Shown: piece after piece, positions 1-64,000 of the stretch | Numbering within the stretch: position 1 is the stretch's first letter | Layout: each line of letters begins with the position of its first letter | Assembly (NCBI GenBank): GCA_963664215.1 | Contig: OY761015.1 | Strand: one strand, 5' to 3' | Length of the DNA stretch: 64,000 bases | Origin: Candidatus Poribacteria bacterium | GTDB taxonomy: Bacteria; Poribacteria; WGA-4E; WGA-3G | Notes under the pieces: model-generated | Database searches by the model: none | What the model was told of the DNA's origin: nothing | Seen by the model: only the letters and a program-made list of their open reading frames with translations | Position numbers and translations under genes: made by a program

Positions 1-67
1 CTCGATCTTGCCCACTGAGGACTAAGACTGTATCGTTCTTTTTGATGTGTAATTTTTGCCGTGTCAC
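1..67 (-). CDS. rplX: 50S ribosomal protein L24, N-terminal part (runs off window)
   Basis: Manual translation from GTG at 67: MTRQKLHIKKNDTVLVLSGQDR; directly downstream of rplN. Confidence 0.9.
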   Translation of the reverse strand, partial: MTRQKLHIKKNDTVLVLSGQDR

Positions 68-77
68 AATTCGCCTC

Positions 78-446
78 CTAAATGACCTCGGGCGCGAGCG
101 AGACAATTCGGGTGAACGCCTTTTCTCTGAGTTCACGGGCAACGGGACCAAAAATTCGAGTGCCACGCGGTTGATTCTGCGGATCAATGAGAACCGCCGC
201 GTTCTGGTCGAATTTAATATAGGAACCGTCTGCGCGTCGATATTCTTTCGTCGTGCGTACGACAACTGCCCGAACGACTTCACCGGCTTTTACCTGCGTA
301 TTGGGGACCGCTTCCTTGATGCTTGCTACAATCACGTCGCCTACGCGTGCGTAGCGTCGACGGGTTCCACCAAGCACACTAATGCACATTAACTTCCTTG
401 CGCCGGTATTATCAGCACAGGTTAATCGAGTATATGATTGAACCAT
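78..446 (-). CDS. rplN: 50S ribosomal protein L14
   Basis: [17 protein letters not shown]...[13 protein letters not shown]...SLAPEV; start moved to ATG at 446. Confidence 0.97.
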
Positions 447-603
447 TTTTGTATCCTCCTCTACCGTCTTCAAAACGGAAACTTGTTTCGAAACGTCAGA
501 GTGGAGATGAAACCCTTTCTTCTCAAGTGCCGGACGAACCACGTTGCGGCGTCTCTCACCCTATACAAGGGTTACAAGCCACGCCCGTTGTTGGTGGCAC
601 TTC

Positions 604-879
604 TTAATCGTTTGCGGTCTGTACTGCGTTTACGATCGCTTGGACCCGCCACCGTTTATGACGACTCAGCGGGCGGGTTTCGACAACCTGCACCACGTCA
701 CCGACGTTACAATTGTTCTGTTCATCGTGAACCAGAATCTTTTTCGTTTTCCGGACGACCTTTTTGTAAAGGGGGTGTTGAAACCGTCGAACAATCGACA
801 CTGTGACAGTTTTATCCATACTGTTACTGGTAACAAGACCTGTCCGAAATTTGCGATGTCTGCGTCTTTCCTCGCTCAA
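604..879 (-). CDS. rpsQ: 30S ribosomal protein S17
   Basis: GLVTSNSMDKTVTV...HPLYKK...ETRPLSRHKRW. Confidence 0.97.
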   Translation of the reverse strand: MSEERRRHRKFRTGLVTSNSMDKTVTVSIVRRFQHPLYKKVVRKTKKILVHDEQNNCNVGDVVQVVETRPLSRHKRWRVQAIVNAVQTAND

Positions 880-992
880 CTTTATCCTCCAAGCCAGTCA
901 AAACTTATTTAAGTGCGTTTTTTGAGCACACGGCATAAATTTAAGGAAACGGAATCGGGGTGTAGCATGTAGCCTTTTCCGATAATTCCCGT

Positions 993-1181
993 CTACTCTG
1001 TACGGAGCCGTAGGACGGTTTTCACGCGGGCAATGTCCTTCCGAATCTTACCGATATGTGTTGTGTCCTCTTGTTGTCCTAAAATGCTGCGGAATTTCTG
1101 GTTAAACAGATTCTCTTTCAGAGTTTGCAGTTCAACTTCCAATTCTTCGGTCGTTTTTCCGCGTAGTTCATCTGCTTTCAT
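993..1181 (-). CDS. rpmC: 50S ribosomal protein L29
   Basis: MKADELR...RKDIARVKTVL; operon position. Confidence 0.95.
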   Translation of the reverse strand: MKADELRGKTTEELEVELQTLKENLFNQKFRSILGQQEDTTHIGKIRKDIARVKTVLRLRTE

Positions 1182-1208
1182 TTTTCCGAACCTCCATGCG
1201 TTTTGGAA

Positions 1209-1622
1209 TTACGGATTCCGCGCAACGAACTTAGTCTTGATTGGCAATTTGTGGGCGGCTCGATCCATCGCCCCTTTTGCATCTTCAAGCGAAACGCCGC
1301 TTAATTCATAGAGAACTCTGCCGGGTTTAACAACAGCGACCCAATGTTCAGGGGGTCCCTTCTTGCCCTTACCCATACGCGTTTCGGCAGGTTGTTTACT
1401 GAGTGGCTTGTGTGGAAAAATTTTGATCCAAAGTTTTCCACCCCGGCGTACATATCGCGTGATAGCGACACGTGCCGATTCAATCTGATTGCTGGTAATC
1501 CATCCAGCTTCCATGGCTTGTAAGCCGTATTCACCGAAGTTAATCTGTGAACCTCGGAGCGGCTTTCCACGGCGTTTTCCACGATGCACGTAGCGGCGCA
1601 TCACGCGTTTCGGCATTAACAC
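1209..1622 (-). CDS. rplP: 50S ribosomal protein L16
   Basis: MLMPKR...[13 protein letters not shown]...ETRMGKGK...KLPIKTKFV. Confidence 0.97.
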
Positions 1623-1666
1623 CTTAAATGCCTCCTTAAAAATATGCCCTCAGTTCTGTGGGGCGG

Positions 1667-2482
1667 TTATGAATCGCGTCTGGAATTGCCTTCGCTTCGA
1701 CGCTGACGGCGGCGACCTCTGCCTCTACCCTGTTCCCCGGATTGTCGAGAGCCGGAACGTCTGTCCCCACGACGGCGTTCAGGACGTTGGGAACCTGTGT
1801 CTTCACGTCGTCCGGATTGACGACGGACTGGCGGCTCACCCTTCAAATTATCCGGGACACCGATAATTTCGCCTTTGAAGATCCAGGTCTTGACCCCAAT
1901 TTTACCGTATGTTGTATTGGCTTCCGTAAATCCGTAGTCAACATTCGCTCTGAGAGTGTGAAGAGGGACGCGTCCCTCAATACTGGATTCGGCACGAGCG
2001 ATTTCCTTGCCGTCCAGTCTACCGCTCACCATGATTTTCACACCCAATGCCCCTGCTTGTATGGAGCCAGAGATTTTCCGCCGCATCGCTTGTTTAAAAC
2101 CGGCACGCCGCTCTATTTGTGTCGCGACATCTTCTGATACAAGTTGGGCATCGAGTTCTGGTTCTCTAATTTCCGAGACATTAATCCGTACGGGGCAACC
2201 GACCTCTTTTTCGAGCATTGCTTGTAGTTTCTCAGCTTCTGCACCGCGACGACCGATCACAATACCTGGACGTGCTGTATGGATGTTTATGCTGCAACGG
2301 TCTGCGACACGTTCCACTTCAACACGCGAAATACCAGCGCGCGCAAGTTGCTCTTTGACAAACTTCTGAATTTTAAAATCTTCATGGAGCCATTTGGCAT
2401 AATCCCGCTCGCTGTACCACTTTGAATCCCACGTTTCAATGATTCCTAAGCGTAATCCACGGGGGTGAGTTTTTTGTCCCAC
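1667..2482 (-). CDS. rpsC: 30S ribosomal protein S3 with Arg/Gly-rich C-terminal tail
   Basis: MGQKTHPRGLRLG...ARPGIVIGRRG...GRVPLHTLRA. Confidence 0.97.
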   Translation of the reverse strand: MGQKTHPRGLRLGIIETWDSKWYSERDYAKWLHEDFKIQKFVKEQLARAGISRVEVERVADRCSINIHTARPGIVIGRRGAEAEKLQAMLEKEVGCPVRINVSEIREPELDAQLVSEDVATQIERRAGFKQAMRRKISGSIQAGALGVKIMVSGRLDGKEIARAESSIEGRVPLHTLRANVDYGFTEANTTYGKIGVKTWIFKGEIIGVPDNLKGEPPVRRQSGRREDTGSQRPERRRGDRRSGSRQSGEQGRGRGRRRQRRSEGNSRRDS

Positions 2483-2561
2483 GTAAACCTCCTATCGAAC
2501 TCTGCCCCGTTCGCGACGTGGCGTACAAGCAGTGCTGGTGGTGTTGTGTAAGGGCACGGTG

Positions 2562-2915
2562 TTACTCACCATTATCACTACTCTCCTCATCAACGACGAC
2601 GATGATATGACTGCTCCGTTTTAGGATTCTATTTGCCATACCTCGTGCCCGGGGACGTATCCATTTTCGCGTAATTCCTTCATCAACCCGAATCTCTTTA
2701 ACATATAAGTTGGTGATATCGATGTTCGGATCTTGATATTGCGCGTTCGCTGCTGCCGACTGAATTAATTTGTAAATTATAGGGGACGCGGCTTTATGCG
2801 TAAAACGCAGCTGACTTAACGCATCCTCAACGTATTGATTACGGACGAGATCGGCGACTAAACGGGCTTTCCGCGGCGCAACCGACGCGTTCCTAATCTT
2901 AGATCTGGCTTCCAT
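2562..2915 (-). CDS. rplV: 50S ribosomal protein L22
   Basis: PRKARLVADLVR...RPRARG...KRSSHI. Confidence 0.97.
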   Translation of the reverse strand: MEARSKIRNASVAPRKARLVADLVRNQYVEDALSQLRFTHKAASPIIYKLIQSAAANAQYQDPNIDITNLYVKEIRVDEGITRKWIRPRARGMANRILKRSSHIIVVVDEESSDNGE

Positions 2916-3041
2916 CAGTGTCTCCTAATAAAAGCAATTTTCTGGTTTCATTGTGATTCGCGACAAGGCATCTAAAGATATCGTTTCCTAAACAGATGGC
3001 GTTTTAGAGAGCCTCGGTATACGATGAAAGCTATCACAAAA

Positions 3042-3320
3042 TTATCTTCTCGCTGCACCCGCACCACTGGAGTGGGAACGGAAGGTGCGCGTTGGTGAAA
3101 ATTCTCCGAGTTTGTGTCCTACCATGTTCTCGGTTATATACACTGGAAAGAATTTTTTCCCGTTATATATTGCCAAAGTGTGTCCGACCAACTCGGGGGT
3201 AATCATTGAACGGCGGGACCAGGTCCGCACCACCCGTTTACTGCCGGAACGCTCCATAGCGGTTATCTTCTTAGCAAGTTTCTGATCTATGTAAGGTCCC
3301 TTTTTGAGAGAACGCGCCAT
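3042..3320 (-). CDS. rpsS: 30S ribosomal protein S19
   Basis: [10 protein letters not shown]...TWSRRS...[13 protein letters not shown]. Confidence 0.98.
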
Positions 3321-3427
3321 TGTGTTTCTCCTTTTTTCAGCAAAACCACCGAAGCGGAAGGCGACTCGATATCAGGAACTTTCACAGGTTTCACAACGAG
3401 ACTTATCCGCAAGGTAAAATTAAAAAA

Positions 3428-4243
3428 TTATTTCCGTTTTCCAACAATGTAGCGGTTTGATTTCTTCTTCGGATTTCGGGTCTTATACCCTTTGGTTGGA
3501 ACACCCCAAGGTGTGACTGGATGCCTACCACCGGAACTCTTGCCTTCGCCACCACCATGCGGGTGATCGATCGGATTCATAGCCACGCCTCTAACTTTCG
3601 GGCGTTTTCCGAGCCATCTCGAACGTCCGGCTTTACCGATAACAATCTGGCTCGTATTACCAACTTGTCCGAGGGTTGCCATTGCTTGGACAGGGACGAG
3701 ACGTATCTCACCTGAAGGGAGTCGGACACGTGCGTACTTTCCTTCTCTGTCAACCAACTGCGCCGCAGCGCCAGCACTCCGTACGAGTTGTCCGCCTTTA
3801 CCCGGACGCATCTCTATATTGTGGATGGACGACCCGAGTGGGATTTTCTCAAGCGGTAAGGCGTTCCCTGCGCGGATTTCTGCATCTTCGCCTGATTTTA
3901 ACATATCACCGACCTGAACACCGACAGGGGCGAGAATATAGCGTTTTTCGCCATCAACATAGTGTAACAGGGCAATATGCGCCGACCGATTCGGATCGTA
4001 TTCAATGGCGGCAACTTTGGCAGGGACACCAAACTTGTTTCGTTTGAAGTCGATGACCCGATATCTGCGCTTATGTCCCCCACCGCGGCGTCTCACAGTC
4101 AAGCGACCACTGGCATTCCGACCCGCTTTCTGTTTCGCGCCTTTGACCAGAGATTTCTCCGGTTTGCTCCGCGTAATCTCTTCAAAGGTATATCCAGTCA
4201 TGAACCGACGACTTGGCGTTATGGGTGAATAAGTTTTAGGCAC
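3428..4243 (-). CDS. rplB: 50S ribosomal protein L2
   Basis: [10 protein letters not shown]...EYDPNRSA...[17 protein letters not shown]. Confidence 0.98.
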
Positions 4244-4321
4244 TCTAATTTCCTTTTTTTACCAATCAGCCACCAGCAGTCAGATTGCTGACAGCTGACA
4301 GCCGACACCTGACGGCTATTC

Positions 4322-4621
4322 CTATATGGTTTCAAACGCTTGGATCGTCGCGCCTTCTCTCAGGGTAATGATCGCTTTCTTCCAATGTGGCTTTCTGCCG
4401 CGTTGATAACGCAACATTTTACCCTTGGGCTTACCGCGAACGTGCATCGTGCGAATTTTAAGAATATCCCCTTGAATGTCAAACAATTCTTCCGCGGCTT
4501 GACGAATCTGGGGTTTCGTTGCCTTGCGATCCACAACGAACGCGTACTTATTAGATTCACGGAGGATTGTGGTCTTCTCCGTTATCAGCGGTTGTAATAT
4601 GACCTGATATGCATCTTTCAT
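4322..4621 (-). CDS. rplW: 50S ribosomal protein L23
   Basis: PLITEK...WKKAIITL. Confidence 0.96.
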   Translation of the reverse strand: MKDAYQVILQPLITEKTTILRESNKYAFVVDRKATKPQIRQAAEELFDIQGDILKIRTMHVRGKPKGKMLRYQRGRKPHWKKAIITLREGATIQAFETI

Positions 4622-4626
4622 CAGTT

Positions 4627-5274
4627 TTATCCTTCTGTCTCTGAACTGATGGTGATAAATTTGGATTCCAACTTCTCAGCGGCATTCTCGGTGATTATCA
4701 GCGTGTCATGCCACATAACCTGATAAATGTTGAGTTTATCCCATGTGCAGCTGTTAACTTGTGGAATATTCCGGACGGAGAGGTGAATATTTGTGCTGTG
4801 TTCATTGAGAACAAACAGGACTTTTCCTGACGCATTCACCGCCTCTAACATATTAACTATATCTTTGGTGCGGGGTTTTTCAAGCGTGAAATCTTCAATG
4901 AGAATACACTGCTGGTTCTGAAATCTGTCTGCCAGTGCGCTGTGAAGTCCAAGTTGGCGGACCCGTTTCGGCGTAGCCTGCCGATAACTCCGCGGTTTCG
5001 GCCCGAACGCTACACCACCGTGTACTCGAATTGGGGATTTGGCGTGTCCGACACGCGCTCTACCCGTTCCTTTTTGGCGGTAAAGTTTTCTCCCACTCCC
5101 TTTCACTTCACTCCGAGTTTTTGTCGATGCAGTGCCTTGCCTCTGGTTCGCAAGGTAAGCAACGACGCACTGGTGAATGACAGCGCCATTCACTTCAGCA
5201 TCGGTGAATGCATCGGCTAATTCCTTTTCTCGGAGAACAGCCCCGGATATGTTGTGTACGTCTAAAGTTGACAT
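4627..5274 (-). CDS. rplD: 50S ribosomal protein L4
   Basis: [13 protein letters not shown]...RQKGTGRAR...[10 protein letters not shown]. Confidence 0.97.
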
Positions 5275-5312
5275 ATTTTCCTCTTGACGATCTACTTGGT
5301 AAAGAAGTCTAC

Positions 5313-5954
5313 CTATGCACTCAGTGCTTTAGATGCCTTTCTAATCAGCAACAAACCGTTGGGCGGTCCGGGAACAGCACCTTTAACCACCAATAAGTTG
5401 CGCTCAGGATCGGCTTGGATCACGGGTAAGTTTTGGATAGTATGCCGTTTGGCACCGTGACGTCCCGCCATCCGTTTTCCTTTAAAGACCCGGGAAGGTG
5501 TCGCGCTCGCACCGATGGAGCCAGGACGACGCAAATCTTGCTCGCCGCCGTGGGTTTTCTTACCACCAGCAAACCTATAACGTTTCACCACACCGGTAAA
5601 ACCGCGTCCTTTTGAGGTGCCCGTCACATCAACGAGTTCGCCCTCCGAAAAGACACTCGCATCGACAATACTTCCTACGGACACGTCTTCGAGACTCTGA
5701 ACCCGAAATTCCCGAAGCACAAGAGTCGAGTCAACGCCAGCTTTGGCGAAATGCCCCCGTTTCGGATTATTCGTACGGCTCTCTTTCTGCTCTCCGAAAC
5801 CCAATTGAACTGCCTGATATCCATCTTTTTCTTGCGTTTTAAGTTGGACAATCGGGCATGGACCTGCTTGGATGACGGTAACAGGAACCGCTTTACCTGA
5901 ATCCTCAAAGACTTGTGTCATGCCGACTTTGCGGCCGATAATTCCATTAACCAT
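5313..5954 (-). CDS. rplC: 50S ribosomal protein L3
   Basis: [10 protein letters not shown]...SKGRGFTG...RPGSIG...KGAVPG. Confidence 0.97.
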
Positions 5955-6065
5955 TTTCTTTCGCTCTCCTCCTTTAGGGTTTGAAAACCTACCGGCGGTT
6001 CACATTCTCTGATGTCTGCGCTGTAATTTCCAAACTTCCGGAGTGGAGAACAATCATTTCTCCGA

Positions 6066-6377
6066 CTACAATAACGTTATTTTGACATCGACACCCGCAG
6101 GCAGGTCCAAACGCATCAGGGCATCAACGGTTTTAGGGGTCGTCTCTAAGATATCCAGCAGACGTTTATGAATCCGCATCTCAAATTGTTCACGCGACTT
6201 CTTGTCTTTAAACGTAGAACGTTGAACGGTATAGATATGCTTTTTCGTCGGCAATGGAATCGGACCGGAGACAGCTGCCCCTGTGCGTTTCGCAGTATCT
6301 GCTATCTGCTTTGACGACAGGTCTAACAACCGATAGTCAAATGCCTTGAGCCGGATGCGAATTTTTTGATTGTCCAT
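6066..6377 (-). CDS. rpsJ: 30S ribosomal protein S10
   Basis: IRIRLKAFD...GPIPLPT...[12 protein letters not shown]. Confidence 0.98.
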
Positions 6378-6460
6378 CTTTTCGTATCGCCTTCATCAAA
6401 CAGAGGGTTTTGCTATTACATCTGGATGCGGATGTATGAAATTCTCTGTGTTGATTACTT

Positions 6461-6488
6461 AAAAAGGCGGAGCAGATGCCCCGCCTTA
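6461..6488 (-). terminator. Putative intrinsic terminator/attenuator after tuf
   Basis: AAGGCGG...CCGCCTT stem followed by a T-tract on the minus strand. Confidence 0.55.
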
Positions 6489-6493
6489 TCGTT

Positions 6494-7693
6494 TTATTCA
6501 ATGATTTTGGAGACAACACCGGCACCGATGGTCTGTCCACCTTCCCGGATCGCGAATCGGAGTTGTTCTTCCATCGCGATCGGTTTGGTGAGTTCTACGG
6601 TGATCTGTGCATTGTCGCCAGGCATAATCATTTCGATGCCTTCAGGAAGATCCATCTGTCCGGTTACGTCAGTTGTCCTGAAATAGAACTGCGGTCTGTA
6701 TCCCGTAAAGAATGGATTCCAACGTCCGCCTTCTTCTTTTGTGAGAATATAGGCTTCGGCTTCAAATTTCGTATGTGGCGTAACAGTTCCGGGAACTGCC
6801 AAAACTTGTCCACGTTCAACTGCATCGCGGTCGATACCACGCAGCAGGGCACCGAGATTATCGCCAGCTTGACCTTCGTTGAGGTTTTTACGGAACATCT
6901 CAACACCTGTGATAACAGTGTCTTGTGTGTCGCGCAATCCGACGATTTCAACAGTGTTTCCGATTTCAATGGTACCACGTTCCACACGTCCCGTAACAAC
7001 AGTACCACGCCCACTAATGGTGAAGATGTCTTCAATCGGCATCAGGAAGGGTCTGTCGGTATCGCGAATCGGTTCTGGAATGTAGTCATCAACAGCCTCC
7101 ATGAGTTCAAGTATCGGCTGGCACGCTTCGTGGGACGGATCGCCAGCAGATTCCATTGCTTCAAGAGCAGAACCTGTGATGATAGGAATATCATCGCCGG
7201 GGAATTCGTAATCGTTTAGCAATTCGCGGACTTCTAACTCGACGAGTTCAAGCAACTCTTCGTCATCGACCATGTCTGCTTTATTGAGAAATACGACGAG
7301 AGATGGCACGTTCACCTGCCGTGCAAGTAGCACGTGCTCACGCGTCTGAGGCATAGGACCGTCAGCGGCGGATACGACGAGAATCGCCCCGTCCATCTGT
7401 GCCGCACCGGTAATCATGTTCTTGATATAGTCGGCGTGTCCAGGGCAATCGACGTGTGCGTAATGCCGGTTCTCGGTCTCATACTCAACGTGGGCAGTAT
7501 TAATCGTAATGCCACGCTCTTTTTCTTCAGGTGCCTTGTCGATTTCGTCATACTCCATGACGTAATCTGCGTCAGCGAGTTTCGAGAGCACCATAGTAAT
7601 CGCAGCTGTCAGTGTCGTCTTACCGTGGTCAACGTGGCCAATTGTTCCAACATTGACGTGCGGTTTAGTCCGTTCAAACGTTTCTTTAGCCAT
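6494..7693 (-). CDS. tuf: Elongation factor Tu
   Basis: [21 protein letters not shown] motifs. Confidence 0.99.
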
Positions 7694-7837
7694 TTTTGTC
7701 CGAGCTCCACTAAAAGTTTATTGTTATATGGGTTATCAGTTCGCCTGCTATGCAACCCGCACTGAAAACTATTAAAATCCTGTGTCCGCTTATGGGAAGT
7801 GAGAACACTCCCACAGTTCAGACACCTTAACACCTAC

Positions 7838-9958
7838 TTAACGATTCGCTGATGAAATTAAATCTTCCATCACGCTTGTTGGCACTTCGTTATAGTGTGC
7901 AAACTCCATAGAGTAGTTGGCTCTACCCTGTGTGAGTGACCTAAGGGTTTTGACGTACCCAAACATTTCTGAAAGAGGAACATCAACACGAATAACTTGG
8001 ATACGAGATTTCGCTTGCATTTCCGTTTCACGTATCTGCGCACGCCGCGAATTCAGGTCGCCTATGACTTTGCCGAGGTATTCGTCGGGAACAATAACCT
8101 CAACGTCCATAATCGGTTCGAGGAGTGTCGGGGTGGCACGCTTCATCGCGTCTTTAAACGCCATCGAACCCGCCACAGAAAACGCCATTTCTGATGAATC
8201 CACGGCGTGATGCGAACCGTCTACCAGTCTGACTAAGACATCAACAACCGGATAGCCAGCCAAAATGCCCGTATTCGTTGCGTTCTCAATACCTTTCCGG
8301 ACTGCGGGGATGTATTCTTGGGGAATAACGCCACCTTTGGTTTCGTCAATGAATTCGAAGCCTGTCCCTTTCTCAACGGGTTCGACCTCGATCACAACGT
8401 GCCCAAATTGACCTCTACCACCAGATTGACGTACGAAACGTCCCACAGACCTAACTTCTTTCGTGAGCGTTTCCCGATAAGCGACTTGTGGGTTACCGAC
8501 ATTCGCTGAGACGTTAAACTCACGCACGAGTCTATCAACGATGATTTCAAGATGAAGTTCACCCATACCAGACAATAATGTCTGTCCTGTCTCACTGTCT
8601 TGATGGACCTTAAAGGTCGGATCTTCCTCAGCGAGTTTGGAAAGGGCGAGGTTCAGTTTATCAATATCAGATTGTGTGCGGGGCTCAATAGCGATAGCCA
8701 TTACCGGCAACGGAAACACCATCGTTTCTAATGTGATATGCGCCTTCGGATCGCAGAGCGTATCACCCGTCGAGAGGTCTTTTAGACCAATGACAGCAGC
8801 GATGTCGCCCGCGTAAATGGCTTGGTGTTCTTCCCGTTTATTGGCATGCATCTGCATTAACCGCCCGATCCGTTCGTGCTTTCCTGTTTTACTGTTGTAG
8901 ACGGTATCACCTTTCTTCAGGACCCCGGAATACACACGTAAGTAGGTAAGTTTGCCAACGTGCGGATCTGTCGTAATTTTAAACGCCAGGGCACAGAATG
9001 GCTCATTATTATTTGGGAGACGTGTTTCCTCTTCTTCGGTCTTCGGATTAAATCCTGCTACAGGTGGCACGTCAGTCGGTGCTGGTAGATAAGAGACAGT
9101 AGCGTCTAAGAGAGGTTGGACGCCTTTATTTTTTAGAGCGGTTCCACACAGAACAGGGACAACATTACCCGTAACGACAGCATTTCGTATCCCTGCTTTA
9201 ATCTCTTCAGGTGAAATTTCGATACCCTCAAGGTATTTAAACATGAGGTCTTCGTCGTAATCGGCGATAACCTCCAACATCCGCTCGCGATATTCGTTTG
9301 CCATTTCCTCCATTTCGCGGGGGATGTCTGTTTCTTGGATGACAGTGCCGTCGTTACCGGCATCTGTTCCTATGTTCCAAATTTGACCCTTCATGGAGAT
9401 GAGGTCTACGATACCTGTAAATTGTTCTGCTGAACCGATTGGAAGTTGCACCGGGATGGCTGTGGCACCGAGGCGTTCTTCCATCATTTCAACGGTACGG
9501 AAGAAATCGGCACCCGTTCGATCCATTTTGTTGACAAACGCGATGCGAGGTATGTCGTACTTATCTGCTTGTCTCCAAACGGTTTCGGATTGAGGTTCAA
9601 CCCCGCCGACTGCGCAAAAAACTGCGACCGCACCGTCGAGGACGCGAAGAGAGCGTTCAACTTCGACAGTAAAGTCAATATGCCCCGGTGTGTCAATGAT
9701 ATTGATTTGGTGTTTTTTCCATTGACAGGTTGTCGCAGCGGCAGTAATCGTAATGCCGCGTTCCTGTTCTTGCACCATCCAATCCATAGCAGTGGTGCCA
9801 TCGTCGACGTCTCCGATCCGATAGACTTTACCGGTATAATACAGAATGCGTTCGGTGACAGTCGTCTTCCCAGCATCAATGTGCGCCATGATGCCGATAT
9901 TTCGCATGTGGGGTAGTTCTAAACGTTGTGGGTTAGTATTATTTTTTTTATCCGCCAC
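7838..9958 (-). CDS. fusA: Elongation factor G
   Basis: [25 protein letters not shown]. Confidence 0.99.
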
Positions 9959-10015
9959 GGTTGAACAACTCCTTATGTGTATTAATGCTTTGGCTATAAG
10001 CCGTGACGCATTTTT

Positions 10016-10486
10016 TTACCATCGATAATGTGCGAAAGCTCGGTTCGCTTCTGCCATTCGATGCTGATCCATTTTCCTACGGATTGCGCCGCCTTCGTTC
10101 CGGGATGCTTCGAGTATTTCGCCTGCAAGGCGTTCTGACATCCGTCTCTCACCGCGCTCACGTGCGGACTGAATAATCCAACTAAAAGCCAATCTCTGTT
10201 TCCGTTCTGCTTTTACATCAACCGGGACTTGATACGTCTGGCTACCTACACGCCGGGGTCTAATCTCCAATACCGGCTTGACATTGTTGATGGCTTGGCG
10301 GAACACCGCGAAACCGTCTTCACTCGCCCGGGATTCGATAATCTCAAAACTGTCATACAGGATCGATTGCGCCGTGCTTTTCTTGCCGTCCAACATGAGA
10401 CTGTTGATGAATTTTGACACCAACTTGCTGTTATACTTCGCGTCGGGGTTCACATCCCGTTTGCTGATGTTTCCACGTCTCGGCAT
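10016..10486 (-). CDS. rpsG: 30S ribosomal protein S7
   Basis: MPRRG...DGKKS...HRMAEANRAFAHYRW. Confidence 0.98.
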   Translation of the reverse strand: MPRRGNISKRDVNPDAKYNSKLVSKFINSLMLDGKKSTAQSILYDSFEIIESRASEDGFAVFRQAINNVKPVLEIRPRRVGSQTYQVPVDVKAERKQRLAFSWIIQSARERGERRMSERLAGEILEASRNEGGAIRRKMDQHRMAEANRAFAHYRW

Positions 10487-10504
10487 CTACTCTTCCTCCG
10501 TTGT

Positions 10505-10876
10505 TTAATCCGGTTTCCGGGCGCCGTACTTTGAACGACCTTGACGACGGTTATCGACACCTGCTGTATCTAACTTGCCACGGACGATGTGATAACGCAC
10601 ATTAGAGAGGTCTTTCACTCTCCCACCGCGAACTAAAACGACTGAGTGTTCTTGTAAATTGTGATCGATCCCCGGGATGTAGCAGGTGGCTTCGTAGCCA
10701 GAGGTGAACCTGACTCGAGCGACTTTACGTAGTGCCGAATTCGGTTTGTTTGGCGTTACGGTTTTCACCTGTAAACAGATACCGCGCCGCTGAGGGCATT
10801 GCTCCAGGACCGGAGATTTCGTTTTTTTCCGGGACCTTTTACGCGGTTTTTTGATTAATTGGTTAATAGTCGGCAT
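10505..10876 (-). CDS. rpsL: 30S ribosomal protein S12
   Basis: MPTINQL...KPNSALRK...HNLQEHS...RGGRVKDL; start moved to ATG at 10876. Confidence 0.98.
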
Positions 10877-11048
10877 TTCAGACCTCCGCAATGACGTATC
10901 TACGCGTCTCTCAGAAAAATAAAAAAGCCCCGCGCGGGGCATCATAACTTCAACAAATTAACGTGGAATTTAGGTACGACGTTAGAATGTTTCCATGAAT
11001 TGCCCCTCGCTTCTAAAAAAGATTGATTAGGGTTAACAAAACTCTAAT

Positions 11049-11077
11049 ATTATACATAATATTTTAAGCAATGTCAA
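11049..11077 (-). promoter_or_regulatory. Consensus sigma70 promoter of the str operon
   Basis: Minus strand TTGACA-17 nt-TATAAT upstream of rpsL. Confidence 0.85.
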
Positions 11078-11124
11078 ATTTTTTTTTGAAAAAAAGCAAA
11101 AAAGTAGGAAATTCGTAGAATTTC

Positions 11125-12384
11125 CTACTTTTTTAGCAATTTCCCGCCTAAAATAACCGTTTGAACGCTCAAATTTTCGTCAATAATAACGAGGTCTGCT
11201 GTTTTACCGGTTGCAATTGAACCCACCGAATCTGCAACGCCTAAATTTCGTGCCGGCGTTAAGGTTGCCATTGTTAAGGCATCTTCCAGAGAGTATCCCC
11301 AATTGATAACGTTACGGACACCGTCCATAAGTGTAATTATTGCACCCGCGAGGCGTTCAGTAGGCTTTCCTACATCCAACCACACCGCGCCATCTCGGAC
11401 ATATTTCTCGGTACTGTTGGCTTCAAAGGCTGTGTCGTGTTCAGAAATCGCGTCTTCGTTGAGGCGATAGGCATCAAGTTCGGGCACATAGGTTGCCGAG
11501 GCTTGCCAGTCTTCCATAGGGACACCAGCGAGTTCTGTACAGTCTGTAATTAACCCGACGGCGTGAATGCCTTTTTGTTTGATGAGGTTATTTCCCCAGA
11601 AAGGATGGACATGATGTTCATCGACGATAAGTTCGGCGTGGATGTCTGGATGGGAGATGACCGCTTCAAGCGCACCAAGTGTTCGGTGGTGCATCCCGCT
11701 CATACCGTTGTAAGTATGAGTGGCACGTGTTATCCCCGCATCAATCGCCGCCAGTGCTTGTGGGTATGTCGCGTTTGTGTGTCCCATCGCGATAACGATG
11801 TTATTATAGGCATCTGTTCTGAAGGTTGCGAGATGCTTGATAAACCGCAGATTTTCATCGTTTTCTGGCGCGACGGAGATGACCTTTAAAGTGCCGTCGG
11901 AAGCCGCCCACATTGCATGGAATTCTTCAAAGTTCGGGGGTGTAATGTACCTCGCGTTCTGGGCACCGTTTTTGGCGAGACTCCCAAATTTTCCTTCCAC
12001 GTACGACCCTAAAATCCGAGAACCGTCTGCTACAGGTTCATCAACGACGTGAGCAATAGCCGTTAATGCACTGTTGATTTGCGCCATGCTCCCTGAGGAG
12101 ATGCCTAACACCAATGAGGTAACACCGCTACGCGCATGTGCTCGGGCGATTGTCGCAACGTCTTCGACTTCACCTGTCATGGTATCATAGCCACCACCAC
12201 CGTGCACCAAGCCGTCAATCAGTCCAGGAATGACGAGGCATCCAGAGGCATCAATAGTCTCTCCTGAGGGTTGCAGTGCCTCTGATGTTATGGTTGAAAT
12301 TTTGTCGTTTTGAATGACGATACTCCCGGGTCCATAGTGCGCCGGGGTATAGATGTCGCCATTCACAATCGTAAGTGTTTCCAT
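11125..12384 (-). CDS. nagA: N-acetylglucosamine-6-phosphate deacetylase-like amidohydrolase
   Basis: PGLIDGLVHGGGG, VAPE, GHTNA, THTYNGM, PARNLG, GKTADLV. Confidence 0.8.
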   Translation of the reverse strand: METLTIVNGDIYTPAHYGPGSIVIQNDKISTITSEALQPSGETIDASGCLVIPGLIDGLVHGGGGYDTMTGEVEDVATIARAHARSGVTSLVLGISSGSMAQINSALTAIAHVVDEPVADGSRILGSYVEGKFGSLAKNGAQNARYITPPNFEEFHAMWAASDGTLKVISVAPENDENLRFIKHLATFRTDAYNNIVIAMGHTNATYPQALAAIDAGITRATHTYNGMSGMHHRTLGALEAVISHPDIHAELIVDEHHVHPFWGNNLIKQKGIHAVGLITDCTELAGVPMEDWQASATYVPELDAYRLNEDAISEHDTAFEANSTEKYVRDGAVWLDVGKPTERLAGAIITLMDGVRNVINWGYSLEDALTMATLTPARNLGVADSVGSIATGKTADLVIIDENLSVQTVILGGKLLKK

Positions 12385-12409
12385 GTCTCTAAAATGCCTT
12401 GAATCTTGC

Positions 12410-13042
12410 CTATATCTGTTCCGCTACCCACAAGATACTTTGTGCAAGGAATCGTAAAAAGGGTTCTACTTCAAAATCTTTCTGGTGCCCTAATGAAGTA
12501 TAGCAGATACGTCCGCCGTTATGTAAACGCGTCCATGCGACAGGCTCTGAATGTTCATCTGTGTGTCCCATCAGTAATAGAGAGGTATCGTCTCGGAGTG
12601 ATGGGTTCTTGTAAAGGCTTCCATAACAGTCAAACGCTGGGATGCCGTTCAGGATAGGGTGTTCTGTAGCAATAAATTCTACCTGAGTACGGGGACCGTC
12701 GCCGTAATGACCTTGATAGTCGCCGCCGAGCACGGTTTTATCGAATTCCAACCAGTTTTGGTAAGCGTGGCTGGCTGTCCTGACACCAACGAGCGGCTTG
12801 CCTTGTTCACAGTAGGCTTGAAATTGCCTCAGTGATGCCCCTCCAGTGTTGAGACGGCGTGTGAAAACCAACAGCGCATCTGCATCGTCCAGCGCGGCTA
12901 ACGAAGGATCGTGATCTTCTGAATTGTAGACAACTAAATTCGCCTGGATCGGGTAATGTTTTTCAACGAACGTTTTGAAGAGCGTTAGAGAGTCCTCGGA
13001 GTCGTACTCAAAAGAACCCGAAAGCATACACAAATTAAGCAC
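12410..13042 (-). CDS. ThuA-like (class I GATase fold) protein
   Basis: GKPLVGVRTASHA, HPILNG, PVAWTR...GGRICYTSLGH. Confidence 0.7.
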   Translation of the reverse strand: MLNLCMLSGSFEYDSEDSLTLFKTFVEKHYPIQANLVVYNSEDHDPSLAALDDADALLVFTRRLNTGGASLRQFQAYCEQGKPLVGVRTASHAYQNWLEFDKTVLGGDYQGHYGDGPRTQVEFIATEHPILNGIPAFDCYGSLYKNPSLRDDTSLLLMGHTDEHSEPVAWTRLHNGGRICYTSLGHQKDFEVEPFLRFLAQSILWVAEQI

Positions 13043-13052
13043 AGATCTGCTC

Positions 13053-13541
13053 CTATTTTCTTTCTAAAAACACAAAACTATAGGGATAAGGGTTTTTTTC
13101 GTCAGGTTCACCATCAATGCGTTTGACTTCTTGCCACACTTCCGTATCGAACGTCGGAAAATAGACATCCCCTTTGAAGGTCGCGTGGATCTGCGTGAGG
13201 TAGAGTCGGTTGGCATGCGGTAAGAAGGCTTCGTAGATAGGGGCACCACCGCATATCATGAGTTCTTCTGTTTCCTTACAAAGGTTAAGAATCTCTTCTA
13301 CCGAATGTGCGACGACGCATCCTTTCGGTGCCTCGTAAGTTCTGTTTCGTGTGAGAATGATGTTCTGCCGTTTGCCCAGCGGACGTTTCAGCGTTTCAAA
13401 CGTCTTACGTCCCATAACGACGGGTTTACCGATTGTCATATCGCGAAAATGTCTCCGATCGACTGGCATTTGCCATGGGATGTCGGGTCCATTGCCGATC
13501 AACCGATTTTTATCCATCGCGGCGATCATTGAAACTATCAT
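13053..13541 (-). CDS. folA: Dihydrofolate reductase
   Basis: IAAMDKNRLIG..IPW, VMGRKTFE, GGAPIY, GDVYFP. Confidence 0.95.
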   Translation of the reverse strand: MIVSMIAAMDKNRLIGNGPDIPWQMPVDRRHFRDMTIGKPVVMGRKTFETLKRPLGKRQNIILTRNRTYEAPKGCVVAHSVEEILNLCKETEELMICGGAPIYEAFLPHANRLYLTQIHATFKGDVYFPTFDTEVWQEVKRIDGEPDEKNPYPYSFVFLERK

Positions 13542-13545
13542 TTTT

Positions 13546-13908
13546 TTAAGATACGCCTCCTTCCCCTTGTTCACCTGCCTCTATTCCGCTTAAGACCTGT
13601 TCAGCAAAATTGAGTACCGTCTCTTTTGACATACGAGGGATGAGTTTAATGTCATCTCTCTCTTGCCATTCTACATCAAAGTCCCGTATCTTTACGAGTT
13701 CATCAATGGCGTTTTGAATGGTTTTCACATCGGTATCAAAGTGTTCGGCGAGCTCTTTGAGGCTAAGCGGCTCCTCTATTTGAAAAGAAAACACTTCAAA
13801 CCATAGCCACATGCCTAAGCGACGTGCGAAGTGCGAAACATCCGCGGTTGTCTCCGCCAGACGGGTGATGGATGCGAAGCAGTAGGCGGCGTGATGCGGA
13901 TAGTTCAT
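13546..13908 (-). CDS. Hypothetical protein, possible HTH
   Basis: SLKELAEHFDTDVKTIQNAIDEL resembles a helix-turn-helix; RBS GGAGG upstream. Confidence 0.5.
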   Translation of the reverse strand: MNYPHHAAYCFASITRLAETTADVSHFARRLGMWLWFEVFSFQIEEPLSLKELAEHFDTDVKTIQNAIDELVKIRDFDVEWQERDDIKLIPRMSKETVLNFAEQVLSGIEAGEQGEGGVS

Positions 13909-14085
13909 TAGGAGGTCTTCAAATCCGCCTTCCTCAAAAATGAGGTGGATGAGAAATGTCGCTTCCTCTGGTAATGTGAGTTCGTCTGAAGCTGCGGGAT
14001 TACCATTCTGTTCTGAATTGCCGAAGATGCTTGTTTTTGCTTTTTCTGTGTCATTCTTTTCCTAAATACTACCTTTGCAAGGATT

Positions 14086-14883
14086 CTAAACAATCATAGG
14101 CGCGTAAATAGTCTCGTGATGCTGGTAGTCTAACAATTGGATGTGTTGCATCTTGAAAGCGTCAATTGATTTGATCTTCGGATCCAGTTCAAGTTTCGGG
14201 AGTGGATAGGGACTTCGTTTCAATTGGATTTTGACGGCTTCAAGGTGTTCATGATAGATGTGTGCGTCGCCTAAGGTGTGGATGAATTCATAAGGCGTAA
14301 AGCCTGTGACGTGTGCCACCATGTGTAAGAGGAGCGCATAGGATGCGATATTAAACGGGACACCCAAGAACATATCACAGCTGGGTTGATACATCTGCAG
14401 CGACAACTTGCCGTCCGCTACGACGAACTGGAAACACATGTGGCAGGGTGTCAATGCCATTTCATCTAATTCCGCGGGGTTCCATGCTGTAACGATATGT
14501 TTGCGGCTGTGCGGATTTGTCTGAAGTTGTTCGATGATTCTGGCTAACTGATCGATCGTGCCATTTTCTGTTTTCCACCGTCGCCATTGGACACCGTATA
14601 TCCGTCCGAGGTAACCATCACGTCCCCATGCCTCAGCGTTTGCATCCCAAATTGGTGTGCCGAGTTTTTGAAACTGATTGACATGATCGTAGCCGCGCAA
14701 AAAACCCAGAAGTTCCGCTTTTACGGACCGAAAGGCGAGTTTTTTGGTGGTTACGGCAGGAAACCCGTCTTCCATGTTGTAGCGCATCTGCATGCCGAAA
14801 AGTGCGCGGGTTACGCCGTTTCTACCCTCTCGGTCGATGCCGGTATCGTATACCTGCCGGAGTCCTTCTATGTATTGTTCCAT
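14086..14883 (-). CDS. thyA: Thymidylate synthase (conserved Arg of QRS motif reads Pro)
   Basis: FPAVTTKK, YGVQWR, MALTPCH, DMFLGVPFNIASY, DAHIY. Confidence 0.95.
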   Translation of the reverse strand: MEQYIEGLRQVYDTGIDREGRNGVTRALFGMQMRYNMEDGFPAVTTKKLAFRSVKAELLGFLRGYDHVNQFQKLGTPIWDANAEAWGRDGYLGRIYGVQWRRWKTENGTIDQLARIIEQLQTNPHSRKHIVTAWNPAELDEMALTPCHMCFQFVVADGKLSLQMYQPSCDMFLGVPFNIASYALLLHMVAHVTGFTPYEFIHTLGDAHIYHEHLEAVKIQLKRSPYPLPKLELDPKIKSIDAFKMQHIQLLDYQHHETIYAPMIV

Positions 14884-14911
14884 GGCTATCTCTACTGTAT
14901 TCTATTCCATA

Positions 14912-15343
14912 TTACCGATCTGTGCTACCGAATCCGCCTCGCGAGGCGGCGGACATCTCTTCGACCTCATGCCATTCTGCTGTGTCCACACGCACGAAAA
15001 TGGCTTGTGCGATACGACTCCCTCTTTCAACCTTAACAAGGCTATCAGTGAAATTATAAACCTGAATTTGCAGTTCATCCGCTTCACCACAGTAGTCGTT
15101 GTCGACGATACCTACGCCTTGCGGCACCATCAAGCCGAATTTGCGCGGTGTGCTACTTCGCGAGCATACCATCAGCATATAACCGGGGGGTGTTTCAACG
15201 ATAACGTTCGCGGGGATCAGGACGATGGCGTGTGGGGCAATCTCTGCGGATTCTCGACAAATCAGATCGAAGCCAACAGAACCAGCGGTTTCGTATTTCG
15301 GCAATGGAAGCGTTTTGTCGATGCGTTTAATATTAATTTTCAT
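14912..15343 (-). CDS. dut: dUTP diphosphatase (trimeric)
   Basis: GSVGFDL, RSS, GIVDNDY, RIAQ, RGGFGST. Confidence 0.93.
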   Translation of the reverse strand: MKINIKRIDKTLPLPKYETAGSVGFDLICRESAEIAPHAIVLIPANVIVETPPGYMLMVCSRSSTPRKFGLMVPQGVGIVDNDYCGEADELQIQVYNFTDSLVKVERGSRIAQAIFVRVDTAEWHEVEEMSAASRGGFGSTDR

Positions 15344-15348
15344 AGGTA

Positions 15349-16233
15349 TTACGGCACTGCGATTCCTACTGTCTTGCATGCGACGCGATAAACGGAGGTA
15401 CTCGCCGTGATAAATAGCGTTTGCCAGTCATCTCCACCCCATGCCAAGTTCGCTGATCGTTCAGGAACGAGAATAATTCCGAGGTGTGTTCCGTCTGGTG
15501 CGAAGACCCAAATACCGTCAGGACCTGTTAAATAAACATTTCCGTGCGTATCGGCTTTCATTCCGTCCGGTTTCCCGGTATCTCCTTCCTCTACACCGAA
15601 GATGCGGTCATTTGTGAGTGTGCCGTCGGGTTGCACATCAAAGGCACGCACATGCATCCGTTCGGTGTCGTTAATGTAGAGGATGGACTCATCTGGTGAA
15701 AAGCAGATGCCGTTAGGTCTGTCAAAGTCATCAACGAGAAGGGTCAGTGTCTCACCGTTTGGGGAGAGGCGATAGACACCTTGAAAGTCGAGTTCCTTCT
15801 CCGATTCAACGCCGTAGGCTGCGCTTAACCCGTATGGAGGATCGGTGAAATAGATGCTTCCATCGGATTTCACAACGACATCGTTCGGACTGTTCAAACG
15901 CTTTCCCTGGTAGTGTGATGCGATTGTGATAACGTCTCCGTCGGCTGTTGTTCTTGAGACCCGTCGGTTTGCGTGTTCACAGGCGACAAGGTGTCCGCCT
16001 TTATCGTAAGTCAAACCGTTTGACTTACCGGAGGGTTCACGAAAAACAGTCATTCCAGCGTTCACATCCCATCTCCGCATCTTGTTTGCAGGAATATCAC
16101 TGAAAAGCAGAAACTTCTCTGTCGCGTGCCAGAGCGGTCCCTCGGTGAATTCGCAGCCTGTTGCTATTTGTTCAACATTTGCCTCTGGATCGATCAAATC
16201 CGTTAATCGTGCGTCGCGTACGTCAAGAGCCAT
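15349..16233 (-). CDS. SMP-30/gluconolactonase/LRE family protein
   Basis: FTEGPLW, LNSPNDVVV, FTDPPYG, PNGICFSPD, PDGMKAD. Confidence 0.92.
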   Translation of the reverse strand: MALDVRDARLTDLIDPEANVEQIATGCEFTEGPLWHATEKFLLFSDIPANKMRRWDVNAGMTVFREPSGKSNGLTYDKGGHLVACEHANRRVSRTTADGDVITIASHYQGKRLNSPNDVVVKSDGSIYFTDPPYGLSAAYGVESEKELDFQGVYRLSPNGETLTLLVDDFDRPNGICFSPDESILYINDTERMHVRAFDVQPDGTLTNDRIFGVEEGDTGKPDGMKADTHGNVYLTGPDGIWVFAPDGTHLGIILVPERSANLAWGGDDWQTLFITASTSVYRVACKTVGIAVP

Positions 16234-16358
16234 GTTTTTCCTTTCAAATATCCTTGACAACTCTCTCAATTAATGTTAGCATAGTTTTTAAAATAGTGGA
16301 TATAGGATTTCGCGCAGTAAGAATGTAACTTGCACGTCCATTAGAATTAAAAAAAGAA

Positions 16359-16432
<74 letters not shown>

Positions 16433-16489
16433 ATCTTAAGTCAGGGAGGTTAACTGAATGAAACCGATCCTGATTTACATGTATTCTTA

Positions 16490-16518
16490 ATTTTAACAGA
16501 TTCAGCATCTTTTGTCAA
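16490..16518 (-). promoter_or_regulatory. sigma70 promoter for tRNA-Arg
   Basis: Minus strand TTGACA-17 nt-TAAAAT. Confidence 0.7.
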
Positions 16519-16527
16519 GTTTTTCCA

Positions 16528-17676
16528 GTGAAAAAATCTAAGGAGGAGATCAGGGTGAAACGTAAATTTCAGAAGTTCTCAATCCTCGCGGTTCTGGTTG
16601 TCTTTTTATTTAGTTTCGCACCCGATATTGTAGAGAGCCGCCGCGGTGGCGGTTTTCGGGGCGGCCGGAGTTTCAGTCGTAGCCGGAGTTATAGTCGTAG
16701 CACGACTCGGCGGAGTACGACACCGAGGCGTACCTATAGTAGCACGCGCAGCCGAAGTAGTACCAGTCGTTCTTATAGCAGTCCGCGGACTTCAACGCGA
16801 ACGACCCGTAGCACGGGCAGTACCTATAGCCGAAGTAGCGCGTCGAGAACCACCGGCACACGTGCCAGCACCGTAGCACGCCAGAGACAGACGGCGACGA
16901 GTCGGGCAAGAGCGACGACCGCGACAAACCGTAGTACAACTGCGACTCGGAATGCAACGCGCAGCCAACAACGTCAGGTGAAAGCACAAAACCGGAAACA
17001 GGTCCGACAACTTAAAGCGGAAAACCGCAGTTTAAAACGCCAGAACAGAACAGCGAATCGAGAGACAGCACGCGCTCGTCGAGACGCCCGTCAAACGATT
17101 AACGTCAATAACTTCGGGGGCTACTACCCTATGATGGGGTATTCAATGTATCCCTTGGCGGCGTCTATGGCGTTTAACAACCTCATGTTTAATATCTATT
17201 TCCATGACTACTACAATCATGCGATTCGCCACAGTTACTTGTGGCACTACCACCATCGGGATTATGACAGGTCGCATTGGAGCGCAGAAAAACAGAAGGA
17301 ATATGAGTACTACAAAGACTATTACGAGAGTCAAGGTGTTGAGCAAAACCCGAATTACGTAGATCCGGGCACCAATCGCGATGAGGATTATGTCGCAAGT
17401 TACGTCGAGGAGAATCCTGATGAGTTTTACGGGGAGGGTGCCGAGGCTTACACGGTTGATGAACTGCCAGATGAAGAGGCATTGAAGTCGGAACTCCTTG
17501 CCGCTGCCGAAGAAACGCCTACGGTAACATCGAACACAACCCGCGCACCACCAGCCACACGCACCGTTGTTGTCGAGAACAAGACATCCGGGGCGACTTG
17601 GTTCCTGCTTATCTTCGGAAGTATCCTCGTGATTGGCGTGGTTATGTTAGTAATGTATAACAAGGGTTATTTTTAG
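16528..17676 (+). CDS. Exported/membrane protein with Ser/Arg/Thr-rich low-complexity region and C-terminal TM helix
   Basis: N-terminal hydrophobic segment, RSS/RST repeats, Tyr/His-rich middle, hydrophobic C-terminus. Confidence 0.75.
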   Translation: MKKSKEEIRVKRKFQKFSILAVLVVFLFSFAPDIVESRRGGGFRGGRSFSRSRSYSRSTTRRSTTPRRTYSSTRSRSSTSRSYSSPRTSTRTTRSTGSTYSRSSASRTTGTRASTVARQRQTATSRARATTATNRSTTATRNATRSQQRQVKAQNRKQVRQLKAENRSLKRQNRTANRETARARRDARQTINVNNFGGYYPMMGYSMYPLAASMAFNNLMFNIYFHDYYNHAIRHSYLWHYHHRDYDRSHWSAEKQKEYEYYKDYYESQGVEQNPNYVDPGTNRDEDYVASYVEENPDEFYGEGAEAYTVDELPDEEALKSELLAAAEETPTVTSNTTRAPPATRTVVVENKTSGATWFLLIFGSILVIGVVMLVMYNKGYF

Positions 17677-17684
17677 GTAGGACT

Positions 17685-18308
17685 ATGGCACTATTTGGCA
17701 GAAAAGATGGCAAATCCCTGTTTGGTAGACGAAAGGACGCTGAACCGAAGAAACCGGTGCGGCACGAGTTGGTCGACATTCCACTTGACAGCATGATCGA
17801 GCTCTCCGACATCATCACGTATGAGGAGACAGGTGATACGTCCCACGCCTTCAAACTGGTCATACGGAAAAAATATGAGGCGGACAGCCTCCGTCGTTAT
17901 ATGTATCACATCCGTGACGCTGAAGAGGAAGTCGTTATCGGTGTCGATCATGTCGCTGGAACGAAAGAAGACTACGAGATTTCCCGATGGATTGTTGACG
18001 ATGAGTGTGAACTCGGCGATCCGTTGCCGGATACCATGACGCTCTATTTTCCCGATCCAGAGAATGACAATGCGGACATCGCTGTCGAATATAACCGACA
18101 AGACGTTGTCCCCGCAACACTCACCCTTACCAATGCCGAAGGGGAAGAAAAATTCGACGTTGAACTCCACGAATACGCCAATGATAACGACGAGTACATG
18201 TCTATTGAACTCTGTGGCGACTGGTTGACTTTCTATGTCGGTGTACTCATCACGCGATCGGATATAGAAATCTATCCAGCGATGGAAGCACCTTCTAAAC
18301 GCAAGTAA
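17685..18308 (+). CDS. Acidic hypothetical protein (possibly DUF4178-like)
   Basis: 207 aa ORF with RBS AGGA, co-oriented with the previous gene. Confidence 0.65.
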   Translation: MALFGRKDGKSLFGRRKDAEPKKPVRHELVDIPLDSMIELSDIITYEETGDTSHAFKLVIRKKYEADSLRRYMYHIRDAEEEVVIGVDHVAGTKEDYEISRWIVDDECELGDPLPDTMTLYFPDPENDNADIAVEYNRQDVVPATLTLTNAEGEEKFDVELHEYANDNDEYMSIELCGDWLTFYVGVLITRSDIEIYPAMEAPSKRK

Positions 18309-18328
18309 GTTTTATCCCTGATCTATCC

Positions 18329-18365
18329 ATAAGGCGAGGTTTTCTGACCTCGCCTTATTTTATTT
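18329..18365 (+). terminator. Intrinsic terminator
   Basis: 12-bp stem ATAAGGCGAGGT/ACCTCGCCTTAT plus T-rich tail. Confidence 0.85.
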
Positions 18366-18435
18366 AACGAAAGCAAATGATCTACATCCCTTTTTGGCAT
18401 TCCCTATCTGCCTTATAGTCAGTTTTTTCAAATTA

Positions 18436-18477
18436 TGCAGGTTTTCCTATCCGAAAATTCGTCTTTAAGGGTAGAGG
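18436..18477 (+). promoter_or_regulatory. Candidate ECF-type promoter, copy 1
   Basis: TGCAG...AAAATT..GTCTTTAA.G.TAGAGG shared with 43333-43373, upstream of another ECF gene. Confidence 0.5.
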
Positions 18478-18578
18478 GTATAAACTGCATCCCATTTCTT
18501 AGTTTTACCAACTTCACATTTGATTCAATCTTTTGGCAATATAAACACGACCGCGTCTGTTCATTAGGAGAGGAACTC

Positions 18579-21257
18579 TTGGAAAGAGAAGACGATGTTC
18601 AACTGATTCGTAGGGTCTTATCGGGAGATGACAAGGCATTTGATATCTTGGTTGGAAAGTATGAAAAAAGCGTTCATGCCCTTGTGTGGCGGAAGGTTGG
18701 CGACTTTCACTATGCTGAAGAGATTACGCAAGATACTTTTCTCCAAGCATACAAAAAACTCTCGACCCTGAAAAATCCGCATCAATTTGCTGGATGGTTG
18801 TATGTCATCGCAAACCGACTTTGCATTGATTGGCTACGAAAGCAAAAGCCTGCGATGCAATCATTAGAGGCAACATCTGTGAAAGAAATAGACAGTATAA
18901 CCTATGCGCGTTATGTGGAGGAAGACCGTGAGTTGGAAGCCGCCGAACATCGTCATGAGCTCGTCAAAAAACTTCTTGAAAAGCTCCCCGAGAGTGAACG
19001 CACAGTTGTAACCCTCTACTATCTCGGCGAAATGACAACGAAAGAGATTAGCAAGTTCTTAGGTGTTTCTGTAAAGACGATTAGCAGTCGTCTGCGTCGG
19101 GCACGAGAGCGTTTAAAGCAGAAAGAGGAGCTCTTTGTCCAAGAGTATTTTGGCGGTGTGCAGTTATCAGCGAATATCAGACAGAACATTGCTCGGCAAG
19201 TCGCTGACTTGAAACTGACCCCACCCTCGGCTACGAAACCGTTGCTCCCGTGGGCAGCTTTCGGCACCGCCGTGGTTTTAGCAGCCTTATTGATGATGAG
19301 TATCAGCAAGCAATACCTCGCACATTTTCAGAAACCTTACAGTTTCGAGGCAACATCCGAACCTACCGTTGAAATTATTGATGCCCCTATCGTCCTGGAG
19401 ACCGCCGCAAAACCATCCGTGCGAAATCAGATGGGACAAACTTCCACCATCAGTAAAAGTAATAGTATTGGCTTACACGATTCCAACAGGAATTTAACAC
19501 CTAATGCCTCGGAGGATTCACTCAGGCTTTCTGAGGCACAGTGGATGCCGGATCCTGCCCTGCGACAGGCAGTTCGAGAAAAACTTGACATTCCGAAAGA
19601 TGTGCCTTTGACCCAAGCATATCTTCAACAACACTTAACAAGTCTCGATGTGCGATACAAAGGGATCGTCGATCTCACAGGTTTAGAGCATGCGACTGAT
19701 TTACAGGCGCTTGTTCTAATAGGCAACAAGATTCAGGATATATCGCCTTTGTCTGGTCTAACCGGACTTGCTTTTCTTGATTTGGGAGAGAACCAGATTT
19801 CAGACCTACGCCCGCTTGCAGCACTCACGCATTTAGAGACTTTACATATTTGGAAGAACCGAATCGAAGATATTTCACCGCTTTCAACGTTGGTCAATCT
19901 CAAAAAGTTGTTAATAGAAAATAATGATGTTCGGGATTTTTCACCCATTGATGGGCTGACCCACTTAGAGGAGTTAGACAAGCGTGGCAATTTTCGGATC
20001 GGTGATTATATATCGCGAATCGCGATAGGACCTCGTATCAAAGATAGGAAGTATCCTTCGGTCTTTTCAGCGTGGTATTACGATATGCTCAACGTACCAA
20101 ACCTATCCGATGATGAGGAACTCGTCTATCACGATCTGTTTTGGGGTGGACCGGGGTTTCACCTGCAATGGCATCCTACACCGAGAGGGCTTCGACTCTT
20201 TGGTAGAATAGACGATGCGCACTGGAAAAGACAGTATCTGCTTTCGCAAAATCCTAACTTTCTAAGACTTGTGAGTCTCGACTACATCGATGCCGATCCA
20301 AGCGACTACTCTGAAGCGTGGCCCCATTGGATAAGAGATGCGAACGGTGATCGAGTTCGAGCGTACGCTGGTGGTTCAACCTTCCTGATAGATTTCACAC
20401 ATCCCGTTGTACAAGACATCCTCATTCAGAAAGCTCTTGCCGTAGCGAAATGCGGTCTCTACGACGGTATCTTCTTGGAACGGTGGCAGGAAGGCACGGT
20501 TACACTTGAGGATGACAAGGGCGTTTGCTATCGAGGTGTTAAAGCCGAGTGGTCGGCGAGAATATCTGTGATGCGTCGTATTCGTGAGGCTGTTGGTGAC
20601 AATTTTCTGATTATTGTCAATACGGGACGGCGTAAAGCTCAACTTTCTGCTCCCTACCTTAATGGGGCGTTCATAGAAGCTATTCTGGACGAAGGTGATA
20701 CGGCTTACACGCATGATCGTCTCCGAGAAATTGAAAGCACGTTGTTATGGTCGGAGCAGAACTTTCGTGGACCGCAAATAAATGCGCTTGAAGGTCAAGG
20801 GATTCCGTTTGAGCGTCCGGATTCTCCCCGGAACCAGCAAATGATGCGTCTTATTACGACTTTGGGCTTGACACACTCTGATGGCTACGTTTGTTATGTC
20901 ATGGGAGTTACAGGCATAATCCATAAGCATGAATACGAAATCTCGCCCGGACATAAGATAGACCATATAGCAGGTAAGCGGCATAATCACAACCACCAAC
21001 ACTATTGGTATCCATTCTGGGATGCCCCGCTGGGTCGTCCTGTGGGTGAGAAGGCGCAACTTTATCATAATAGCAAAGGACATGCGGTTGAGGGTTTATT
21101 TATCCGTGAGTTCACCAACGGTTGGGCAGTCTACAATCGTAGCGGCAAGGAACAGAAGATTCGTTTACCGGCACAAACCACCGGTGTCGCGAATGGCATC
21201 ACCAGCACACAGCACACCCTCCTAGATTTAGATGGCGAAATTTATCTGAAAAAATAA
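18579..21257 (+). CDS. ECF sigma factor fused to TM helix, LRRs and a TIM-barrel glycosidase-like domain
   Basis: Region 2 (AEEITQDTFLQAY, FAGWLYVIA), region 4 (LPESERTVV..EISKFLGVSVKTISSRLRRAR), TM PWAAFGTAVVL, LxxLxL repeats, DGIFLE; probable TTG start at 18579. Confidence 0.85.
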   Translation: MEREDDVQLIRRVLSGDDKAFDILVGKYEKSVHALVWRKVGDFHYAEEITQDTFLQAYKKLSTLKNPHQFAGWLYVIANRLCIDWLRKQKPAMQSLEATSVKEIDSITYARYVEEDRELEAAEHRHELVKKLLEKLPESERTVVTLYYLGEMTTKEISKFLGVSVKTISSRLRRARERLKQKEELFVQEYFGGVQLSANIRQNIARQVADLKLTPPSATKPLLPWAAFGTAVVLAALLMMSISKQYLAHFQKPYSFEATSEPTVEIIDAPIVLETAAKPSVRNQMGQTSTISKSNSIGLHDSNRNLTPNASEDSLRLSEAQWMPDPALRQAVREKLDIPKDVPLTQAYLQQHLTSLDVRYKGIVDLTGLEHATDLQALVLIGNKIQDISPLSGLTGLAFLDLGENQISDLRPLAALTHLETLHIWKNRIEDISPLSTLVNLKKLLIENNDVRDFSPIDGLTHLEELDKRGNFRIGDYISRIAIGPRIKDRKYPSVFSAWYYDMLNVPNLSDDEELVYHDLFWGGPGFHLQWHPTPRGLRLFGRIDDAHWKRQYLLSQNPNFLRLVSLDYIDADPSDYSEAWPHWIRDANGDRVRAYAGGSTFLIDFTHPVVQDILIQKALAVAKCGLYDGIFLERWQEGTVTLEDDKGVCYRGVKAEWSARISVMRRIREAVGDNFLIIVNTGRRKAQLSAPYLNGAFIEAILDEGDTAYTHDRLREIESTLLWSEQNFRGPQINALEGQGIPFERPDSPRNQQMMRLITTLGLTHSDGYVCYVMGVTGIIHKHEYEISPGHKIDHIAGKRHNHNHQHYWYPFWDAPLGRPVGEKAQLYHNSKGHAVEGLFIREFTNGWAVYNRSGKEQKIRLPAQTTGVANGITSTQHTLLDLDGEIYLKK

Positions 21258-21365
21258 CATTACTTGCCGATGTCAAAAGCGACAACACCATCACCATTTT
21301 CGATTTGGATGCTGTTGCGAATGCTTTTAGAAATCCTTCGACTGCGTTCTGTGAAGGAATAAAAT

Positions 21366-23339
21366 ATGAAGATACATGTTAGATATTTTTTTATAGTGTT
21401 TTGTTTATGTGTTGTAATAAGTGTTCATGCTGAAGAGTGGATGTCAGACCCTACGCTCCGCGAGGCTGTCCGAGGAACACTTGACATTCCGGCACATGTC
21501 CCCTTAACACCGGCACACCTTCAATCCTTAGAGCGTCTTGATGTGCCAAACAAAGGGATTGTCGATCTGACAGGCTTAGAACATGCAACCCATTGTCATG
21601 CCCTTATTCTGGAAGAGAATGAAATTAGCGATCTATCGCCTTTGTCCGGACTCACGAAACTTGCTTTTTTGGATTTATCACACAATCAGATTTCTGACAT
21701 TCGACCACTGGCAGGTCTCACAGGGTTAGGTGGATTAAAACTTGCGAACAACCAAATTGTAGATATTTCACCGCTCGCAGGGTTAGTCAATCTCAATTTG
21801 TTGAATATAGCCAATAATCGAATTACGGATTTTTCACCACTCGCAGGATTAAATCTCCAAAGCCTGAATACAAAGCGTAACATTAGTGTTGATCTTAGCA
21901 TGATTAATACATCCAAGATTACAAATCTTGAGCATGATTTGGTGTGTGATATTCAACGTCCTTCAGCCTATGAACGTGTCGAGAGTCGTGATTATCCATC
22001 TCTTTTATCTGCTTGGGGGCACGTTTTAGAGGTCCACGAAAATAAATTTGAAAATATCCCAATCCATGATCTTTATTTCTGTTGCCCGAACGATCTGTAT
22101 CTTTACTGGGAACTTCGTAGCACCGCCAGCGGGACCAAACCAGTATTGATAGATCATATTTTTGAGGCGAAGCAGCGACGTGCCGAACTGTTATCACTAA
22201 ACCCTAATTTAGTGATGTTAGTGCCTGTTGTCTATTACCGATTTGGGGGACTGGATTACAAAGAGATAGGGTTGGATTATATTTCCGATGATATTTTTCT
22301 CCGAGATGAACAGGGTAATATTGTTGAAGAATACTCGGGAGAGGGAGCAGCACCATTATTAGATTTCACGCTACCTCAGACGCAGCAATGGGTCAAGGAT
22401 CAGGTATTAGCAATTTCGCAATGCGGATTGTTTGACGGGATCATCCTTGATCATTGGGACCTTGGGCGAAGACTTGAAGGATATAGAACGCTTGAGGAAG
22501 AATATGCAGCAAGAGATGCTATTCTGCAGAGTATCCGTGAGATAGATGATGACCTCTTAATTCTTGTAAACGCGGGTACAGGTACGCATTCAAAGATTCC
22601 GAGATGGGCGCCCTATATCAATGGTATTTGGCTGGAGACGGGACCTGGAGCTAATTCTATATACGATGATCATGAAATTGCTAAAATCCAAGAAGCACTC
22701 CTCTGGGCAGAAACAGAAGCACCTTTCCGAGAACCGGTCATCAATGCTATATCCGGGGGTGGTAATCCAGGGATCCCTCCAGATTCATCTGAGACATGGA
22801 AGGTCGTGCGTTCCTTGACAACACTCGCACTGACGCATTCCGATGCTTACCTGAAAATCAAAAATGGCGGAGTATTCAGTAAGCAACTTTGGGGAGTGGA
22901 TATCACATATAAGGGCGTACATTCTGTCTGGCTGGAGTTCTGGGATGATTCCCTCGGTTATCCGATCGGCGGTGATGAAACCAAAGGCGTTCTCTACGAG
23001 ACCTCCAACGGTGAAGAAATCGCGGGACTCTTTATCCGGAAATTTACCAACGGCTGGGCGGTCTATAACCGCAGTGGCAAGGCACAACGGATCCAGCTCT
23101 CAGAACAGGGGTCCGGGGTTTCAAGTGGTGTCACTGGTGTTCAGCACACAATCCCCGATTTAGATGGCGAAATCTATCTAAAGCAGGGAACAAATCCAGC
23201 AGACATCAATAACGATGGGATAGTGAACATCTTGGACCTGGTTGCCGTCGCAAACGCGTTTGGAAAACAACAACCGGATATCAACGGTGATGGTGTCGTC
23301 AATATTCTGGATCTCGTCGCGGTCGCAAATGCTTTTTGA
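21366..23339 (+). CDS. Secreted LRR + glycosidase-like TIM-barrel + dockerin protein
   Basis: Signal peptide, internalin-like LRRs, LLDFT..Q / DGIILDHW, tandem DINxDGxVNILDL. Confidence 0.8.
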   Translation: MKIHVRYFFIVFCLCVVISVHAEEWMSDPTLREAVRGTLDIPAHVPLTPAHLQSLERLDVPNKGIVDLTGLEHATHCHALILEENEISDLSPLSGLTKLAFLDLSHNQISDIRPLAGLTGLGGLKLANNQIVDISPLAGLVNLNLLNIANNRITDFSPLAGLNLQSLNTKRNISVDLSMINTSKITNLEHDLVCDIQRPSAYERVESRDYPSLLSAWGHVLEVHENKFENIPIHDLYFCCPNDLYLYWELRSTASGTKPVLIDHIFEAKQRRAELLSLNPNLVMLVPVVYYRFGGLDYKEIGLDYISDDIFLRDEQGNIVEEYSGEGAAPLLDFTLPQTQQWVKDQVLAISQCGLFDGIILDHWDLGRRLEGYRTLEEEYAARDAILQSIREIDDDLLILVNAGTGTHSKIPRWAPYINGIWLETGPGANSIYDDHEIAKIQEALLWAETEAPFREPVINAISGGGNPGIPPDSSETWKVVRSLTTLALTHSDAYLKIKNGGVFSKQLWGVDITYKGVHSVWLEFWDDSLGYPIGGDETKGVLYETSNGEEIAGLFIRKFTNGWAVYNRSGKAQRIQLSEQGSGVSSGVTGVQHTIPDLDGEIYLKQGTNPADINNDGIVNILDLVAVANAFGKQQPDINGDGVVNILDLVAVANAF

Positions 23340-23374
23340 GCACGACGCCTTTGATTTAAGGAAGAAAGAAATAC

Positions 23375-26300
23375 ATGAAGAATTTCATCAAAATTAGCCT
23401 TATATTCACATTTATCTTCGGATATCAAACCGCGAATGCACAGCAGAACCTCGCCCAACAAGCGTATGCGATCTTTGAGCAAAGTTGCCTCAACTGTCAC
23501 GGCGAACACGGTGCATTTACTGAAGAAATCATTATTGAACACACGGCACTCATCGAAACAGGGGCAGTCGTTCCGGGAAAGCCTATTGAATCCGAACTCT
23601 ATAAGCGGCTCTTTGCAGAGGATGAAGCAAAACGGATGCCGTTGGGTCAACCGAAACTTCCCGTCGAAGCGATCCTGACGATTGGCAACTGGATCCAAGC
23701 AGGCGCGCCGGATTGGCAGGCACCAGAACGAGACACCGACTTTATTACACCCAAGGAGATGCTTGAGAGCATTGAAAACCATGTCAACTCCCTCTCTCCG
23801 TTTGACCGCACCTTCGCACGTTATTTCACACTCACCCATCTCTATAACGCTGGTGAGACGACGGAGGCACTCCACGCCTATCAACGCGCACTCTCGAAAC
23901 TCGTGAACAGTCTCTCTTGGGGACGCACTATTAAAATCCCACAACCCATTGATTCAGAAGAAACGATCTTCTATATTGATCTGCGCGACTACGAATGGGA
24001 GATCGGCACCAATCGGTGGACCCTGATTGAGGCGGAGTATCCTTATGAGATCGAATTCAACGCACCAACACAGACAGCACTTCGTGAAAAACTGACAAGC
24101 CTACGGCAAACAATGGAGTGCGAAGTGCCGTTCGTTCATGTCGATTGGTTCATCGCAACAGCCTCTTTACCTCCACTCTACCATGATATTCTGGGACTGC
24201 CCGAGACGGATCGTGAACTCGAAACTCGATTGGAAGTAAATGTCGTTGAAAATATTCGGAACGCTCCAGGAAAGCGCGTCTGGCGTGCGGGTTTCAACAA
24301 CTCTGGTGTGTCGAATCATAATCGCGTTGTTGAACGGCACCTTTCACGATACGGTGCGTATTGGAAAAGTTACGACTTTGCGGGGAGTGTAGAGTCGCAG
24401 AATATCTTTACGCATCCGCTTTCTTTCACTCACGATGGGGGTGAAATTATCTTCAATTTACCGAATGGCTTGCAGGCATACTACCTCGCGGATGCCGGGG
24501 GTAGACGACTGGATGAAGCACCGATAGATATCGTTTCCAATCCGGCGGCGAGTGATCCAACCGTCCGCAATGGACTGTCCTGTATCGGATGCCATACCGA
24601 AGGGATGAAAGATTTTCAAGATACGGTTCGGGCTGTTATTCAACGGAACGCGAATCCGCCTTTTAACAAGGAAAGGGCATTACAGCTCTATATTGATAAA
24701 GCTACCATGGATCGTTTGGTGGGCGAAGATACCGCCCGGTATCGGCAGGCACTTGAAGCGACAGGGGGTGTCTTCGGTGGCATTGAACCCGTTCAGCGGT
24801 TCCATGAGGCGTTCCAAAGACCGCTTGATGCGGCGCATGCTGCCGCCACTGTAGGTTTGGAAACCGAGGTGTTTCTCCAAAAGATCCGTGAGAATGCGGG
24901 TTTGCAGAACTTAGGCTTATTGGTGTTAGAGAACGACACGATGAAACGGGACACATGGACAAGTCAGTTTAGTGAAGTCGTTTTTGCGTTGGATTTCCCA
25001 GCAAAAAGTGCTGGGACACCGGTTGATCCTCAAACGGAACGTATTCCGGGCGAATCTGTTCATATTCCCGATCCGAACCTGCGCGCCGCAATTGCGGAAG
25101 CACTCGGAAAGGCACCAAACGCCCAAATTACAGTCGAAGAGATAGAAGGATTGGGCAGACTTGTGGCGCGGGACAAGGGCATCCAAGATTTGACTGGACT
25201 TCAGTCAGCAATCAATCTGAACCGCTTATCTCTCAACGGTAATCAGATCTCCGATCTCTCACCGATAGCGGGTTTAACCGGGTTACACGCACTCTGGCTC
25301 ACGGACAACCCTGTATCTGATTTATCACCCCTGAAGCAGCTAATAAATCTCACGCTACTGGTAATTGATAATACGCATGTATCGAATCTATCACCGCTTG
25401 CAGGATTAACGAATCTCAACGAGTTAGGGACTTCTACGCCTCTCATATCCGATTTATCGCCCTTGAAAGGACTGAAAAATCTCAAAGTGTTCTGGTTTCA
25501 TCGTACACAAGTCTCCGACCTGTCGCCACTCAGCGGATTAAACAGCTTGGAGGATGTAGCTGCGAACCAAGGCGGTATATTTGAGGCAATCAGCAACATC
25601 GAAACGGAAACCGGGATCGTGATAGACACTCAGCATGGGAATATATCCGACCTTTCACCCCTGGCAGGATTAACCAATCTGAGACGGATTTGGTTTTGGG
25701 GCAACCCCATATCCGATTTATCCCCTTTGGCAGGATTAACAAAACTGGAAAAGTTAGACATTTGCGGTGGAACTATATCCGATCTTAAGCCTTTGGTGGG
25801 CTTGACAAATTTGACGGATCTGTTCCTTGCTGCTAACGGGATATCCGATATATCGCCACTCGCTGAACTGACCAGCGTAAATAGACTTGATCTCAGAAGC
25901 AACAATGTATCCGACATATCGCCACTCGCCGGGTTGGCACACTTGGACTACCTGAGGCTTAACAACAATAATATATCCGACTTTTCGTCTTTAGATGGGA
26001 TACGCCAGAACATAACGCTCATTTGGCACGACAATCCAGGGTTCCCGAAAGGCGGACCGAAGATAGCTGGACCCTGGTTATGGGTCCTATTGCCAGATGC
26101 TGATCTGGAGAGTGGATCGGATTTACTGTCGGAAGTGAGTGGTGGAAGCGTAACAGAGGCAGAGATTGCCGTCCGTGGGGCAATAGCGGGACAGTCTATC
26201 GGCAGTAGCGTCTGGACATCCCACGAACTCCCAAATACGGGGCGTATTGAAGATATGCTAAAACGCTCCATTCCAAATGGAACCATCTATGGTGTTGTGT

Positions 26301-27589
26301 CTCTATATTCGCCACGCGAACAACAAACAACGCTGGGTGTCGGCAGTCGCCAGGAACTAAAAGTCTGGTTCAACGGTGCCTTGATTCATCAGCACGGTCA
26401 TTACGACAGGATAGGCAATGATTACACGGATTTTTACCCTGTTACGCTTCAACCGGGGAAAAATGTCTTGTTGGTCGCGTTCCATTCCCACGCTAACGGT
26501 TTTTTTGGATTTGAAACCGGTACGGAATATATAGTGTCGGGCTCCGGTATTGGATATGGCGTTCCCGATACGCCAATTCATATCGGTGATACCTTCACCG
26601 TCAACTTAAACGCGGAGAATGTAAGTGATTTAGCAGGGTGGCAATTTGATGTTTTGTTTGATGCCGCAGTGCTTGAGACCGTTGAAGTCAACGAGGGTCC
26701 TTTCCTGAAGTCGGTGGGCGACGGCACCTTTTTTCAGAAAGGGACGATTGATAATGTCGCTGGCAAAATCAAAGGTATTAACGCATTGGACCTTAGCGGA
26801 AAGGGGGTCACAGGAACAGGGACCCTCGTGTCGGTGACGTTCTCAGCGAAAACGAGTGGGGAAGCTAAATTGAGACTGCATAACCTCCAAATAGGATCTA
26901 TTACAGGTGAACACATCGCCGCAGAATCTTATGAGATTGTCATCACGATAGAAGATCAACTCACTATTGGAGATGTAAATCGCGATGGTCAGATCAGCAT
27001 TCTTGATATGATCCTTATTGCCCGACACTTGGGCGAAACCGCACCTGCGAACGCTGAAGTAGACGTGAATGGCGATGGAATTGTGAATATCTTGGATCTC
27101 ATTCTTGTTTCTCAGAATATGGGTGGATCAAACGGATTAGCTGCCCCCTCAATGCTATCTGTGGATGACATAGACGGATTGGATCCTGCGATAATACGGG
27201 CATGGATAGAACGTGCCCAAGTTGAAGATGATGGTTCTATCGCTTTCCAAGAGGGCATTGCGAACCTTCAACGTCTCTTAGCGTCGCTTATTCCAGAAAA
27301 GACAGCACTGCTTCCGAACTATCCAAACCCGTTCAACCCAGAAACGTGGATACCGTATCACTTAGCGAACCCAAGTAAGGTGACACTGACAATCTATTCT
27401 GTGAATGGTATCTTGGTTCGGACCTTGGCGTTGGGACAAATGCCCGCTGGCATTTATCAAAGTCGTAGCCGTGCGGCGTATTGGGATGGCAGAAATGATG
27501 TGGGTGAACGCGTTGCTAGTGGCATCTACTTCTACCAACTCCAAGCCGATAATCTGTCGCTCCTGCGCAAAATGCTCATCATGAAATAG
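23375..27589 (+). CDS. Secreted cytochrome c/LRR/cohesin/dockerin/FlgD-type protein, paralog 1
   Basis: CLNCH and CIGCH heme motifs, LRRs, LAGWQFD cohesin-like domain, DVNRDG dockerin, NYPNPFNPETWIPY...RKMLIMK. Confidence 0.9.
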   Translation: MKNFIKISLIFTFIFGYQTANAQQNLAQQAYAIFEQSCLNCHGEHGAFTEEIIIEHTALIETGAVVPGKPIESELYKRLFAEDEAKRMPLGQPKLPVEAILTIGNWIQAGAPDWQAPERDTDFITPKEMLESIENHVNSLSPFDRTFARYFTLTHLYNAGETTEALHAYQRALSKLVNSLSWGRTIKIPQPIDSEETIFYIDLRDYEWEIGTNRWTLIEAEYPYEIEFNAPTQTALREKLTSLRQTMECEVPFVHVDWFIATASLPPLYHDILGLPETDRELETRLEVNVVENIRNAPGKRVWRAGFNNSGVSNHNRVVERHLSRYGAYWKSYDFAGSVESQNIFTHPLSFTHDGGEIIFNLPNGLQAYYLADAGGRRLDEAPIDIVSNPAASDPTVRNGLSCIGCHTEGMKDFQDTVRAVIQRNANPPFNKERALQLYIDKATMDRLVGEDTARYRQALEATGGVFGGIEPVQRFHEAFQRPLDAAHAAATVGLETEVFLQKIRENAGLQNLGLLVLENDTMKRDTWTSQFSEVVFALDFPAKSAGTPVDPQTERIPGESVHIPDPNLRAAIAEALGKAPNAQITVEEIEGLGRLVARDKGIQDLTGLQSAINLNRLSLNGNQISDLSPIAGLTGLHALWLTDNPVSDLSPLKQLINLTLLVIDNTHVSNLSPLAGLTNLNELGTSTPLISDLSPLKGLKNLKVFWFHRTQVSDLSPLSGLNSLEDVAANQGGIFEAISNIETETGIVIDTQHGNISDLSPLAGLTNLRRIWFWGNPISDLSPLAGLTKLEKLDICGGTISDLKPLVGLTNLTDLFLAANGISDISPLAELTSVNRLDLRSNNVSDISPLAGLAHLDYLRLNNNNISDFSSLDGIRQNITLIWHDNPGFPKGGPKIAGPWLWVLLPDADLESGSDLLSEVSGGSVTEAEIAVRGAIAGQSIGSSVWTSHELPNTGRIEDMLKRSIPNGTIYGVVSLYSPREQQTTLGVGSRQELKVWFNGALIHQHGHYDRIGNDYTDFYPVTLQPGKNVLLVAFHSHANGFFGFETGTEYIVSGSGIGYGVPDTPIHIGDTFTVNLNAENVSDLAGWQFDVLFDAAVLETVEVNEGPFLKSVGDGTFFQKGTIDNVAGKIKGINALDLSGKGVTGTGTLVSVTFSAKTSGEAKLRLHNLQIGSITGEHIAAESYEIVITIEDQLTIGDVNRDGQISILDMILIARHLGETAPANAEVDVNGDGIVNILDLILVSQNMGGSNGLAAPSMLSVDDIDGLDPAIIRAWIERAQVEDDGSIAFQEGIANLQRLLASLIPEKTALLPNYPNPFNPETWIPYHLANPSKVTLTIYSVNGILVRTLALGQMPAGIYQSRSRAAYWDGRNDVGERVASGIYFYQLQADNLSLLRKMLIMK

Positions 27590-27623
27590 TCTCATATGAC
27601 CATAGGATAACTAAAAGGCTGAT
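27584..27623. mobile_element. Orphan end of the two-gene element
   Basis: AAATAGTCTCATATGACCATAGGATAACTAAAAGGCTGAT aligns with element ends at 35268, 41291 and 54860. Confidence 0.75.
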
Positions 27624-27738
27624 CTGGACCCTCTCAGACATAGCACTGTTGCATTACAAAACGCCCCAGACGTAGGACCGAATTGAACGTTTCAGTCGAT
27701 GTCAACGTAGCCAAATCTTTTTGTGAGGAGGGGACTCT

Positions 27739-30477
27739 GTGAAGAAAAAAGACGATGTTCAGTTGATTCATACCGTTTTGTCAGGCGATGATACAGCATT
27801 TGACATTTTGGTTAAAAAATACCAAAAAAGCGTTCACGCCCTTGTGTGGCGGAAGGTTGGTGACTTTCACTATGCTGAAGAGATTACGCAAGATGCTTTT
27901 CTCCAAGCATACAAAAAACTCTCGACCCTGAAAAATCCGCATCAATTTGCTGGGTGGTTGTATGTCATCGCAAATCGACTTTGCATTGATTGGCTACGAA
28001 AGCAAAAGCCTGCGATGCAATCATTAGAGGAAACATCTGTGAAAGAAATAGACGGTATAACCTATGAACGTTATGTGGAGGAAGACCGTGAGTTGGAAGC
28101 CGCCGAACATCGTCATGAGCTCGTCAAAAAACTTCTTGAAAAGCTTCCCGAGAGTGAACGCACAGTCGTAACCCTCTACTATCTCGGCGAAATGACAACA
28201 AAGGAGATTAGCAAGTTCTTAGGTGTTTCTGTAAAGACGATTAGCAGTCGTCTGCGTCGGGCACGAGAGCGTTTAAAGCAGAAAGAAGAGCTCTTTGTCC
28301 AAGAGTATTTTGGCGGTGTGCAGTTATCAGCGAATATCAGACAGAACATTGCTCGGCAAGTCGCTGACTTGAAACTGACCCCACCCTCGGCTACGAAACC
28401 GTTGCTCCCGTGGGCAGCTTTCGGCACCGCTGCGGTTTTGATGCTATTTTTGATTGGATTCGGCAACCAACACCTCACTCGTTTTCAGAAACCCTATAGT
28501 TTTAAAGCCGACTCCGAACCTACCGTTGAAATTATTGATGCCCCTATCGTCCTTGAGACTGACGCAAAACCATCCGTGCGAAATCAGATGGGACACATTG
28601 CTATTATCAGTAAAAGTAACAGTGCCGGCTTACAAACATATGAGAGGGATTCAACTCTCAATACCTCAGAGGATTCACTCAGACTTTCTGAGGCACACTG
28701 GATGCCAGATGCGAACCTACGTGAGGCTATTCGTCAGAAACTTGAAATGGACACCAATACACCCTTGACGAAAGCGGATATGCTCCAATTGACTTCGTTA
28801 GATATATTGAAACTGCAGGTAGCCGAAAAGATTAGCGATCTCACAGGTTTGGAGCATGCGATAAACCTTGAGTTTCTGCTTCTTCCGAAAAATCGTATCC
28901 AAGACCTCCGTCCACTTGCGAATTTAACGAACCTCACATTCTTGGATTTGGGTGGCAACGCTATTTCGGATGTTTCGTCGCTCGCTGGACTTGTCCGGCT
29001 TGAGGTGCTCGGGTTGTGGAACAACCAGATTGTCGATGTTTCGCCGCTTGCGGGGCTGATGAACCTAAAAGACCTTGCGCTTCAAGACAATCAGATCGCA
29101 GGTGTTTCACCGCTTGTCGGCTTGACACATTTGACGGAATTAAATGTCCGCAACAATGGGATTGCTGACCTTTCATCACTCACAGAACTCACCAGTATAG
29201 AGGTCCTGCATTCTGAAGGGAATCCCGGGAGTGTTACCCCAGAATGTGAATTGCCCAGACCCGCTATTATGCCTCGGATTGAGGATCGTGAATATCCATC
29301 CGTCTTCGGATCATGGTCTCTCGTCCGAAACCGTACACCTATATTGCCGAGACTTCCGTGGTTACCATCCGATGAACCTATCGCCTATTTTGATCTCTAT
29401 TTCTCTCATCCTGCGGGGCATCTTGGTCTCAGCCTCAAATATACGAATGCGGGTGTTGCTTTAGTCGGTGATCTCCAGAGAGCCAAAGAGCGGCGGGACA
29501 CACTTTTGGCGTTTAATCCGAATGCACTGTTCCTTGTTCCGGTCATATATTACAGTGGTCTACCGGCGAGTAGGTATCCTGAAGATGGCGTTCTACAAGA
29601 CCTTTGGCTTCGAGACAAAAATGGCAACCGTGTTGTAGATAATTCGGAAGAGGCACTGTTAGATTTCACATTACCTGAAACGCAAAAGTGGGCGATCGAC
29701 CAAGCGAAGGCTATCGCAGCGTGCGGATTGTTTGACGGTATCTTTCTTGATCATTGGGACGAGGGGTTGCGGCTGGGTGGGAAGGCTACCTTAGAAGAGG
29801 AGCATCTTGCGCGCGACGTCATCATACAGAACATTCGTGCCATCGTAGGCGACGATGTGTTGATAATGGTGAACGCTGGTGAAAACAGGATTCCAAGATG
29901 GGCGGAGTATATCAACGGTAGTCTCGTGCGAACACAGCCTACCCTAAAAATACCTTGGGCGGAAATGACAGATGTGGAGAAACAGTATCATTCTCTCGGC
30001 TATAGCCCAGAGGATCTGCATAAGATCGAAGAGACCTTAATTTGGTCAGAGACCCATTTCCGAGAACCGCGTATCAATGGTTTACTCGGATTGGGGATTG
30101 ATGCGGAGCCGCCAGATTCTCCACGAAATCAGCAGTGGATGCGTATTTTCACGACCCTGAGTTTAACGCTTTCAGATGGCTATGTGGAATATAAATTTTT
30201 ATTCGACACCTTTGATGGACCGAGTGTTTATTGGTATTCCTTCTGGGATGCGAATCTCGGTACCCCTATAGGCGAGAAAGCACAACTCTATCGTAACCGT
30301 GAGGGCTTATTTATCCGCGAGTTCACTAACGGATGGGCGGTCTACAATCGTAGCGGCAAGAAACAGAAGATTCGTTTACCGGCACAAACCACCGGGATCG
30401 CAAGTGGTATCACCGCCACACAGCACACCCTTTCAGATTTGGACGGCGAGATCTTCATTAAATTATCGGAAAAATAA
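27739..30477 (+). CDS. ECF sigma factor-TM-LRR-glycosidase-like fusion, paralog 2
   Basis: Sigma module nearly identical to that of 18579-21257; divergent LRR and TIM-barrel parts. Confidence 0.87.
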   Translation: MKKKDDVQLIHTVLSGDDTAFDILVKKYQKSVHALVWRKVGDFHYAEEITQDAFLQAYKKLSTLKNPHQFAGWLYVIANRLCIDWLRKQKPAMQSLEETSVKEIDGITYERYVEEDRELEAAEHRHELVKKLLEKLPESERTVVTLYYLGEMTTKEISKFLGVSVKTISSRLRRARERLKQKEELFVQEYFGGVQLSANIRQNIARQVADLKLTPPSATKPLLPWAAFGTAAVLMLFLIGFGNQHLTRFQKPYSFKADSEPTVEIIDAPIVLETDAKPSVRNQMGHIAIISKSNSAGLQTYERDSTLNTSEDSLRLSEAHWMPDANLREAIRQKLEMDTNTPLTKADMLQLTSLDILKLQVAEKISDLTGLEHAINLEFLLLPKNRIQDLRPLANLTNLTFLDLGGNAISDVSSLAGLVRLEVLGLWNNQIVDVSPLAGLMNLKDLALQDNQIAGVSPLVGLTHLTELNVRNNGIADLSSLTELTSIEVLHSEGNPGSVTPECELPRPAIMPRIEDREYPSVFGSWSLVRNRTPILPRLPWLPSDEPIAYFDLYFSHPAGHLGLSLKYTNAGVALVGDLQRAKERRDTLLAFNPNALFLVPVIYYSGLPASRYPEDGVLQDLWLRDKNGNRVVDNSEEALLDFTLPETQKWAIDQAKAIAACGLFDGIFLDHWDEGLRLGGKATLEEEHLARDVIIQNIRAIVGDDVLIMVNAGENRIPRWAEYINGSLVRTQPTLKIPWAEMTDVEKQYHSLGYSPEDLHKIEETLIWSETHFREPRINGLLGLGIDAEPPDSPRNQQWMRIFTTLSLTLSDGYVEYKFLFDTFDGPSVYWYSFWDANLGTPIGEKAQLYRNREGLFIREFTNGWAVYNRSGKKQKIRLPAQTTGIASGITATQHTLSDLDGEIFIKLSEK

Positions 30478-30602
30478 TGAGAAAATTGTCGTATCCGTTC
30501 CTCAAATATTTCGGTAATATTATTCCTCAAGAAACACCGTAGGGGCATGTCTTGTGCCTGCCCACCCATTACTCAATTTTTCTTAGGTATGAAGGAGAAC
30601 CT

Positions 30603-31004
30603 ATGAACCGCATTTTCAGATGCATCACAATAATAATAATCCTTATACTGATCAGCATCCATATACTGATACTCCCAGTAGAAGCGATGACAGAGCCACA
30701 CGATCCGATCGCCCAACTCATCCAACACGCGCAAGCAGATGCCAGACGCGATGCGTGGCACGACGCAGGCTTGCGTTGGTTCGCTTATGGTGCAGGGTGC
30801 TGGATATTTGCTGTCGTCTATGCAAACGTAAGTACCCCGACAGTTCCAAGTCATCGACTGTTAGGCAAGTCCTCTACATACGTTCACACCTATACTGATG
30901 AATACAAACGCTCCATCAAGAACCAACGGATGGAGATGTCAGCAATAGGCTGGGGCGTATCACTGGGAGCAGTGCTCTGGCTCTGGAAGGTTTTGGCGGA
31001 TTAA
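30603..31004 (+). CDS. Hypothetical membrane protein
   Basis: Signal/TM segments; shares A.ADA..D and P..RL.GK...YV..Y...Y with 62501-63007. Confidence 0.65.
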   Translation: MNRIFRCITIIIILILISIHILILPVEAMTEPHDPIAQLIQHAQADARRDAWHDAGLRWFAYGAGCWIFAVVYANVSTPTVPSHRLLGKSSTYVHTYTDEYKRSIKNQRMEMSAIGWGVSLGAVLWLWKVLAD

Positions 31005-31160
31005 GGTATCCGTAGGGTTCGTAGAAGCGATGTATCGCTTCCACCAAGGCGCGTGAATTGCACTCCTACGAACAACCCGAATTTTAAACTGGACAGTCCA
31101 ACGACAGCCAAAAGGTATCGCGAGCACAACTCACTCTTTCAAGAAGGAAGAAAGAAATAC

Positions 31161-34100
31161 ATGAAGAACTTCATCAAAATTAGCCTTATATTCACGGTTA
31201 TCTTCGGATATCAGACCGCGGATGCCCAGCAGAACCTCGCCCAACAAGCGTATGCGATCTTTGAGCAAAGTTGTCTCAACTGCCACGGTGAGCATGGTGC
31301 GTTCACTGAAGAAATCATTATTGATCACACGGCACTCATCGAAACAGGGGCAGTCGTTCCGGGAAAGCCCATTGAATCCGAACTCTATAAGCGGCTCTTT
31401 GCAGAGGATGAAGCAAAACGGATGCCGTTGGGTCAACCGAAACTTCCCGTCGGAGCGATTCTGACGATCGGTAACTGGATTCAAGCCGGTGCTCCAAATT
31501 GGGATGACACCGTTGAAGCAGATGGGACCTTCATTACACCGAAAAAAATGCTTGAGAGTATTGAGAAGCACGTCAACTCACTCTCTCCGTTTGACCGCAT
31601 CTTCGCACGTTATTTTACGATGACGCATCTCTATAACGCTGGTGAGACGACGGAGGCACTGCATGCCTATCAACGGGCACTCTCGAAACTCGTGAATAGT
31701 CTCTCCTGGGGGCGTAATGTTATTAACCCACGACCCATTGATCCGAAAGAAACAATCTTCTATATCGATCTGCGCGACTACGAATGGGAGATCGGCACCA
31801 ATCGGTGGACCCTGATTGAGGCGGAGTATCCTTATGAGATCGAATTCAACACGCCAACACAGACAGCACTTCGTGAAAAACTGACAAACCTGCGGCAAAC
31901 AATGGAGTGCGAAGTGCCGTTCGTTCATGTCGATTGGTTCATCGCAACAGCCTCTTTACCCCCACTCTACCATAATATTCTGGGACTGCCCGAGACGGAT
32001 CGTGAACTCGAAACTCGATTGGAAGTAAATGTCGTTGAAAATATTCGCAACGCCGCGGGAAAGCGCGTCTGGCGTGCGGGTTTCAACAACTCTGGTGTGT
32101 CGAATCACAACCGCGTTGTTGAACGGCACCTTTCACGATATGGTGCGTATTGGAAAAGTTACGACTTTGCGGGGAGTGTAGAGTCGCAGAATATCTTTAC
32201 GCATCCGCTCTCTTTTACCCACGATGGGGGTGAAATTATCTTCAATTTACCGAATGGCTTGCAGGCATACTACCTCGCGGATGCCGGTGGCAGACGACTT
32301 AACGAAGCACCGATAAAGATTGTTCGCAACCTCGCAGCGAGTGATCCAACCGTCCGGAATGGACTCTCCTGTATCGGATGCCACACTGAGGGAATGAAAG
32401 ATTTTGAAGATCAGGTGCGTGGGGTCGTTCAGAAGAACCCGAACCCACCCTATAACAAAGATAGGGCATTGCAACTCTATACGGACAAAGCGACAATGGA
32501 TGCGCTTGTGGCAGAGGATACTGCTCGCTACAGGCAGGCACTTGAAACAGCAGGCGGTGTATTTGGTGGTATTGAACCCGTTCAGCGGTTCCACGAAGCG
32601 TTTCAGAGACCGCTTGATGTGTCACATGCTGCTGCCTCGGTAGGATTAGAAACAGTCGATTTTCTCCAAAAGGTTCGCGAGAATACGAGTCTGAAAAATT
32701 TAGGCTTGGGAGTGCTGACCGGTGTGAATGGCAGTGTGAAAAGGGATACATGGACATCGAATTTCAGCGAAATCGTTGCGACCTTGGGGTCACCTGAAAG
32801 CAGTGGGATTAAACCAGTTGTGCCGCAGACTGAACGTATTCCTGGGACTACCGTCGATATTCCAGATCCAAATCTCCGCACTGCGGTTGCAGAAGCACTC
32901 GGTAAAGCTCCCAAGGACACCATTACAGTGGAAGAGATGGCAACATTAGAGCGTCTTCATGCAAACGGGAAGGACATTAAGGATTTGAGGGGACTTGAGT
33001 TCGCAACAAATCTGGAAACTTTAGAAATTCGTGACAATCTGGTATCCGACCTCTCTCCGGTCGCAGGGTTAACCCAACTCAGTCGATTAAGCATAGAAGG
33101 AAATAAGGTTTCGGATATTTCACCACTTACAGAACTAAAAAATTTAGGATCACTCGGAATATATAATAATGAAATATCTGACATCTCACCACTATCAGAA
33201 TTAACAAACTTACGAGGGTTATCTATGTATAAGAATCCGGTCTCAGATCTTTCACCCCTCACAAATTTAAAAAACCTCACCTGGATAAGGTTGCGTGTTG
33301 AACCGCCCGGTAATCTCTCACCCATCGCGGAATTAATCAACTTGGAAGCTTTTTTCTATTGGGGTTCAGGCGAACCGGTTCCGGATTTATCACCTCTAAC
33401 AAAGCTACCAAAACTCGCAAAGATAGATCTTGGAGGCGGCGGTAAAGTGGACGTATCTCCTCTATCAGGATTGACAACTGTGAAAGAACTATGGCTACCC
33501 GACTGCGGAATCTCTAATCTCTCATTTTTAGAAAAACTCACCACCTTGGAACGGGCAAACCTTGGACGGAACAACATCTCAGATATATCGGCACTATCGG
33601 CATTACCGAATCTGAAGTGGTTAGATCTTAGGGAAAATCAGATATCCGATTTTTCACCTTTGGATGGGGTCCGTGAGCAGATAAAGCTCATTTGGTACAA
33701 CAATCCCGGGTTCTCAGGAGGCGGCCCGAAAATAGAGGGACCCTGGTTATGGGCTGTCCTGGCGGACGTGGACGTTACTAACCACCGTTGGTCCTTACTG
33801 CAGAGGGATTTACTATCAGAAGTAACTGGTGGGAAAGTAACAGAGGCAGAGATTGCTGCACGTGGGGCAGTAGAGGGGCAATCTGTCGGTAGTAGCGTTT
33901 GGACCTCTTACAAACTCCCGTCTACAGGGCGGATGGAGGATATGTTGAAACCTCCTGTTCCAGGCGGTGCCATCTACGGATCTGTGCTCCTATTTTCGCC
34001 ACGGGAACAGGCAACAACCCTATATGTCGGCAGCCCCTTTGAGCTCCAAGTCTGGCTCAATGGAACTTTGATCCACCAGCATACGCGTCACACAAGGCGG

Positions 34101-35273
34101 GGCACTGATTATACGGATGATTACCGTGTGACACTTCAGCGGGGAAAAAATGTCTTGTTGGTCGCACTTCTCAGCGATGGTCAGGGCTTTTTTGGGTTTG
34201 AACCAGAGACAGAATATACAGTGTCAAACTACGGTGTTAAATATACCTTTTCCAAGCCAACGATCCATGTCGGCGATACGTTTACCCTTGATATTAGCGC
34301 AGAAAACGTGCCCAATTTAGCGGGATGGCAGTTTGATATCGCATTCGACACTGCAATGCTCAAGGCAACTGAGGTAAACGAAGGTGGATTTTTGAAAACA
34401 GGAGGTGCATCGACCTTCTTTCAAAGAGGAACGATTAATAACGCCGCTGGGAGAATCAGAGGTCTCAGTTCAGCGAGTCTCAGCGGGGAGGGTGTCACCG
34501 GTACGGGTGCGTTACTGTCGGTAACCTTCTCAGCAAAGGTAGCCGGACAGACGCAATTGGTATTGCATAACTTCCAGTTTGGTTCCAGCACAGGCGAGGC
34601 TCTCCCCGCAGAACCTCATAAAGTTGTCATTGTTGTGGAGGAGCGGCTCACTACCGGAGATATAAACCGAGATGGACAGGTGAGTATCTTGGATATAATT
34701 ATAGTCGCCAAACATTTAGGAGAAACGGCACCCGCCAACTCGGACGTGGACGTAAACAGTGATGGAGTCGTTAGCATCCTGGATCTCATCCTTGTGGCAC
34801 AACAGATGGGTAAGTCAGCTGCCGCCGCTCCCTCTGCTATTGCTGCGATGAATAACGGGGAACTAAACCCTGTGATGATACAGTCATGGATCGAACAGGC
34901 ACAAGTTGAAGACGACGGCTCCATTGCCTTCCGAGAGGGTATCGCTTTCCTGCAAAGTCTTTTAGCAATGTTGATTCCAGAAAAGACAGCACTGCTTCCG
35001 AACTATCCGAACCCGTTCAACCCAGAAACGTGGATACCGTATCACTTAGCGAATCCAAGTGAGGTGACACTAACAATCTATTCTGTGACGGGTGAAATCG
35101 TGCGAACCTTGACGTTAGGGCATCAACCAGCGGGGATGTATCGGACGCGAAGTCGTGCGGCGTATTGGGATGGCAAAAATGCTTTCGGTGAACGCGTAGC
35201 GAGTGGTCTCTATTTCTACACGCTCACAGCGGGTGATTTCATTGGAACGCGAAGACTGTTAATTATGAAATAG
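31161..35273 (+). CDS. Secreted cytochrome c/LRR/cohesin/dockerin/FlgD-type protein, paralog 2
   Basis: Same architecture; start MKNFIK at 31161 matches paralogs. Confidence 0.9.
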   Translation: MKNFIKISLIFTVIFGYQTADAQQNLAQQAYAIFEQSCLNCHGEHGAFTEEIIIDHTALIETGAVVPGKPIESELYKRLFAEDEAKRMPLGQPKLPVGAILTIGNWIQAGAPNWDDTVEADGTFITPKKMLESIEKHVNSLSPFDRIFARYFTMTHLYNAGETTEALHAYQRALSKLVNSLSWGRNVINPRPIDPKETIFYIDLRDYEWEIGTNRWTLIEAEYPYEIEFNTPTQTALREKLTNLRQTMECEVPFVHVDWFIATASLPPLYHNILGLPETDRELETRLEVNVVENIRNAAGKRVWRAGFNNSGVSNHNRVVERHLSRYGAYWKSYDFAGSVESQNIFTHPLSFTHDGGEIIFNLPNGLQAYYLADAGGRRLNEAPIKIVRNLAASDPTVRNGLSCIGCHTEGMKDFEDQVRGVVQKNPNPPYNKDRALQLYTDKATMDALVAEDTARYRQALETAGGVFGGIEPVQRFHEAFQRPLDVSHAAASVGLETVDFLQKVRENTSLKNLGLGVLTGVNGSVKRDTWTSNFSEIVATLGSPESSGIKPVVPQTERIPGTTVDIPDPNLRTAVAEALGKAPKDTITVEEMATLERLHANGKDIKDLRGLEFATNLETLEIRDNLVSDLSPVAGLTQLSRLSIEGNKVSDISPLTELKNLGSLGIYNNEISDISPLSELTNLRGLSMYKNPVSDLSPLTNLKNLTWIRLRVEPPGNLSPIAELINLEAFFYWGSGEPVPDLSPLTKLPKLAKIDLGGGGKVDVSPLSGLTTVKELWLPDCGISNLSFLEKLTTLERANLGRNNISDISALSALPNLKWLDLRENQISDFSPLDGVREQIKLIWYNNPGFSGGGPKIEGPWLWAVLADVDVTNHRWSLLQRDLLSEVTGGKVTEAEIAARGAVEGQSVGSSVWTSYKLPSTGRMEDMLKPPVPGGAIYGSVLLFSPREQATTLYVGSPFELQVWLNGTLIHQHTRHTRRGTDYTDDYRVTLQRGKNVLLVALLSDGQGFFGFEPETEYTVSNYGVKYTFSKPTIHVGDTFTLDISAENVPNLAGWQFDIAFDTAMLKATEVNEGGFLKTGGASTFFQRGTINNAAGRIRGLSSASLSGEGVTGTGALLSVTFSAKVAGQTQLVLHNFQFGSSTGEALPAEPHKVVIVVEERLTTGDINRDGQVSILDIIIVAKHLGETAPANSDVDVNSDGVVSILDLILVAQQMGKSAAAAPSAIAAMNNGELNPVMIQSWIEQAQVEDDGSIAFREGIAFLQSLLAMLIPEKTALLPNYPNPFNPETWIPYHLANPSEVTLTIYSVTGEIVRTLTLGHQPAGMYRTRSRAAYWDGKNAFGERVASGLYFYTLTAGDFIGTRRLLIMK

Positions 35274-35371
35274 TATCATATGACCCTAGGATAGCTCGGA
35301 TGCTGATGTTTATTAGCTTCCCAGCGATCGCTGATGAGTGGAATGATGTGCTTGAAGGCACATTTGCCTCA

Positions 35372-35400
35372 AGTATAGCAATACGAATAGGGGGTGTCAA
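35372..35400 (-). promoter_or_regulatory. Outward-facing sigma70 promoter in element copy 1
   Basis: Minus strand TTGACA-17 nt-TATACT with extended -10 TG. Confidence 0.75.
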
Positions 35401-35408
35401 CCCTATTT

Positions 35409-36266
35409 TCAAGTCAACTGCTCCTGTTTTGCTAAGTTTGCATCGATGGTTTGGAGTTGATGCTGTGGAATCAGGTCAAGATATTGGGTGATAACGCGCT
35501 TAGAAAGTCGTGTAATCTGCGAGATTTGGTCAATATCGGCAGTCGCCGCACGAACGACTTTCACCGACTCATAATCCCGAATGTATCGATCGACAGCCTC
35601 CTTGGAGTGCTTCATCTTGGCGGCGATAGTCGGGGTGAGATAGCCTTGAAGATAGAGGGTGATGATCTCTTTCTTGTGGGTAATCGCCCCGGATAGATCG
35701 TGGATATTGCCTCGAGTGGGTAAGATGTCTCCTGTGGTTCTCTGCCATTCATTGACATAGTCATTGACGACCTGATCACAGACGTTGAGTAAGACCGCTA
35801 AGTCAAGATGGGTCAATAAGGCGCCTTGGTCATAAGCCTGATGACACCAACGAACCAAGCGATTGATTCTCAGTTGCCGGGAAGTGAACCCGTCGCGAAA
35901 GGATTCGACATCCTCTGCGGCGACATAGGTCAGGATGATGGGTTTCATACGGGTCTTGATGATGGCTTTGCCTCTTTCGGGGTATTCATCAACAGGGACT
36001 GCCATCCAGACGAGTTGTCCATAGCGGAGGTATCGCTCCTCGGGCAGTTCATCTGCCATGGCGAGTTTTTCCAGAGGGAGGGTAATGACGAAATACTGCT
36101 CAACGGTCTTGAGAATATCCTCAACAATGGCAGTGGCAGTGACTTCGCCTTTGTCATACCCGTAGTCATTGAGAAAGCGATGGATCAACAACTGTCGTAG
36201 CGATTTATCGTTGATGCGCCTGACTTTCTTCTCATTGATTTGCGTGCGCGTCAAAGGTTTGCTCAT
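35409..36266 (-). CDS. Element ORF B (DUF1670-like), intact
   Basis: AYDQGALLT..DLA.LL, TRGNIHDLSGAITHK, HSKEAVDRY. Confidence 0.8.
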   Translation of the reverse strand: MSKPLTRTQINEKKVRRINDKSLRQLLIHRFLNDYGYDKGEVTATAIVEDILKTVEQYFVITLPLEKLAMADELPEERYLRYGQLVWMAVPVDEYPERGKAIIKTRMKPIILTYVAAEDVESFRDGFTSRQLRINRLVRWCHQAYDQGALLTHLDLAVLLNVCDQVVNDYVNEWQRTTGDILPTRGNIHDLSGAITHKKEIITLYLQGYLTPTIAAKMKHSKEAVDRYIRDYESVKVVRAATADIDQISQITRLSKRVITQYLDLIPQHQLQTIDANLAKQEQLT

Positions 36267-37077
36267 CGCAGATCCCCCTTTTTTTCATCCACGGGTTCGG
36301 GGTGAAGCAGTTGGGTCATGCGATCGGTGTCTTGGTGTTCTTCATACAACGAGAGATACTCGCGAACGAGGCGATCCGAGAAGTGGGTGATCAGGCGTAT
36401 CTGTGCGCTCGGAAACCCTTGATGATGCAGCGTGGCGACTTGTGTAAAATCTCTGAGGTAGCGGTAGACGGCACGTTCGGAGTGGTTGGTCTTCTGCTGA
36501 ATCTCGGTGAAGGTGTAGTCCTTGAAATACAAATCGAGAATCTGCGTCTTATGAGACAGCCCCGGTCCCATGTCGTGCTTGGCGCCACGCGTCATGACGA
36601 AATACCCGTCGTGTTTCAAGGCTCGGATGTCGCGTTTGACGCTCGCAGGACTCGTGGTTAATAAGATGGCTAAATCTTCATAACTCAGCAAGGCGTCTTG
36701 GTCGTAAGCTTCTTGGGTCAACCGCAGGATCCGATGTCGCCTGAGACCTGCCAGTCCATAAGTGGCTAAGACTTCGAGGTCGACTTGCGTGTCATTGAGC
36801 GTCAGCCGACAGGAGACTTTCTTGGCTAAGGCGATGTGTTTCCCGGTTCCGGTTCTTCGGCAGCGACGGCCTCGTAGCAGATTTGCCCGGATGTGAGTTT
36901 GACATCAGCGTGTTGGGCAAAGTAGGTAGAAATCTGTTGATAGTAGGCTTCGGCGACGATAGGCATAAGATTGAAGTCTGCTGAAATCTTCTGAATAATC
37001 GCGGCTCTAGCATTCTTGGATTCGAGTCGGTTGATACCGTAAGCGGTATCGTTTTGGCGTGTCATAGTGACCTCCAT
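36263..37077 (-). pseudogene. Element ORF A (DUF1670-like), frameshifted near 36845
   Basis: Split into ORFs 36826-37122 and 36263-36721; 2 nt longer than copy 2 at this point. Confidence 0.75.
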
Positions 37078-37234
37078 GAAGGGAGTCTGGGTGATGTAAA
37101 TACATCTACCTGTTAGGTTCACTCATACTCTTAGTATAACTCATGGGGTCATATGATACAAACTATAAATAAGGTCGTACATCAAAAGATATTGCGAGCA
37201 CAACTCGCTCTTTCAAGAAGGAAAAAAGAGATAC

Positions 37235-40200
37235 ATGAAGAACTTCATCAAAATTAGCCTTATATTCACGGTTATCTTCGGATATCAAACCGCGGATGCC
37301 CAGCAGAACCTCGCACAGCAGGCGTATGCGATCTTTGAGCAAAGTTGCCTCAACTGCCACGGTGAGCATGGGGCGTTCACTGAAGAAATCATTATTGAAC
37401 ACACGGCACTCATCGAGACCGGGGCAGTCGTTCCGGGAAAACCGATTGAATCCGAACTCTATAAGCGACTCCTCACAGACGATGACACCAAACGGATGCC
37501 GCTGGGTCAACCCCGACTTCCACCGGCAGCGATCCTGACGATTGGCAACTGGATTCAAGCAGGCGCACCGGATTGGCAGACACGAGAACGAGACACCGGC
37601 TTTATTACACCCAAGGAGATGCTTGAGAGTATTGAGAAGCACGTCAACTCACTCTCTCCGTTTGACCGCACCTTCGCACGTTATTTCACACTCACCCATC
37701 TCTATAACGCTGGTGAGACGACGGAGGCACTGCATGCCTATCAACGCGCACTCTCGAAACTCGTGAACAGTCTCTCTTGGGGACGCGAGGTCATCAAACC
37801 GCAAGCGATTGATCCGGAAGAGACGATCTTCTATATTGATCTGCGCGACTACGAATGGGAGATCGGAACCAATCGATGGACACAGATTGAACAGGTGTAT
37901 CCGTATAGCATTGAGTTCAATGCCCCAAAACAGACAAATCTACGTGAAAAATTAACGACTTTGCGGGAAGTAATGGAGTGCGAAGTGCCGTTCGTTCATG
38001 TCGATTGGTTCATCGCAACAGCCTCTTTACCCCCACTCTACCACGACATTTTAGGGCTCCCTGAGACCGATCGAGAGTTAGAAGATCGGCTTGAGGTAAA
38101 TGTCGTTGAAAATCTTCGCAACGCCGCGGGAAAGCGCGTCTGGCGTGCAGGTTTCAGCGATTCGGGTGTGTCAAATCACAACCGCGTTGTTGAACGCCAC
38201 ATCTCTCGGTATGGGGCGTATTGGAAAAGCTACGACTTTGCGGGGAGTGTAGAGTCGCAGAATATCTTTACGCATCCACTCTCTTTCACGCACGATGGCG
38301 GTGAAATCATCTTCAACCTTCCCAACGGCTTGCAAGCGTACTATCTCGCGGATGCCGGCGGCAGACGGCTTGACGCGGCTCCGATACAGATTGTTCGCAA
38401 CCTCGCAGCGAGTGATCCGACCGTCCGTAACGGTCTCTCCTGTATCGGTTGCCATACAGAAGGGATGAAAGATTTTGAAGATCAGGTGCGTGGCGTTGCT
38501 GAGAAAAACCCGAACCCGCCATTTGACAAGAACCGGGTGTTGCAACTCTATACAGACACAGCGACGATGGAGGCACTCTTGGTGGAGGATACGGATCGCT
38601 ACAAACAAGCTCTTGAAGCGACCGGCGATGTGTTTGGTGGGATTGAACCCGTCCTGCGATTCCACGAGGCGTTTCAGAGACCTGTTGATGCGGCGTATGC
38701 CGCTGCCGTCGTTGGCTTGGAGACCGAGGTGTTCCTCCAAAAGATGCGTGTTTCGGCGAATTTGAAAGGTTTAGGGGTGTTAGTCTTGGAAAATGGCACG
38801 ATGAAAAGGGATACGTGGACATCGAAGTTTAGTGAAATCGTGTTTGCACTGGATTTCCCGGAGGCGGCTATTTCGGTTGACCCGCAGACGGAACGTATCC
38901 CTGGGGCATCTGTCTATATCCCCGACCCGAATTTGCGTGCGGTCATTGAAGAGAATCTCGGAAAAACACCAAATGCCCCAATTACCGTGGAAGAGATGGC
39001 GACTTTGGAGCGGATTTTTCCTGAAGACAAAGGCATCAGTGATTTGACGGGGCTTGAGTTTGCAACAAATTTGGAATGGTTAAAAATTGAGAGTAACCAA
39101 ATATCTGACCTATCGCCGCTGGCGGGATTAACAAAACTGGATCTTTTGGATATCAGTGCCAATGAAATCAGTGACTTATCGCCGCTGACGGGGTTAACAA
39201 ATCTTAGACACATAAAGGTGAGTCATAACAATATTTCGGATCTCTCGCCTCTGGCGGGATTGCCGAACTTGAAGCGGTTTGATTCTTGGGGCAATCCTGT
39301 TTCTAATCTGTTGCCACTCGTAGAACTCGAGGTCATAGATATTTGTGGTGGGGAGCCTGATATATCTACCTTGGAAGGCGCGAAAAATTTGAAAGAACTG
39401 TATCTGCTGGGAGGCGGGATATCGGATGTCTCACCTGTGGCGAAGTTGACAGGGTTAACGCGCTTAGGTGTTGCCGGTAATCCCCTATCGGATATATCGC
39501 CTTTGGCTACGTTAACCGGCTTGAAGTGGTTGGAGCTTTCAGAAAACAAAATATCGGATATATCGCCGTTGGTAAAGTTAACTAACCTGAAATGGTTGCA
39601 TATTGGCGGAAATATGATATCCGACTTTTCACCTTTGGATGGATTCAGCGAGGATGTAACGATCATTAATCACACCAATCCAGGTTTCCCGAAAGGCGGT
39701 CCCAAAATAGAGGGTCCTTGGTTATGGGTGTTGGTACCAGAGGCGGATATTAGAAGTGCTGTTGCGGGGAAGCTGGAGCACCCTAATGATGATCTTCTCG
39801 CGAATTTAGATGTTCTCGCAGAAGCGAGTGGTGGCAAGGTAACAGAACTGAAGGTTTCAACCCATGGTGCAACTGAGGGGAATCCTGTTGGGAATGACGT
39901 CTGGTATTCCGGCACAATATCATCTACAGGGCGGAATAACATTGAGACGGTGTTAACGCCGGAAGTGTTAGCAGGCCCTTTTGTGCCCGGTGTTATTTAT
40001 GGATGTGTCGTCCTGTATTCACCGCGACAACAAGCGGTAACGCTGTTTGCTGGGAATGACGGTGGCGGTAAAGCGTGGCTCAACGGTACTTTGGTTCATG
40101 AGAAACTTCAAGGGGCACGTGGGGTGGATTACCAACATTTCGTTCCTGTTACGCTCAAAGAGGGCGTGAATGTCTTATTGGTTGCAACAAGAACCGGGGG

Positions 40201-41296
40201 TAACGGTTTTTGGGGGTTCAACCCTGAGGCGGAGTATACCGTGTTAAACCCGCGTCTCGGATACGTATTTTCCCAATCTATCATCGATGCCGGCGATACC
40301 TTCACGCTTGAAATTAGGGCAGAGGATATCTACAATTTAGCAGGATGGCAATTCGATATGACTTATGACGCCGCTCTGCTTGAAGCCGTTGAAGTCAACG
40401 AAGGCGATTTCCTGAAGACAGGGGACGGAGCGACCTTCTTCCAGAGAGGGACGATTGAGAATCGGTCGGGTAAGATTAAAGGGCTGAGTTCCGCACGACT
40501 CAGCGAAGACGGGGTTAGCGGCACTGGTACGTTGTTGTCAGTAACATTCACAGCGAAAACAGCTGGGCAAACGCGATTGAGACTCGATAACTTTCAACTC
40601 GCTGCTATCACCGGGAAGCCCATCGATGCAGGACCGCATGCGGTCGTCATTACTGTAAAGGGAGAACAGACGACCGGGGATGTAAATCGGGATGGTCAGG
40701 TAAGCATTCTGGATATGGTGCTTGTGGCTCGCCACCTTGGAAAAACCGTTCCCCCTAACTCGGATGTTGACCTAAATGGCGACGGAATTGTGAACATCTT
40801 GGATCTCATTCTTGTTTCCCAGAATATGGGCGGATCAAACGGCTTGGCTGCCCCGTCAATGCTATCTGTGGACAGTATGGAAGGATTGGATCCTGCGATA
40901 ATACAGGCATGGATAGCGCAGGCACAACTTGAAGATGACGGCTCTATCGTCTTCCAACAGGGCATCGCGAAACTTCAGGAACTTCTGCGATCGTTGATCC
41001 CGAAAGAGACGGTGTTGCTTGCGAACTATCCGAATCCGTTCAATCCAGAAACGTGGATACCGTATCAACTCTCGGAATCTGCGGAGGTCACCTTGCGGAT
41101 CTATGCTGTGAATGGTATCTTGGTTCGGACGTTGGCGTTGGGACAAATGCCCGCTGGCATTTATCAAAGCCGGAGCCGTGCGGCGTATTGGGATGGTAAA
41201 AATGCCGTAGGTGAACGCGTAGCGAGTGGTCTCTATTTCTACACACTCACAGCCGGTAATTTCACGGCAACGCGGAAGATGCTAATACGGAAATAG
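37235..41296 (+). CDS. Secreted cytochrome c/LRR/cohesin/dockerin/FlgD-type protein, paralog 3
   Basis: Same architecture; ends RKMLIRK. Confidence 0.9.
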   Translation: MKNFIKISLIFTVIFGYQTADAQQNLAQQAYAIFEQSCLNCHGEHGAFTEEIIIEHTALIETGAVVPGKPIESELYKRLLTDDDTKRMPLGQPRLPPAAILTIGNWIQAGAPDWQTRERDTGFITPKEMLESIEKHVNSLSPFDRTFARYFTLTHLYNAGETTEALHAYQRALSKLVNSLSWGREVIKPQAIDPEETIFYIDLRDYEWEIGTNRWTQIEQVYPYSIEFNAPKQTNLREKLTTLREVMECEVPFVHVDWFIATASLPPLYHDILGLPETDRELEDRLEVNVVENLRNAAGKRVWRAGFSDSGVSNHNRVVERHISRYGAYWKSYDFAGSVESQNIFTHPLSFTHDGGEIIFNLPNGLQAYYLADAGGRRLDAAPIQIVRNLAASDPTVRNGLSCIGCHTEGMKDFEDQVRGVAEKNPNPPFDKNRVLQLYTDTATMEALLVEDTDRYKQALEATGDVFGGIEPVLRFHEAFQRPVDAAYAAAVVGLETEVFLQKMRVSANLKGLGVLVLENGTMKRDTWTSKFSEIVFALDFPEAAISVDPQTERIPGASVYIPDPNLRAVIEENLGKTPNAPITVEEMATLERIFPEDKGISDLTGLEFATNLEWLKIESNQISDLSPLAGLTKLDLLDISANEISDLSPLTGLTNLRHIKVSHNNISDLSPLAGLPNLKRFDSWGNPVSNLLPLVELEVIDICGGEPDISTLEGAKNLKELYLLGGGISDVSPVAKLTGLTRLGVAGNPLSDISPLATLTGLKWLELSENKISDISPLVKLTNLKWLHIGGNMISDFSPLDGFSEDVTIINHTNPGFPKGGPKIEGPWLWVLVPEADIRSAVAGKLEHPNDDLLANLDVLAEASGGKVTELKVSTHGATEGNPVGNDVWYSGTISSTGRNNIETVLTPEVLAGPFVPGVIYGCVVLYSPRQQAVTLFAGNDGGGKAWLNGTLVHEKLQGARGVDYQHFVPVTLKEGVNVLLVATRTGGNGFWGFNPEAEYTVLNPRLGYVFSQSIIDAGDTFTLEIRAEDIYNLAGWQFDMTYDAALLEAVEVNEGDFLKTGDGATFFQRGTIENRSGKIKGLSSARLSEDGVSGTGTLLSVTFTAKTAGQTRLRLDNFQLAAITGKPIDAGPHAVVITVKGEQTTGDVNRDGQVSILDMVLVARHLGKTVPPNSDVDLNGDGIVNILDLILVSQNMGGSNGLAAPSMLSVDSMEGLDPAIIQAWIAQAQLEDDGSIVFQQGIAKLQELLRSLIPKETVLLANYPNPFNPETWIPYQLSESAEVTLRIYAVNGILVRTLALGQMPAGIYQSRSRAAYWDGKNAVGERVASGLYFYTLTAGNFTATRKMLIRK

Positions 41297-41397
41297 TGTC
41301 ATATGACCCTAGGATAGCTGGGAGGCTGATGTCCATTGGAAACCTCCCAGCGATCACTGATGAGTGGAATGATGTGCTTGAAGGCACATTTGCCTCA

Positions 41398-41426
41398 AGT
41401 ATAGCAATACGAATAGGGGGTGTCAA
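41398..41426 (-). promoter_or_regulatory. Outward-facing sigma70 promoter in element copy 2
   Basis: Minus strand TTGACA-17 nt-TATACT. Confidence 0.75.
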
Positions 41427-41434
41427 CCCTATTT

Positions 41435-42293
41435 TCAAGTCAACTGCTCCTGTTTTGCTAAGTTTGCATCGATGGTTTGGAGTTGATGCTGTGGAATCAG
41501 GTCAAGATATTGGGTGATAACGCGCTTAGAAAGTCGTGTAATCTGCGAGATTTGGTCAATATCGGCAGTCGCCGCACGAACGACTTTCACCGACTCATAA
41601 TCCCGAATGTATCGATCGACAGCCTCCTTGGAGTGCTTCATCTTGGCGGCGATAGTGGGGGTAAGATGTCCTTGAAGATAGAGCGTGATGATCTCTTTCT
41701 TGTGGGTAATCGCCCCCGATAAGTCATGGATATTGCCACGCGTGGGTAAGATGTCTCCGGTGGTTCTTTGCCATTCGTTGACATAGTCATTGACGACCTG
41801 ATCACAGACGTTGAGTAAGACTGCCAAGTCGAGTTGAGTCAACAAGGCACCTTGGTCATACGCTTGGTGACACCAGCGGACCAAACGATTGATTCTCAGT
41901 TGTCGGGAGGTCAATCCATTGCGAAAGGATTCGACATCTTCTGTAGCAACATAGGTGAGAATGATGGGTTTCATACGGGTCTTGATGATGGCTTTGCCTC
42001 TTTCGGGGTATTCATCAATCGGGACTGCCATCCAGACGAGTTGTCCATAGCGGAGGTATCGCTCCTCGGGCAGTTCATCTCCCATGGCGAGTTTTTCCAG
42101 AGGGAGGGTAATGACGAAATACTCCTCAACGGTCTTGAGAATATCCTCAACAATGGCAGTGGCAGTGACTTCGCCTTTGTCATAGTCCGTAGTCATTGAG
42201 AAAACGATGGATCAACAACTGTCGTAGAGACTTATCGTTGATGCGTCTGACTTTCTTCTCATTGATTTGCGTGCGCGTCAAAGGTTTGCTCAT
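41435..42293 (-). pseudogene. Element ORF B, frameshifted near 42185
   Basis: CATAGTCCGTAG versus CATACCCGTAG in copies 1 and 3 (1 nt longer). Confidence 0.75.
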
Positions 42294-43102
42294 CGGAGAT
42301 CCCCCTTTTTTTCATCCACGGGTTCGGAGTGAAGCAGTTGGGTCATGCGATCGGTGTCTTGGTATTCTTCATACAACGAGAGATACTCGCGAACGAGGCG
42401 ATCCGAGAAGTGGGTGATCAGGCGTATCTGTGCACTCGGAAACCCTTGATGATGCAGCGTGGCGACCTGTGTGAAGTCTCTGAGGTAGCGGTAGATGGCG
42501 CGTTCGGAGTGGTTGGTCTTTTGCTCGATTTCGCTGAAGGTATAGTCCTTGAAATACAACTCGAGAATCTGCGTCTTATGAGACAGTCCTGGACCCATGT
42601 CGTGCTTGGCGCCGCGCGTCATGACGAAATAGCCGTCGTGTTTCAAGGCGCGGATGTCGCGTTTGACGCTGGCAGGACTCGTGGTTAATAAGATCGCTAA
42701 ATCTTCATAACTCAGCAAGGCGTCTTGGTCATAAGCTTCTTTGGTGAGTCGGAGGATCCGATGGCGTCTGAGACCTGCCAGACCATAAGTCGCTAAGACT
42801 TCCAAATCATCTTCGACGGCATTGAGCGTCAGTCGACAGGAGACTTTTTTCGCTAAGGCGATATGTTTGCCTGCGGGTTCTTCAGCAGCGACCGCCTCAT
42901 AGCAGATTTGTCCTGAGGTGAGTTGAACGTCGGCGTGTTGAGCAAAGTAGGTAGAAATCTGTTTATAGTAGGCTTCGGCCACTATAGGCATAAGATTGAA
43001 GTCTGCTGAAATCTTCTGAATAATCGCCGCCCTAGCATTCTTGGATTCGAGTCGGTTGATACCGTAAGCGGCATCCTTCTGGCGTGTCATATTGACCTCC
43101 AT
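42290..43102 (-). CDS. Element ORF A (DUF1670-like), intact
   Basis: AYDQDALLSYEDLAILL, TRGAKHDMGPGLSHK, HSERAIYRY; ATGA overlap with ORF B. Confidence 0.8.
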   Translation of the reverse strand: MEVNMTRQKDAAYGINRLESKNARAAIIQKISADFNLMPIVAEAYYKQISTYFAQHADVQLTSGQICYEAVAAEEPAGKHIALAKKVSCRLTLNAVEDDLEVLATYGLAGLRRHRILRLTKEAYDQDALLSYEDLAILLTTSPASVKRDIRALKHDGYFVMTRGAKHDMGPGLSHKTQILELYFKDYTFSEIEQKTNHSERAIYRYLRDFTQVATLHHQGFPSAQIRLITHFSDRLVREYLSLYEEYQDTDRMTQLLHSEPVDEKKGDLR

Positions 43103-43225
43103 GAAGGGAGTCTCGGTGATGAAAATACATCTACCTGTTAGATGAACTCATACTATGAGTATAACTCATGGGGTCATATGATACAAACCTTAAATAGAAA
43201 GACATTGATACAGTAACAAAAAAGT

Positions 43226-43263
43226 AGGGTGGAAGTTAGAGGGTTTCCACCCTTTCTATTTTT
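43226..43263 (+). terminator. Intrinsic terminator, probably the displaced terminator of paralog 3
   Basis: AGGGTGGAA...TTCCACCCT stem plus T-rich tail, about 30 nt after the right-junction AAATAG. Confidence 0.65.
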
Positions 43264-43332
43264 AACAGCTCGTTTGAGAGGTATGAATGCTATTTCTTCT
43301 GCATTAAAAATGGCGGCTTGCGTTAAATTTAG

Positions 43333-43373
43333 TGCAGACTTTCGATAAAAAATTGTGTCTTTAACGATAGAGG
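43333..43373 (+). promoter_or_regulatory. Candidate ECF-type promoter, copy 2
   Basis: Matches 18436-18477. Confidence 0.5.
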
Positions 43374-43551
43374 AAGGGAAATTCCCACATTAAATGGTGC
43401 AATCTTTGAATTCTACGTGCTACAATTGCGAGGGCGACACATACACAACACCTGCCGACAGTTCTTGGCAACACGATCCTTCTAAATGAAATCGCCAGAA
43501 AACGGAACGTTCACGACTGCGAAACCCGTTCATGAATCATGGAGAACCTTG

Positions 43552-46467
43552 ATGGAAAGAGAAAACGATGTTCAATTGATACAGAGAATTTTATCAGGAG
43601 ATGATGGAGCGTTTAGCATCTTGGTCGAAAAGTACCAAAAAAGTGTTCATGCGCTTGTATGGCGGAAGATCGGCGATTTTCATTATGCGGAAGATATTAC
43701 GCAAGACACCTTCCTCCAAGTCTATAAAAAACTCCCGACGCTCAAAGATCCCTATCAATTTGCCGGATGGCTTTATGTCATCGCGAATCGGCGTTGCCTG
43801 AATTGGCTGCGAAAGCAAAAATCTGCGATCCAATCGCTGGAGGATACACGCGTGGATGAAGTCGAAAAACTCTCCTATACCCACTATTTGTCGGAGCACC
43901 GCGAGGCAGTAGCCGAGGAACGCCGGCGTGAAACCGTAAAAAAACTTCTGGAAAAACTACCGGAGAGTGAACGGACCGTCATGACGCTTTTCTATCTCGG
44001 CGAAATGACAATGAAAGAGATTAGTAAGTTCTTGGGCGTCTCCGTAAAGACGATCAGTAGTCGGCTCAGTCGGGCACGCAAACGTTTACGAGAGAAAGAG
44101 GAAGCCTTGGTTCAAGAAGTTCTCGGCGGTGTGCAGATATCGGCGAATTTAACCCAGAACATCATGCAGCAAGTCGCCGACTTGAAACTGACCCCACCCT
44201 CGGCTACGAAACCGTTGCTCCCCTGGGCGGCTTTTGGGGCGGCTGTGGTTGTGATTCTATTTTTGATCGGATTCAGCAATCAACACCTCGCTCGTTTTCA
44301 GAGACCCTATAGTTTCGAGGCGGAATCTGAACCGACCATTGAGATCGTGGACGTGCCGATTGTCTTAGAGACCGACGCGAAACCGGCACTGCGCAATCAA
44401 ATTGGACGTGCTTTTCCTGTTGCCGATAATACCCGCAGGAACGGCTTACAGGTTTCTGAAAGCGTTTCAACGTCCAATGCACCTGTGCACCCAGAGGATA
44501 CGCAGACGCACTGGATGCCCGATCCCGCATTGCGTGCGGCGATTCGCGAGGAACTCGGGCTGCCTGAAACGGTACCGTTGACGAAGGAGGATATACAAGA
44601 ACTGGAGCGTCTCAACGCTGAGGGGAGAGGTATTGCTGATATAACGGGTTTAGAATTCGCCCAAAATTTAGTGGGTTTACATTTAGGAAATGAGGGGAAT
44701 TATGTTGTCGACTTAAGTCCTCTCGCTATGCTCACATCTCTGAGGAATCTCAATGTAGGCGGTAACCAAGTCGCAAATCTGAGACCGCTTGTGAACCTAA
44801 CGAATCTAACCGGGTTAAGTCTCTGGAATAATCAGGTGACCGATGTATCTCCCCTGAAATCATTGACTTCTCTGACCTACCTGAATTTGGCTGACAATCG
44901 TGTCGGCGATCTAAGTCCGCTTGCGAATCTGAGAAGTTTAGAAGTCTTAGACCTTTTTGACAACGAAGTTGAAAACGTTGTTCCGCTCGCAAATTTGGGA
45001 AACCTAAACGAGCTAATTCTCACGGAGAATCGTGTTGGAAACTTAGGGCCACTAACGGGACTGACGGAACTGCGGATATTGTTGCTCAAAGAGAATCCGA
45101 TAAAAGATTTCACACCGCTGTCAGGATTGAATCTCACGGACCTGAAATACGATGCTGTATCGGAGCCGGCACGGCAAACACGGTCCTCCGAAGCATGGAT
45201 GCCCGACCCCGCGTTGCGTGCGGCGATTCGCGGTGAAGTCGGACTGCTACCGGATGTCCCCTTGACCAAGGAAAGGATGCTGAGATTGACCTATCTCAAG
45301 GCACATGACAAAGGCATCTCTGACATCACAGGATTGGAGTTCGCAACGAATCTGAGGGTGCTACATTTGCGTCAGAATCCGATAACAGATTTACGTCCAC
45401 TCTCGAATTTGACACAACTCGTGGAATTTCATTTCTGGCACGTTCCTGTCCGTCCGACAGATCTGGATCTGCGTCCATTGGCGACGCTCATTAACTTAGA
45501 GATGCTGTCCTTGGAGGGAAACTGGATTTCGGATATCCGTCCGCTGGCGGGGTTGAAGAGACTGCGCCGCTTGCATCTCTCCAATAATCAAATTGAGGAT
45601 GTGAGTCCACTTGCGGGGCTGACGGGACTGTGGGAACTGTTCCTTGAAAGGAATCCAATAAGGGATTTGACACCCCTCTCTGGATTGAATCTTACGGACC
45701 TCAACATTTCTAACAATCCGATAAAGGTTTCGGATATAAGTCCACTGGCGGCGTTGAAGGAACTTCGAACCTTGGATCTTTTAAATAGTGGCATTTCCGA
45801 CATTCGACCGCTATCCGGACTGACGGAACTACGGACATTGTTGCTCAAAGGGAATCCGGTAAAAGATTTCACACCGCTCACTGGATTGAACCTGACAAAC
45901 CTGAAATACGATGTTATCGGGCAGACACCAGAACAAACGGATCTCGCTGCGGCATGGATGCCCGATCCAGCATTACGGACCGCCGTTCGGGGTGAAATCG
46001 GGTTGCTACCTGATGTCCCCTTGACAAAAGAGAGGATGCAAGCGGTCGGCGACATCAATGTTGCAGGTAAGGGAATTTCTGACATCACAGGTTTAGAGTT
46101 TGCGACGAATCTTGGGGAACTCGACCTTAGGGACAATCCGATAACGGACCTCCGTCCACTTGCTAACTTGACGACGCTTCAAGATTTATATCTCTCAGGT
46201 ATCTTTCCAAACACACCAACCCTTGACCTGCGTCCGTTAGCGAATCTCATCAATTTAGAGGAACTCACTCTGGAGAATAGCAAGGTTTCGGATATAAGCC
46301 CATTGGCGAGGTTGAAAAAACTTCGGATCTTGAATCTGTCACATAACGACATTTCCGACCTGCGTCCCTTAAGGGGTTTGAGGGAACTGCGGGAATTACG
46401 GATCCGGGGGAACCCGATAAAGGATTTGACACCCCTCTCTAAATTGAACCTTATACACCCGAAATAG
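43552..46467 (+). CDS. ECF sigma factor-TM fusion with three tandem LRR blocks
   Basis: Sigma regions 2 and 4, TM, three WMPDPALR caps each followed by LRRs; probable start ATG at 43552. Confidence 0.87.
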   Translation: MERENDVQLIQRILSGDDGAFSILVEKYQKSVHALVWRKIGDFHYAEDITQDTFLQVYKKLPTLKDPYQFAGWLYVIANRRCLNWLRKQKSAIQSLEDTRVDEVEKLSYTHYLSEHREAVAEERRRETVKKLLEKLPESERTVMTLFYLGEMTMKEISKFLGVSVKTISSRLSRARKRLREKEEALVQEVLGGVQISANLTQNIMQQVADLKLTPPSATKPLLPWAAFGAAVVVILFLIGFSNQHLARFQRPYSFEAESEPTIEIVDVPIVLETDAKPALRNQIGRAFPVADNTRRNGLQVSESVSTSNAPVHPEDTQTHWMPDPALRAAIREELGLPETVPLTKEDIQELERLNAEGRGIADITGLEFAQNLVGLHLGNEGNYVVDLSPLAMLTSLRNLNVGGNQVANLRPLVNLTNLTGLSLWNNQVTDVSPLKSLTSLTYLNLADNRVGDLSPLANLRSLEVLDLFDNEVENVVPLANLGNLNELILTENRVGNLGPLTGLTELRILLLKENPIKDFTPLSGLNLTDLKYDAVSEPARQTRSSEAWMPDPALRAAIRGEVGLLPDVPLTKERMLRLTYLKAHDKGISDITGLEFATNLRVLHLRQNPITDLRPLSNLTQLVEFHFWHVPVRPTDLDLRPLATLINLEMLSLEGNWISDIRPLAGLKRLRRLHLSNNQIEDVSPLAGLTGLWELFLERNPIRDLTPLSGLNLTDLNISNNPIKVSDISPLAALKELRTLDLLNSGISDIRPLSGLTELRTLLLKGNPVKDFTPLTGLNLTNLKYDVIGQTPEQTDLAAAWMPDPALRTAVRGEIGLLPDVPLTKERMQAVGDINVAGKGISDITGLEFATNLGELDLRDNPITDLRPLANLTTLQDLYLSGIFPNTPTLDLRPLANLINLEELTLENSKVSDISPLARLKKLRILNLSHNDISDLRPLRGLRELRELRIRGNPIKDLTPLSKLNLIHPK

Positions 46468-46572
46468 GATGAGGTGCGCGGGAGGCACCACTCGGACCGA
46501 CCGCCCTCAATTGCATTCAGGGCAGGGGTTGCTGTTGAATCGCGCTTCGCGAGAAATTCTTGATGAAAGGAA

Positions 46573-49500
46573 TTGACTATGAAACTGAAAAAAAAATACA
46601 TCTTTCCAATTGTCTTAGCACTGATTATTTTAGTCCCCAAAAGTACTGACGCCCAAGAGAATCTCGCCCAACAGACGTATGCGATTTTTGAACAAAATTG
46701 CCTCAACTGCCATGGAGAACACGGGGCATTTACTGAAAATATCATCATTGAGCACACAGCACTCATCGAAACGGGGGCGGTTGTCCCAGGGAAGCCTATT
46801 GAATCTGAACTCTATAAGCGGCTCCTCATAGACGATGAAACCAAACGAATGCCATTGGGTCAACCGAAACTTCCTCCCGCCGCAATTCTGACCATCGGCA
46901 ACTGGATTCAAGCGGGTGCCCCCGATTGGCAGATGCCAGAACAAGATACCGACTTTATTACACCCACGGAAATGCTTGAAACGATTGAGAAACACGTCAA
47001 CTCACTGGCACCCTTCGACCGCGCCTTCACACGCTATTTTACGATGACGCATCTCTATAACGCTGGTGAGAGTGCGGAAGCACTGCATGCCTATCAACGG
47101 GCACTCTCGAAACTCGTGAACAGTCTCTCTTGGGGACGCGAGGTCATCAAACCACAACCCATCGATCTCCAAGAAACGATCTTCTATATCGATCTCCGAG
47201 ACTACGAATGGGAGATTGGGGTCAACCGATGGACGCTGGTTGAACAGGTGTATCCGTATCGTATTGAGTTCGATGCACCGACACAGACAGGTCTACGTGA
47301 AAAACTAACGGGTCTTCGCGAACAGATGGAGTGTGAGGTGCCGTTCGTTCATGTGGATTGGTTTCTTGCGACCGCCTCACTGCCACCGCTTTACCACGAC
47401 ATTCTGGATCTGCCAGAAACCGATCGGGAGTTAGAGACACGCCTTGAGGTGAATGTCGTCGAAAATATTCGCAACGCCGCGGGCAGACGCGTCTGGCGTG
47501 CGGGTTTCAATAATTCAGGTGTATCGAGTCACAACCGCGTCGTTGAACGCCATATCTCCCGGTATGGGGCGTATTGGAAGAGTTACGACTTCGCTGGGAG
47601 TGTAGAGTCGCAGAATATCTTTACACATCCGCTCTCTTTCACACACGACGGTGGCGAAAACATTTTCAACCTTCCTAACGGTTTGCAGGCATACTATCTC
47701 GCGGATGCCGGCGGCAATCGACTTGATGCGGCACCGATAAAGATTGTCCGAAACCCCGCTGCGAGCGATCCAACCGTCCGTAATGGTCTTTCCTGTATCG
47801 GTTGTCACACGGAGGGGATGAAGGCGTTTGAGGATCAGGTGCGTGGTGTTGTTGAAGGGAATGCGAATCCACCCTTTAACAAAGATCGGGCGTTACGACT
47901 CTATGTAGAGAAGGCAGAGATGGACGCGTTCTTAGAAGAGGATACCGCTCGTTACCGGCAGGCACTCGAAAAAACAGGTGATGTCTTCGGTGGCATTGAG
48001 CCTGTTCAACGATTCTACGAGGCGTTTCAAAGACCACTTGATGTGCCGCATGCGGCTGCCGCAGTGGGGTTAGAAACGGTGGACCTCCTCCAAAAGGTTC
48101 GCGAGAATGCGAGTCTGAAAAACTTGGGATTGGGAGTGCTAACAGGAGCGAGTGGTAGTGTAAAAAGGGATACGTGGACATCGAATTTCAGTGAAATCGT
48201 TACCGTGCTGAGTTTTCCTGACAGCAATATCGTTAAGCCGGTTGTTCCGAGGACGGAACGCATCCCTGGGGAGTCCGTTCACATCCCTGACGCAAACCTT
48301 CGCGCTGCAATCGCAGAAACACTCGGCAAAACACCTGGGACTGCGATTACAGCGGAGGACATGGCAACGTTGATGTACCTTGATACGCATGAAATGGATA
48401 TTCAGAGTTTAGAGGGACTTCAGTTTGCAACAAATCTGGAAGAACTCGGGCTTCACGACAGTCCGATATCCGATCTGTCCCCTCTATCCGGATTAGTGAC
48501 CCTGAAAGAGATAAGACTTTCCGGTAAATCCTTCTCAGATTTGTCACCTCTGGCAGGGTTAATCAACTTAGAGGGTGTAGGATTCTGGAAGACCTCCGTA
48601 GCAGATCTCTCGCCACTCTCAGGATTAACGAAACTCAGATGGTTAGAATTTGGGAACAGTCGCGTCTCTGATTTATCGCCATTGGCGGGACTCACAAGTT
48701 TGAAAAGATTGGAAATTTACGCTGGCAAGGATCTTGATCTCTTGCCATTAAAAGAATTAACGAATTTAGTAAAGTTAAAGGCTAACAGCAGTGGCGTATT
48801 AGATGTCTCACCCCTATCGGGATTGATTAATTTGGAAAGCCTCGATTTAGAGGCGGGTCGTATATCGGACATCTCGCCTTTGGCATCTTTGAAAAACCTT
48901 AAAGAGTTAAAGCTACAGAGGAACAGGATATCGGACGTATCACCGCTTGCCGGTTTGCACAACTTGGAAAAGCTGCAACTTCATTGGAACAAGATATCCG
49001 ACTTCTCACCTTTGGATGGGTTACGCGAGAATACAAAAATCTCTTGGTTCGGCAATCCAGGGTTCCCTCAGGGTGGTCCCAAGATAGAAGGACCTTGGTT
49101 ATGGGTGTTGGTGCCGGGAACGGGCTTTTGGGATGGCGTGGATTTGCTTTCGCAAGCGAGTGACGGGGCTGTGACAGAGTTAGGGATCGCAACAAGGGGG
49201 GCGACAGAGGAAACTCCTGTCGGAGAAAACGTGTGGACATCACACAAAATTGCACCCGCGGGGGAAGATAATATCGGCACTATGCTAACTGCTATGGGTA
49301 TGAAGGAAAATGATGATACAAAGAATGTTATTTATGGTTCCCTCACCTTATATTCGCCGCGTGAACAGCAAACACAACTGTTTGCAGGAAGCTATATTGT
49401 CCACAAGGTCTGGCTCAATGGAGAGTTCGTTCACGAGAACCTTAATTGGTGGGTGTGGGCGCGTGAGTATCAAGATTATGCGCCTGTCACGTTGAAACGA

Positions 49501-50646
49501 GGAACAAATGTATTATTGGTTGCCGTCCACAACTCCGGTGGGGAATTTAATGGCTATTTTGGGTTTGAACCCGGCACAGAATATACGGTGGTATCCCCCG
49601 GGACTGGTTTCGCATTGTCGGCGGATACCACACGTGTTCGCGTCGGGGACACTTTTACCGTCCACGTCAACGCTGAAAAGGTTGCGGATTTAGCAGGATG
49701 GCAGTTTGATCTCACATTTGATTCTGATGTGCTTGAAGCGGTTGAAGTCAACGAGGGGAGTTTTCTGAAAAGAGGCGGTGGAACGACTTTCTTTCAGAAA
49801 GGCGCAGTTGATAACGCCATAGGTAAAATCACGGGGGTCAGTTCGGCACTAATCTCCAAAAACGGGGTCACCGGTGCCGGTAACCTCTTATCAGTGGTGT
49901 TCTCTGCAAAGGCAGAAGGGAACAGCCAAATGGCATTGCGCAACTTCCAACTCGGTTCTAATACGGGTGATATTATTCCTGCTGGCATGCGTGATCTTAC
50001 CATCACAGTGGGATCCCAACCGCTTTGGGATGTGAATGCGGATGGACAGGTCAGTATTTTGGATCTGATTCTTGTGGCACAGCACATGGGAGCCGCTGCG
50101 TCTGCTAACGCTAAAGTTGACGTAAACCGCGACGGAGTCGTCAGCATCTTAGACTTAATTCTTGTTGCACAGCACATGGGTGAATCAACGGGTCCAGCGT
50201 CGCCTTCGATTCTTGCTATGGATAGTATAGCCGGGTTGGATCCTGCGCTGATACAGGCCTGGATAGAGCGTGCGCGAGTTGAAGATGACGGTTCTCTCGC
50301 CTTCCGAGAGGGTATCGCTTACCTTCAGAGTCTTTTAGCCTTGCTAATTCCAGAGGAGACGGCGTTGCTGCCTAACTATCCGAATCCATTCAATCCGGAG
50401 ACGTGGATACCGTATCAGGTGTCAGAGCCTGCAGAAGTCACGTTGCGTATCTATTCTGTAAATGGGGTATTGGTTCGGACGTTGGCGTTGGGACAAACGC
50501 CTGCGGGTATCTATCAGAGCCGGAGTCGTGCGGCGTATTGGGATGGCAGAAATGACGTAGGTGAGTCCGTAGCGAGTGGAATCTATTTCTACACGTTCAC
50601 AGCGGGTGATTTCACAGCAACCCGCAAAATGTTGATACGGAAGTAA
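46573..50646 (+). CDS. Secreted cytochrome c/LRR/cohesin/dockerin/FlgD-type protein, paralog 4 (no element inserted)
   Basis: Same architecture; ends CGG AAG TAA. Confidence 0.9.
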   Translation: MTMKLKKKYIFPIVLALIILVPKSTDAQENLAQQTYAIFEQNCLNCHGEHGAFTENIIIEHTALIETGAVVPGKPIESELYKRLLIDDETKRMPLGQPKLPPAAILTIGNWIQAGAPDWQMPEQDTDFITPTEMLETIEKHVNSLAPFDRAFTRYFTMTHLYNAGESAEALHAYQRALSKLVNSLSWGREVIKPQPIDLQETIFYIDLRDYEWEIGVNRWTLVEQVYPYRIEFDAPTQTGLREKLTGLREQMECEVPFVHVDWFLATASLPPLYHDILDLPETDRELETRLEVNVVENIRNAAGRRVWRAGFNNSGVSSHNRVVERHISRYGAYWKSYDFAGSVESQNIFTHPLSFTHDGGENIFNLPNGLQAYYLADAGGNRLDAAPIKIVRNPAASDPTVRNGLSCIGCHTEGMKAFEDQVRGVVEGNANPPFNKDRALRLYVEKAEMDAFLEEDTARYRQALEKTGDVFGGIEPVQRFYEAFQRPLDVPHAAAAVGLETVDLLQKVRENASLKNLGLGVLTGASGSVKRDTWTSNFSEIVTVLSFPDSNIVKPVVPRTERIPGESVHIPDANLRAAIAETLGKTPGTAITAEDMATLMYLDTHEMDIQSLEGLQFATNLEELGLHDSPISDLSPLSGLVTLKEIRLSGKSFSDLSPLAGLINLEGVGFWKTSVADLSPLSGLTKLRWLEFGNSRVSDLSPLAGLTSLKRLEIYAGKDLDLLPLKELTNLVKLKANSSGVLDVSPLSGLINLESLDLEAGRISDISPLASLKNLKELKLQRNRISDVSPLAGLHNLEKLQLHWNKISDFSPLDGLRENTKISWFGNPGFPQGGPKIEGPWLWVLVPGTGFWDGVDLLSQASDGAVTELGIATRGATEETPVGENVWTSHKIAPAGEDNIGTMLTAMGMKENDDTKNVIYGSLTLYSPREQQTQLFAGSYIVHKVWLNGEFVHENLNWWVWAREYQDYAPVTLKRGTNVLLVAVHNSGGEFNGYFGFEPGTEYTVVSPGTGFALSADTTRVRVGDTFTVHVNAEKVADLAGWQFDLTFDSDVLEAVEVNEGSFLKRGGGTTFFQKGAVDNAIGKITGVSSALISKNGVTGAGNLLSVVFSAKAEGNSQMALRNFQLGSNTGDIIPAGMRDLTITVGSQPLWDVNADGQVSILDLILVAQHMGAAASANAKVDVNRDGVVSILDLILVAQHMGESTGPASPSILAMDSIAGLDPALIQAWIERARVEDDGSLAFREGIAYLQSLLALLIPEETALLPNYPNPFNPETWIPYQVSEPAEVTLRIYSVNGVLVRTLALGQTPAGIYQSRSRAAYWDGRNDVGESVASGIYFYTFTAGDFTATRKMLIRK

Positions 50647-50725
50647 AGTTCAGAGAGGTTTACACCCTCACCAAAGTACAACGGCGGATTCCGTTTTGGA
50701 CGACATGATGTGAAGGAGAGGACAC

Positions 50726-53700
50726 GTGAACGATCAGAAAATTTTCATTGCCTTTATTTGCTTATTGATGCTTCTCTTGGGTTATCAAAACGTTGATGCC
50801 CAAGGAAATCTCGCGCAGCAAGCGTATGCGATTTTTGAACAAAGTTGTCTGAACTGCCATGGAGAACACGGGGCATTTACTGAAAATATCATCATTGAAC
50901 ACGCGGCGCTCATCGAAACGGGGGCGGTTGTCCCGGGGAAGCCTATTGAATCCGAACTCTATAAGCGGCTCCTCATAGACGATGAAACCAAACGAATGCC
51001 ACTGGGTCAACCGCGACTGCCTCCCGCCGCAATTCTGACCATCGGCAACTGGATTCAAGCGGGTGCACCGGATTGGACGGACACCTCCGAAGCGGATGGT
51101 CCCTTCATCACTCCGACGAAAATGCTTGAAACGATTGAGAAACACGTCAACGCATTGGCATCCTTCGACCGCGCCTTCGCCCGCTATTTTACGATGACGC
51201 ATCTCTATAACGCTGGTGAGAGTGCGGAGGCACTCCACGCCTATCGACGGGCACTCTCGAAACTCGTGAATAGTCTCTCTTGGGGGCGCGAGGTCATCAA
51301 ACCGCAACCCATTGATCTCCAAGAAACAATCTTCTATATCGATCTCCGGGACTACGAATGGGAGATCGGAACTAACCGATGGACCCAGATTGAGCAGGTA
51401 TATCCCTACAAGATTGGGTTTGAGGCTCCAACACAGACGCATCTGCGTGAAAAACTGCAAACTTTACGCCAAGAAATGAACTGTGAAGTGCCGTTTGTTC
51501 ATGTGGATTGGTTTCTTGCGACTGCCTCCTTACCACCTCTCTACCACGACATTCTGGATCTGCCAAAAACCGACCGGGAGTTAGAGACACGCCTTGAGGT
51601 GAATGTCGTCGAAAATATTCGCAATGCCGCGGGCAGACGCGTCTGGCGTGCAGGGTTCAACGATTCCGGTGTTTCAAACCATAACCGTGTTGTCGAACGG
51701 CACACCTCTCGGTATGGGGCGTACTGGAAAAGTTACGACTTTGCTGGCAGTGTGGGGACGCAGAATATCTTTACGCATCCGTTGTCTTTCACACATGATG
51801 GCGGTGAGATTATCTTCAATTTACCCAATGGATTGCAGGCGTACTATTTGGTGGATGCTGGTGGCAACCGACTTGATGCGGCACCGATAAAAATTGTTTC
51901 AAATCCCGCTGCGAGTGATCCAACTGTCCGCAATGGACTCTCCTGCATCGGATGTCACACGGAGGGGATGAAGGTGTTTGAAGATGAGGTGCGGGGTGTT
52001 GTTGAACAGAATGCGAATCCCCCGTTCAATAAAGCGCGTGCGTTGCGGCTCTATACGGAGCAAGCGACGATGGAAACACTTGTAAATGAAGATACGGATC
52101 GTTATAGACGGGCACTTGAAGCGGCAGGCGATGTCTTCGGGGGCATTGAACCGGTTCAGCGATTCCACGAGGCGTTCCAAGGTCCCATAGATGCGGCACA
52201 TGCCGCAGCAGCGGTAGGTTTGGAAACAGCGGACTTTCTGGGAAAAATTCGCGAGAATGCAAGTCTGAGAAACTTAGGTTTAGGGGTGTTGACGGGTAAG
52301 AGCGGCAGCGTGAAGAGGGATACGTGGACATCGAATTTCAGTGGAGTCGTTACGACGCTGGGTTCTCCTGACAGCAGGGCAATTAAGCCGATTGTTCCCC
52401 AGACGGAACGTATTCCAGGGGCTTCTGTTTATATTCCCGACGCGAACCTTCGCGAGGTAATTGAAGATGCACTTGACAAGACACCGGGTGATGTAATAAC
52501 AGCGGAAGACATGAAGACCTTGGTGGACCTTAGGGGAGTGGGGCGAGGGATTCGTGATTTGACAGGACTGGAAACCGCAACAGATCTGGAGGAGTTGTAT
52601 CTTCAGAACAACCCGATCTCCGACATATCACCGCTTGCGGGCTTAGTTAAACTCAAGGAAATAAATCTGAGGAATAGTTCTCTTTCCGATTTATCTCCGC
52701 TCTCGGAACTGATACTGCTGAAAGAGGTGCGGTTTTCGGGCGAGTCGATAGTCGATCTGTCGCCCCTCGCAGGTTTAACTAACTTAGAGGGTGTAGGGGC
52801 TTGGAGCACCTCCATATCAGATGCTTCGCCGCTCTCAGGATTAACAAAACTCAGGTGGTTAGAGTTACAAGGATCCCCAATATCAGATTTCTCACCATTC
52901 TCAGGACTCACAAATTTGAGAAGATTGGAAATGTATGCCGCCAAGACATCTGATCTTTCACCTTTAAAAGGATTGACGAGTTTGAAAATTCTGTCAATTG
53001 GTAACAGCCAAATATCAGACGTTTTCCCACTCGCAGGACTGATTAATTTGGAAGGACTCGGACTGTTCGCGAATCGGCATATATCAGACATCTCGCCGCT
53101 TGCCTCTTTGAAGAACCTCAAAGTGTTAGACCTAACTACCAACCAGATATCGGATGTATCACCGCTTGCAGGTTTGCGAAACTTGGAAGAGGTGCACCTT
53201 CAGCGGAACAACATAACAGATATCTCGCCTTTGGATGGGTTACATGAGAATATACAACTCGCTTGGTACAGCAACCCGGGTTTCCCTCAGGGCGGTCCGA
53301 AAATAAAGGGACCTTGGTTATGGATGTTTGTACCAGGCGTCGGTTTTCATGAGAAAATGGATTATCTTTCACATGCAAGTGAGGGTACTGTAACAGAATC
53401 GGAGGTTGCTACCTATGGAGCAATAGAGGGAAGTCTAGTCGGAGAACACGTGTGGACTTCACACAAAATTGCCTCCGCCTCTGCGGATAGACCTGACATC
53501 AACGTAACGCTCAGTGATATTGGTATATCGAAAGATCATAGAAGAGATGATGTCGTCTACGGTTCCCTGATCTTGAATTCACCGCGTGAACAGAAGACAA
53601 CGATGTTTGCTGGAAGTAATCATAACCACAAGGTCTGGCTCAATGGGGAGTTCGTTCACGAAAACCTGATTGGCTGGGCAGCAGATTATCAAGATTACTT

Positions 53701-54865
53701 TCCAGTCACGCTGAAGCAAGGGATAAATATATTATGCGTCGCGGTTGAGTTCAATGGTAATGAATGGGGTGCCCATTTTGGGTTTGCCCCTGACACACAA
53801 TATACAGTCGTATTCCCAGGGACCGGCTTCGCATTTTCGGCGGATACCACACGTATTCGCGTCGGTGATACGGTCACACTCCGTATCGATGCGGAGAAAG
53901 TCACGGATTTAGCGGGCTGGCAGTTCGATCTCACATTTAATCCTGATGTACTTGAAGCGGTTGAAGTCAACGAAGGCGGTTTTCTGAAGAAAGGTGATGG
54001 AAACACGTTCTTTCAGCGCGGAACAATTGATAACACTGGGGGTAAAATTGTGGGATTAAGTTCGGCGCTGATCTCCAAAAACGGGGTCACCGGTACCGGT
54101 AACCTCTTGTCAGTGGTGTTCTCTGCGAAGGCAGAAGGGAACAGCCAGGTGGCATTACGCAACTTCCAACTCGGTTCTAATACGGGTGATGTGATTCCTG
54201 CTGGCATGCGCGATCTTACCATCACGGTTGGATCTCAACCGCTTTGGGATGTGAATGTGGATGGACAGGTCAGTATTTTGGATCTGATTCTTGTGGCACA
54301 GCACATGGGATCCGTCGCATCTGCCACCTCTAAAGTTGACGTAAACCGCGACGGAGTCGTCAGTATCTTGGACTTAATTCTCGTGGCGCAGCACATGGGT
54401 GAATCAACGGGTCCAGCGTCGCCTTCGATGCTTGCCATGGATAGCATAGACGGGTTGGATCCTGCGATGATACAAGCATGGATAGCGCGTGCGCACGTTG
54501 AAGATGATGGCTCTGTCGCCTTCCGAGAGGGTATCGCTTACCTTCAGAGTCTTTTAGTCTTGCTGACTCCAGAAGAGACAGCACTGCTTCCAAACTATCC
54601 GAATCCATTCAACCCAGAGACGTGGATACCGTATCATTTAGCGAAACCCAGTAATGTGCGGATTACCATCTATGACGCACGCGGTGCTTTGGTACGCCAA
54701 TTGGATCTCGGGCATCAACGTGAAGGCTACTACACGAGTCGGAGTCGTGCGGCGTATTGGGATGGCAGAAACGCCGTCGGCGAACGCGTTGCCAGTGGTG
54801 TCTATTTCTACCAATTGCAGGCGGATCATCTGTCGCTCCTGCGCAAGATGCTCATTTTGAAATAG
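50726..54865 (+). CDS. Secreted cytochrome c/LRR/cohesin/dockerin/FlgD-type protein, paralog 5
   Basis: Same architecture; ends RKMLILK. Confidence 0.9.
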   Translation: MNDQKIFIAFICLLMLLLGYQNVDAQGNLAQQAYAIFEQSCLNCHGEHGAFTENIIIEHAALIETGAVVPGKPIESELYKRLLIDDETKRMPLGQPRLPPAAILTIGNWIQAGAPDWTDTSEADGPFITPTKMLETIEKHVNALASFDRAFARYFTMTHLYNAGESAEALHAYRRALSKLVNSLSWGREVIKPQPIDLQETIFYIDLRDYEWEIGTNRWTQIEQVYPYKIGFEAPTQTHLREKLQTLRQEMNCEVPFVHVDWFLATASLPPLYHDILDLPKTDRELETRLEVNVVENIRNAAGRRVWRAGFNDSGVSNHNRVVERHTSRYGAYWKSYDFAGSVGTQNIFTHPLSFTHDGGEIIFNLPNGLQAYYLVDAGGNRLDAAPIKIVSNPAASDPTVRNGLSCIGCHTEGMKVFEDEVRGVVEQNANPPFNKARALRLYTEQATMETLVNEDTDRYRRALEAAGDVFGGIEPVQRFHEAFQGPIDAAHAAAAVGLETADFLGKIRENASLRNLGLGVLTGKSGSVKRDTWTSNFSGVVTTLGSPDSRAIKPIVPQTERIPGASVYIPDANLREVIEDALDKTPGDVITAEDMKTLVDLRGVGRGIRDLTGLETATDLEELYLQNNPISDISPLAGLVKLKEINLRNSSLSDLSPLSELILLKEVRFSGESIVDLSPLAGLTNLEGVGAWSTSISDASPLSGLTKLRWLELQGSPISDFSPFSGLTNLRRLEMYAAKTSDLSPLKGLTSLKILSIGNSQISDVFPLAGLINLEGLGLFANRHISDISPLASLKNLKVLDLTTNQISDVSPLAGLRNLEEVHLQRNNITDISPLDGLHENIQLAWYSNPGFPQGGPKIKGPWLWMFVPGVGFHEKMDYLSHASEGTVTESEVATYGAIEGSLVGEHVWTSHKIASASADRPDINVTLSDIGISKDHRRDDVVYGSLILNSPREQKTTMFAGSNHNHKVWLNGEFVHENLIGWAADYQDYFPVTLKQGINILCVAVEFNGNEWGAHFGFAPDTQYTVVFPGTGFAFSADTTRIRVGDTVTLRIDAEKVTDLAGWQFDLTFNPDVLEAVEVNEGGFLKKGDGNTFFQRGTIDNTGGKIVGLSSALISKNGVTGTGNLLSVVFSAKAEGNSQVALRNFQLGSNTGDVIPAGMRDLTITVGSQPLWDVNVDGQVSILDLILVAQHMGSVASATSKVDVNRDGVVSILDLILVAQHMGESTGPASPSMLAMDSIDGLDPAMIQAWIARAHVEDDGSVAFREGIAYLQSLLVLLTPEETALLPNYPNPFNPETWIPYHLAKPSNVRITIYDARGALVRQLDLGHQREGYYTSRSRAAYWDGRNAVGERVASGVYFYQLQADHLSLLRKMLILK

Positions 54866-54967
54866 TCTCATATGACCCTAGGAGTGCTGGGAGGCTGATG
54901 TCCATTGGAAACCTCCCAGCGATCACTGATGAGTGGAAATGATGTGCTTGAAGGCACATTTGCTTGA

Positions 54968-54996
54968 AGTATAACAATACGGGTAAGGGGTGTCAA
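54968..54996 (-). promoter_or_regulatory. Outward-facing sigma70 promoter in element copy 3
   Basis: Minus strand TTGACA-17 nt-TATACT; boxes conserved while the spacer differs from copies 1 and 2. Confidence 0.78.
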
Positions 54997-55004
54997 CCCT
55001 ATTT

Positions 55005-55862
55005 TCAACAGATCTGCTCCTTTTTTACTAAGTTTTCATCCATGGTTTGGAGTTGATCCTCTGGAATGAGGTCGAGATATTGAGTAATAACGCGTTTAGA
55101 AAGTCGTGTAATCTGTGAGATTTCGTCAATATCTGCGGTAGCTCTGCGAACGACTTTGACGGACTCATAATCCCGAATGTATCGATCAACCGCCTCCTTG
55201 GAGTGCTTCATCTTGGCAGCAATAGTCGGAGTAAGATATCCTTGAAGATAGAGGGTGATGATCTCTTTCTTGTGGGTAATCGCCCCCGATAAGTCATGAA
55301 TATTGCCGCGCGTGGGTAAGATTTCTCCAGTGGTTTTCTGCCACTCATTGACATAATCACAGACGACCTGATCACAGACGTTGAGCAAGACGGCCAAGTC
55401 AAGTTGTGTCAATAAGGCGCCTTGATCATAAGCTTGATGACACCAGCGAACCATGCGTTTCATCCGGAGTTGTCTGGAAGTAAACCCGTCGCGAAACGAT
55501 TCGACATCTTCTGCGGCGACATAGGTGAGAATGATGGGTTTCATACGGGTTTTGATGATCGCTTTACCTTTTTCAGGGTATTCATCAATCGGGACTGCCA
55601 TCCAGACGAGCTGTCCATAGCGGAGGTATCGCTCTTCGGGAAGTTCGTCGCCTTTGGCGAGTTTCTCCAGAGGCAGGGCAATGACGAAATACTGCTCAAC
55701 GGTCTTGAGGATATCATCAACAATAGCCGTCGCTGTGACTTCGCCTTTGTCATACCCGTAGTCATTGAGAAAGCGGTGGATCAGCAACTGTCGTAGCGAT
55801 TTATCGTTGATGCGTCTGACTTTCTTCTCGTTGACTTGCGTGCGCGTTGAGGGTTTACTCAT
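55005..55862 (-). CDS. Element ORF B (DUF1670-like)
   Basis: Homolog of 35409-36266; start MSKP at 55862. Confidence 0.82.
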   Translation of the reverse strand: MSKPSTRTQVNEKKVRRINDKSLRQLLIHRFLNDYGYDKGEVTATAIVDDILKTVEQYFVIALPLEKLAKGDELPEERYLRYGQLVWMAVPIDEYPEKGKAIIKTRMKPIILTYVAAEDVESFRDGFTSRQLRMKRMVRWCHQAYDQGALLTQLDLAVLLNVCDQVVCDYVNEWQKTTGEILPTRGNIHDLSGAITHKKEIITLYLQGYLTPTIAAKMKHSKEAVDRYIRDYESVKVVRRATADIDEISQITRLSKRVITQYLDLIPEDQLQTMDENLVKKEQIC

Positions 55863-56670
55863 CGGAGATCCCCTTTTTTTCATTCATGGGTTCGGGGTGA
55901 AGCAGCTGGGTCATGCGATCGGTGTGTTGGTATTGCTTATACAGCGAGAGATATTCGCGAATCAACCGGTCCGAGAAGCGAGTGATCAGGCGTATCTGTC
56001 CCTTGGGAAAGTCTTGATGATGCAACGTAGCAACTTGTGTGAAATCTCTCAAGTACCGCCAGACGGCGCGTTCGGAGTGGTTGGTCTTTTGCTCAATCTC
56101 GGTGAAGGTGTAGTCCTTGAAATACAAATCGAGAATCTGCGTCTTGTGAGATAGACCGGGTCCCATGTCGTGTTTCGTCCCGCGTGTCATCACGAAATAC
56201 CCGTCCTGCTTCAACGCTCGGATGTCGCGTTTGACGCTGGCAGGACTCGTGGTTAATAAGATGGCTAAATCTTCATAACTCAGCAAGGCGTCTTGGTCAT
56301 AAGCCTCTTTGGTCAATCGCAGGATCCGATGGCGTCTGAGACCGGGTAGACCATAATCAGCTAAGACTTCGAAGTCCTCTGTGACATCATTGAGCGTCAG
56401 ACAGCAGGAAACTTTCCTCGCAAGAGCGATGTGTTTGCCTGCGGGTTCCTCAGCAGCGACGGCCTCGTAGCAGATCTGTCCTGAGGAGAGTTGAATGTCG
56501 GCATGTTCCTGAAAATAGCCAGCAATCTGTTTATAGTAGGCTTCGGCCATGATCGGCATCAAATTGAAGTCTGCTGAAATCTTCTGAATAATCGCCGATC
56601 TGGCATTCTTAGATTCGAGACGTTTGATGCCATAGACCGCATCCTTTTTGCGTGTCATAAGGACCTCCGT
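55855..56670 (-). CDS. Element ORF A (DUF1670-like)
   Basis: Homolog of 42290-43102; start uncertain (MTRKK at 56658 or upstream). Confidence 0.8.
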   Translation of the reverse strand, partial: TEVLMTRKKDAVYGIKRLESKNARSAIIQKISADFNLMPIMAEAYYKQIAGYFQEHADIQLSSGQICYEAVAAEEPAGKHIALARKVSCCLTLNDVTEDFEVLADYGLPGLRRHRILRLTKEAYDQDALLSYEDLAILLTTSPASVKRDIRALKQDGYFVMTRGTKHDMGPGLSHKTQILDLYFKDYTFTEIEQKTNHSERAVWRYLRDFTQVATLHHQDFPKGQIRLITRFSDRLIREYLSLYKQYQHTDRMTQLLHPEPMNEKKGISDE

Positions 56671-56794
56671 GAAATCCGTCTGGGTGATGCAAATACATCT
56701 ACCTGTTAGCATAACTCATAGTTAGCATAACTATCAGTATAACTCATGGGGTCATATGAGACAAACTATAAGTAGATAAGAAAGGAACTACAAC

Positions 56795-58861
56795 ATGGAA
56801 CCACAAAGAAGGAAAATTTTCATGAAAAACAGGCTATTTTTGATTGCTTTCATACTATTTGGGGTTTCCACCTTTTTTTCAGCAAACACGTTCGCACAAG
56901 ACCACACACAATGGAGTTTACCTGAAGGGGCCAAAGCACGCTTGGGTAAAGGACATATAACCCAGATTGCGTATTCTCCGGATGGGACGCGTCTGGCGGT
57001 TGCGAGTTCTATCGGTATTTGGGTATACGATACAGCGACGGGTGAAGCACTTGATCTGATTACAGGGCATACAGGTTGGGTTATGAGCATGTCGTTTAGT
57101 TCAGATGGCACAACGCTTGCCAGCGGGGGTGAGGACGGCACCGTCCGTTTATGGGATATAGAGACGGGACGCCACCTCCGCACGCTTGAAGGGCATACAA
57201 GATGGGTTATGAGCGTATCGTTTAGTCCAGATGGTATCACTCTCACGAGCGGGAGTCCTTCAGAAATCTGTTTATGGGATGTAGAGACGGGGAGACAGCT
57301 CCGCACGCTTGAAGGACGCGGCGGTTGGGTTATGAGTGTGTCATTGAGCCTTGATGGTAGTATTGTTGCTAGGGGTGAGGTGGATGCCAATGTCCGTTTA
57401 TGGAGTGTAGAGACGGGGCGTCACATCCACACGCTTGAAGGACATACAGATTGGGTTATGAGCATGTCGTTTAGTCCAGACGGCACCACTCTCGCCAGCG
57501 GGAGTTCGGACAGCACGGTACTGTGGGATGTAGCCACGGGTAGGCAGCTCCGCACGCTTGAAGGGGATGCGGGTTCTATTTGGTATTTTAGCATGTCGTT
57601 TAGCCCGGATGGCACAACGCTTGCCAGCGGGGGCGAGGACGGCACTATCCGTCTATGGGATGTAGCAACAGGGCATCACCTCCGCACGCTTGAAAGACAT
57701 ACATGGGATGTCAATAGCGTATCGTTTAGCCCGGATGGCACGACGCTTGCCAGCGGGAGTTTGGATGGCACTGTCCGTTTATGGGATGTAGCAACCGGAC
57801 GTCACCTCCGCACGCTTGAAGGACATACAGATTGGGTTCAGAGCGTGGCGTTTAGCCCGGATGGTAGCATGGGTGCCAGCGGAATTGAGGATGGCACCGT
57901 TCGTTTATGGGATATAGAAACCGGACGTCTCATCCGCACGCTTGAGGGGCATATATGGCCCCTCTATAGCATGTCCTTTAGTCCGGATAGCACTATACTC
58001 GTAGGTGGGAGTTCGGATGCTACCGTCCGTCTATGGAATGTAGCCACGGGGAGGCAACTCCAGGTACTTGAAGGACATACGTGGCATGTCTACAGCGTAT
58101 CGCTTAGTCCGGATGGCACGACGCTTGCCAGTGGGAGTGGGGACGAGACCGTCCGTTTATGGGATGTAGAGACGGGACGCCACCTCCGCACGCTTGAAAG
58201 ACATACATGGGATGTCAATAGTGTATCGTTTAGCCCGGATAGTACTAAACTCGCCAGTGGGAGTTCGGACTTTACCGTCCGTCTATGGGATGTAGCCACG
58301 GGTAGGCAACTCCAGAGACTTGAAGGGCATATGGGGACGGTCTATACCGTGTCGTTTAGTCCAGATGGCATTACACTCGCTAGTGGGAGTTCGGACGCTA
58401 CTGCCCGTCTGTGGGATGTAGCAACAGGGAGTCCCATCCGCACGTTTGAAGGGCATACGGATCATGTTGAGAGCATATCATTTAGTCCAGATGGTAGCAC
58501 GCTCGCCAGTGGGAGTTCGGATGCTACCATCCGTCTATGGGATGTAGCCACGGGGAGGCAGGTCCGCACGTTTGAAGGACATACGGATGATGTTGAGAGT
58601 GTGTCGTTTAGTCCAGATGGTAGCACGCTCGCCAGTTGGAGTGAGGACGGCACGGTGCTGCTGTGGGAACTTACCTCACCCAAACCTCCACAACGTCCTG
58701 AAGATATTAACGGCGACGGATTGGTCAACATCCAAGACCTTGTCTTCGTCGCAGCACACCTCGGTCAGACAGCACCAAACACCGCAGATGTCAATGGTGA
58801 TGGGGTCGTCAACATTCAAGACTTAGTTCAGATCGCTGGGGCACTCGGCAAACCCCAGTGA
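56795..58861 (+). CDS. Secreted WD40-repeat protein with C-terminal dockerin
   Basis: About 14 GH...SFSPDGTTLASG...VRLWD repeats; DINGDG/DVNGDG pair. Confidence 0.92.
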   Translation: MEPQRRKIFMKNRLFLIAFILFGVSTFFSANTFAQDHTQWSLPEGAKARLGKGHITQIAYSPDGTRLAVASSIGIWVYDTATGEALDLITGHTGWVMSMSFSSDGTTLASGGEDGTVRLWDIETGRHLRTLEGHTRWVMSVSFSPDGITLTSGSPSEICLWDVETGRQLRTLEGRGGWVMSVSLSLDGSIVARGEVDANVRLWSVETGRHIHTLEGHTDWVMSMSFSPDGTTLASGSSDSTVLWDVATGRQLRTLEGDAGSIWYFSMSFSPDGTTLASGGEDGTIRLWDVATGHHLRTLERHTWDVNSVSFSPDGTTLASGSLDGTVRLWDVATGRHLRTLEGHTDWVQSVAFSPDGSMGASGIEDGTVRLWDIETGRLIRTLEGHIWPLYSMSFSPDSTILVGGSSDATVRLWNVATGRQLQVLEGHTWHVYSVSLSPDGTTLASGSGDETVRLWDVETGRHLRTLERHTWDVNSVSFSPDSTKLASGSSDFTVRLWDVATGRQLQRLEGHMGTVYTVSFSPDGITLASGSSDATARLWDVATGSPIRTFEGHTDHVESISFSPDGSTLASGSSDATIRLWDVATGRQVRTFEGHTDDVESVSFSPDGSTLASWSEDGTVLLWELTSPKPPQRPEDINGDGLVNIQDLVFVAAHLGQTAPNTADVNGDGVVNIQDLVQIAGALGKPQ

Positions 58862-58938
58862 GATACGGATTACCATCTATGACGCACGCGGCAACATCTT
58901 TAAACCTACGCACGATTTCATAAAAAGGAGAATCAATA

Positions 58939-59400
58939 ATGTTTGGATTACGTGAAAAGTTGAAATATATGGCTTTGGGAGGGTTGATAGTCCTCACCGG
59001 ATTTGTATTGGGAAACATGAACAAGGATACTGAAGCACAATCTGGCTCTGAGACAATTGATGAACTGACCGTTAGAAATATGATTGTACTTGAGGATATA
59101 AGAGTGATTAACGACGATAATGCGCCTCAAGTTGTAATCACTTGGGATGAAAATGGTGGAAACGTATCAGCTCACAGTCTAAGCGGACAGGCTGCTTTGA
59201 GGGTTGGTGAAGATGGTGGGCTTATACAGGTTGGCAACGCAGAAGGGAAAATTGGTGCTCAGGTCACAATGAATGAGAATGGTGGAATCGTAGTCGTTCG
59301 TTCCACAAACGGACCGGGTGGCGCTGCATTAGCTATATACGAGGGTGACGGAGTTGTTTACACAAAAGATAGGCTTGGAAATATAATCGCACTGGATTGA
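58939..59400 (+). CDS. Hypothetical exported, Gly-rich beta-strand protein
   Basis: N-terminal TM/signal segment; paralog of the gene at 59585. Confidence 0.7.
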   Translation: MFGLREKLKYMALGGLIVLTGFVLGNMNKDTEAQSGSETIDELTVRNMIVLEDIRVINDDNAPQVVITWDENGGNVSAHSLSGQAALRVGEDGGLIQVGNAEGKIGAQVTMNENGGIVVVRSTNGPGGAALAIYEGDGVVYTKDRLGNIIALD

Positions 59401-59934
59401 AACAATGTGTAAAAACGTGCTCTGATCTCCTTACAAGTAAATAAATTGGAAATACCCACCAGTTGTATATAACTGCGCGTGTTGACTGTCTCTCAAATGC
59501 GTTTTAGGGGTAATCTCGCGGACTTTTTCCAAAAGCAGGAGCAATTTCAGACGACACACGATTTTATGAGAGGGAGCATCTATAATGTTTAGATTACGTG
59601 AAAAGTTGACGTATATGTTTTTAACTGGATTACTGGCATTTGCTGGTTTTCTGTTTGGTAACATGAACAATGATACTAAAGCACAACTTGAATCTGAGAC
59701 GATTGATGAACTGACTGTCCGGAAGTTAACTGTGCTTGAAGATATAACCCTGATAGCGGACAACGGAGAACCCCGAGTTGTTATATCTTGGAATGAAATC
59801 AGTGGATCGGTATCGTGTTACGGTCCGGGAGGAATGGATGTTGCGGATAGCGCGGGTCTGTTAGTTGGTCAGTTAGGTGGAATTGCAGGAGTTACCGATA
59901 GAAATGGGAGTGGTGCGAGTCTCACGCTTGGACT

Positions 59935-61516
59935 CTTACTGTTACCCACAAATATTTCTGTGGTGTGTTGCTGTGTCTAAGACGTATGGTTTTCTGAAGA
60001 ATCGTCAAAGAGAGCAAAGGTGTTGGAAATATCCGTCAAGCGTTGCCACCCTCGCCATAAAACCGTGGCACCCGGGGGGCCATCAGACTTGCGTCCCAAG
60101 AACCCACCGAGTTTGGCGATCCAAAGCACGACTTGGGCAACGGTGGGTGTTTTCTTTGGGAAAGTGCGGGTCTTGTGAGTCAGGGCGTAAAGTGCTTTCC
60201 ACTCATTTTCCGTCACCACTTGCGTGCAATCTGCCTCCGGGAGGGACCGGTTGAGGCGTGTTATCCAGTAGAGTCGCCACGCAATGACACTTAGTAAAGC
60301 GATATACCGCAGGAGACGGTCTTTGGTTTGCAATCGGGCGTGCTCGACCTTGGTGCCGGATTTCAAGACTTTGAAATAGACTTCAATGTGCCAGCGCTGG
60401 GTATACCATTCGATGCGCTGGAGTGCTTCAGAGAAGTTGGAAACTTCTACGTTGGTCAGCAGTAGCCAGTTGAGAGGCGTTATGTCATCGGGAGGGTTGG
60501 GTTCTATGACCCATACCAGAGAGATCGCGACAGGTGGCAAGTTTTTCGTCTCGGGGCGTTGTTGGCAGCGATGCGGCAGACGGAGCGTCGTCTGGGCGAA
60601 ACGCACTTGTAGATGTGCCTGACGCCCTGGGCGTTTAGGGCGTGCGGGGACATCAAGCGTCAACTCACCGGCCAGGGGCGCATGATTGACTAAATCCCGC
60701 AGCGTCCCGTAGATATCTTCACTCCGGCGGTTTTGGGCGGCGCGTATCACGAAAGGATGTTCTTTGGCTTCAACGAAAAACTCATAAATATCTGCTTCAC
60801 GGTCACAGATAGTGATCACTTCAACGCCTTCTGGGGTGCGGGTCTGCGTCTGTAAAAGGGATTCAACCCATTTGTAGCTTTCTTTGGCTTCAAGGGGTTT
60901 GGTTTTATAATCGCCCTTATCAGAGGTATCCCGAACCCACACCTTATCCGTCAGACACCCAAGGGGCAGTCCTGAAGCACTGATGACCAAGGTTGTATGT
61001 TTCACTACCCCTTGGCAGCTGTGAGACCCGTTTCCGATTGGACCTAATCCCTGCGTTGCGGGATGATCGGTATAATCAAGATAGGTGGTATCTTGGATCG
61101 CAAAGACCCGTTGATGACCCCGCATGCGTTCAATCGTCTGTTGAAAGTGCGGATCGAGAACTTGTTGCGCAGAGACTTTCTCATTGTCAAAGAAACGGTA
61201 GGCAGCTTTGACTGCCGACCAATCGCCACAAGCTGCGCTAATCGACGACATCGGTTGCTCACAAAGGGCATCCGCAATACTGACGAGTCTGTCATTGAGA
61301 CGGGTATCTCCCAAATCAAGACCTGAAAACTCCTGACGACTCCAAGACACGACCGACGCTTGTGGATGTGAAGACATTCTTAGCTCCTCTGTAAGAAATC
61401 GATACTTTTTACGACCAAACTCAGAAGACTTTTTAAACATAACACACGGGACCCCCCCATACAAGAAAAACTCAACGCATCTTACCTCACCCTCTATACT
61501 TATGGGTAACAGTAAG
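59935..61516 (-). mobile_element. IS4-family (IS50/Tn5-like) insertion sequence
   Basis: TIR CTTACTGTTACCCA / TGGGTAACAGTAAG; 10-bp TSD CGCTTGGACT (59925-59934, 61517-61526). Confidence 0.93.
59977..61377 (-). CDS. IS4-family DDE transposase
   Basis: W...EF...DLGDTRLNDRL, IQDTT, CDREAD, YxxRWxIExYFKVLKSG, LGGFLGRKSDGPPG. Confidence 0.93.
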   Translation of the reverse strand: MSSHPQASVVSWSRQEFSGLDLGDTRLNDRLVSIADALCEQPMSSISAACGDWSAVKAAYRFFDNEKVSAQQVLDPHFQQTIERMRGHQRVFAIQDTTYLDYTDHPATQGLGPIGNGSHSCQGVVKHTTLVISASGLPLGCLTDKVWVRDTSDKGDYKTKPLEAKESYKWVESLLQTQTRTPEGVEVITICDREADIYEFFVEAKEHPFVIRAAQNRRSEDIYGTLRDLVNHAPLAGELTLDVPARPKRPGRQAHLQVRFAQTTLRLPHRCQQRPETKNLPPVAISLVWVIEPNPPDDITPLNWLLLTNVEVSNFSEALQRIEWYTQRWHIEVYFKVLKSGTKVEHARLQTKDRLLRYIALLSVIAWRLYWITRLNRSLPEADCTQVVTENEWKALYALTHKTRTFPKKTPTVAQVVLWIAKLGGFLGRKSDGPPGATVLWRGWQRLTDISNTFALFDDSSENHTS

Positions 61517-61820
61517 CGCTTGGACTGGAGGGTGGAGGCGTAACCATTTTTTCTATCGCTGGTGTCACTGGGGAAGGTGGTGCTGCCTTAAGTATAGATG
61601 AAGGGGATGGTGTTATCTTCACAAGAGATAGGTTTGGTGAACTCCGCGCATTAGGACGGTAGTTAAGCCATATTCAACTCACATAAATTGTCCAAACTGA
61701 GGACTCTCATGGAAAAACACATCCAGATCCACTTTTTGAGTCTACCGTGTCGGACTTCGCTAATGTTAGATCGAACGCACGTTATTTTATTGGAGGGCCA
61801 AGTAACGGAGCGGGGTATAG

Positions 61821-62405
61821 ATGGAATCTGTTAAGTCTATTATTCTTTTTCTTTGCTTTGCGGGGATTTTGTTTTGCGGTATTACGGCTATTGTTAATGT
61901 TCTTTATCTGGTGATAGGAACTTTATACGCCCTTTTCTCGCGCCCGAAATGTTCTAACTGTACAAAAAGGGTAGGAAAAGAGACGATCAGGTGTCCGCAC
62001 TGTGGGAGTGCTCTCGGAGAAAAACGACCTCAAGAAGAAATAGATCCCGAACTTTACACGCGCGTCAAGGTTTTGGTAGCAGAACAGGCGCTGGTATCAG
62101 AAGAAGAACTCACGCCAGACACACACTTAGCGGAGGATTTACCGCTATCTGGTGACGATGGCTATGAACTACTTGAGGCGTTTTGTGAAACGTTTGAGAT
62201 CGAAAATATGAGTGAGATTGAGCCATACGACTATTTCGGTCCAGAGGCGTGGGACCCATTTTACGTATATGTTTTGCTCTATTACTGGGTGTTTAACAGG
62301 GAAAAACTAAATGAGCCTTATTATTCTCTAAAACCGCTTTATTTGCGGGATTTAGTCAAATCGGCTGAAGCGAAAAGGTGGATCCCACCAGAGGCAACAG
62401 AATGA
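61821..62405 (+). CDS. Membrane protein with zinc ribbon and ACP-like (DUF1493-like) domain
   Basis: N-terminal TM, CSNC...CPHCG, LTPDTHLAEDLPLSGDDGYELLEAF. Confidence 0.65.
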   Translation: MESVKSIILFLCFAGILFCGITAIVNVLYLVIGTLYALFSRPKCSNCTKRVGKETIRCPHCGSALGEKRPQEEIDPELYTRVKVLVAEQALVSEEELTPDTHLAEDLPLSGDDGYELLEAFCETFEIENMSEIEPYDYFGPEAWDPFYVYVLLYYWVFNREKLNEPYYSLKPLYLRDLVKSAEAKRWIPPEATE

Positions 62406-62500
62406 CAGATAGAATCGGTATTGCTATTATTGCGCTCGTTAGCATTCTCACCACACAAGGCTGAGGTGGAACGTTTGCTTGAAAACTGGAGGTAGGGAAA

Positions 62501-63007
62501 ATGAAACGCTGCTTTTTAATACTTTTGCTTACGCTGATTGCGCCACTGCTTACCTTCGCTCAAGAGCCTTTAAGGGGAGAGGACGTAAATGCGCTGCGCC
62601 TTAAAGCGGCGGAATCTGATGCGAAAAAGGATGCCGATAAGGATATAAGAAAACCAGCACCTTTTATCACGGGGATGGGATCAGTTTTCGCTAGCGGAGC
62701 GTGTCTGGCGCTGACGTTTCGCGCATTGCCTTCTATCGAATCAGATGTTGGGGGCACCGCACTTATTATTGCGGGGTGTTTACCTATTGTACTCGCCCTT
62801 GAACACTATGACACCGCTCCACACCCGCCGATTGAAAGATTGATTGGGAAGCACCCTGAATATGTCAAGGCTTACGTCAATGCATACACGGAAAAAATGC
62901 GATTCAGACAGCTGATAGCAGTCTCGGCTGGTGCTGCTGCAGGATGCGGTCTCATAACGGTTTGGGCGTATGCTTTTGGAGATATATTATTCATTGCATT
63001 ACACTGA
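62501..63007 (+). CDS. Hypothetical membrane protein
   Basis: Signal peptide and TM segments; distant paralog of 30603-31004. Confidence 0.65.
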   Translation: MKRCFLILLLTLIAPLLTFAQEPLRGEDVNALRLKAAESDAKKDADKDIRKPAPFITGMGSVFASGACLALTFRALPSIESDVGGTALIIAGCLPIVLALEHYDTAPHPPIERLIGKHPEYVKAYVNAYTEKMRFRQLIAVSAGAAAGCGLITVWAYAFGDILFIALH

Positions 63008-63034
63008 TTATATTACACAATAGAATCTAACAAA

Positions 63035-63957
63035 ACCTAAGTTGCCACCTATAAAAAAGTTGTAAATCCATGGGATCTCCTTTATAGTGTTTTCATCACA
63101 AAACCCAAAAGGAGCCCCCATGGACCTAACTATTGTAGCAGTTTATACGATTTGTGACGATCTTTTAATTTCACTCGGACATCGAGAGCATCCACAAACA
63201 CAGATGACAGATGCCGAAGTGATGACCACGGCACTTATTGCGGCGAGATACTTCGCAGGAAACCACCCAAACGCGTGTGCGGCTTTAAAGACGCTGGGAT
63301 ATATTCCAAATATGCTCCGACACTCTCGATACAATCGTAGACTTCATCGGATCAGACCGCTGTTTCAGACGCTCCTTGAACATATGGCTGAAACTACCAA
63401 GACCGAGAACATCCATAACATCTATTCGGTGGATACCTTTCCTGTAGCCACCTGTGACACTATTCGCATTTCTCGATGTCGCCGGTATCAAGGCGAAGCC
63501 TACCGAGGAAAGATCGCCAGCAAACGCCGGCATTTCTATGGACTGAAGGTGCATCTGATGGTCTCCGAGACGGGTGAAATCGTTGAAGCGTTCTTCACGC
63601 CGGGCGGATGCAATGATGTTGTCGGCATGCGATGTTATACGTTTGATCTGCCGCAAGGGTCGGTGGTTTATGCCGATAAAGCCTATTGTAACTATGCCAT
63701 TGAAGATGCCCTCGGTGATGTCGGTATTGCGTTCAAACCCTTGCGCAAGAAGAATGCCAAGCGTCAGTATCCGCCTCACGAAGTATACTTACAGCATCGT
63801 TACAGGAAACGTGTGGAAGTGACGAATAGTCTGGTTGAAAAACTTTTACCCAAGTCCATCCACGCCGTGACGGCTCATGGATTTGAGTTGAAATTGTTTT
63901 TATTTCTCATCGCAACAAATATAAAAATGCGATATGAAGATTAGTGGCAACTTAGGT
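63035..63957 (+). mobile_element. IS982-family insertion sequence
   Basis: TIR ACCTAAGTTGCCAC / GTGGCAACTTAGGT; 7-bp TSD TAACAAA (63028-63034, 63958-63964). Confidence 0.9.
63120..63944 (+). CDS. IS982-family DDE transposase
   Basis: MTDAEV.T, SRYNRRL, VDTFPV, FYGLKVHL, ADKAY, RKRVE..NS. Confidence 0.9.
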   Translation: MDLTIVAVYTICDDLLISLGHREHPQTQMTDAEVMTTALIAARYFAGNHPNACAALKTLGYIPNMLRHSRYNRRLHRIRPLFQTLLEHMAETTKTENIHNIYSVDTFPVATCDTIRISRCRRYQGEAYRGKIASKRRHFYGLKVHLMVSETGEIVEAFFTPGGCNDVVGMRCYTFDLPQGSVVYADKAYCNYAIEDALGDVGIAFKPLRKKNAKRQYPPHEVYLQHRYRKRVEVTNSLVEKLLPKSIHAVTAHGFELKLFLFLIATNIKMRYED

Positions 63958-64000
63958 TAACAAAGAAAAAATTACAACTGATGATAGAAATCAGGGGATA

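What the first reader, a model, noticed from the sequence alone, without database searches (positions are those of the whole stretch)
35268..56771. Candidate new mobile element family: two paralogous DUF1670-like genes, no transposase, three copies
Seen: a ~1.9 kb unit at 35268-37168, 41291-43193 and 54860-56771 with sharp shared boundaries and three unrelated right flanks. It carries only two overlapping minus-strand ORFs (~270 and ~285 aa) that are paralogs of each other (AYDQxALL..DLA.LL; TRG..HD.....[ST]HK; HS..A..RY..D). I see no DDE, HUH, serine-recombinase or DEDD motif. The DUF1670 (PF07900) assignment is from memory of the motif and is unverified. Inference: the pair itself is the mobilisation machinery of an uncharacterised IS-like element.
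Basis: partly seen in the sequence, partly recalled or inferred. Interest (0 to 1): 0.93.

Follow-up and report, generated by a model that had tools for sequence, protein, structure and literature searches.

The report
Stop-codon-targeting insertion sequence without known transposase
A 1.9 kb jumping DNA element in a sponge-associated bacterium carries only two related DNA-binding genes of unknown function, always lands exactly at the stop codon of one class of secreted-protein genes without damaging them, and has no recognisable transposase.

Summary
The 1.9 kb unit is present in 12 full copies in this 5.69 Mb Candidatus Poribacteria genome, including sets of two and three 100% identical dispersed copies. 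It is found in 40 of 176 Poribacteria genomes. It has imperfect terminal inverted repeats, ATAG(TTTG)TATCA[T/A]ATGACC. An orthologous site is filled in two genomes and empty in two others.

Both genes are DUF1670 (PF07900, E 1e-59 to 1e-63). They are about 30% identical paralogs with dN/dS of 0.09-0.18.

All 12 copies here, and 59 of 76 elsewhere, sit in one orientation just before the Lys-stop (AAR-TAR) of a gene ending in a T9SS-type sorting domain. The element supplies its own AAATAG, so the target protein is unchanged. A sub-lineage instead targets the loop of a REP-like palindrome.

No catalytic domain was found by Pfam, NCBIfam, PDB sequence search or Foldseek. The AlphaFold model shows only winged-helix and HTH modules.

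That it is a mobile element is near certain. That the DUF1670 pair is itself the recombinase is plausible but unproven.

The parts
54862..56769 (.). Copy 3, the intact element. The core runs ATAG...CTAT, with AA on both sides at 54860-54861 and 56770-56771.
   Evidence: It is 100% identical to a second copy at G000:C2:164302.
55855..56658 (-). Copy 3 ORF A. DUF1670, 267 aa counted from MTRKKD. The longest open frame starts at 56712.
   Evidence: Pfam PF07900 E 2.4e-59. Homologs are typically 266 aa. AF2 model pLDDT 78.9.
55005..55862 (-). Copy 3 ORF B. DUF1670 paralog, 285 aa. The longest frame starts at 55883.
   Evidence: Pfam PF07900 E 1.3e-63. 30-32% identical to ORF A. Homologs are mostly 285-301 aa.
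54862..54878 (+). Left terminal inverted repeat of copy 3, ATAGTCTCATATGACCC. Together with the preceding AA it reads AAA-TAG, the Lys-stop of the target gene.
   Evidence: The left hexamer is AAATAG in 76 of 76 related loci and 12 of 12 own copies.
56749..56769 (+). Right terminal inverted repeat of copy 3, GGGTCATATGAGACAAACTAT.
54968..54996 (-). Outward-facing sigma-70-like promoter at the left end, TTGACA-17-TATACT with a TG extension. It reads out through the left repeat.
   Evidence: 11 of 12 consensus matches. Conserved across divergent variants.
54886..54920 (-). Subterminal hairpin, GCTGGGAGG...CCTCCCAGC, lying in the transcript predicted from the outward promoter.
   Evidence: The stem is kept while the loop varies. 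RNAalifold gave no consensus structure.
56736..56764 (-). Promoter-like site TTGTCT-17-TATACT overlapping the right repeat, upstream of ORF A.
   Evidence: 9 of 12 consensus matches; a consensus match only
41293..43191 (.). Copy 2. ORF A is 42290-43102. ORF B is 41435-42196 and is N-terminally short.
35270..37166 (.). Copy 1. ORF B (35409-36266) is intact. ORF A is broken into 36263-36721 and 36826-37122.
50726..54865 (+). Target gene of copy 3. Domains: PSCyt1, LRR, cohesin, dockerin and a FlgD_ig/Por_Secre_tail C-terminal domain. Its last codon and stop are supplied by the element.
37235..41296 (+). Target gene of copy 2, a paralog.
31053..35273 (+). Target gene of copy 1, a paralog.
50641..50646 (+). 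Paralogous empty site. The fourth paralog (46573-50646) ends AAG-TAA and is followed directly by the next gene.
27586..27625 (+). Solo left-end relic: AAATAG plus the left repeat, then degenerate sequence. It follows the stop of gene 23375-27589.

Best explanation
This is an insertion sequence of an undescribed family.

Shown:
- A discrete 1.9-2.0 kb unit, ATAG...CTAT, bounded by imperfect inverted repeats, has recently multiplied in this genome.
- It is patchily distributed among Poribacteria.
- It inserts in one orientation immediately 5' of the Lys-stop hexamer (AAR-TAR) of genes ending in a T9SS-type C-terminal sorting domain.
- AA stands at both junctions. This is either a 2-bp duplication or a 2-bp crossover core.
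- The first bases of the element recreate AAA-TAG, so the target protein is unchanged.
- A sub-lineage uses the loop of a REP-like palindrome instead.
- The only conserved genes are two paralogous DUF1670 proteins under purifying selection. They are built of winged-helix and HTH modules and are fused into one polypeptide in some relatives.

Inferred:
- The two proteins act together, bind the repeats and the target motif, and themselves carry out, or at least direct, strand exchange.
- The conserved outward promoter at the left end drives the genes across joined ends (a circle or tandem junction) after excision, as junction promoters do in copy-out/paste-in IS elements (recalled).

The confidence given is for the whole statement, inferred steps included. 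That the unit is a mobile element I hold at about 0.97.
For: Copy number and recency:
- 12 full-length copies at 84-100% identity, plus short end fragments.
- Identical sets {C2:3148064, 164302} and {C2:5011237, 3764818, 1497137} with unrelated flanks. 7 of 12 copies keep both ORFs whole.
- It is the most numerous repeat family of at least 700 bp in the genome.

Target specificity:
- 12 of 12 own copies follow a FlgD_ig/Por_Secre_tail gene end, out of about 49 such gene ends in the genome.
- In 80 loci from other Poribacteria genomes, both ends were found in 76. The left hexamer was AAATAG in 76 of 76, and 59 of 76 follow a sorting-domain gene.
- For those 59, the hexamer after CTAT was AAGTAA 21, AAATAG 12, AAGTAG 11, AAATAA 7, AAGTGA 6 and other 2. 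That is the original Lys-stop of the target.

Filled and empty sites:
- The orthologous site is empty in G057 and G004, reading ...AAGTAGATAAGAAAGG. It is filled in G000 and G055.
- A paralogous empty site lies in the window at 50641-50646.
- The REP-like palindrome has 40 and 26 empty copies in two genomes. Its commonest form equals the filled flanks minus the insert.

Distribution: PF07900 occurs in 40 of 176 genomes. It is confined to three families and patchy within genera (g1 21/64, g13 8/40).

Genes:
- PF07900 E 1e-59 to 1e-63.
- 81 of 88 elements keep both frames of at least 200 aa. Antisense frames are not conserved.
- dN/dS is 0.09-0.18 in 16 comparisons.
- All 12 'longer' homologs are two or three DUF1670 units in one chain (5 of the 12 scanned with Pfam here, the rest judged from the precomputed domain lists).

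No known transposase:
- NCBIfam gave 0 hits. Pfam gave only HTH families besides PF07900. The best PDB profile hit was E 0.29. Foldseek gave 0 hits at E <= 0.001.
- As a control, Pfam named the Tn5/IS4, DDE_1, DDE_3, rve, TnpB and IS5-type proteins of the other repeat families.
- The repeat core occurs nowhere else in the genome in an end-like context.

Outward promoter: conserved in nearly all variants.
Against: - No catalytic fold or motif was found. The AF2 model (pLDDT 78.9) is helices plus a small beta-hairpin, and its best structural neighbours are MntR, ArsR and SelB winged helices at E >= 0.067.
- The residues conserved between the paralogs lie largely in HTH-like stretches.
- No circle or tandem junction was seen. 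The junction pattern gave 5 hits in 176 genomes, and none was a true junction.
- No raw reads covering the element were available, since run X24 held none.
- The 2-bp AA cannot be assigned either to a duplication or to the element.
- RNAalifold found no consensus structure for the left-end transcript.
- A distant high-GC lineage with fused DUF1670 genes showed no clear repeats in the 2 loci obtained. It is therefore unproven that DUF1670 genes are mobile outside Poribacteria.
Confidence: 0.55

Rival explanations
1. The element is mobile but not autonomous in its chemistry. The DUF1670 pair only binds DNA, providing end synapsis and target choice, and recruits a recombinase encoded elsewhere. 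This would resemble elements that exploit host XerC/D (recalled) or MITE-like elements served in trans.
For: Only winged-helix and HTH modules were detected. No catalytic domain is fused to DUF1670 in any of the 12 longer homologs. AA at both junctions fits a 2-bp crossover like that of serine-type recombination (inference).
Against: No other element in the genome shares the repeat core. The IS630-like element has unrelated ends. The element thrives in three families of Poribacteria with patchy distribution, so any partner would have to be a conserved host enzyme. No such partner was identified, but no proteome-wide co-occurrence test was possible.
Confidence: 0.3
2. Target choice or strand exchange is guided by the roughly 100-137 nt RNA made from the conserved outward promoter at the left end, acting as a bridge- or guide-RNA-like mechanism. 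DUF1670 would be the RNA- and DNA-binding partner.
For: The promoter is strongly conserved and the downstream hairpins are kept. In CTD-targeting variants the loop of the second hairpin resembles the target motif GATGNTNAT (read by eye). The element has a 2-bp core and targets REP-like sequences, as recalled for the IS110 family.
Against: No exact complementarity of 8 nt or more to the flanks was found in the 9 variants tested. The 6-7-mers seen fell at inconsistent places. The REP-targeting variants show no matching loop change. RNAalifold gave no consensus structure. No strand-specific RNA data were available.
Confidence: 0.07
3. The unit is mainly a regulatory cassette. The two transcription-factor-like proteins and the antisense promoter would control the adjacent secreted-protein gene. 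Its association with those genes would be functional rather than parasitic, with mobility a secondary matter.
For: It is always convergent with, and non-disruptive to, a sorting-domain gene. The outward promoter would transcribe antisense into that gene. Both proteins resemble regulators.
Against: 17 of 76 copies are not next to such genes, and 11 of them lie in REP-like palindromes. About two thirds of such gene ends in this genome are unoccupied. Copy number varies from 0 to at least 7 pairs between species of one genus. Decayed copies are common, with 5 of 12 carrying a broken or shortened ORF.
Confidence: 0.1
4. The unit is not mobile. The copies arose by segmental duplication of gene-plus-unit blocks and were homogenised by gene conversion.
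For: In the window the three copies follow paralogous genes in a tandem gene family.
Against: Identity jumps from about 77% to 99-100% exactly at the boundary. The right flanks are unrelated. Identical copies lie megabases apart, and a further copy lies on the second contig. There are inverted repeats at the ends, filled and empty orthologous sites, and insertions into REP-like palindromes.
Confidence: 0.02

Closest known systems
IS110/IS1111 family insertion sequences (features recalled, not tested against a reference)
   Same: Site- and orientation-specific insertion. A 2-nt core at both junctions with no longer duplication. A sub-lineage that targets REP-like palindromes. A conserved non-coding end with a promoter and hairpins.
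   Different: There is no DEDD/RuvC-like or Tnp serine domain. This element has clear 12-17 bp inverted repeats. No guide-target complementarity was found.
IS630 / Tc1-mariner transposons (features recalled)
   Same: Short inverted repeats and a 2-bp flanking repeat. The DUF1670 C-terminal HTH scores weakly against HTH_29 and HTH_23, the type found in the N-terminal DNA-binding part of these transposases.
   Different: There is no DDE_3 catalytic domain. The flanking dinucleotide is AA, not TA. The IS630-like element of this same genome has unrelated ends.
Integrative elements that target the 3' end of tRNA or protein genes and restore it (recalled)
   Same: The element carries a copy of the target's last bases (AAATAG for AAR-TAR), so the target gene stays intact after insertion.
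   Different: Those elements use a tyrosine or serine integrase and are usually single-copy and large. This one is 1.9 kb and multi-copy, with inverted repeats and no integrase.
IS elements that insert into REP/BIME palindromes, such as IS1397 and ISKpn1 (recalled)
   Same: The sub-lineage in genus g3 inserts in the loop of a 32-nt palindrome that is repeated 26-40 times per genome.
   Different: Those are IS3-family DDE elements. This one has no DDE domain.
Pfam PF07900 (DUF1670)
   Same: Both proteins are full-length members, at 200-215 bits against a cut-off of 25.
   Different: The family has no assigned function. No paper in the searched library holds 'DUF1670' or 'PF07900'.

Membership tests
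Pfam PF07900 DUF1670 | Score above the gathering cut-off (25 bits) over most of the 220-position model | tested here: met
   Scores were 152.6-214.8 bits for 6 of the 7 ORFs submitted. The seventh, the 98-aa N-terminal fragment of broken copy 1, had no hit.
Insertion sequence (generic) | A discrete unit with conserved ends, present in several copies with unrelated flanks | tested here: met
   12 copies with inverted repeats
Insertion sequence (generic) | Presence/absence polymorphism at orthologous sites | tested here: met
   G000 and G055 are filled. G057 and G004 are empty.
Insertion sequence (generic) | Target-site duplication | tested here: inconclusive
   AA stands at both junctions. It cannot be told from an element-borne AA.
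Insertion sequence (generic) | Encodes its own transposase | not testable with these tools
   Only DUF1670 genes are present, and their catalysis is unknown.
DDE transposase IS families (IS3, IS4, IS5, IS630 and others) | RNase-H-like DDE catalytic domain | tested here: not met
   No Pfam or NCBIfam hit. No Foldseek hit at E <= 0.001. Pfam did find such domains in the other repeat families of this genome.
IS200/IS605 (HUH Y1 transposase) | Y1_Tnp HUH domain, and subterminal hairpins without inverted repeats | tested here: not met
   No Y1_Tnp hit. The element has inverted repeats.
IS110 family | DEDD_Tnp_IS110 plus Transposase_20 domains | tested here: not met
   No hit
Serine recombinase elements (IS607, resolvase/invertase type) | Resolvase catalytic domain | tested here: not met
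   No hit
Tyrosine recombinase elements | Phage_integrase catalytic domain with the R-H-R-Y residues | tested here: not met
   No hit. The 'HS...RY' stretch scores as an HTH.
Anti-phage defence or phage families | Match to PADLOC or PHROGs models | tested here: not met
   PADLOC gave 0 hits. PHROGs gave one weak 'transcriptional regulator' hit at E 2.4e-4.

The most novel reading that the evidence does not exclude
The DUF1670 A/B pair is a new class of DNA recombinase or transposase, unrelated in fold to the DDE, HUH, serine and tyrosine enzymes. It would be built from winged-helix modules and would insert its element at a short DNA motif with single-base precision. Its target preference would be re-settable in evolution, from the stop codon of sorting-domain genes in one lineage to REP-like hairpin loops in another.
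Probability: 0.35. Interest if true: 0.95.

Novelty: new variant of a known kind. Interest (0 to 1): 0.82.

Why it matters
All well-studied bacterial insertion sequences move by one of a handful of enzyme types. Here an evidently active and widespread element carries none of them, only two paralogous proteins of a domain family with no literature.

If the pair is catalytic, it is a new recombinase class with a compact, precise and seemingly re-targetable specificity. If it is not, the element is a rare bacterial case of an IS that brings its own targeting proteins but borrows the chemistry.

Either way, the finding gives DUF1670 its first functional context. It also shows a 'harmless landing' strategy in which the element re-supplies the target gene's last codon and stop. 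Finally, it identifies a source of structural variation next to the surface and secreted LRR/cohesin/dockerin genes of sponge-associated Poribacteria.

Tried and rejected
- RNA-guide idea. I looked for complementarity between the left-end transcript and the flanks in 9 variants. Only 6-7-mers turned up, at inconsistent places. RNAalifold gave no consensus structure on 22 variants. The idea is unsupported but not excluded.
- A-B binding. The complex-prediction job on ORF A and ORF B returned 'no answer' (score 0.15, mark 0.32, controls not run). It is evidence neither way.
- Circle or tandem junction. A 24-letter junction pattern gave 5 hits in 176 Poribacteria genomes. All were right ends followed by an ordinary AAATAG target or by an 18-nt left-end relic (L125).
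- Reads. 24 runs were listed and 4 were laid. The one raw-read DNA run, X24, had no reads on the stretch. The three metatranscriptome runs are assembled contigs. They cover the ORFs at 85-99% likeness but cannot show transcription, strand or ends. Depth at the left non-coding end was about zero, probably because relatives diverge there. Nothing on expression or junctions can be concluded.
- Hidden third gene. Open frames of at least 100 aa on the opposite strand exist in 69 of 88 elements but are absent in the divergent variants. Rejected.
- Programmed frameshift fusing A and B. The relative frame of B differs between variants (coordinates), so I read the overlap as translational coupling.
- Trans-acting partner with the same ends. 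The repeat core occurs only at this element's ends and relics. The IS630-like ends are unrelated.
- Distant lineage. A metagenome scan with the fused protein P0247 gave only 2 loci, with no clear repeats. It led nowhere.
- Plasmids. tblastn of ORF B found no match.
- ESM Atlas. Only HTH-type clusters, scoring 0.80 or less.
- Literature. 'DUF1670' and 'PF07900' each returned 0 papers. 'Poribacteria' with 'insertion sequence' returned 10 papers, none relevant judged from the listed titles and abstract starts. No paper was opened. Supplements were not consulted. ISfinder could not be queried, and NCBIfam served as a proxy.

Full report
**The observation.** A repeat search of window 30000-60000 found three copies of a ~1.9 kb unit. 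Alignment of their edges and a search of the whole genome place the cores at 35270-37166, 41293-43191 and 54862-56769. Whole-unit identities are 92.9% (c1/c2), 86.4% (c1/c3) and 87.0% (c2/c3). Each copy carries two minus-strand reading frames. Six of the seven frames submitted match Pfam PF07900 (DUF1670) at E 1.3e-44 to 1.3e-63. The seventh is a 98-aa fragment of a broken gene. The upstream (A) and downstream (B) proteins are 30-32% identical. Copy 1 has a broken A gene, copy 2 a shortened B gene, and copy 3 is intact.

The left flanks are not unrelated. Each copy starts right at the stop codon of a paralogous 1350-1400 aa gene (31053-35273, 37235-41296, 50726-54865) with PSCyt1, LRR, cohesin, dockerin and FlgD_ig/Por_Secre_tail domains. 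Identity jumps from about 77% in the gene end to 99-100% inside the unit for c1/c2. A fourth paralog (46573-50646) ends AAGTAA with no unit behind it, which makes it a paralogous empty site. A fifth (23375-27589) is followed by a solo relic of the left end at 27586-27625. The unit has terminal inverted repeats. The left end reads ATAG-T(A/C/G)TCATATGACC, and the right end reads GGGTCATATGA(G/T)AC-AAAC-TAT.

**Genome-wide picture.** The window lies in a 5.69 Mb assembly of two contigs. Names attached to homologs and related records identify it as Candidatus Poribacteria. There are 12 full-length copies (84-100% identity to copy 3) and short left-end fragments. Two sets are 100% identical over 1.9 kb at dispersed places: {C2:3148064, C2:164302} and {C2:5011237, C2:3764818, C2:1497137}. 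Seven of the 12 copies have both genes whole. A self-comparison shows this is the most numerous repeat family of at least 700 bp in the genome. The others are ordinary IS elements whose proteins Pfam names at once: Tn5/IS4-type, DDE_Tnp_1, DDE_3, rve, TnpB-type and IS5-type. That serves as a positive control for the negative result on DUF1670. The 10-letter repeat core, allowing one mismatch, occurs in an end-like context only at the 12 copies and 3-4 relics.

**Target.** All 12 copies follow a gene whose last ~90 residues are a T9SS-type sorting domain (YPNPFNPETWIPY...GVYFY...RKM.I.K*). In three copies this is only visible after allowing for a ~740 bp ORF-less group II intron that has entered the left repeat (Rfam RF00029, 65.6 bits). 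An HMM built from these 12 tails finds 56 gene ends at E <= 1e-5, 49 of them at E <= 4.7e-23. Twelve carry the full element, two or three carry relics, and the rest are empty, ending AAGTAA, AAATAA, AAGTAG, AAATAG, AAGTGA or AAATGA.

**Target in other genomes.** A scan of one genome per species found 215 relatives of ORF A, and the best 80 loci were all from Poribacteria MAGs. Both ends were located in 76 of the 80. Two loci were cut by contig ends and two failed the pattern at one end. The six bases before the left repeat are AAATAG in 76 of 76. Of the 76, 59 follow a sorting-domain gene. For those 59 the six bases after CTAT are AAGTAA (21), AAATAG (12), AAGTAG (11), AAATAA (7), AAGTGA (6) or other (2).

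**Reading of the junctions.** The left hexamer is invariant while the right one varies and includes TGA stops. The right hexamer is therefore the target's original Lys-stop, and the element brings its own AAATAG. Equivalently, the unit is ATAG...CTAT with AA on both sides. The target protein is unchanged by insertion.

**Filled and empty alleles.** The right flank of copy 3 has orthologs in other species of the genus. In G057 and G004 the gene end runs straight into that flank, reading ...AAGTAGATAAGAAAGG... In G000 and G055 the element sits between them.

**A second target.** Eleven of the 17 non-sorting-domain copies, from two genomes, lie between GAAACCGAGTTTTGAAG-AA and AAAACTCGGTTTC. That palindrome is a REP-like repeat with 40 copies in G035, 26 in G026 and none in G000. 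Its commonest empty form equals the filled flanks minus the insert. The remaining non-canonical flanks still resemble the gene-end motif at the DNA level (read by eye).

**Distribution.** PF07900 is found in 40 of 176 Poribacteria genomes. It occurs only in three families of one order (f1 29/111, f2 5/11, f3 5/29, others 0/24). It is patchy within genera (g1 21/64, g13 8/40, g5 5/10), and runs from one match to the display limit of 15 per genome. Wherever both were scored, the matches come as adjacent pairs.

**The genes.** Of 88 elements, 81 keep both minus-strand frames of at least 200 aa. Opposite-strand frames are lost in the divergent variants. dN/dS against copy 3 is 0.10-0.18 for A and 0.09-0.13 for B in eight comparisons each. 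Homologs number 798 (A) and 1327 (B) at E <= 0.001 among the candidates scored. Many sit on contigs of about the element's own length. The few that carry names are called 'DUF1670 domain-containing protein', 'hypothetical protein' or 'biotin operon repressor'. A search restricted to longer proteins found 12. Eleven are two DUF1670 units in one chain and one is three units, and none has another kind of domain (five of the 12 were scanned with Pfam here, the rest rest on the precomputed domain lists). This supports the view that A and B work together.

**No recognisable enzyme.** NCBIfam gives no hit. Pfam gives only sub-threshold or near-threshold HTH families besides PF07900. PHROGs gives one weak 'transcriptional regulator' hit, and PADLOC gives none. 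A profile search of PDB sequences gives a best E of 0.29. The ESM Atlas gives only HTH-type clusters scoring 0.80 or less. An AlphaFold2 model of A, from a 51-row alignment (pLDDT 78.9, pTM 0.64), is three N-terminal helices, a beta-hairpin, a long arginine-rich helix, and then three helix-turn-helix-like units. A conserved, poorly modelled loop (TRG..HD.....[ST]HK) lies between the first two units. Foldseek against the PDB gives no match at E <= 0.001. The nearest structures are MntR, ArsR-type and SelB winged helices.

**Non-coding features.** The right repeat overlaps a promoter-like site upstream of gene A (9 of 12 consensus matches). At the left end, just past the stop of gene B and pointing outward, there is a near-consensus promoter (TTGACA-17-TG.TATACT, 11 of 12). 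It is kept in nearly all variants even where surrounding sequence has diverged. The 104-138 nt between it and the element's tip fold into two stem-loops in single-sequence predictions. RNAalifold found no consensus on 22 variants.

**Mechanism.** It is shown that the element makes precise, oriented, site-specific insertions with a 2-nt AA at both junctions. It is also shown to have been active recently and to have re-targeted in one sub-lineage. I infer that A and B bind the repeats and the target motif as a heteromer and carry out or direct strand exchange. I further infer that the outward promoter serves expression across joined ends. I put about 0.35-0.4 on A/B being the catalyst, about 0.3 on a borrowed recombinase and under 0.1 on an RNA guide. 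I put 0.02 on the unit not being mobile at all.

**Comparison with known systems.** The element behaves like an IS and meets the generic tests of conserved ends, multiple copies and filled/empty sites. It fails the defining test of every IS family I could test, because the catalytic domain is absent. In behaviour it most resembles the IS110 family (2-nt core, REP targeting, structured non-coding end) and gene-end-restoring integrative elements. These resemblances are recalled rather than tested. I found no paper holding 'DUF1670' or 'PF07900'.

**Limits.**
- ISfinder could not be queried.
- Only assembled contigs of RNA libraries were available.
- Whether DUF1670 genes outside Poribacteria are mobile is not settled. 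Methanosarcina acetivorans rang as a control, and the one distant lineage sampled gave only two loci.

Noticed in passing
G000:C2:~2384541-2385280 (locus L004, intron 3' end at 1424-1500), and likewise beside C2:2563107 and C2:418548: A ~740 bp ORF-less group II intron (Rfam RF00029, 65.6 bits) sits inside the left inverted repeat of 3 of the 12 element copies. It lies at ATAGTAT^CATATGACC, in the sense of the upstream target gene. Two of those three copies still have both genes intact.
   Followed up: partly
G000:C2:~170256-171825: A related intron copy begins directly after the stop of another sorting-domain gene (AAATAATCC^GTGCGG) that has no DUF1670 element. The intron therefore seems to home to the same kind of gene end.
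   Followed up: no
window 27586-27625: A solo relic of the element's left end follows gene 23375-27589. Solo left ends (3-4 in the genome) were found, but no solo right ends.
   Followed up: partly
window 23375-54865: A tandem family of five ~1350-1400 aa genes (PSCyt1, LRR, cohesin, dockerin, sorting domain) is interleaved with two ECF-sigma/LRR fusion genes at 27739-30477 and 43486-46467.
   Followed up: no
window 56795-58861: A WD40 gene built of 126-nt units that are 60-87% identical to one another. In G057 and G004 its ortholog has about 827 extra bases 34 nt downstream of the empty insertion site.
   Followed up: no
window 63087-63944: An IS5-type DDE transposase gene (DDE_Tnp_1_3) belonging to a 6-copy repeat family of the genome.
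   Followed up: partly
G035 and G026 (e.g. loci L119-L122): A 31-34 nt REP-like palindrome, GAAACCGAGTTTT-loop-AAAACTCGGTTTC, has 40 and 26 copies and often occurs in local clusters. It is absent from G000.
   Followed up: partly
proteins P0241-P0252: Natural single-chain forms with two DUF1670 units (529-559 aa) and one with three units (P0246, 952 aa).
   Followed up: partly
locus L125 (G117:C1:~247726): The right end of a full element abuts an 18-nt relic of another left end. The AAATAG carried by a resident copy can apparently serve as the target for a later insertion.
   Followed up: partly

Follow-up and report, generated by a model that had tools for sequence, protein, structure and literature searches.

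A DUF1670-encoding insertion-sequence-like element at the terminal lysine codon of T9SS sorting-domain genes, with an outward promoter over a structured 3' end

Elements of the IS110/IS1111 group carry a bridge (seek) RNA that derives from their non-coding end, and they insert site-specifically, with a repeated dinucleotide, by means of a DEDD/RuvC-like transposase. The omega-RNAs of TnpB and IscB in IS200/IS605-type elements likewise take their scaffold from the element 3' end and are transcribed over that end into the flank. In IS10, the outward promoter pOUT lies near the end of the element and produces RNA-OUT, a stem-loop RNA that overlaps the transposase mRNA at its 5' end in antisense orientation, while the junction promoters of IS911, IS30 and IS2 are assembled from two halves when the element ends abut in a circle. 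IS630/Tc1-mariner and IS607 elements combine terminal inverted repeats and helix-turn-helix (HTH) modules with a flanking repeat of 2 bp.

The locus described here, within a window of 64 kb (the whole stretch of DNA that was analysed), resembles each of these systems in part. As in IS110/IS1111, there is a predicted structured RNA in the non-coding end, site-specific insertion, a repeated dinucleotide and a target-like loop, but the proteins are DUF1670 multi-HTH proteins, the promoter is complete when the element is integrated, the terminal inverted repeats are clear, and neither convincing covariation of loop and target from copy to copy nor an Rfam match was found, and no donor-matching loop was noticed. 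An RNA scaffold from the 3' end and a geometry that allows read-out into the flank recall the omega-RNAs, although TnpB, IscB and nuclease domains are absent, and inverted repeats and a 2-bp repeat are present. The outward promoter near the end and the predicted stem-loop RNA are reminiscent of IS10 pOUT; here, however, the promoter is situated downstream of the final gene, the RNA is antisense to the host gene only, and its predicted duplex with the ORF A leader is not significant. Strong transcription into the transposase genes only after the ends abut would be shared with IS911, IS30 and IS2, but the promoter at this locus is complete and sits 100-135 nt inside the element, and no circle junction was detected in JGI contigs. 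Finally, the 2-bp repeat, inverted repeats and HTH modules are like those of IS630/Tc1-mariner and IS607, with weak Tc3 and Pax rows in Foldseek, whereas DDE and serine-recombinase domains are lacking, the repeat is AA rather than TA or GG, and the target is a codon of one gene family.

Anatomy and insertion site of the element

Positions 35270-37166 are a new insertion-sequence-like element, and the stretch flagged for study is its 3' non-coding end (Table 1). A sequence-only reading had taken 35274-35408 for the end of a mobile element; the copies, the inverted repeats, the AA repeat and a pair of empty and filled paralogues bear this out, with the small correction that the element begins at 35270, where its ATAG supplies the host gene with its last A and the TAG stop (35270-35273). 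The only genes within it are two paralogous ORFs, A and B, for DUF1670 multi-HTH proteins. The generic features of insertion sequences are all present, namely dispersed copies (three in the window and 12 in the genome), terminal inverted repeats of the form ATAGT(TTG)TATCATATGACC, a short direct repeat and empty sites, and we also found MITE-like derivatives with internal deletions. A plasmid collection gave neither a DNA match nor a protein match.

Table 1. Features of the element, its copies and its insertion site in the window.
Feature	Position	Strand	Remarks
Degenerate relic of element 3' end	27586..27650	-	Behind paralogue 1; without promoter and without DUF1670 genes
Host gene, LRR/cohesin/dockerin protein with C-terminal T9SS type A sorting domain	31053..35273	+	Pfam; TIGR04183
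Left AA of 2-bp direct repeat, copy 1	35268..35269	.	Empty versus filled paralogue
Element copy 1 (1897 bp)	35270..37166	-	Genes on minus strand
3'-terminal inverted repeat	35270..35286	-	Element sense ...GGGTCATATGATACTAT
Hairpin H3, long imperfect stem	35290..35329	-	Loop 35304-35315, RNA UAAUAAACAUCA, mimics consensus target
Conserved single-stranded CCACUCAU	35334..35341	-	Reverse complement of ATGAGT; alignment
Hairpin H1, AUGUGC/GCACAU	35346..35363	-	Just past predicted start near 35365
Outward promoter	35372..35400	-	-35 TTGACA 35400-35395; 17-nt spacer; TG 35380-35379; -10 TATACT 35377-35372
ORF B, DUF1670 protein, 285 aa	35409..36266	-	PF07900, E 4.4e-62
ORF A, DUF1670 paralogue	36263..36721	-	Truncated in copy 1
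5'-terminal inverted repeat	37146..37166	-	Element sense ATAGTTTGTATCATATGACCC
Right AA repeat and remainder of the host's original Lys-stop	37167..37172	.	AA at 37167-37168; original AAA TAA
Element copy 2	41293..43191	-	Promoter and RNA module 41293-41426
Element copy 3	54862..56769	-	ORFs A and B intact; promoter and RNA module 54862-54996; ORF A listed as 55855-56712, probable start near 56658

The insertion is seen directly in a pair of paralogues: the empty one reads ...GATCCTCAAGTAGGGACACAGC, and the filled one reads ...GATCCTCAA, then the element (ATAGTAT...CAAACTAT), then AAGTAGGGACACAGC. The site is the terminal Lys codon of genes with a T9SS type A sorting domain, and because the element brings its own A-TAG stop, the host ORF and its protein are preserved; the 3' region of the host gene is pushed 1.9 kb away. 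As judged from the junctions, the element inserts codon-precisely at the AA of this codon, which is either duplicated as a target duplication or used as a crossover dinucleotide. Orthologous sites in relatives were too diverged (66-70%) for clean empty junctions. The last 100 amino acids of the copy 1 host gene score 33.4 bits against TIGR04183 (cut-off 23), and the model was recovered at 4/4 host C-termini in the window (32.0-39.9 bits, cut-off 23; one of these is the unoccupied paralogue) and at 7/7 in other phyla (28.1-54.8 bits). Orientation is invariably convergent with the host gene. TT follows the 3' terminus at 89/89 loci in Poribacteria and 53/56 in other phyla, and ahead of the 5' terminus stands AAR with a stop codon, in reverse complement, at 83/90 and 41/48, respectively, with TAA (47), TAG (29) and TGA (7) as the stop codons at the 83 Poribacteria junctions.

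Both proteins are clear members of PF07900 (209.8 bits for ORF B and 152.6 bits for ORF A, gathering cut-off 25), and all 26 matches to this family in the genome fall inside the 12 elements. Residues R146, D197, H204, K205, H227 and Y235 are invariant. Searches of ORFs A and B against Pfam, NCBIfam, PHROGs and PADLOC returned DUF1670 and HTH matches only, with no DEDD transposase; the last three contributed no more than a BirA-type HTH row below threshold and a single row for a "transcriptional regulator". A PDB sequence search of the element proteins produced nothing meaningful. Foldseek with an AF2 model (pLDDT 86.1) found nothing in the PDB at E <= 1e-3; the rows that it did list were weak ones for HTH, TFIIB and paired domains, Tc3 and Pax among them, and a protein atlas offered HTH leads alone, all below 0.9. 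No DDE, serine-recombinase, TnpB, IscB or nuclease domain emerged from the domain searches or Foldseek, and we presume that the DUF1670 proteins would themselves catalyse transposition. A predicted complex of ORF A with ORF B was graded "weak support", with a score of 0.32 against 0.00 for the best of three controls; the mark for this grade was reached by 58/80 solved complexes and 2/110 mismatched pairs, and scores of 0.60 or under include seven of the 80 solved complexes and both mismatched pairs. The runs agreed on at least 54% of contacts, with a partner pLDDT of at least 68; we place no weight on this prediction. The Pfam family comprises about a thousand clusters at 50% identity, and DUF1670 was not mentioned in the literature that we searched.

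Outward promoter and structured 3' end

The interval that separates ORF B from the terminal inverted repeat holds a complete near-consensus sigma-70 promoter, TTGACA-17-TGnTATACT, which scores 11/12 against the consensus, carries the TG of an extended -10 and is one of only two promoter-like sites in 35000-37400. From here, with predicted starts about 7 nt beyond TATACT (near 35365, 41391 and 54961 in the window), a structured transcript would be launched in the order H1 at the 5' end, H2 in most relatives, the long H3 and the inverted repeat, and then out of the element towards a presumed 3' end; no intrinsic terminator for this RNA was found. ORF A has a promoter-like site of its own (TTGTCT/TTGTAT-17-TATACT, no TG), and the -35 of this putative promoter of ORF A/B is only weak.

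The promoter had been described from the letters alone as present in every copy, with fixed boxes and a drifting spacer, and as firing antisense into the host gene. It is indeed found in 3/3 window copies and 12/12 genome copies, and 88 of 94 Poribacteria loci (L001-L094) have it followed by the element terminus within 100-260 nt; among the exceptions, L003, L008 and L012 keep the promoter with a terminus split by an intron, L013 and L014 are relics, and the spacer of L070 is one base shorter. Across 30 distinct core promoter strings, the -35 is TTGACA in 22 and a one-mismatch variant in eight, the -10 is TATACT in 28 (TATAAT and TACACT once each), the TG is present in 30/30 and the boxes are 17 nt apart in 22 and 18 nt apart in eight, while conservation at the spacer positions reaches no more than about 40-80%. 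In genomes that lack DUF1670, relic copies have lost the promoter almost completely (1/18 retain it), so it tracks intact elements. By its geometry, it would also fire antisense into the host gene as proposed. A constitutive antisense promoter is an odd fit with an element that otherwise spares its host gene.

The module downstream of the promoter is about 95 nt long here and 131-136 nt in most relatives, where the extra hairpin H2 is usually present. We located the hairpins named in the sequence-only reading, ATGTGC/GCACAT and the long GCTGGGAGG/CCTCCCAGC stem of copies 2 and 3, which is weaker in copy 1, and the earlier description of a structured end of some 90 nt was upheld by better-than-shuffle folding, pairable helices and some compensatory change. 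The three window copies fold with z-scores of -3.52, -4.41 and -4.28 (200 dinucleotide shuffles each), and the gain over shuffles is modest in the long class (z -1.7, -3.4 and -1.9). In 39 distinct long-class sequences, 83.8% of cells are pairable compared to 34-46% with slid partners; the helices were set by hand from single-sequence folds, which inflates the cells counted as paired, and the slid controls are still informative. Double-sided change occurs at seven pairs (reached by 17/500 shuffles), and the covariation score is 0.159 against 0.117 (reached by 0/500 shuffles), though the sequences are related and the shuffle controls therefore overstate significance. H1 retains its pairing with differing sequences across subfamilies, with compensatory variants in relatives, and on the strand transcribed from the promoter G-U cells outnumber A-C cells by 110 to 69. 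In contrast, none of the 13 pairs of the H3 main stem shows double-sided change, and this stem may be an inverted repeat at the DNA level.

Run on plain MAFFT alignments, RNAalifold recovered almost nothing, either from all 49 sequences or from the long class alone, because of register shifts and the mixing of two length classes, and an all-against-all column scan gave scattered, phylogeny-like pairs only. Rfam 15 had no match at E <= 1 in 27000-57500 of the window apart from a sub-threshold CRISPR-DR row elsewhere, nothing at the gathering score in loci L001, L005 and L026, and nothing at E <= 0.1 in seven loci from other phyla. A small ORF within the RNA was rejected, as a 1-nt indel shifts the 16-codon frame of copy 1 in copy 3. 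Pairing of the RNA with the ORF A leader was also not convincing (-48.4 versus -37.8 +/- 5.1 kcal/mol; 11/300 shuffles equal or better).

Possible roles of the predicted outward transcript

We consider it about an even bet (probability roughly 0.5) that the element produces a genuine outward transcript which serves regulation or expression and does not determine the target. From an integrated copy, this would be either a structured RNA of small size or antisense read-out, and once the element is excised as a circle or repeated in tandem, the promoter would read over the junction into ORF A/B; a weak search of JGI metagenome contigs for a circle or tandem junction pattern gave 0 matches. It is more likely the HTH proteins than the RNA that select the target, and these proteins would recognise ...ATGnTGATAC, a motif that the terminal repeat shares with the target's Lys-Met-Leu-Ile codons.

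The sequence-only reading had proposed, by analogy with IS110, a guide or regulatory RNA, and had noted a weak resemblance, perhaps due to chance, of the hairpin loop to the adjacent target. For a guide, put in terms of the present data, the H3 loop AAUAAACAUC would pair with the target GATGTTnATT, 3 nt from the insertion point, and steer the DUF1670 proteins. The likeness itself is real: the consensus loop matches the flank at 7.1/10 in a single register against at most 4.6/10 at 44 other offsets, few parts of the RNA are better conserved than the loop, and a variant with a 3-nt insertion (UUUCC) lengthens the resemblance to the target ...GGAAA. It is generic, however, and scarcely specific to each copy. 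The check on loop-target covariation, which that reading had called for, revealed a slight excess in the match of loops to their own flanks (6.93/10 versus 6.83 +/- 0.04 when permuted, with 34/5000 permutations as high or higher), but this amounts to 0.1 nt among copies that are not independent; at 45 variant loop positions the flank shares the variant base nine times against 4.0 expected. Against such a guide, seven loci in one genome (L019-L025) have identical RNA at four distinct flanks, the loop of L093 and L094 does not match the different flank of these two loci, the motif also occurs at 39 unoccupied T9SS gene ends, and lineages whose 3' ends are too short to accommodate the hairpin reach the same T9SS sorting-domain gene ends. 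Moreover, one 10-mer likeness is a single event, with a chance of about 0.03 to 0.6 by rough estimate, depending on the positions allowed. With a conserved loop, non-DEDD proteins and so small an effect of the own flank, the IS110-style guide has little support, and we regard it as very unlikely; the RNA is probably not a programmable guide. Slimmer still are the prospects of an omega-RNA-like read-out, in which a scaffold from the element end and a flank-derived 3' guide would pair with paralogous T9SS ends and aid homing or retention. Its geometry fits, from internal promoter through scaffold and terminus to flank, and since T9SS gene ends resemble one another across their last ~100 nt, a flank-derived guide would find paralogues, yet a TnpB, IscB or nuclease domain is missing, several lineages with the same target lack the module, and a group II intron parts the scaffold from the flank in 3/12 genome copies. 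More broadly, the DUF1670 pair might form a new site-specific recombinase or transposase whose structured RNA cofactor finds the last T9SS codon, guided by the target-mimicking H3 loop or by the flank-derived 3' part. We think this improbable; if true, it would be a third independent case of RNA-assisted transposition besides the IS110 bridge RNAs and the TnpB/IscB omega-RNAs.

Two further explanations dispense with RNA guidance, and both strike us as unlikely, the second a shade more so. Under the first, subterminal binding sites for the DUF1670 proteins would account for the hairpin arms, for CCACTCAT and for the loop motif alike; the promoter would only drive expression after excision or be a by-product, and there would be no discrete functional RNA. 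This would suit the H3 main stem and its lack of double-sided change, as well as the single-stranded CCACUCAU, which may be a DNA-level protein site because it is the reverse complement of the ATGAGT that occurs twice at the element 5' end, placing the motif at both ends in inverted orientation. The loop motif also resembles the terminal repeat and the target, and H3 and the terminal repeat persist in promoter-less relics, although the search model favours such relics. On the other hand, H1 pairs despite sequence change, which is unexpected for a sequence-specific protein site, and the G-U excess on the transcribed strand, the very well conserved promoter with its extended -10 and a structure-conserved, sequence-variable hairpin in the same slot of another lineage (type-2, described below) all favour a transcript over DNA sites alone. 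A transcript directed at the host, as an antisense regulator or an insulator that collides or pairs with read-through from a T9SS gene without its own terminator, would shield ORF A/B from antisense transcription or tune the cargo gene. The invariably convergent orientation, the displacement of the host 3' region by 1.9 kb, the lack of a plus-strand terminator within 35270-35420 and the complementarity of the loop and flank-derived part to T9SS mRNAs are consistent with this, but the element otherwise keeps the host ORF to the codon, and other lineages of equal geometry lack the module.

Relatives, other lineages and relics

Records that bear the labels of some ten other phyla hold relatives with the same termini and target, and the 3' terminus is common to 89/92 Poribacteria loci and 56/64 loci from other phyla. 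The distant homologue P0139 led to no locus in contigs of genomes or metagenomes; P0289 did lead to some. In other DUF1670 lineages the RNA module is missing or quite different, so that the family can do without its role, whatever this may be. In the type-2 lineage, an unrelated structured RNA of ~200 nt (CCGGUGAAACGG...) occupies the same slot behind ORF B, where a long hairpin shows compensatory change at 12/28 pairs in seven sequences. Two unrelated structured RNAs in one slot make a role for transposon-end RNA testable beyond IS110 and IS200/605.

As the sole cargo of a widespread mobile element, DUF1670 gains its first functional context, and it offers a test case for the movement of DNA by a protein without a known catalytic fold. 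The targeting is exact and gentle to an unusual degree, with one codon of one gene family hit and its Lys-stop rebuilt, and this makes the element a candidate tool with which T9SS substrates could be tagged or followed. Many Poribacteria genomes are now without DUF1670 genes but have relics of the element end as the 3' flanks of T9SS genes, and these relics are easily misread as 3' UTR motifs of the host.

Insertion within the last codon of T9SS genes

In the Poribacteria genome we identified 12 nearly full-length, dispersed copies of the 1.9 kb element (83-100% identity) together with two short pieces, and each of the 12 copies is preceded by a gene with a conserved final ~100 nt. TIGR04183, the T9SS type A sorting domain, was matched at 32-40 bits (cut-off 23) within the last 100 residues of 4/4 window genes tested, including the unoccupied paralogue. 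The gene-side junction is invariably AAATAG|T. At its other end the element reads ...CAAACTAT, after which come AAR and then TAA, TAG or TGA; the sequence beyond this end differs among element copies that are otherwise near-identical. A tblastn census of the genome returned 54 T9SS-type gene ends, of which 12 carry the element, two carry relics, one carries only a group II intron and 39 are empty. A tandem paralogue pair offers a clean comparison of an empty and a filled site, and it delimits the element as ATAGT...ACTAT, with inverted repeats ATAGT(TTG)TATCATATGACC. The element lies inside the terminal Lys codon between 2-bp AA repeats, and the Lys-stop is restored by the element's own A-TAG. 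Across Poribacteria loci, a set that includes near-identical copies and is therefore not independent, the 3' terminus was found in 89/92 and followed by TT in 89/89 (viewed in element sense), and in 83/90 cases the reverse complement of AAR and a stop codon stands before the 5' terminus (TAA 47, TAG 29, TGA 7). The five paralogous window genes (~1350-1400 aa) encode a PSCyt1 domain, leucine-rich repeats, cohesin, dockerin and the T9SS sorting domain; three have the element, one a relic, and one is empty. Just past element copy 3 stands a 126-nt tandem repeat array (about 9 copies, 71-75% alike).

Features of the element and its surroundings (window positions unless a locus or C2, a contig of the same genome, is named)
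Feature	Position or sequence	Strand	Detail
Element copy 1	35270-37166		module at left edge, plus-strand view
Element copy 2	41293-43191
Element copy 3	54862-56769
Outward promoter	-35 TTGACA 35400-35395; TATACT 35377-35372	minus	17-nt spacer, upstream TG; consensus scan
Palindrome around -35 box	35392-35408 and equivalents
Direct repeats before ORF A	37100-37140
Five paralogous T9SS genes	23375-27589, 31053-35273, 37235-41296, 46573-50646, 50726-54865
126-nt repeat array	57589-58644		within ORF 56795-58861
Empty paralogue	...GATCCTCAAGTAGGGACACAGC...
Filled paralogue	...GATCCTCAA[ATAGTAT...CAAACTAT]AAGTAGGGACACAGC...
Group II intron, locus L003	758-1503 approx.
Group II intron, locus L008	same as L003
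Group II intron, locus L012		minus
Group II intron, own genome	C2 near 2384540, 2562367, 5123681; also C2 +170363
Shared relic, locus L013	C2 5316849-5316986

Each element copy contains two tandem minus-strand genes, both of which match PF07900 (DUF1670; E-values of 4e-62 and 1e-44) with additional HTH sub-matches. ORF A and ORF B are paralogues (68/192 aligned residues identical), and all 26 PF07900 matches in the genome fall within the 12 element copies. Several copies are decayed, with a truncated ORF A in copy 1 and frameshifts or a stop elsewhere. Because these are the only genes of the element, we infer that the DUF1670 pair catalyses DNA breakage. In its AF2 model (pLDDT 86.1) ORF B is helical and has one small beta hairpin; the model had no PDB match at E <= 1e-3, and H204, H227 and Y235 are invariant across 75 sequences. 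The two proteins may act together, but prediction of their complex supports this only weakly. DUF1670 comprises 1002 clusters at 50% identity, some of which are ~930-950-aa proteins with three DUF1670 matches; four of these (P0135, P0136, P0141 and P0148) are fused forms of the two-gene pair. No paper with the term "DUF1670" or "PF07900" was found in the literature searched. The surrounding DUF1670 insertion element, itself undescribed, is the larger novelty. All 5' ends have direct repeats, (C)ATGAGTTA / TAGTATGAGTT, in the stretch that separates the 5' terminal repeat from ORF A; they are likely protein-binding sites, and a -10-like TATACT falls within them.

A promoter and hairpins behind ORF B

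A predicted outward promoter lies 5 nt past the ORF B stop and matches the consensus at 11/12 positions; the 2.4 kb scanned gave just one other promoter-like site (shuffles gave 3.0 +/- 1.5 at the scan's lower threshold). The sequence-only reading had described fixed boxes and a drifting spacer, and the wider comparison bears this out. It is present in 12/12 own-genome copies, and once 80 loci from other Poribacteria genomes had been added, a promoter followed by the element terminus within 100-260 nt was found at 88/94 loci. The six exceptions are three loci in which the promoter is present and the terminus is split by an intron, two relics, and one spacer that is one base short. Among 30 distinct core promoter strings, TG occurs in 30, TATACT in 28 and TTGACA in 22; the two boxes are 17 nt apart in 22 strings and 18 nt apart in the other 8, while at spacer positions conservation is no higher than about 40-80%. 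ORF A's own site (TTGTCT/TTGTAT-17-TATACT) has no TG and looks weaker. The -35 box of the outward promoter lies within a short palindrome that shifts in step between subfamilies (TAGGGTTGACACCCCCTA; GGTTGACAACC; GGCTTGACACGCC) and may be an operator for HTH proteins.

Downstream of the promoter we found 49 distinct sequences in two length classes, a short class of 99-103 nt (n=10, including the window copies) and a long class of 131-136 nt (n=39). The hairpins proposed here earlier are indeed pairable. Fold z values are -3.5, -4.4 and -4.3 for the three window copies and -1.7, -3.4 and -1.9 for three long-class examples. Because plain alignment with RNAalifold yielded no usable structure, three helices were set by hand: H1, directly after the predicted start; H2, confined to the long class; and H3, a long imperfect stem. 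In the 39 long-class sequences, which are related and non-independent, 83.8% of cells pair, compared with 34-46% after the partners were shifted by 1-3 columns; double-sided change occurs in 7/27 pairs (reached by 17/500 shuffles), and the covariation score is 0.159 vs 0.117 (0/500 shuffles). H1, a single H2 pair and the loop-closing pair of H3 account for the double changes. None was seen in the 13-pair main stem of H3, which could therefore equally be a DNA-level inverted repeat. H1 keeps its pairing despite quite different sequences between subfamilies, as expected of a nucleic-acid structure and not of a sequence-specific protein site. The promoter's strand has more G-U than A-C cells (110 vs 69), which hints modestly that it is the strand that folds. 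The module matched no Rfam family, and neither a terminator for its transcript nor a conserved small ORF was found. The short class in the window looks like the result of a later 33-nt deletion of H2.

Together with the anatomy, ends and target, the promoter and hairpins are established as conserved parts of the element, and the earlier observation is confirmed and extended. Judging from sequence, we are most confident that the promoter would fire outward in integrated copies, giving a 5'-hairpin-protected transcript that would cross the terminal repeat into host-gene antisense. We are less confident that in a circle or tandem intermediate it would read into ORF A/B, and least confident that the RNA, or the act of transcription, would modulate transposition or shield the element from host read-through.

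Guide RNA or protein recognition of the target

The likeness of the hairpin loop to the target, noted earlier along with an analogy to IS110 bridge RNAs, holds up: at one register, 3 nt from AA, the flank agrees with the consensus loop AATAAACATC at a mean of 7.1/10, vs <=4.6 of 10 at 44 other offsets. What the loop resembles, however, is the Lys-Met-Leu-Ile codon consensus common to all T9SS ends. When each loop was compared with its own flank (n=87, one locus with a flank cut by the contig end being left out), the match was 6.93/10, against 6.83 +/- 0.04 for permuted flanks (34/5000 permutations >= observed), and at 45 variant loop positions the flank shared the variant 9 times vs 4.0 expected; both effects are small and come from related copies. 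Seven loci of one genome have identical RNA and four distinct flank sequences, at two loci (L093 and L094) the flank is a different one and is not matched by their loop, and the 39 empty sites bear the same target motif. Most tellingly, the slot behind ORF B varies between lineages, being a terminator-like hairpin with ~70 AT-rich bases in the Ignavibacteria type and only ~35-90 nt in several others, while termini and target are identical, so the module RNA cannot specify the target for the family. The bridge-RNA analogy is thus mostly not borne out, and a guide role, taking both guide variants together, is possible but unlikely. Recognition of the target by protein would be simpler; TGATAC occurs both in the terminal repeat CATATGATAC and in the target seen most often, GATGTTGATAC-GG-AA, and the two, as read from sequence, would form an inverted pair at the junction.

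Relatives, relics and a group II intron

A distant DUF1670 protein (P0289) led to 64 further loci, labelled as Ignavibacteria, Bacteroidetes, Melioribacteraceae, Saprospiraceae, Cloacimonadota, Verrucomicrobia, KSB1, Fidelibacterota, Neomarinimicrobiota, Zixiibacteriota, Calditrichota, Phycisphaeraceae and others; these labels are record titles, and short contigs in bins are possibly mislabelled. The same 3' terminus occurs in 56/64 loci and is followed by TT in 53/56, Lys-stop precedes 41/48 5' termini, and TIGR04183 was matched in 7/7 upstream genes tested. Several of these genomes have 5-6 element copies, and many relatives are on 1.7-2.3 kb contigs, of the kind that a repeat usually leaves in an assembly. 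In many phyla the DUF1670 element homes to T9SS cargo genes, at their last codon, and mends the reading frame that its insertion interrupts.

In some lineages the element end seems to carry promoter-driven structured RNAs. A third lineage (L116, L118, L119, L120, L130, L140 and L154) has TTGAC(A/T/G) immediately behind ORF B, then about 200 nt that hold a conserved CCGG-closed domain and a long hairpin in which pairing is retained and the sequence is completely different between copies. Compensatory change was seen in 12/28 predicted pairs among only seven sequences. This ~200-nt candidate, with its conserved CCGGUGAAACGG...GGGAUAGCCGG domain, had no Rfam match. The presence of two unrelated structured RNAs in one slot speaks for its use for RNA, and on the question "is there NEVERTHELESS a functional RNA", which the conserved promoter and H1 bear on too, we give a discrete or regulatory transcript about even odds.

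A covariance model of the Poribacteria module matched 14 places in its own genome, namely the 12 elements and two relics, and had matches in 22/31 genomes of the order, with PF07900 in only 9/31. The module occurs without DUF1670 in 13 genomes, including four single-contig assemblies. Eighteen places from 10 of these 13 genomes are relics truncated at different points, some of them MITE-like with both ends. TT and a T9SS gene end still follow in 17/18. That H3 and the terminal repeat survive in relics reflects in part the ascertainment bias of the model. The promoter is retained in only 1/18 and thus goes with intact elements. The MITE-like derivatives (L165 and L166 in genome G005, L168 in G010) have internal deletions and are a few hundred bp long with both ends kept, and no DUF1670 gene was found in their genomes. 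A long-class 3'-end relic is shared by L013 of the own genome, L163 (G002) and L175 (G018). In each of these three genomes, all of one genus, it lies behind a T9SS gene that seems to be the same one, so this relic predates their split.

An ORF-less group II intron (about 745 nt; GTGCG...CACTAC; RF00029, 65.6 bits) interrupts the terminal repeat in 3/12 element copies, between ...AAATAGTAT and CATATGACC, and reads in the same direction as the host gene. A fourth intron lies immediately after the stop of an element-free T9SS gene, so the intron likewise homes to T9SS gene ends.

What the first reader, a model, noticed from the sequence alone, without database searches (positions are those of the whole stretch)
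54847..56797. Insertion targets the Lys-stop of FlgD-tailed genes and rebuilds it
Seen: all left junctions read G-AAATAG (Lys-stop of ...LIxK*). Exactly 10 nt beyond the right TCATATGA each copy has a second Lys-stop hexamer that varies: AAATAA (37167), AAATAG (43192), AAGTAG (56770). Inference: these are the hosts' original gene ends, displaced by a crossover in a shared ~2-nt AA core, while the element supplies ATAG so the protein is unchanged. Supporting context: the reconstructed empty site of copy 3 puts the WD40 ATG 19 nt after the stop, and that of copy 2 puts a terminator ~30 nt after it. Paralog 4 (AAGTAA at 50641-50646) is an unoccupied site. Lys-stops of the sigma genes are not hit. 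The target varies mainly at codon wobble positions, so a conserved multicopy secretion-tail sequence seems to serve as a safe harbour.
Basis: partly seen in the sequence, partly recalled or inferred. Interest (0 to 1): 0.88.

Follow-up and report, generated by a model that had tools for sequence, protein, structure and literature searches.

The report
Mobile element that completes genes' last codon
A 1.9-kb jumping element carrying two uncharacterised DNA-binding genes inserts exactly inside the last codon of secretion-tail genes and itself supplies the missing base and a new stop codon, so the host protein is left unchanged.

Summary
The element is 1908 bp, has 14-bp inverted ends around TCATATGA and carries two paralogous DUF1670 genes. 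All 12 full copies in this Poribacteria genome follow a T9SS-type tail gene. The left junction reads AAATAG wherever it was found: 14 of 14 occupied sites here and 74 of 75 in other genomes. The right hexamer varies, as unoccupied gene ends do, and includes AAGTGA.

Precise empty alleles exist. Contigs of three public runs join 54859 to 56770, giving ...TTG AAG TAG ATAAG... as predicted. Orthologous empty sites occur in seven related genomes over two loci. None keeps the palindrome.

Element copies are 83-100% alike, their host tails only 50-74%, so these are independent insertions.

Distant DUF1670 elements (about 33% protein identity) obey the same rule at Lys or Arg last codons. Host NN (AA, CG or AG) is followed by the element's A-TAR, and the original codon and stop are displaced to the right.

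A 2-bp crossover core and a 2-bp target duplication cannot be told apart. No known recombinase domain was found. I found no description in print.

The parts
50726..54865 (+). Host gene (paralog 5, 1379 aa): LRR/cohesin/dockerin protein with a T9SS type A sorting / FlgD_ig C-terminal tail ending ...LLRKMLILK*
   Evidence: ORF list. Pfam FlgD_ig 40.3 bits (cut-off 27) and Por_Secre_tail 29.3. NCBIfam TIGR04183 31.2 bits (cut-off 23).
54860..54865 (+). Rebuilt Lys-stop AAATAG: AA (54860-61) from the host, ATAG (54862-65) from the element
   Evidence: Sequence. The empty-allele joint 54859->56770 has 2 ambiguous letters.
54862..56769 (.). Element copy 3 (1908 bp, ATAG...CTAT), flanked by AA on both sides. 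It is 99.95-100% identical to the copy at G000:C2:164300.
54865..54878 (+). Left 14-bp inverted repeat GTCTCATATGACCC (palindrome TCATATGA at 54868-54875)
   Evidence: Sequence. The same repeat is present in all copies.
55005..55883 (-). ORF A, DUF1670 protein (292 aa as the longest frame, P0001)
   Evidence: Pfam PF07900 E 1.3e-63. It is 35% identical to ORF B.
55855..56658 (-). ORF B, DUF1670 protein (266 aa from MTRKKD; the longest frame runs to 56712, P0002)
   Evidence: Pfam PF07900 E 2.4e-59. Most homologues are 266 aa. AF2 model pLDDT 90.1.
56749..56769 (+). Right end: 14-bp inverted repeat GGGTCATATGAGAC (56749-56762) followed by 7 further element bases AAACTAT (56763-56769)
   Evidence: Sequence. 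These bases are constant in 12 of 12 copies up to CTAT, with 2 variable positions in copy 2.
56770..56775 (+). Displaced original Lys-stop AAGTAG of the host gene
   Evidence: It is contiguous with ...TTG in the empty alleles.
35270..37166 (.). Element copy 1 (ORF B broken). Rebuilt AAATAG at 35268-35273; original AAATAA at 37167-37172.
41293..43191 (.). Element copy 2 (both ORFs shortened). Rebuilt AAATAG at 41291-41296; original AAATAG at 43192-43197.
   Evidence: Orthologous empty sites in 5 genomes.
27586..27626 (+). Solo left-end remnant (ATAGTCTCATATGACCATAGGATAACT...GGCTGAT) behind paralog 0, whose Lys-stop AAATAG is at 27584-27589
   Evidence: Sequence. Repeat family D13. Listed as occupied.
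50641..50646 (+). Unoccupied target: AAGTAA end of paralog 4
   Evidence: C2:3143845.

Best explanation
This is an autonomous, site-specific, IS-like mobile element of a family that I found described nowhere.

Shown. The element is 1908 bp. It has 14-bp inverted repeats built around a CATATG palindrome and carries only two genes, both DUF1670 multi-helix-turn-helix proteins. It inserts after the second base of the last sense codon of genes that end in a T9SS-type C-terminal sorting tail. The two bases stand on both sides of the element. Its tail-proximal end begins A-TAG, which completes the codon (AA+A = Lys) and gives a new stop. The host's old 'last codon + stop' is pushed 1.9 kb downstream, and the protein is unchanged. 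Insertions are independent and polymorphic between strains.

Shown for the wider family. Distant DUF1670 elements do the same at Lys or Arg last codons: AA, CG or AG followed by A-TAA or A-TAG.

Inferred. The two DUF1670 proteins act together as a heteromer that binds the CATATG palindromes and the degenerate tail-coding DNA (roughly CG.AA.ATG.T.AT....AA). They themselves carry out a reaction with a 2-bp stagger. That reaction is either a cut-and-fill target duplication or a conservative exchange in a 2-bp core. The multicopy, selectively constrained tail serves as a harmless landing site.
For: Copy number and place. There are 12 full copies plus remnants. All 12 lie behind tail genes; three of them have a group II intron lodged in the left end.

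Junction rule. Left AAATAG is seen at 14 of 14 sites here and at 74 of the 75 left junctions found in 80 loci of other genomes. Of those loci, 62 have tail-like flanks. The right hexamers at the tail-like sites are AAGTAA 25, AAATAG 12, AAGTAG 9, AAATAA 6, AAGTGA 5 and AAATCG 1.

Empty alleles..

Independence of insertions. Elements are 83-100% identical, host tails 50-74%. Three copies that are about 100% identical sit behind tails that are 51-62% alike.

Family-wide rule. Of 79 distant loci, 31 have a tail ORF end, always in the same orientation, and 30 of these abut the element. In 15 of 17 complete cases the left dinucleotide equals that of the displaced codon, for example CGT TAG -> CGA TAA and AGG TGA -> AGA TAA. 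Of 9 distant tails tested, 8 pass the TIGR04183 cut-off. All 8 ORFs tested are DUF1670.

Only two genes. Natural fusions of the two exist. Homologues lie mostly on contigs of about 2 kb, as collapsed repeats do. Both ORFs are intact in 7 of 12 copies. The element is patchy among relatives: 6 of 24 genomes of the genus.
Against: No catalytic domain of any known transposase or recombinase class was found. Pfam gives only DUF1670 and HTH families. NCBIfam gives nothing meaningful. There is no PDB relative by sequence. Fold searches match only wHTH/HTH domains, with best Z 6.8, and residues 1-100 were barely tested. So the enzyme is inferred by elimination.

No circle or tandem junction was seen. 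The empty alleles may therefore be ancestral rather than excisions.

Exceptions to the rule. L119 has left CG against a displaced AGGTGA, and L180 is odd. Four Poribacteria loci lie at non-tail sites (L045, L049, L065, L093). One lineage uses a hairpin repeat instead: 8 loci, and G035.

The last ~54 nt of orthologous tails differ between the occupied and the empty genomes, so some tail exchange among paralogs goes on beside transposition.
Confidence: 0.8

Rival explanations
1. The element is moved by a host-encoded recombinase acting on the CATATG-centred ends, in the way that IMEX elements use XerCD. The DUF1670 proteins would be only DNA-binding targeting or regulatory factors.
For: The ORF B model is a string of wHTH/HTH domains with no recognised catalytic fold. 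Pfam shows HTH families only.
Against: The same two-gene unit with the same junction rule recurs in very different hosts: Poribacteria, Calditrichota, a Bacteroides-labelled MAG, and soil, sediment and lake metagenomes. A trans-acting host enzyme would have to be shared by all of them. Strictly conserved polar residues (R159 invariant; D95, R114, D130, H171, H194, Y202 and Y236 in at least 90% of 75 sequences) are more than plain DNA binding needs. No co-occurring enzyme was looked for.
Confidence: 0.2
2. Mechanistic variant. Conservative site-specific recombination in a fixed 2-bp core shared by element and target (serine-recombinase logic), through a circular intermediate, rather than a 2-bp target-site duplication.
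For: AA stands on both sides in 12 of 12 copies. The joined ends would read CTAT-AA-ATAG, a near-palindrome around AA. The empty alleles are precise. Among distant elements the dinucleotide partly follows element lineage: the L119/L124/L129/L132 group is all CG on the left.
Against: Across the family the dinucleotide is AA, CG or AG and equals the target's own in 15 of 17 cases. The closest pair with different dinucleotides (L177 AG, L179 CG) is 82% identical. There is no resolvase domain and no circle junction. The data do not decide between the two variants.
Confidence: 0.4
3. The copies spread with their host genes by segmental duplication or gene conversion among paralogous tails, not by transposition.
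For: Five tandem paralogs lie in the window, three with the element and one with a remnant. Tail ends look exchanged between orthologues.
Against: The elements are much more alike (83-100%) than the last 400 nt of their host genes (50-74%). The right flanks are unique. Precise empty alleles exist in near-identical strains. The same rule holds in unrelated genomes.
Confidence: 0.03
4. Target choice is guided by an RNA encoded in the element's non-coding ends, as in the seeker/bridge RNA of IS110/IS1111.
For: There is a ~140-nt structured non-coding left end. Two sister lineages have different targets (tail versus hairpin repeat).
Against: No consistent match of 8 nt or more between element non-coding ends and targets was found in 6 elements of both lineages. 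The targeted tails vary at many positions. No DEDD transposase is present.
Confidence: 0.05

Closest known systems
Tn7 with TnsD at attTn7 (glmS) [recalled, not tested here]
   Same: The element uses the conserved 3' coding end of a gene as its recognition sequence and inserts where the gene product is not harmed, that is, at a safe harbour. Orientation is fixed.
   Different: Tn7 inserts downstream of the stop, makes a 5-bp duplication, has one site per genome and needs TnsABC+D. Here the insertion lies inside the last codon, the duplication or core is 2 bp, the target is a multicopy domain-coding sequence (62 tail ORFs), and the element has only two DUF1670 genes.
Prophages and integrative elements that integrate into the 3' end of a gene and bring a replacement 3' end (tRNA genes; phage 21/e14 at icd) [recalled]
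   Same: The element carries the sequence that restores the interrupted gene end, and the old end is displaced to the far junction.
   Different: Those elements use tyrosine integrases and tens of bases of attP/attB identity. Here only A+stop (4 nt) is supplied, no integrase domain was found, and the element is a 1.9-kb IS-like unit.
Serine-recombinase transposons IS607 and Tn4451/TnpX [recalled]
   Same: A 2-bp dinucleotide stands at both junctions, and the empty sites are precise.
   Different: No resolvase domain (PF00239) hit was found at E<=0.1. The dinucleotide varies with the target across the family. This element has strong target specificity, unlike IS607.
Insertion sequences that target multicopy repeats: IS1397/ISKpn1 in REP loops [recalled]; IS110/IS1111 with seeker RNA (bioRxiv 10.1101/2024.04.26.591405, search listing and abstract only)
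   Same: The element exploits a conserved multicopy sequence. The sister lineage in genus g3 inserts in the loop of a hairpin repeat present 35-70 times per genome.
   Different: Those are DDE or DEDD enzymes. Here there is no such domain and no guide-like complementarity.
IStrons and group II introns as 'harmless insertion' strategies (IStron paper PMC4227781: listing and abstract only)
   Same: The insertion is made phenotypically silent.
   Different: Those are silent because the RNA is spliced. Here the insertion is silent at the DNA level, because the codon is completed and a stop is supplied.

Membership tests
Pfam DUF1670 (PF07900) | Match above the gathering score (25 bits) | tested here: met
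   ORF A 214.8 bits and ORF B 200.8 bits. 26 matches in the genome.
T9SS type A sorting domain (TIGR04183) / FlgD_ig, for the host tails | C-terminal domain match above cut-off | tested here: met
   Window tail: TIGR04183 31.2 bits (cut-off 23) and FlgD_ig 40.3 (cut-off 27). Of 9 distant tails, 8 are above the cut-off; L145 scores 21.1. Whether Poribacteria have a T9SS was not tested. PMC3909097 (passages seen) reports that structural Por genes were not found.
Classical insertion sequence (IS) | Terminal inverted repeats, short flanking direct repeat, multicopy, only mobility genes | tested here: met
   14-bp inverted repeats, AA on both sides, 12 copies, two ORFs.
DDE transposases | RNase H-like fold with a DDE triad | tested here: inconclusive
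   No Pfam DDE family at E<=0.1. The model has only 2 long strands, and fold hits are wHTH/HTH only. Residues 1-100 were not searched alone. ORF A was not modelled.
Serine recombinases (IS607, Tn4451, large serine integrases) | Resolvase catalytic domain with a Ser nucleophile | tested here: inconclusive
   No PF00239 hit and no such fold among the listed matches.
Serine recombinases (IS607, Tn4451, large serine integrases) | Identical 2-bp crossover core in donor and target | tested here: inconclusive
   AA/AA in all copies here. Family-wide the dinucleotide is AA, CG or AG and follows the target. The closest pair with different dinucleotides is only 82% alike.
Tyrosine recombinases / integrases | Phage_integrase catalytic domain (R-K-H-R-H/W-Y) | tested here: inconclusive
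   No PF00589 hit and no such fold listed. A loose resemblance of HS..SI.RY to box II is my own reading, not a test.
IS110/IS1111 (DEDD transposase plus seeker/bridge RNA) | DEDD transposase and a non-coding RNA complementary to the target | tested here: inconclusive
   No DEDD family hit. No consistent match of 8 nt or more between element ends and targets in 6 elements.
Tn7-like transposons | TnsA/B/C plus a TnsD/TniQ target selector | tested here: not met
   The element has room for, and contains, only two ORFs, both DUF1670.
Group II intron (the insert in three copies) | Domain V/VI match, 5' GUGCG | tested here: met
   RF00029 65.6 bits (gathering 40) in L001. The sequence runs GTGCGG...CACTAC, 737 nt.

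The most novel reading that the evidence does not exclude
DUF1670 protein pairs are a new class of DNA transposase or recombinase with no relation to the DDE, DEDD, HUH, serine, tyrosine or Cas1 enzymes. They would be built from helix-turn-helix modules. Their elements have evolved, across several phyla, a 'codon-completing' end (A + stop). This lets them colonise the last codon of T9SS-type secretion-tail genes without changing any protein.
Probability: 0.5. Interest if true: 0.92.

Novelty: new variant of a known kind. Interest (0 to 1): 0.86.

Why it matters
It gives a function, DNA mobility, to a widespread domain of unknown function. The family has 1170 representative clusters at E<=1e-3 and is found in many bacterial phyla and in archaea.

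It shows a so far undescribed way for a transposon to be harmless: it inserts inside the last codon and supplies the wobble base and the stop.

It makes a possible new recombinase chemistry directly testable, with a defined donor (14-bp ends), a defined target (about 20 bp of tail-coding DNA) and a short list of conserved residues.

It also bears on the evolution of the large families of eukaryote-like repeat proteins with sorting tails in sponge symbionts. A compact enzyme with a readable 20-bp target would interest genome engineers as well.

Tried and rejected
- Segmental duplication was rejected on the identity matrix.
- The idea that three copies sit at an unrelated site was rejected. The different left flank is a 737-nt group II intron lodged in the left end, with a tail gene just upstream.
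- Guide RNA: no consistent complementarity.
- Circle or tandem junction: none among the joints listed for four runs of contigs (87 further joints were not shown, and contigs cannot show rare forms). None in 65 genomes of the genus with a junction pattern. None in the stored loci.
- A single-sequence AF2 model was useless (pLDDT 40). The model made with an alignment was good.
- Foldseek against the PDB gave no match at E<=0.001. VIA wide gave only HTH-type matches with Z<=6.8.
- The complex of ORF A with ORF B scored 0.33 (median of 3 runs) against a best control of 0.00. This is 'weak support': the mark was reached by 58 of 80 solved complexes and 2 of 110 mismatched pairs, but at 0.60 or under by only 7 of the 80. 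My own alignments were used, the partner pLDDT was at least 73, and the runs agreed in at least 85% of contacts. I do not count it as evidence beyond the natural fusions.
- tblastn against plasmids: no match.
- MAGs of other phyla hold single copies only, on short contigs.
- Literature: 'DUF1670' 0 papers and 'PF07900' 0 papers. The searches 'Poribacteria + transposase + insertion sequence', 'type IX secretion / C-terminal domain / insertion sequence / target site / stop codon', 'TIGR04183 + transposase' and 'insertion sequence / last codon / stop codon / target site duplication / site-specific' gave nothing on such an element. ISfinder and paper supplements could not be consulted.
- Not done: the empty allele of copy 1; a search for a co-occurring host recombinase; RNA evidence.

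Full report
**What is in the window.**
At 54860-56775 a host gene (50726-54865, 1379 aa) ends ...TTG AAA TAG. It has LRR, cohesin and dockerin domains and a C-terminal tail that matches FlgD_ig, Por_Secre_tail and TIGR04183. It is followed at once by TCTCATATGACCC. About 1.9 kb further on stands GGGGTCATATGAGAC AAACTAT, and then AAG TAG ATAAG.... The two ends form a 14-bp inverted repeat (GTCTCATATGACCC / GGGTCATATGAGAC). The outermost bases are ATAG and CTAT, and AA stands outside both.

Between the ends lie two overlapping minus-strand ORFs, 55005-55883 and 55855-56712. The latter probably starts at 56658. Both are Pfam DUF1670 at E about 1e-60, and they are 35% identical to each other. Copies 1 (35270-37166) and 2 (41293-43191) have the same anatomy.

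**Genome-wide.**
The window lies at G000:C2:3093203-3157202 in a 5.69-Mb genome. Titles of close relatives name Candidatus Poribacteria. blastn finds 12 full-length copies at 84-100% identity, plus short remnants.

- Nine copies have the left junction (G/A)AAATAG-T-N-TCATATGACC directly behind a tail gene.
- The other three share a different left flank. That flank is a 737-nt ORF-less group II intron (GTGCGG...CACTAC; Rfam RF00029 65.6 bits) lodged between AAATAGTAT and CATATGACC. A tail gene ending ...RKMVILK*...RKMLIRK* or ...RRMVILK* lies just upstream.
- So 12 of 12 copies sit at the Lys-stop of a tail gene.
- Two of the three remnants do as well (window 27586-27626 and L004). The third (L003) is an internally deleted, decayed copy.

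A jackhmmer search with the tail finds 62 tail ORFs. Fourteen are occupied, and all of these read AAATAG on the left. The unoccupied ends read AAATAA 10, AAGTAG 9, AAATAG 9, AAGTAA 6 and AARTGA 4, and the rest end in Arg or other codons.

All 12 right junctions read ...TGA-N-ACAAAC(T/C)(A/T)T followed by AAR-TAR: AAATAG 4, AAGTAA 4, AAGTAG 3, AAATAA 1. Nearly identical elements carry different right hexamers. Copy 3 has AAGTAG and its 100% twin at C2:164300 has AAATAG. The three copies at 1499045, 3764816 and 5013145, which are about 100% identical, have AAGTAA, AAATAG and AAGTAA. The right hexamer therefore belongs to the site, not to the element.

For scale, the genome has 9,962 AARTAR hexamers, and 475 of 11,638 ORFs of at least 100 aa end in AAR-TAR.

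**Independent insertions.**
The elements are 83-100% identical to one another. The last 400 nt of their host genes are only 50-74% identical. Window copies 1 and 2 are 93% alike, their hosts 74%. The right flanks are unique. Segmental duplication does not explain the pattern. Both ORFs are full length in 7 of 12 copies. In the window, copy 3 is intact, copy 1 has a broken ORF B, and copy 2 has shortened ORFs.

**Empty alleles.**
Only Logan contigs were available. Laid on 53800-57800, three runs from three studies show one joint, 54859 -> 56770, described as 'skips 1910, ends AA..AT, both = 2'.
- In X6 a single 4095-nt contig covers 53800-54859 and 56770-57188, with one mismatch on each side.
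- X3 has 69 letters and X1 has 29 letters on the shorter side.

The two ambiguous letters are the AA.

In related genomes the orthologous site is empty in G004 and G057 (...AATTCGG AAGTAG ATAAGAAAG...) and occupied in G055. The locus of copy 2 is empty in G055, G062, G068, G006 and G024, where the tail is followed by AAGTAG or AAGTAA, the flank and the terminator hairpin. It is occupied in G057 and G018. No empty site carries TCATATGA.

One caveat. The last ~54 nt of the orthologous tails differ between genomes (HLSLLRKMLILK type against DFTATRKMLIRK type). Tails therefore also seem to be exchanged among paralogs.

**Other genomes.**
PF07900 pairs occur in 6 of 24 genomes of the genus and in 4 of 16 from other genera of the order. 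Eighty loci were fetched with ORF B. Most are from Poribacteria; there are also 3 Calditrichota MAGs and one Bacteroides-labelled MAG.
- A left junction was found in 75 loci: 74 read AAATAG and 1 reads AGATAG.
- A right junction was found in 74 loci.
- 62 left flanks encode a tail-like ...[RK][KR]M[LV]I.K*.
- At those sites the right hexamers are AAGTAA 25, AAATAG 12, AAGTAG 9, AAATAA 6, AAGTGA 5 and AAATCG 1.

A TGA stop on the right against only TAG on the left shows directly that the stop is replaced.

Twelve loci are not at tails. Eight of them, all from one genome (as also in G035), lie in the loop of a hairpin repeat, GAAACCGAGTTTTG(AA/CG)G-AA|AAAACTCGGTTTC. This repeat is present 70, 35 and 42 times in three genomes and not at all in G000. 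The other four are L045, L049, L065 and L093. At L092 the right flank is AAATAG followed by a decayed left end, so the element re-inserted at a rebuilt site.

**The rule is family-wide.**
I took a representative that is only 33% identical to ORF B (P0187) and fetched 79 metagenome loci. Most are contigs of about 2 kb.
- 31 loci have a tail-like ORF end, all in the same orientation, and 30 of these abut the element.
- Of 9 tails tested, 8 pass the TIGR04183 cut-off.
- All 8 ORFs tested are DUF1670.
- The junction reads NN|A-TA(A/G)-[GT]G.CA[TA][AT]TG..., with NN = AA, CG, AG or, once, CA.
- In 19 loci the right end was found as well. It is the inverted repeat, 7 further bases, and then the host's old last codon and stop: for example CGATGA, CGTTAG, AGGTGA, AAGTGA, AAATGA, AGATGA.
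- In 15 of 17 complete cases the left dinucleotide equals that of the displaced codon. L119 (CG against AGGTGA) and L180 are exceptions.

Thus CGT TAG becomes CGA TAA, AGG TGA becomes AGA TAA, and AAG TAG becomes AAA TAA. The element gives the wobble base and the stop, and the residue stays Lys or Arg.

Because all these elements are at most 84% alike, I cannot say whether the dinucleotide is a duplication of the target or a lineage-specific core.

In these lineages the genes run in the same direction as the host gene. In the Poribacteria lineage they converge on it. In both, the end next to the host gene is the short one (3-4 nt outside the repeat) and the far end has 7 nt.

In the window's lineage both termini read ATAG when read inwards, so either orientation would give a stop. 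Yet only one orientation is seen. Orientation is therefore set by recognition of the target, not only by selection. That last step is an inference.

**The proteins.**
ORF B has 798 close homologues in the word search, mostly on contigs of about 2 kb. Their names are 'hypothetical', 'DUF1670' or 'biotin operon repressor'. At 50% clustering there are 1170 representatives at E<=1e-3. These include fused forms with two units (500-550 aa) and three units (about 930-950 aa). L056 carries a 564-aa fusion.

In an alignment of 75 sequences R159 is invariant. G74, D95, R114, A119, Q122, D130, T141, G160, G166, H171, H194, Y202, F206 and Y236 are at least 90% conserved.

The AF2 model made with this alignment has pLDDT 90.1 and pTM 0.65. 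It shows an N-terminal helical part with a beta hairpin (residues 1-100), a winged helix (101-166) and two further HTH units (169-255). Foldseek finds nothing at E<=0.001. VIA-align finds only HTH proteins: TrpR with Z 6.8, rmsd 2.8, 59 aligned, and NiaR with Z 6.4.

No transposase or recombinase family appears in Pfam at E<=0.1 or in NCBIfam. The PDB has no sequence relative. The Atlas neighbours are all DUF1670 clusters from many phyla. The A+B complex prediction gives weak support only: 0.33 against a best control of 0.00.

**How it most likely works.**
Shown: the anatomy, the target, the rebuilt codon, the polymorphism and the independence of the insertions.

Inferred:
- The A/B heteromer binds the CATATG palindromes at both ends and a degenerate 20-bp motif of tail-coding DNA. 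The consensus of occupied sites is CG.AA.ATG.T.AT....AA. The hairpin target shares G-19, A-17, A-16, T-10, T-7, G-3 and AA with it, by my own comparison.
- The heteromer cuts with a 2-bp stagger after the second base of the last codon.
- Selection has kept the A-TAR end because it makes insertions neutral.

Whether the DUF1670 proteins are the catalysts (my estimate about 0.6) or recruit another enzyme stays open.

**Comparison and novelty.**
In strategy the element resembles Tn7/TnsD at glmS, prophages that bring a replacement 3' end, and REP-targeting IS elements. In its junction geometry it resembles IS607/Tn4451. All four comparisons are recalled, not tested. It meets the formal criteria of an IS but none of the tested criteria of a known transposase class.

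Six literature searches found no description. Supplements and ISfinder were not available. One paper notes that many poribacterial eukaryote-like repeat proteins carry TIGR04183 tails, while Por structural genes were not found (PMC3909097, passages seen).

**Verdict.**

Noticed in passing
L001 (G000:C2:2384544-2385280); also C2:418549-419285, 2562371-2563106, 170370-171825, 3690515-3691173: An ORF-less 737-nt group II intron sits at AAATAGTAT|CATATGACC in three element copies. The three introns are 99.9-100% identical, while their host elements are only 90-92% alike. The intron therefore seems to have homed three times into the element-host junction. It also lies 3 nt behind a tail gene that has no element.
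   Followed up: partly
window 27586-27626: A solo left-end remnant of the element lies behind a fifth paralog (23358-27589). The rest of the element is gone, and a sigma-70-like gene follows.
   Followed up: partly
window 56795-56822 versus L019, L020, L021: Relatives have about 810 nt more between ATGGAACCAC... and the WD40 gene. The window seems to carry a deletion that fuses the start of a small ORF to the WD40 upstream region. The 'ATG 19 nt after the stop' may therefore not be the WD40 start; ATGAAAAAC at 56823 looks like a signal-peptide start.
   Followed up: no
window 54806-54859 versus L019/L021; L197-L202: Orthologous tail genes differ sharply in their last ~54 nt (HLSLLRKMLILK type against DFTATRKMLIRK type), although the rest is 78% alike. 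Tail ends seem to be exchanged among paralogs.
   Followed up: no
G035, G026, G086 (L203-L205): The hairpin repeat AACCGAGTTTT-N6-AAAACTCGGTT occurs 70, 35 and 42 times, partly in arrays about 193-216 nt apart, and is absent from G000. It is the target of a sister lineage of the element.
   Followed up: partly
P0134, P0159, P0204; L056:2489-4180: Natural fusions of two or three DUF1670 units occur in one protein (500-950 aa).
   Followed up: partly
L092: The right flank of an element is AAATAG followed by a decayed left end. The rebuilt Lys-stop was itself used again as a target.
   Followed up: no
L116-L194 versus window: The gene cassette runs in the same direction as the host gene in the distant lineages but converges on it in the Poribacteria lineage. 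The short-end/long-end geometry relative to the host gene is kept in both.
   Followed up: no
window 23358-54865: Five tandem paralogs of about 1350-1400 aa (LRR, cohesin, dockerin and PSCyt1 domains plus a sorting tail), 62-95% identical in parts, are interspersed with ECF-sigma-like genes.
   Followed up: no
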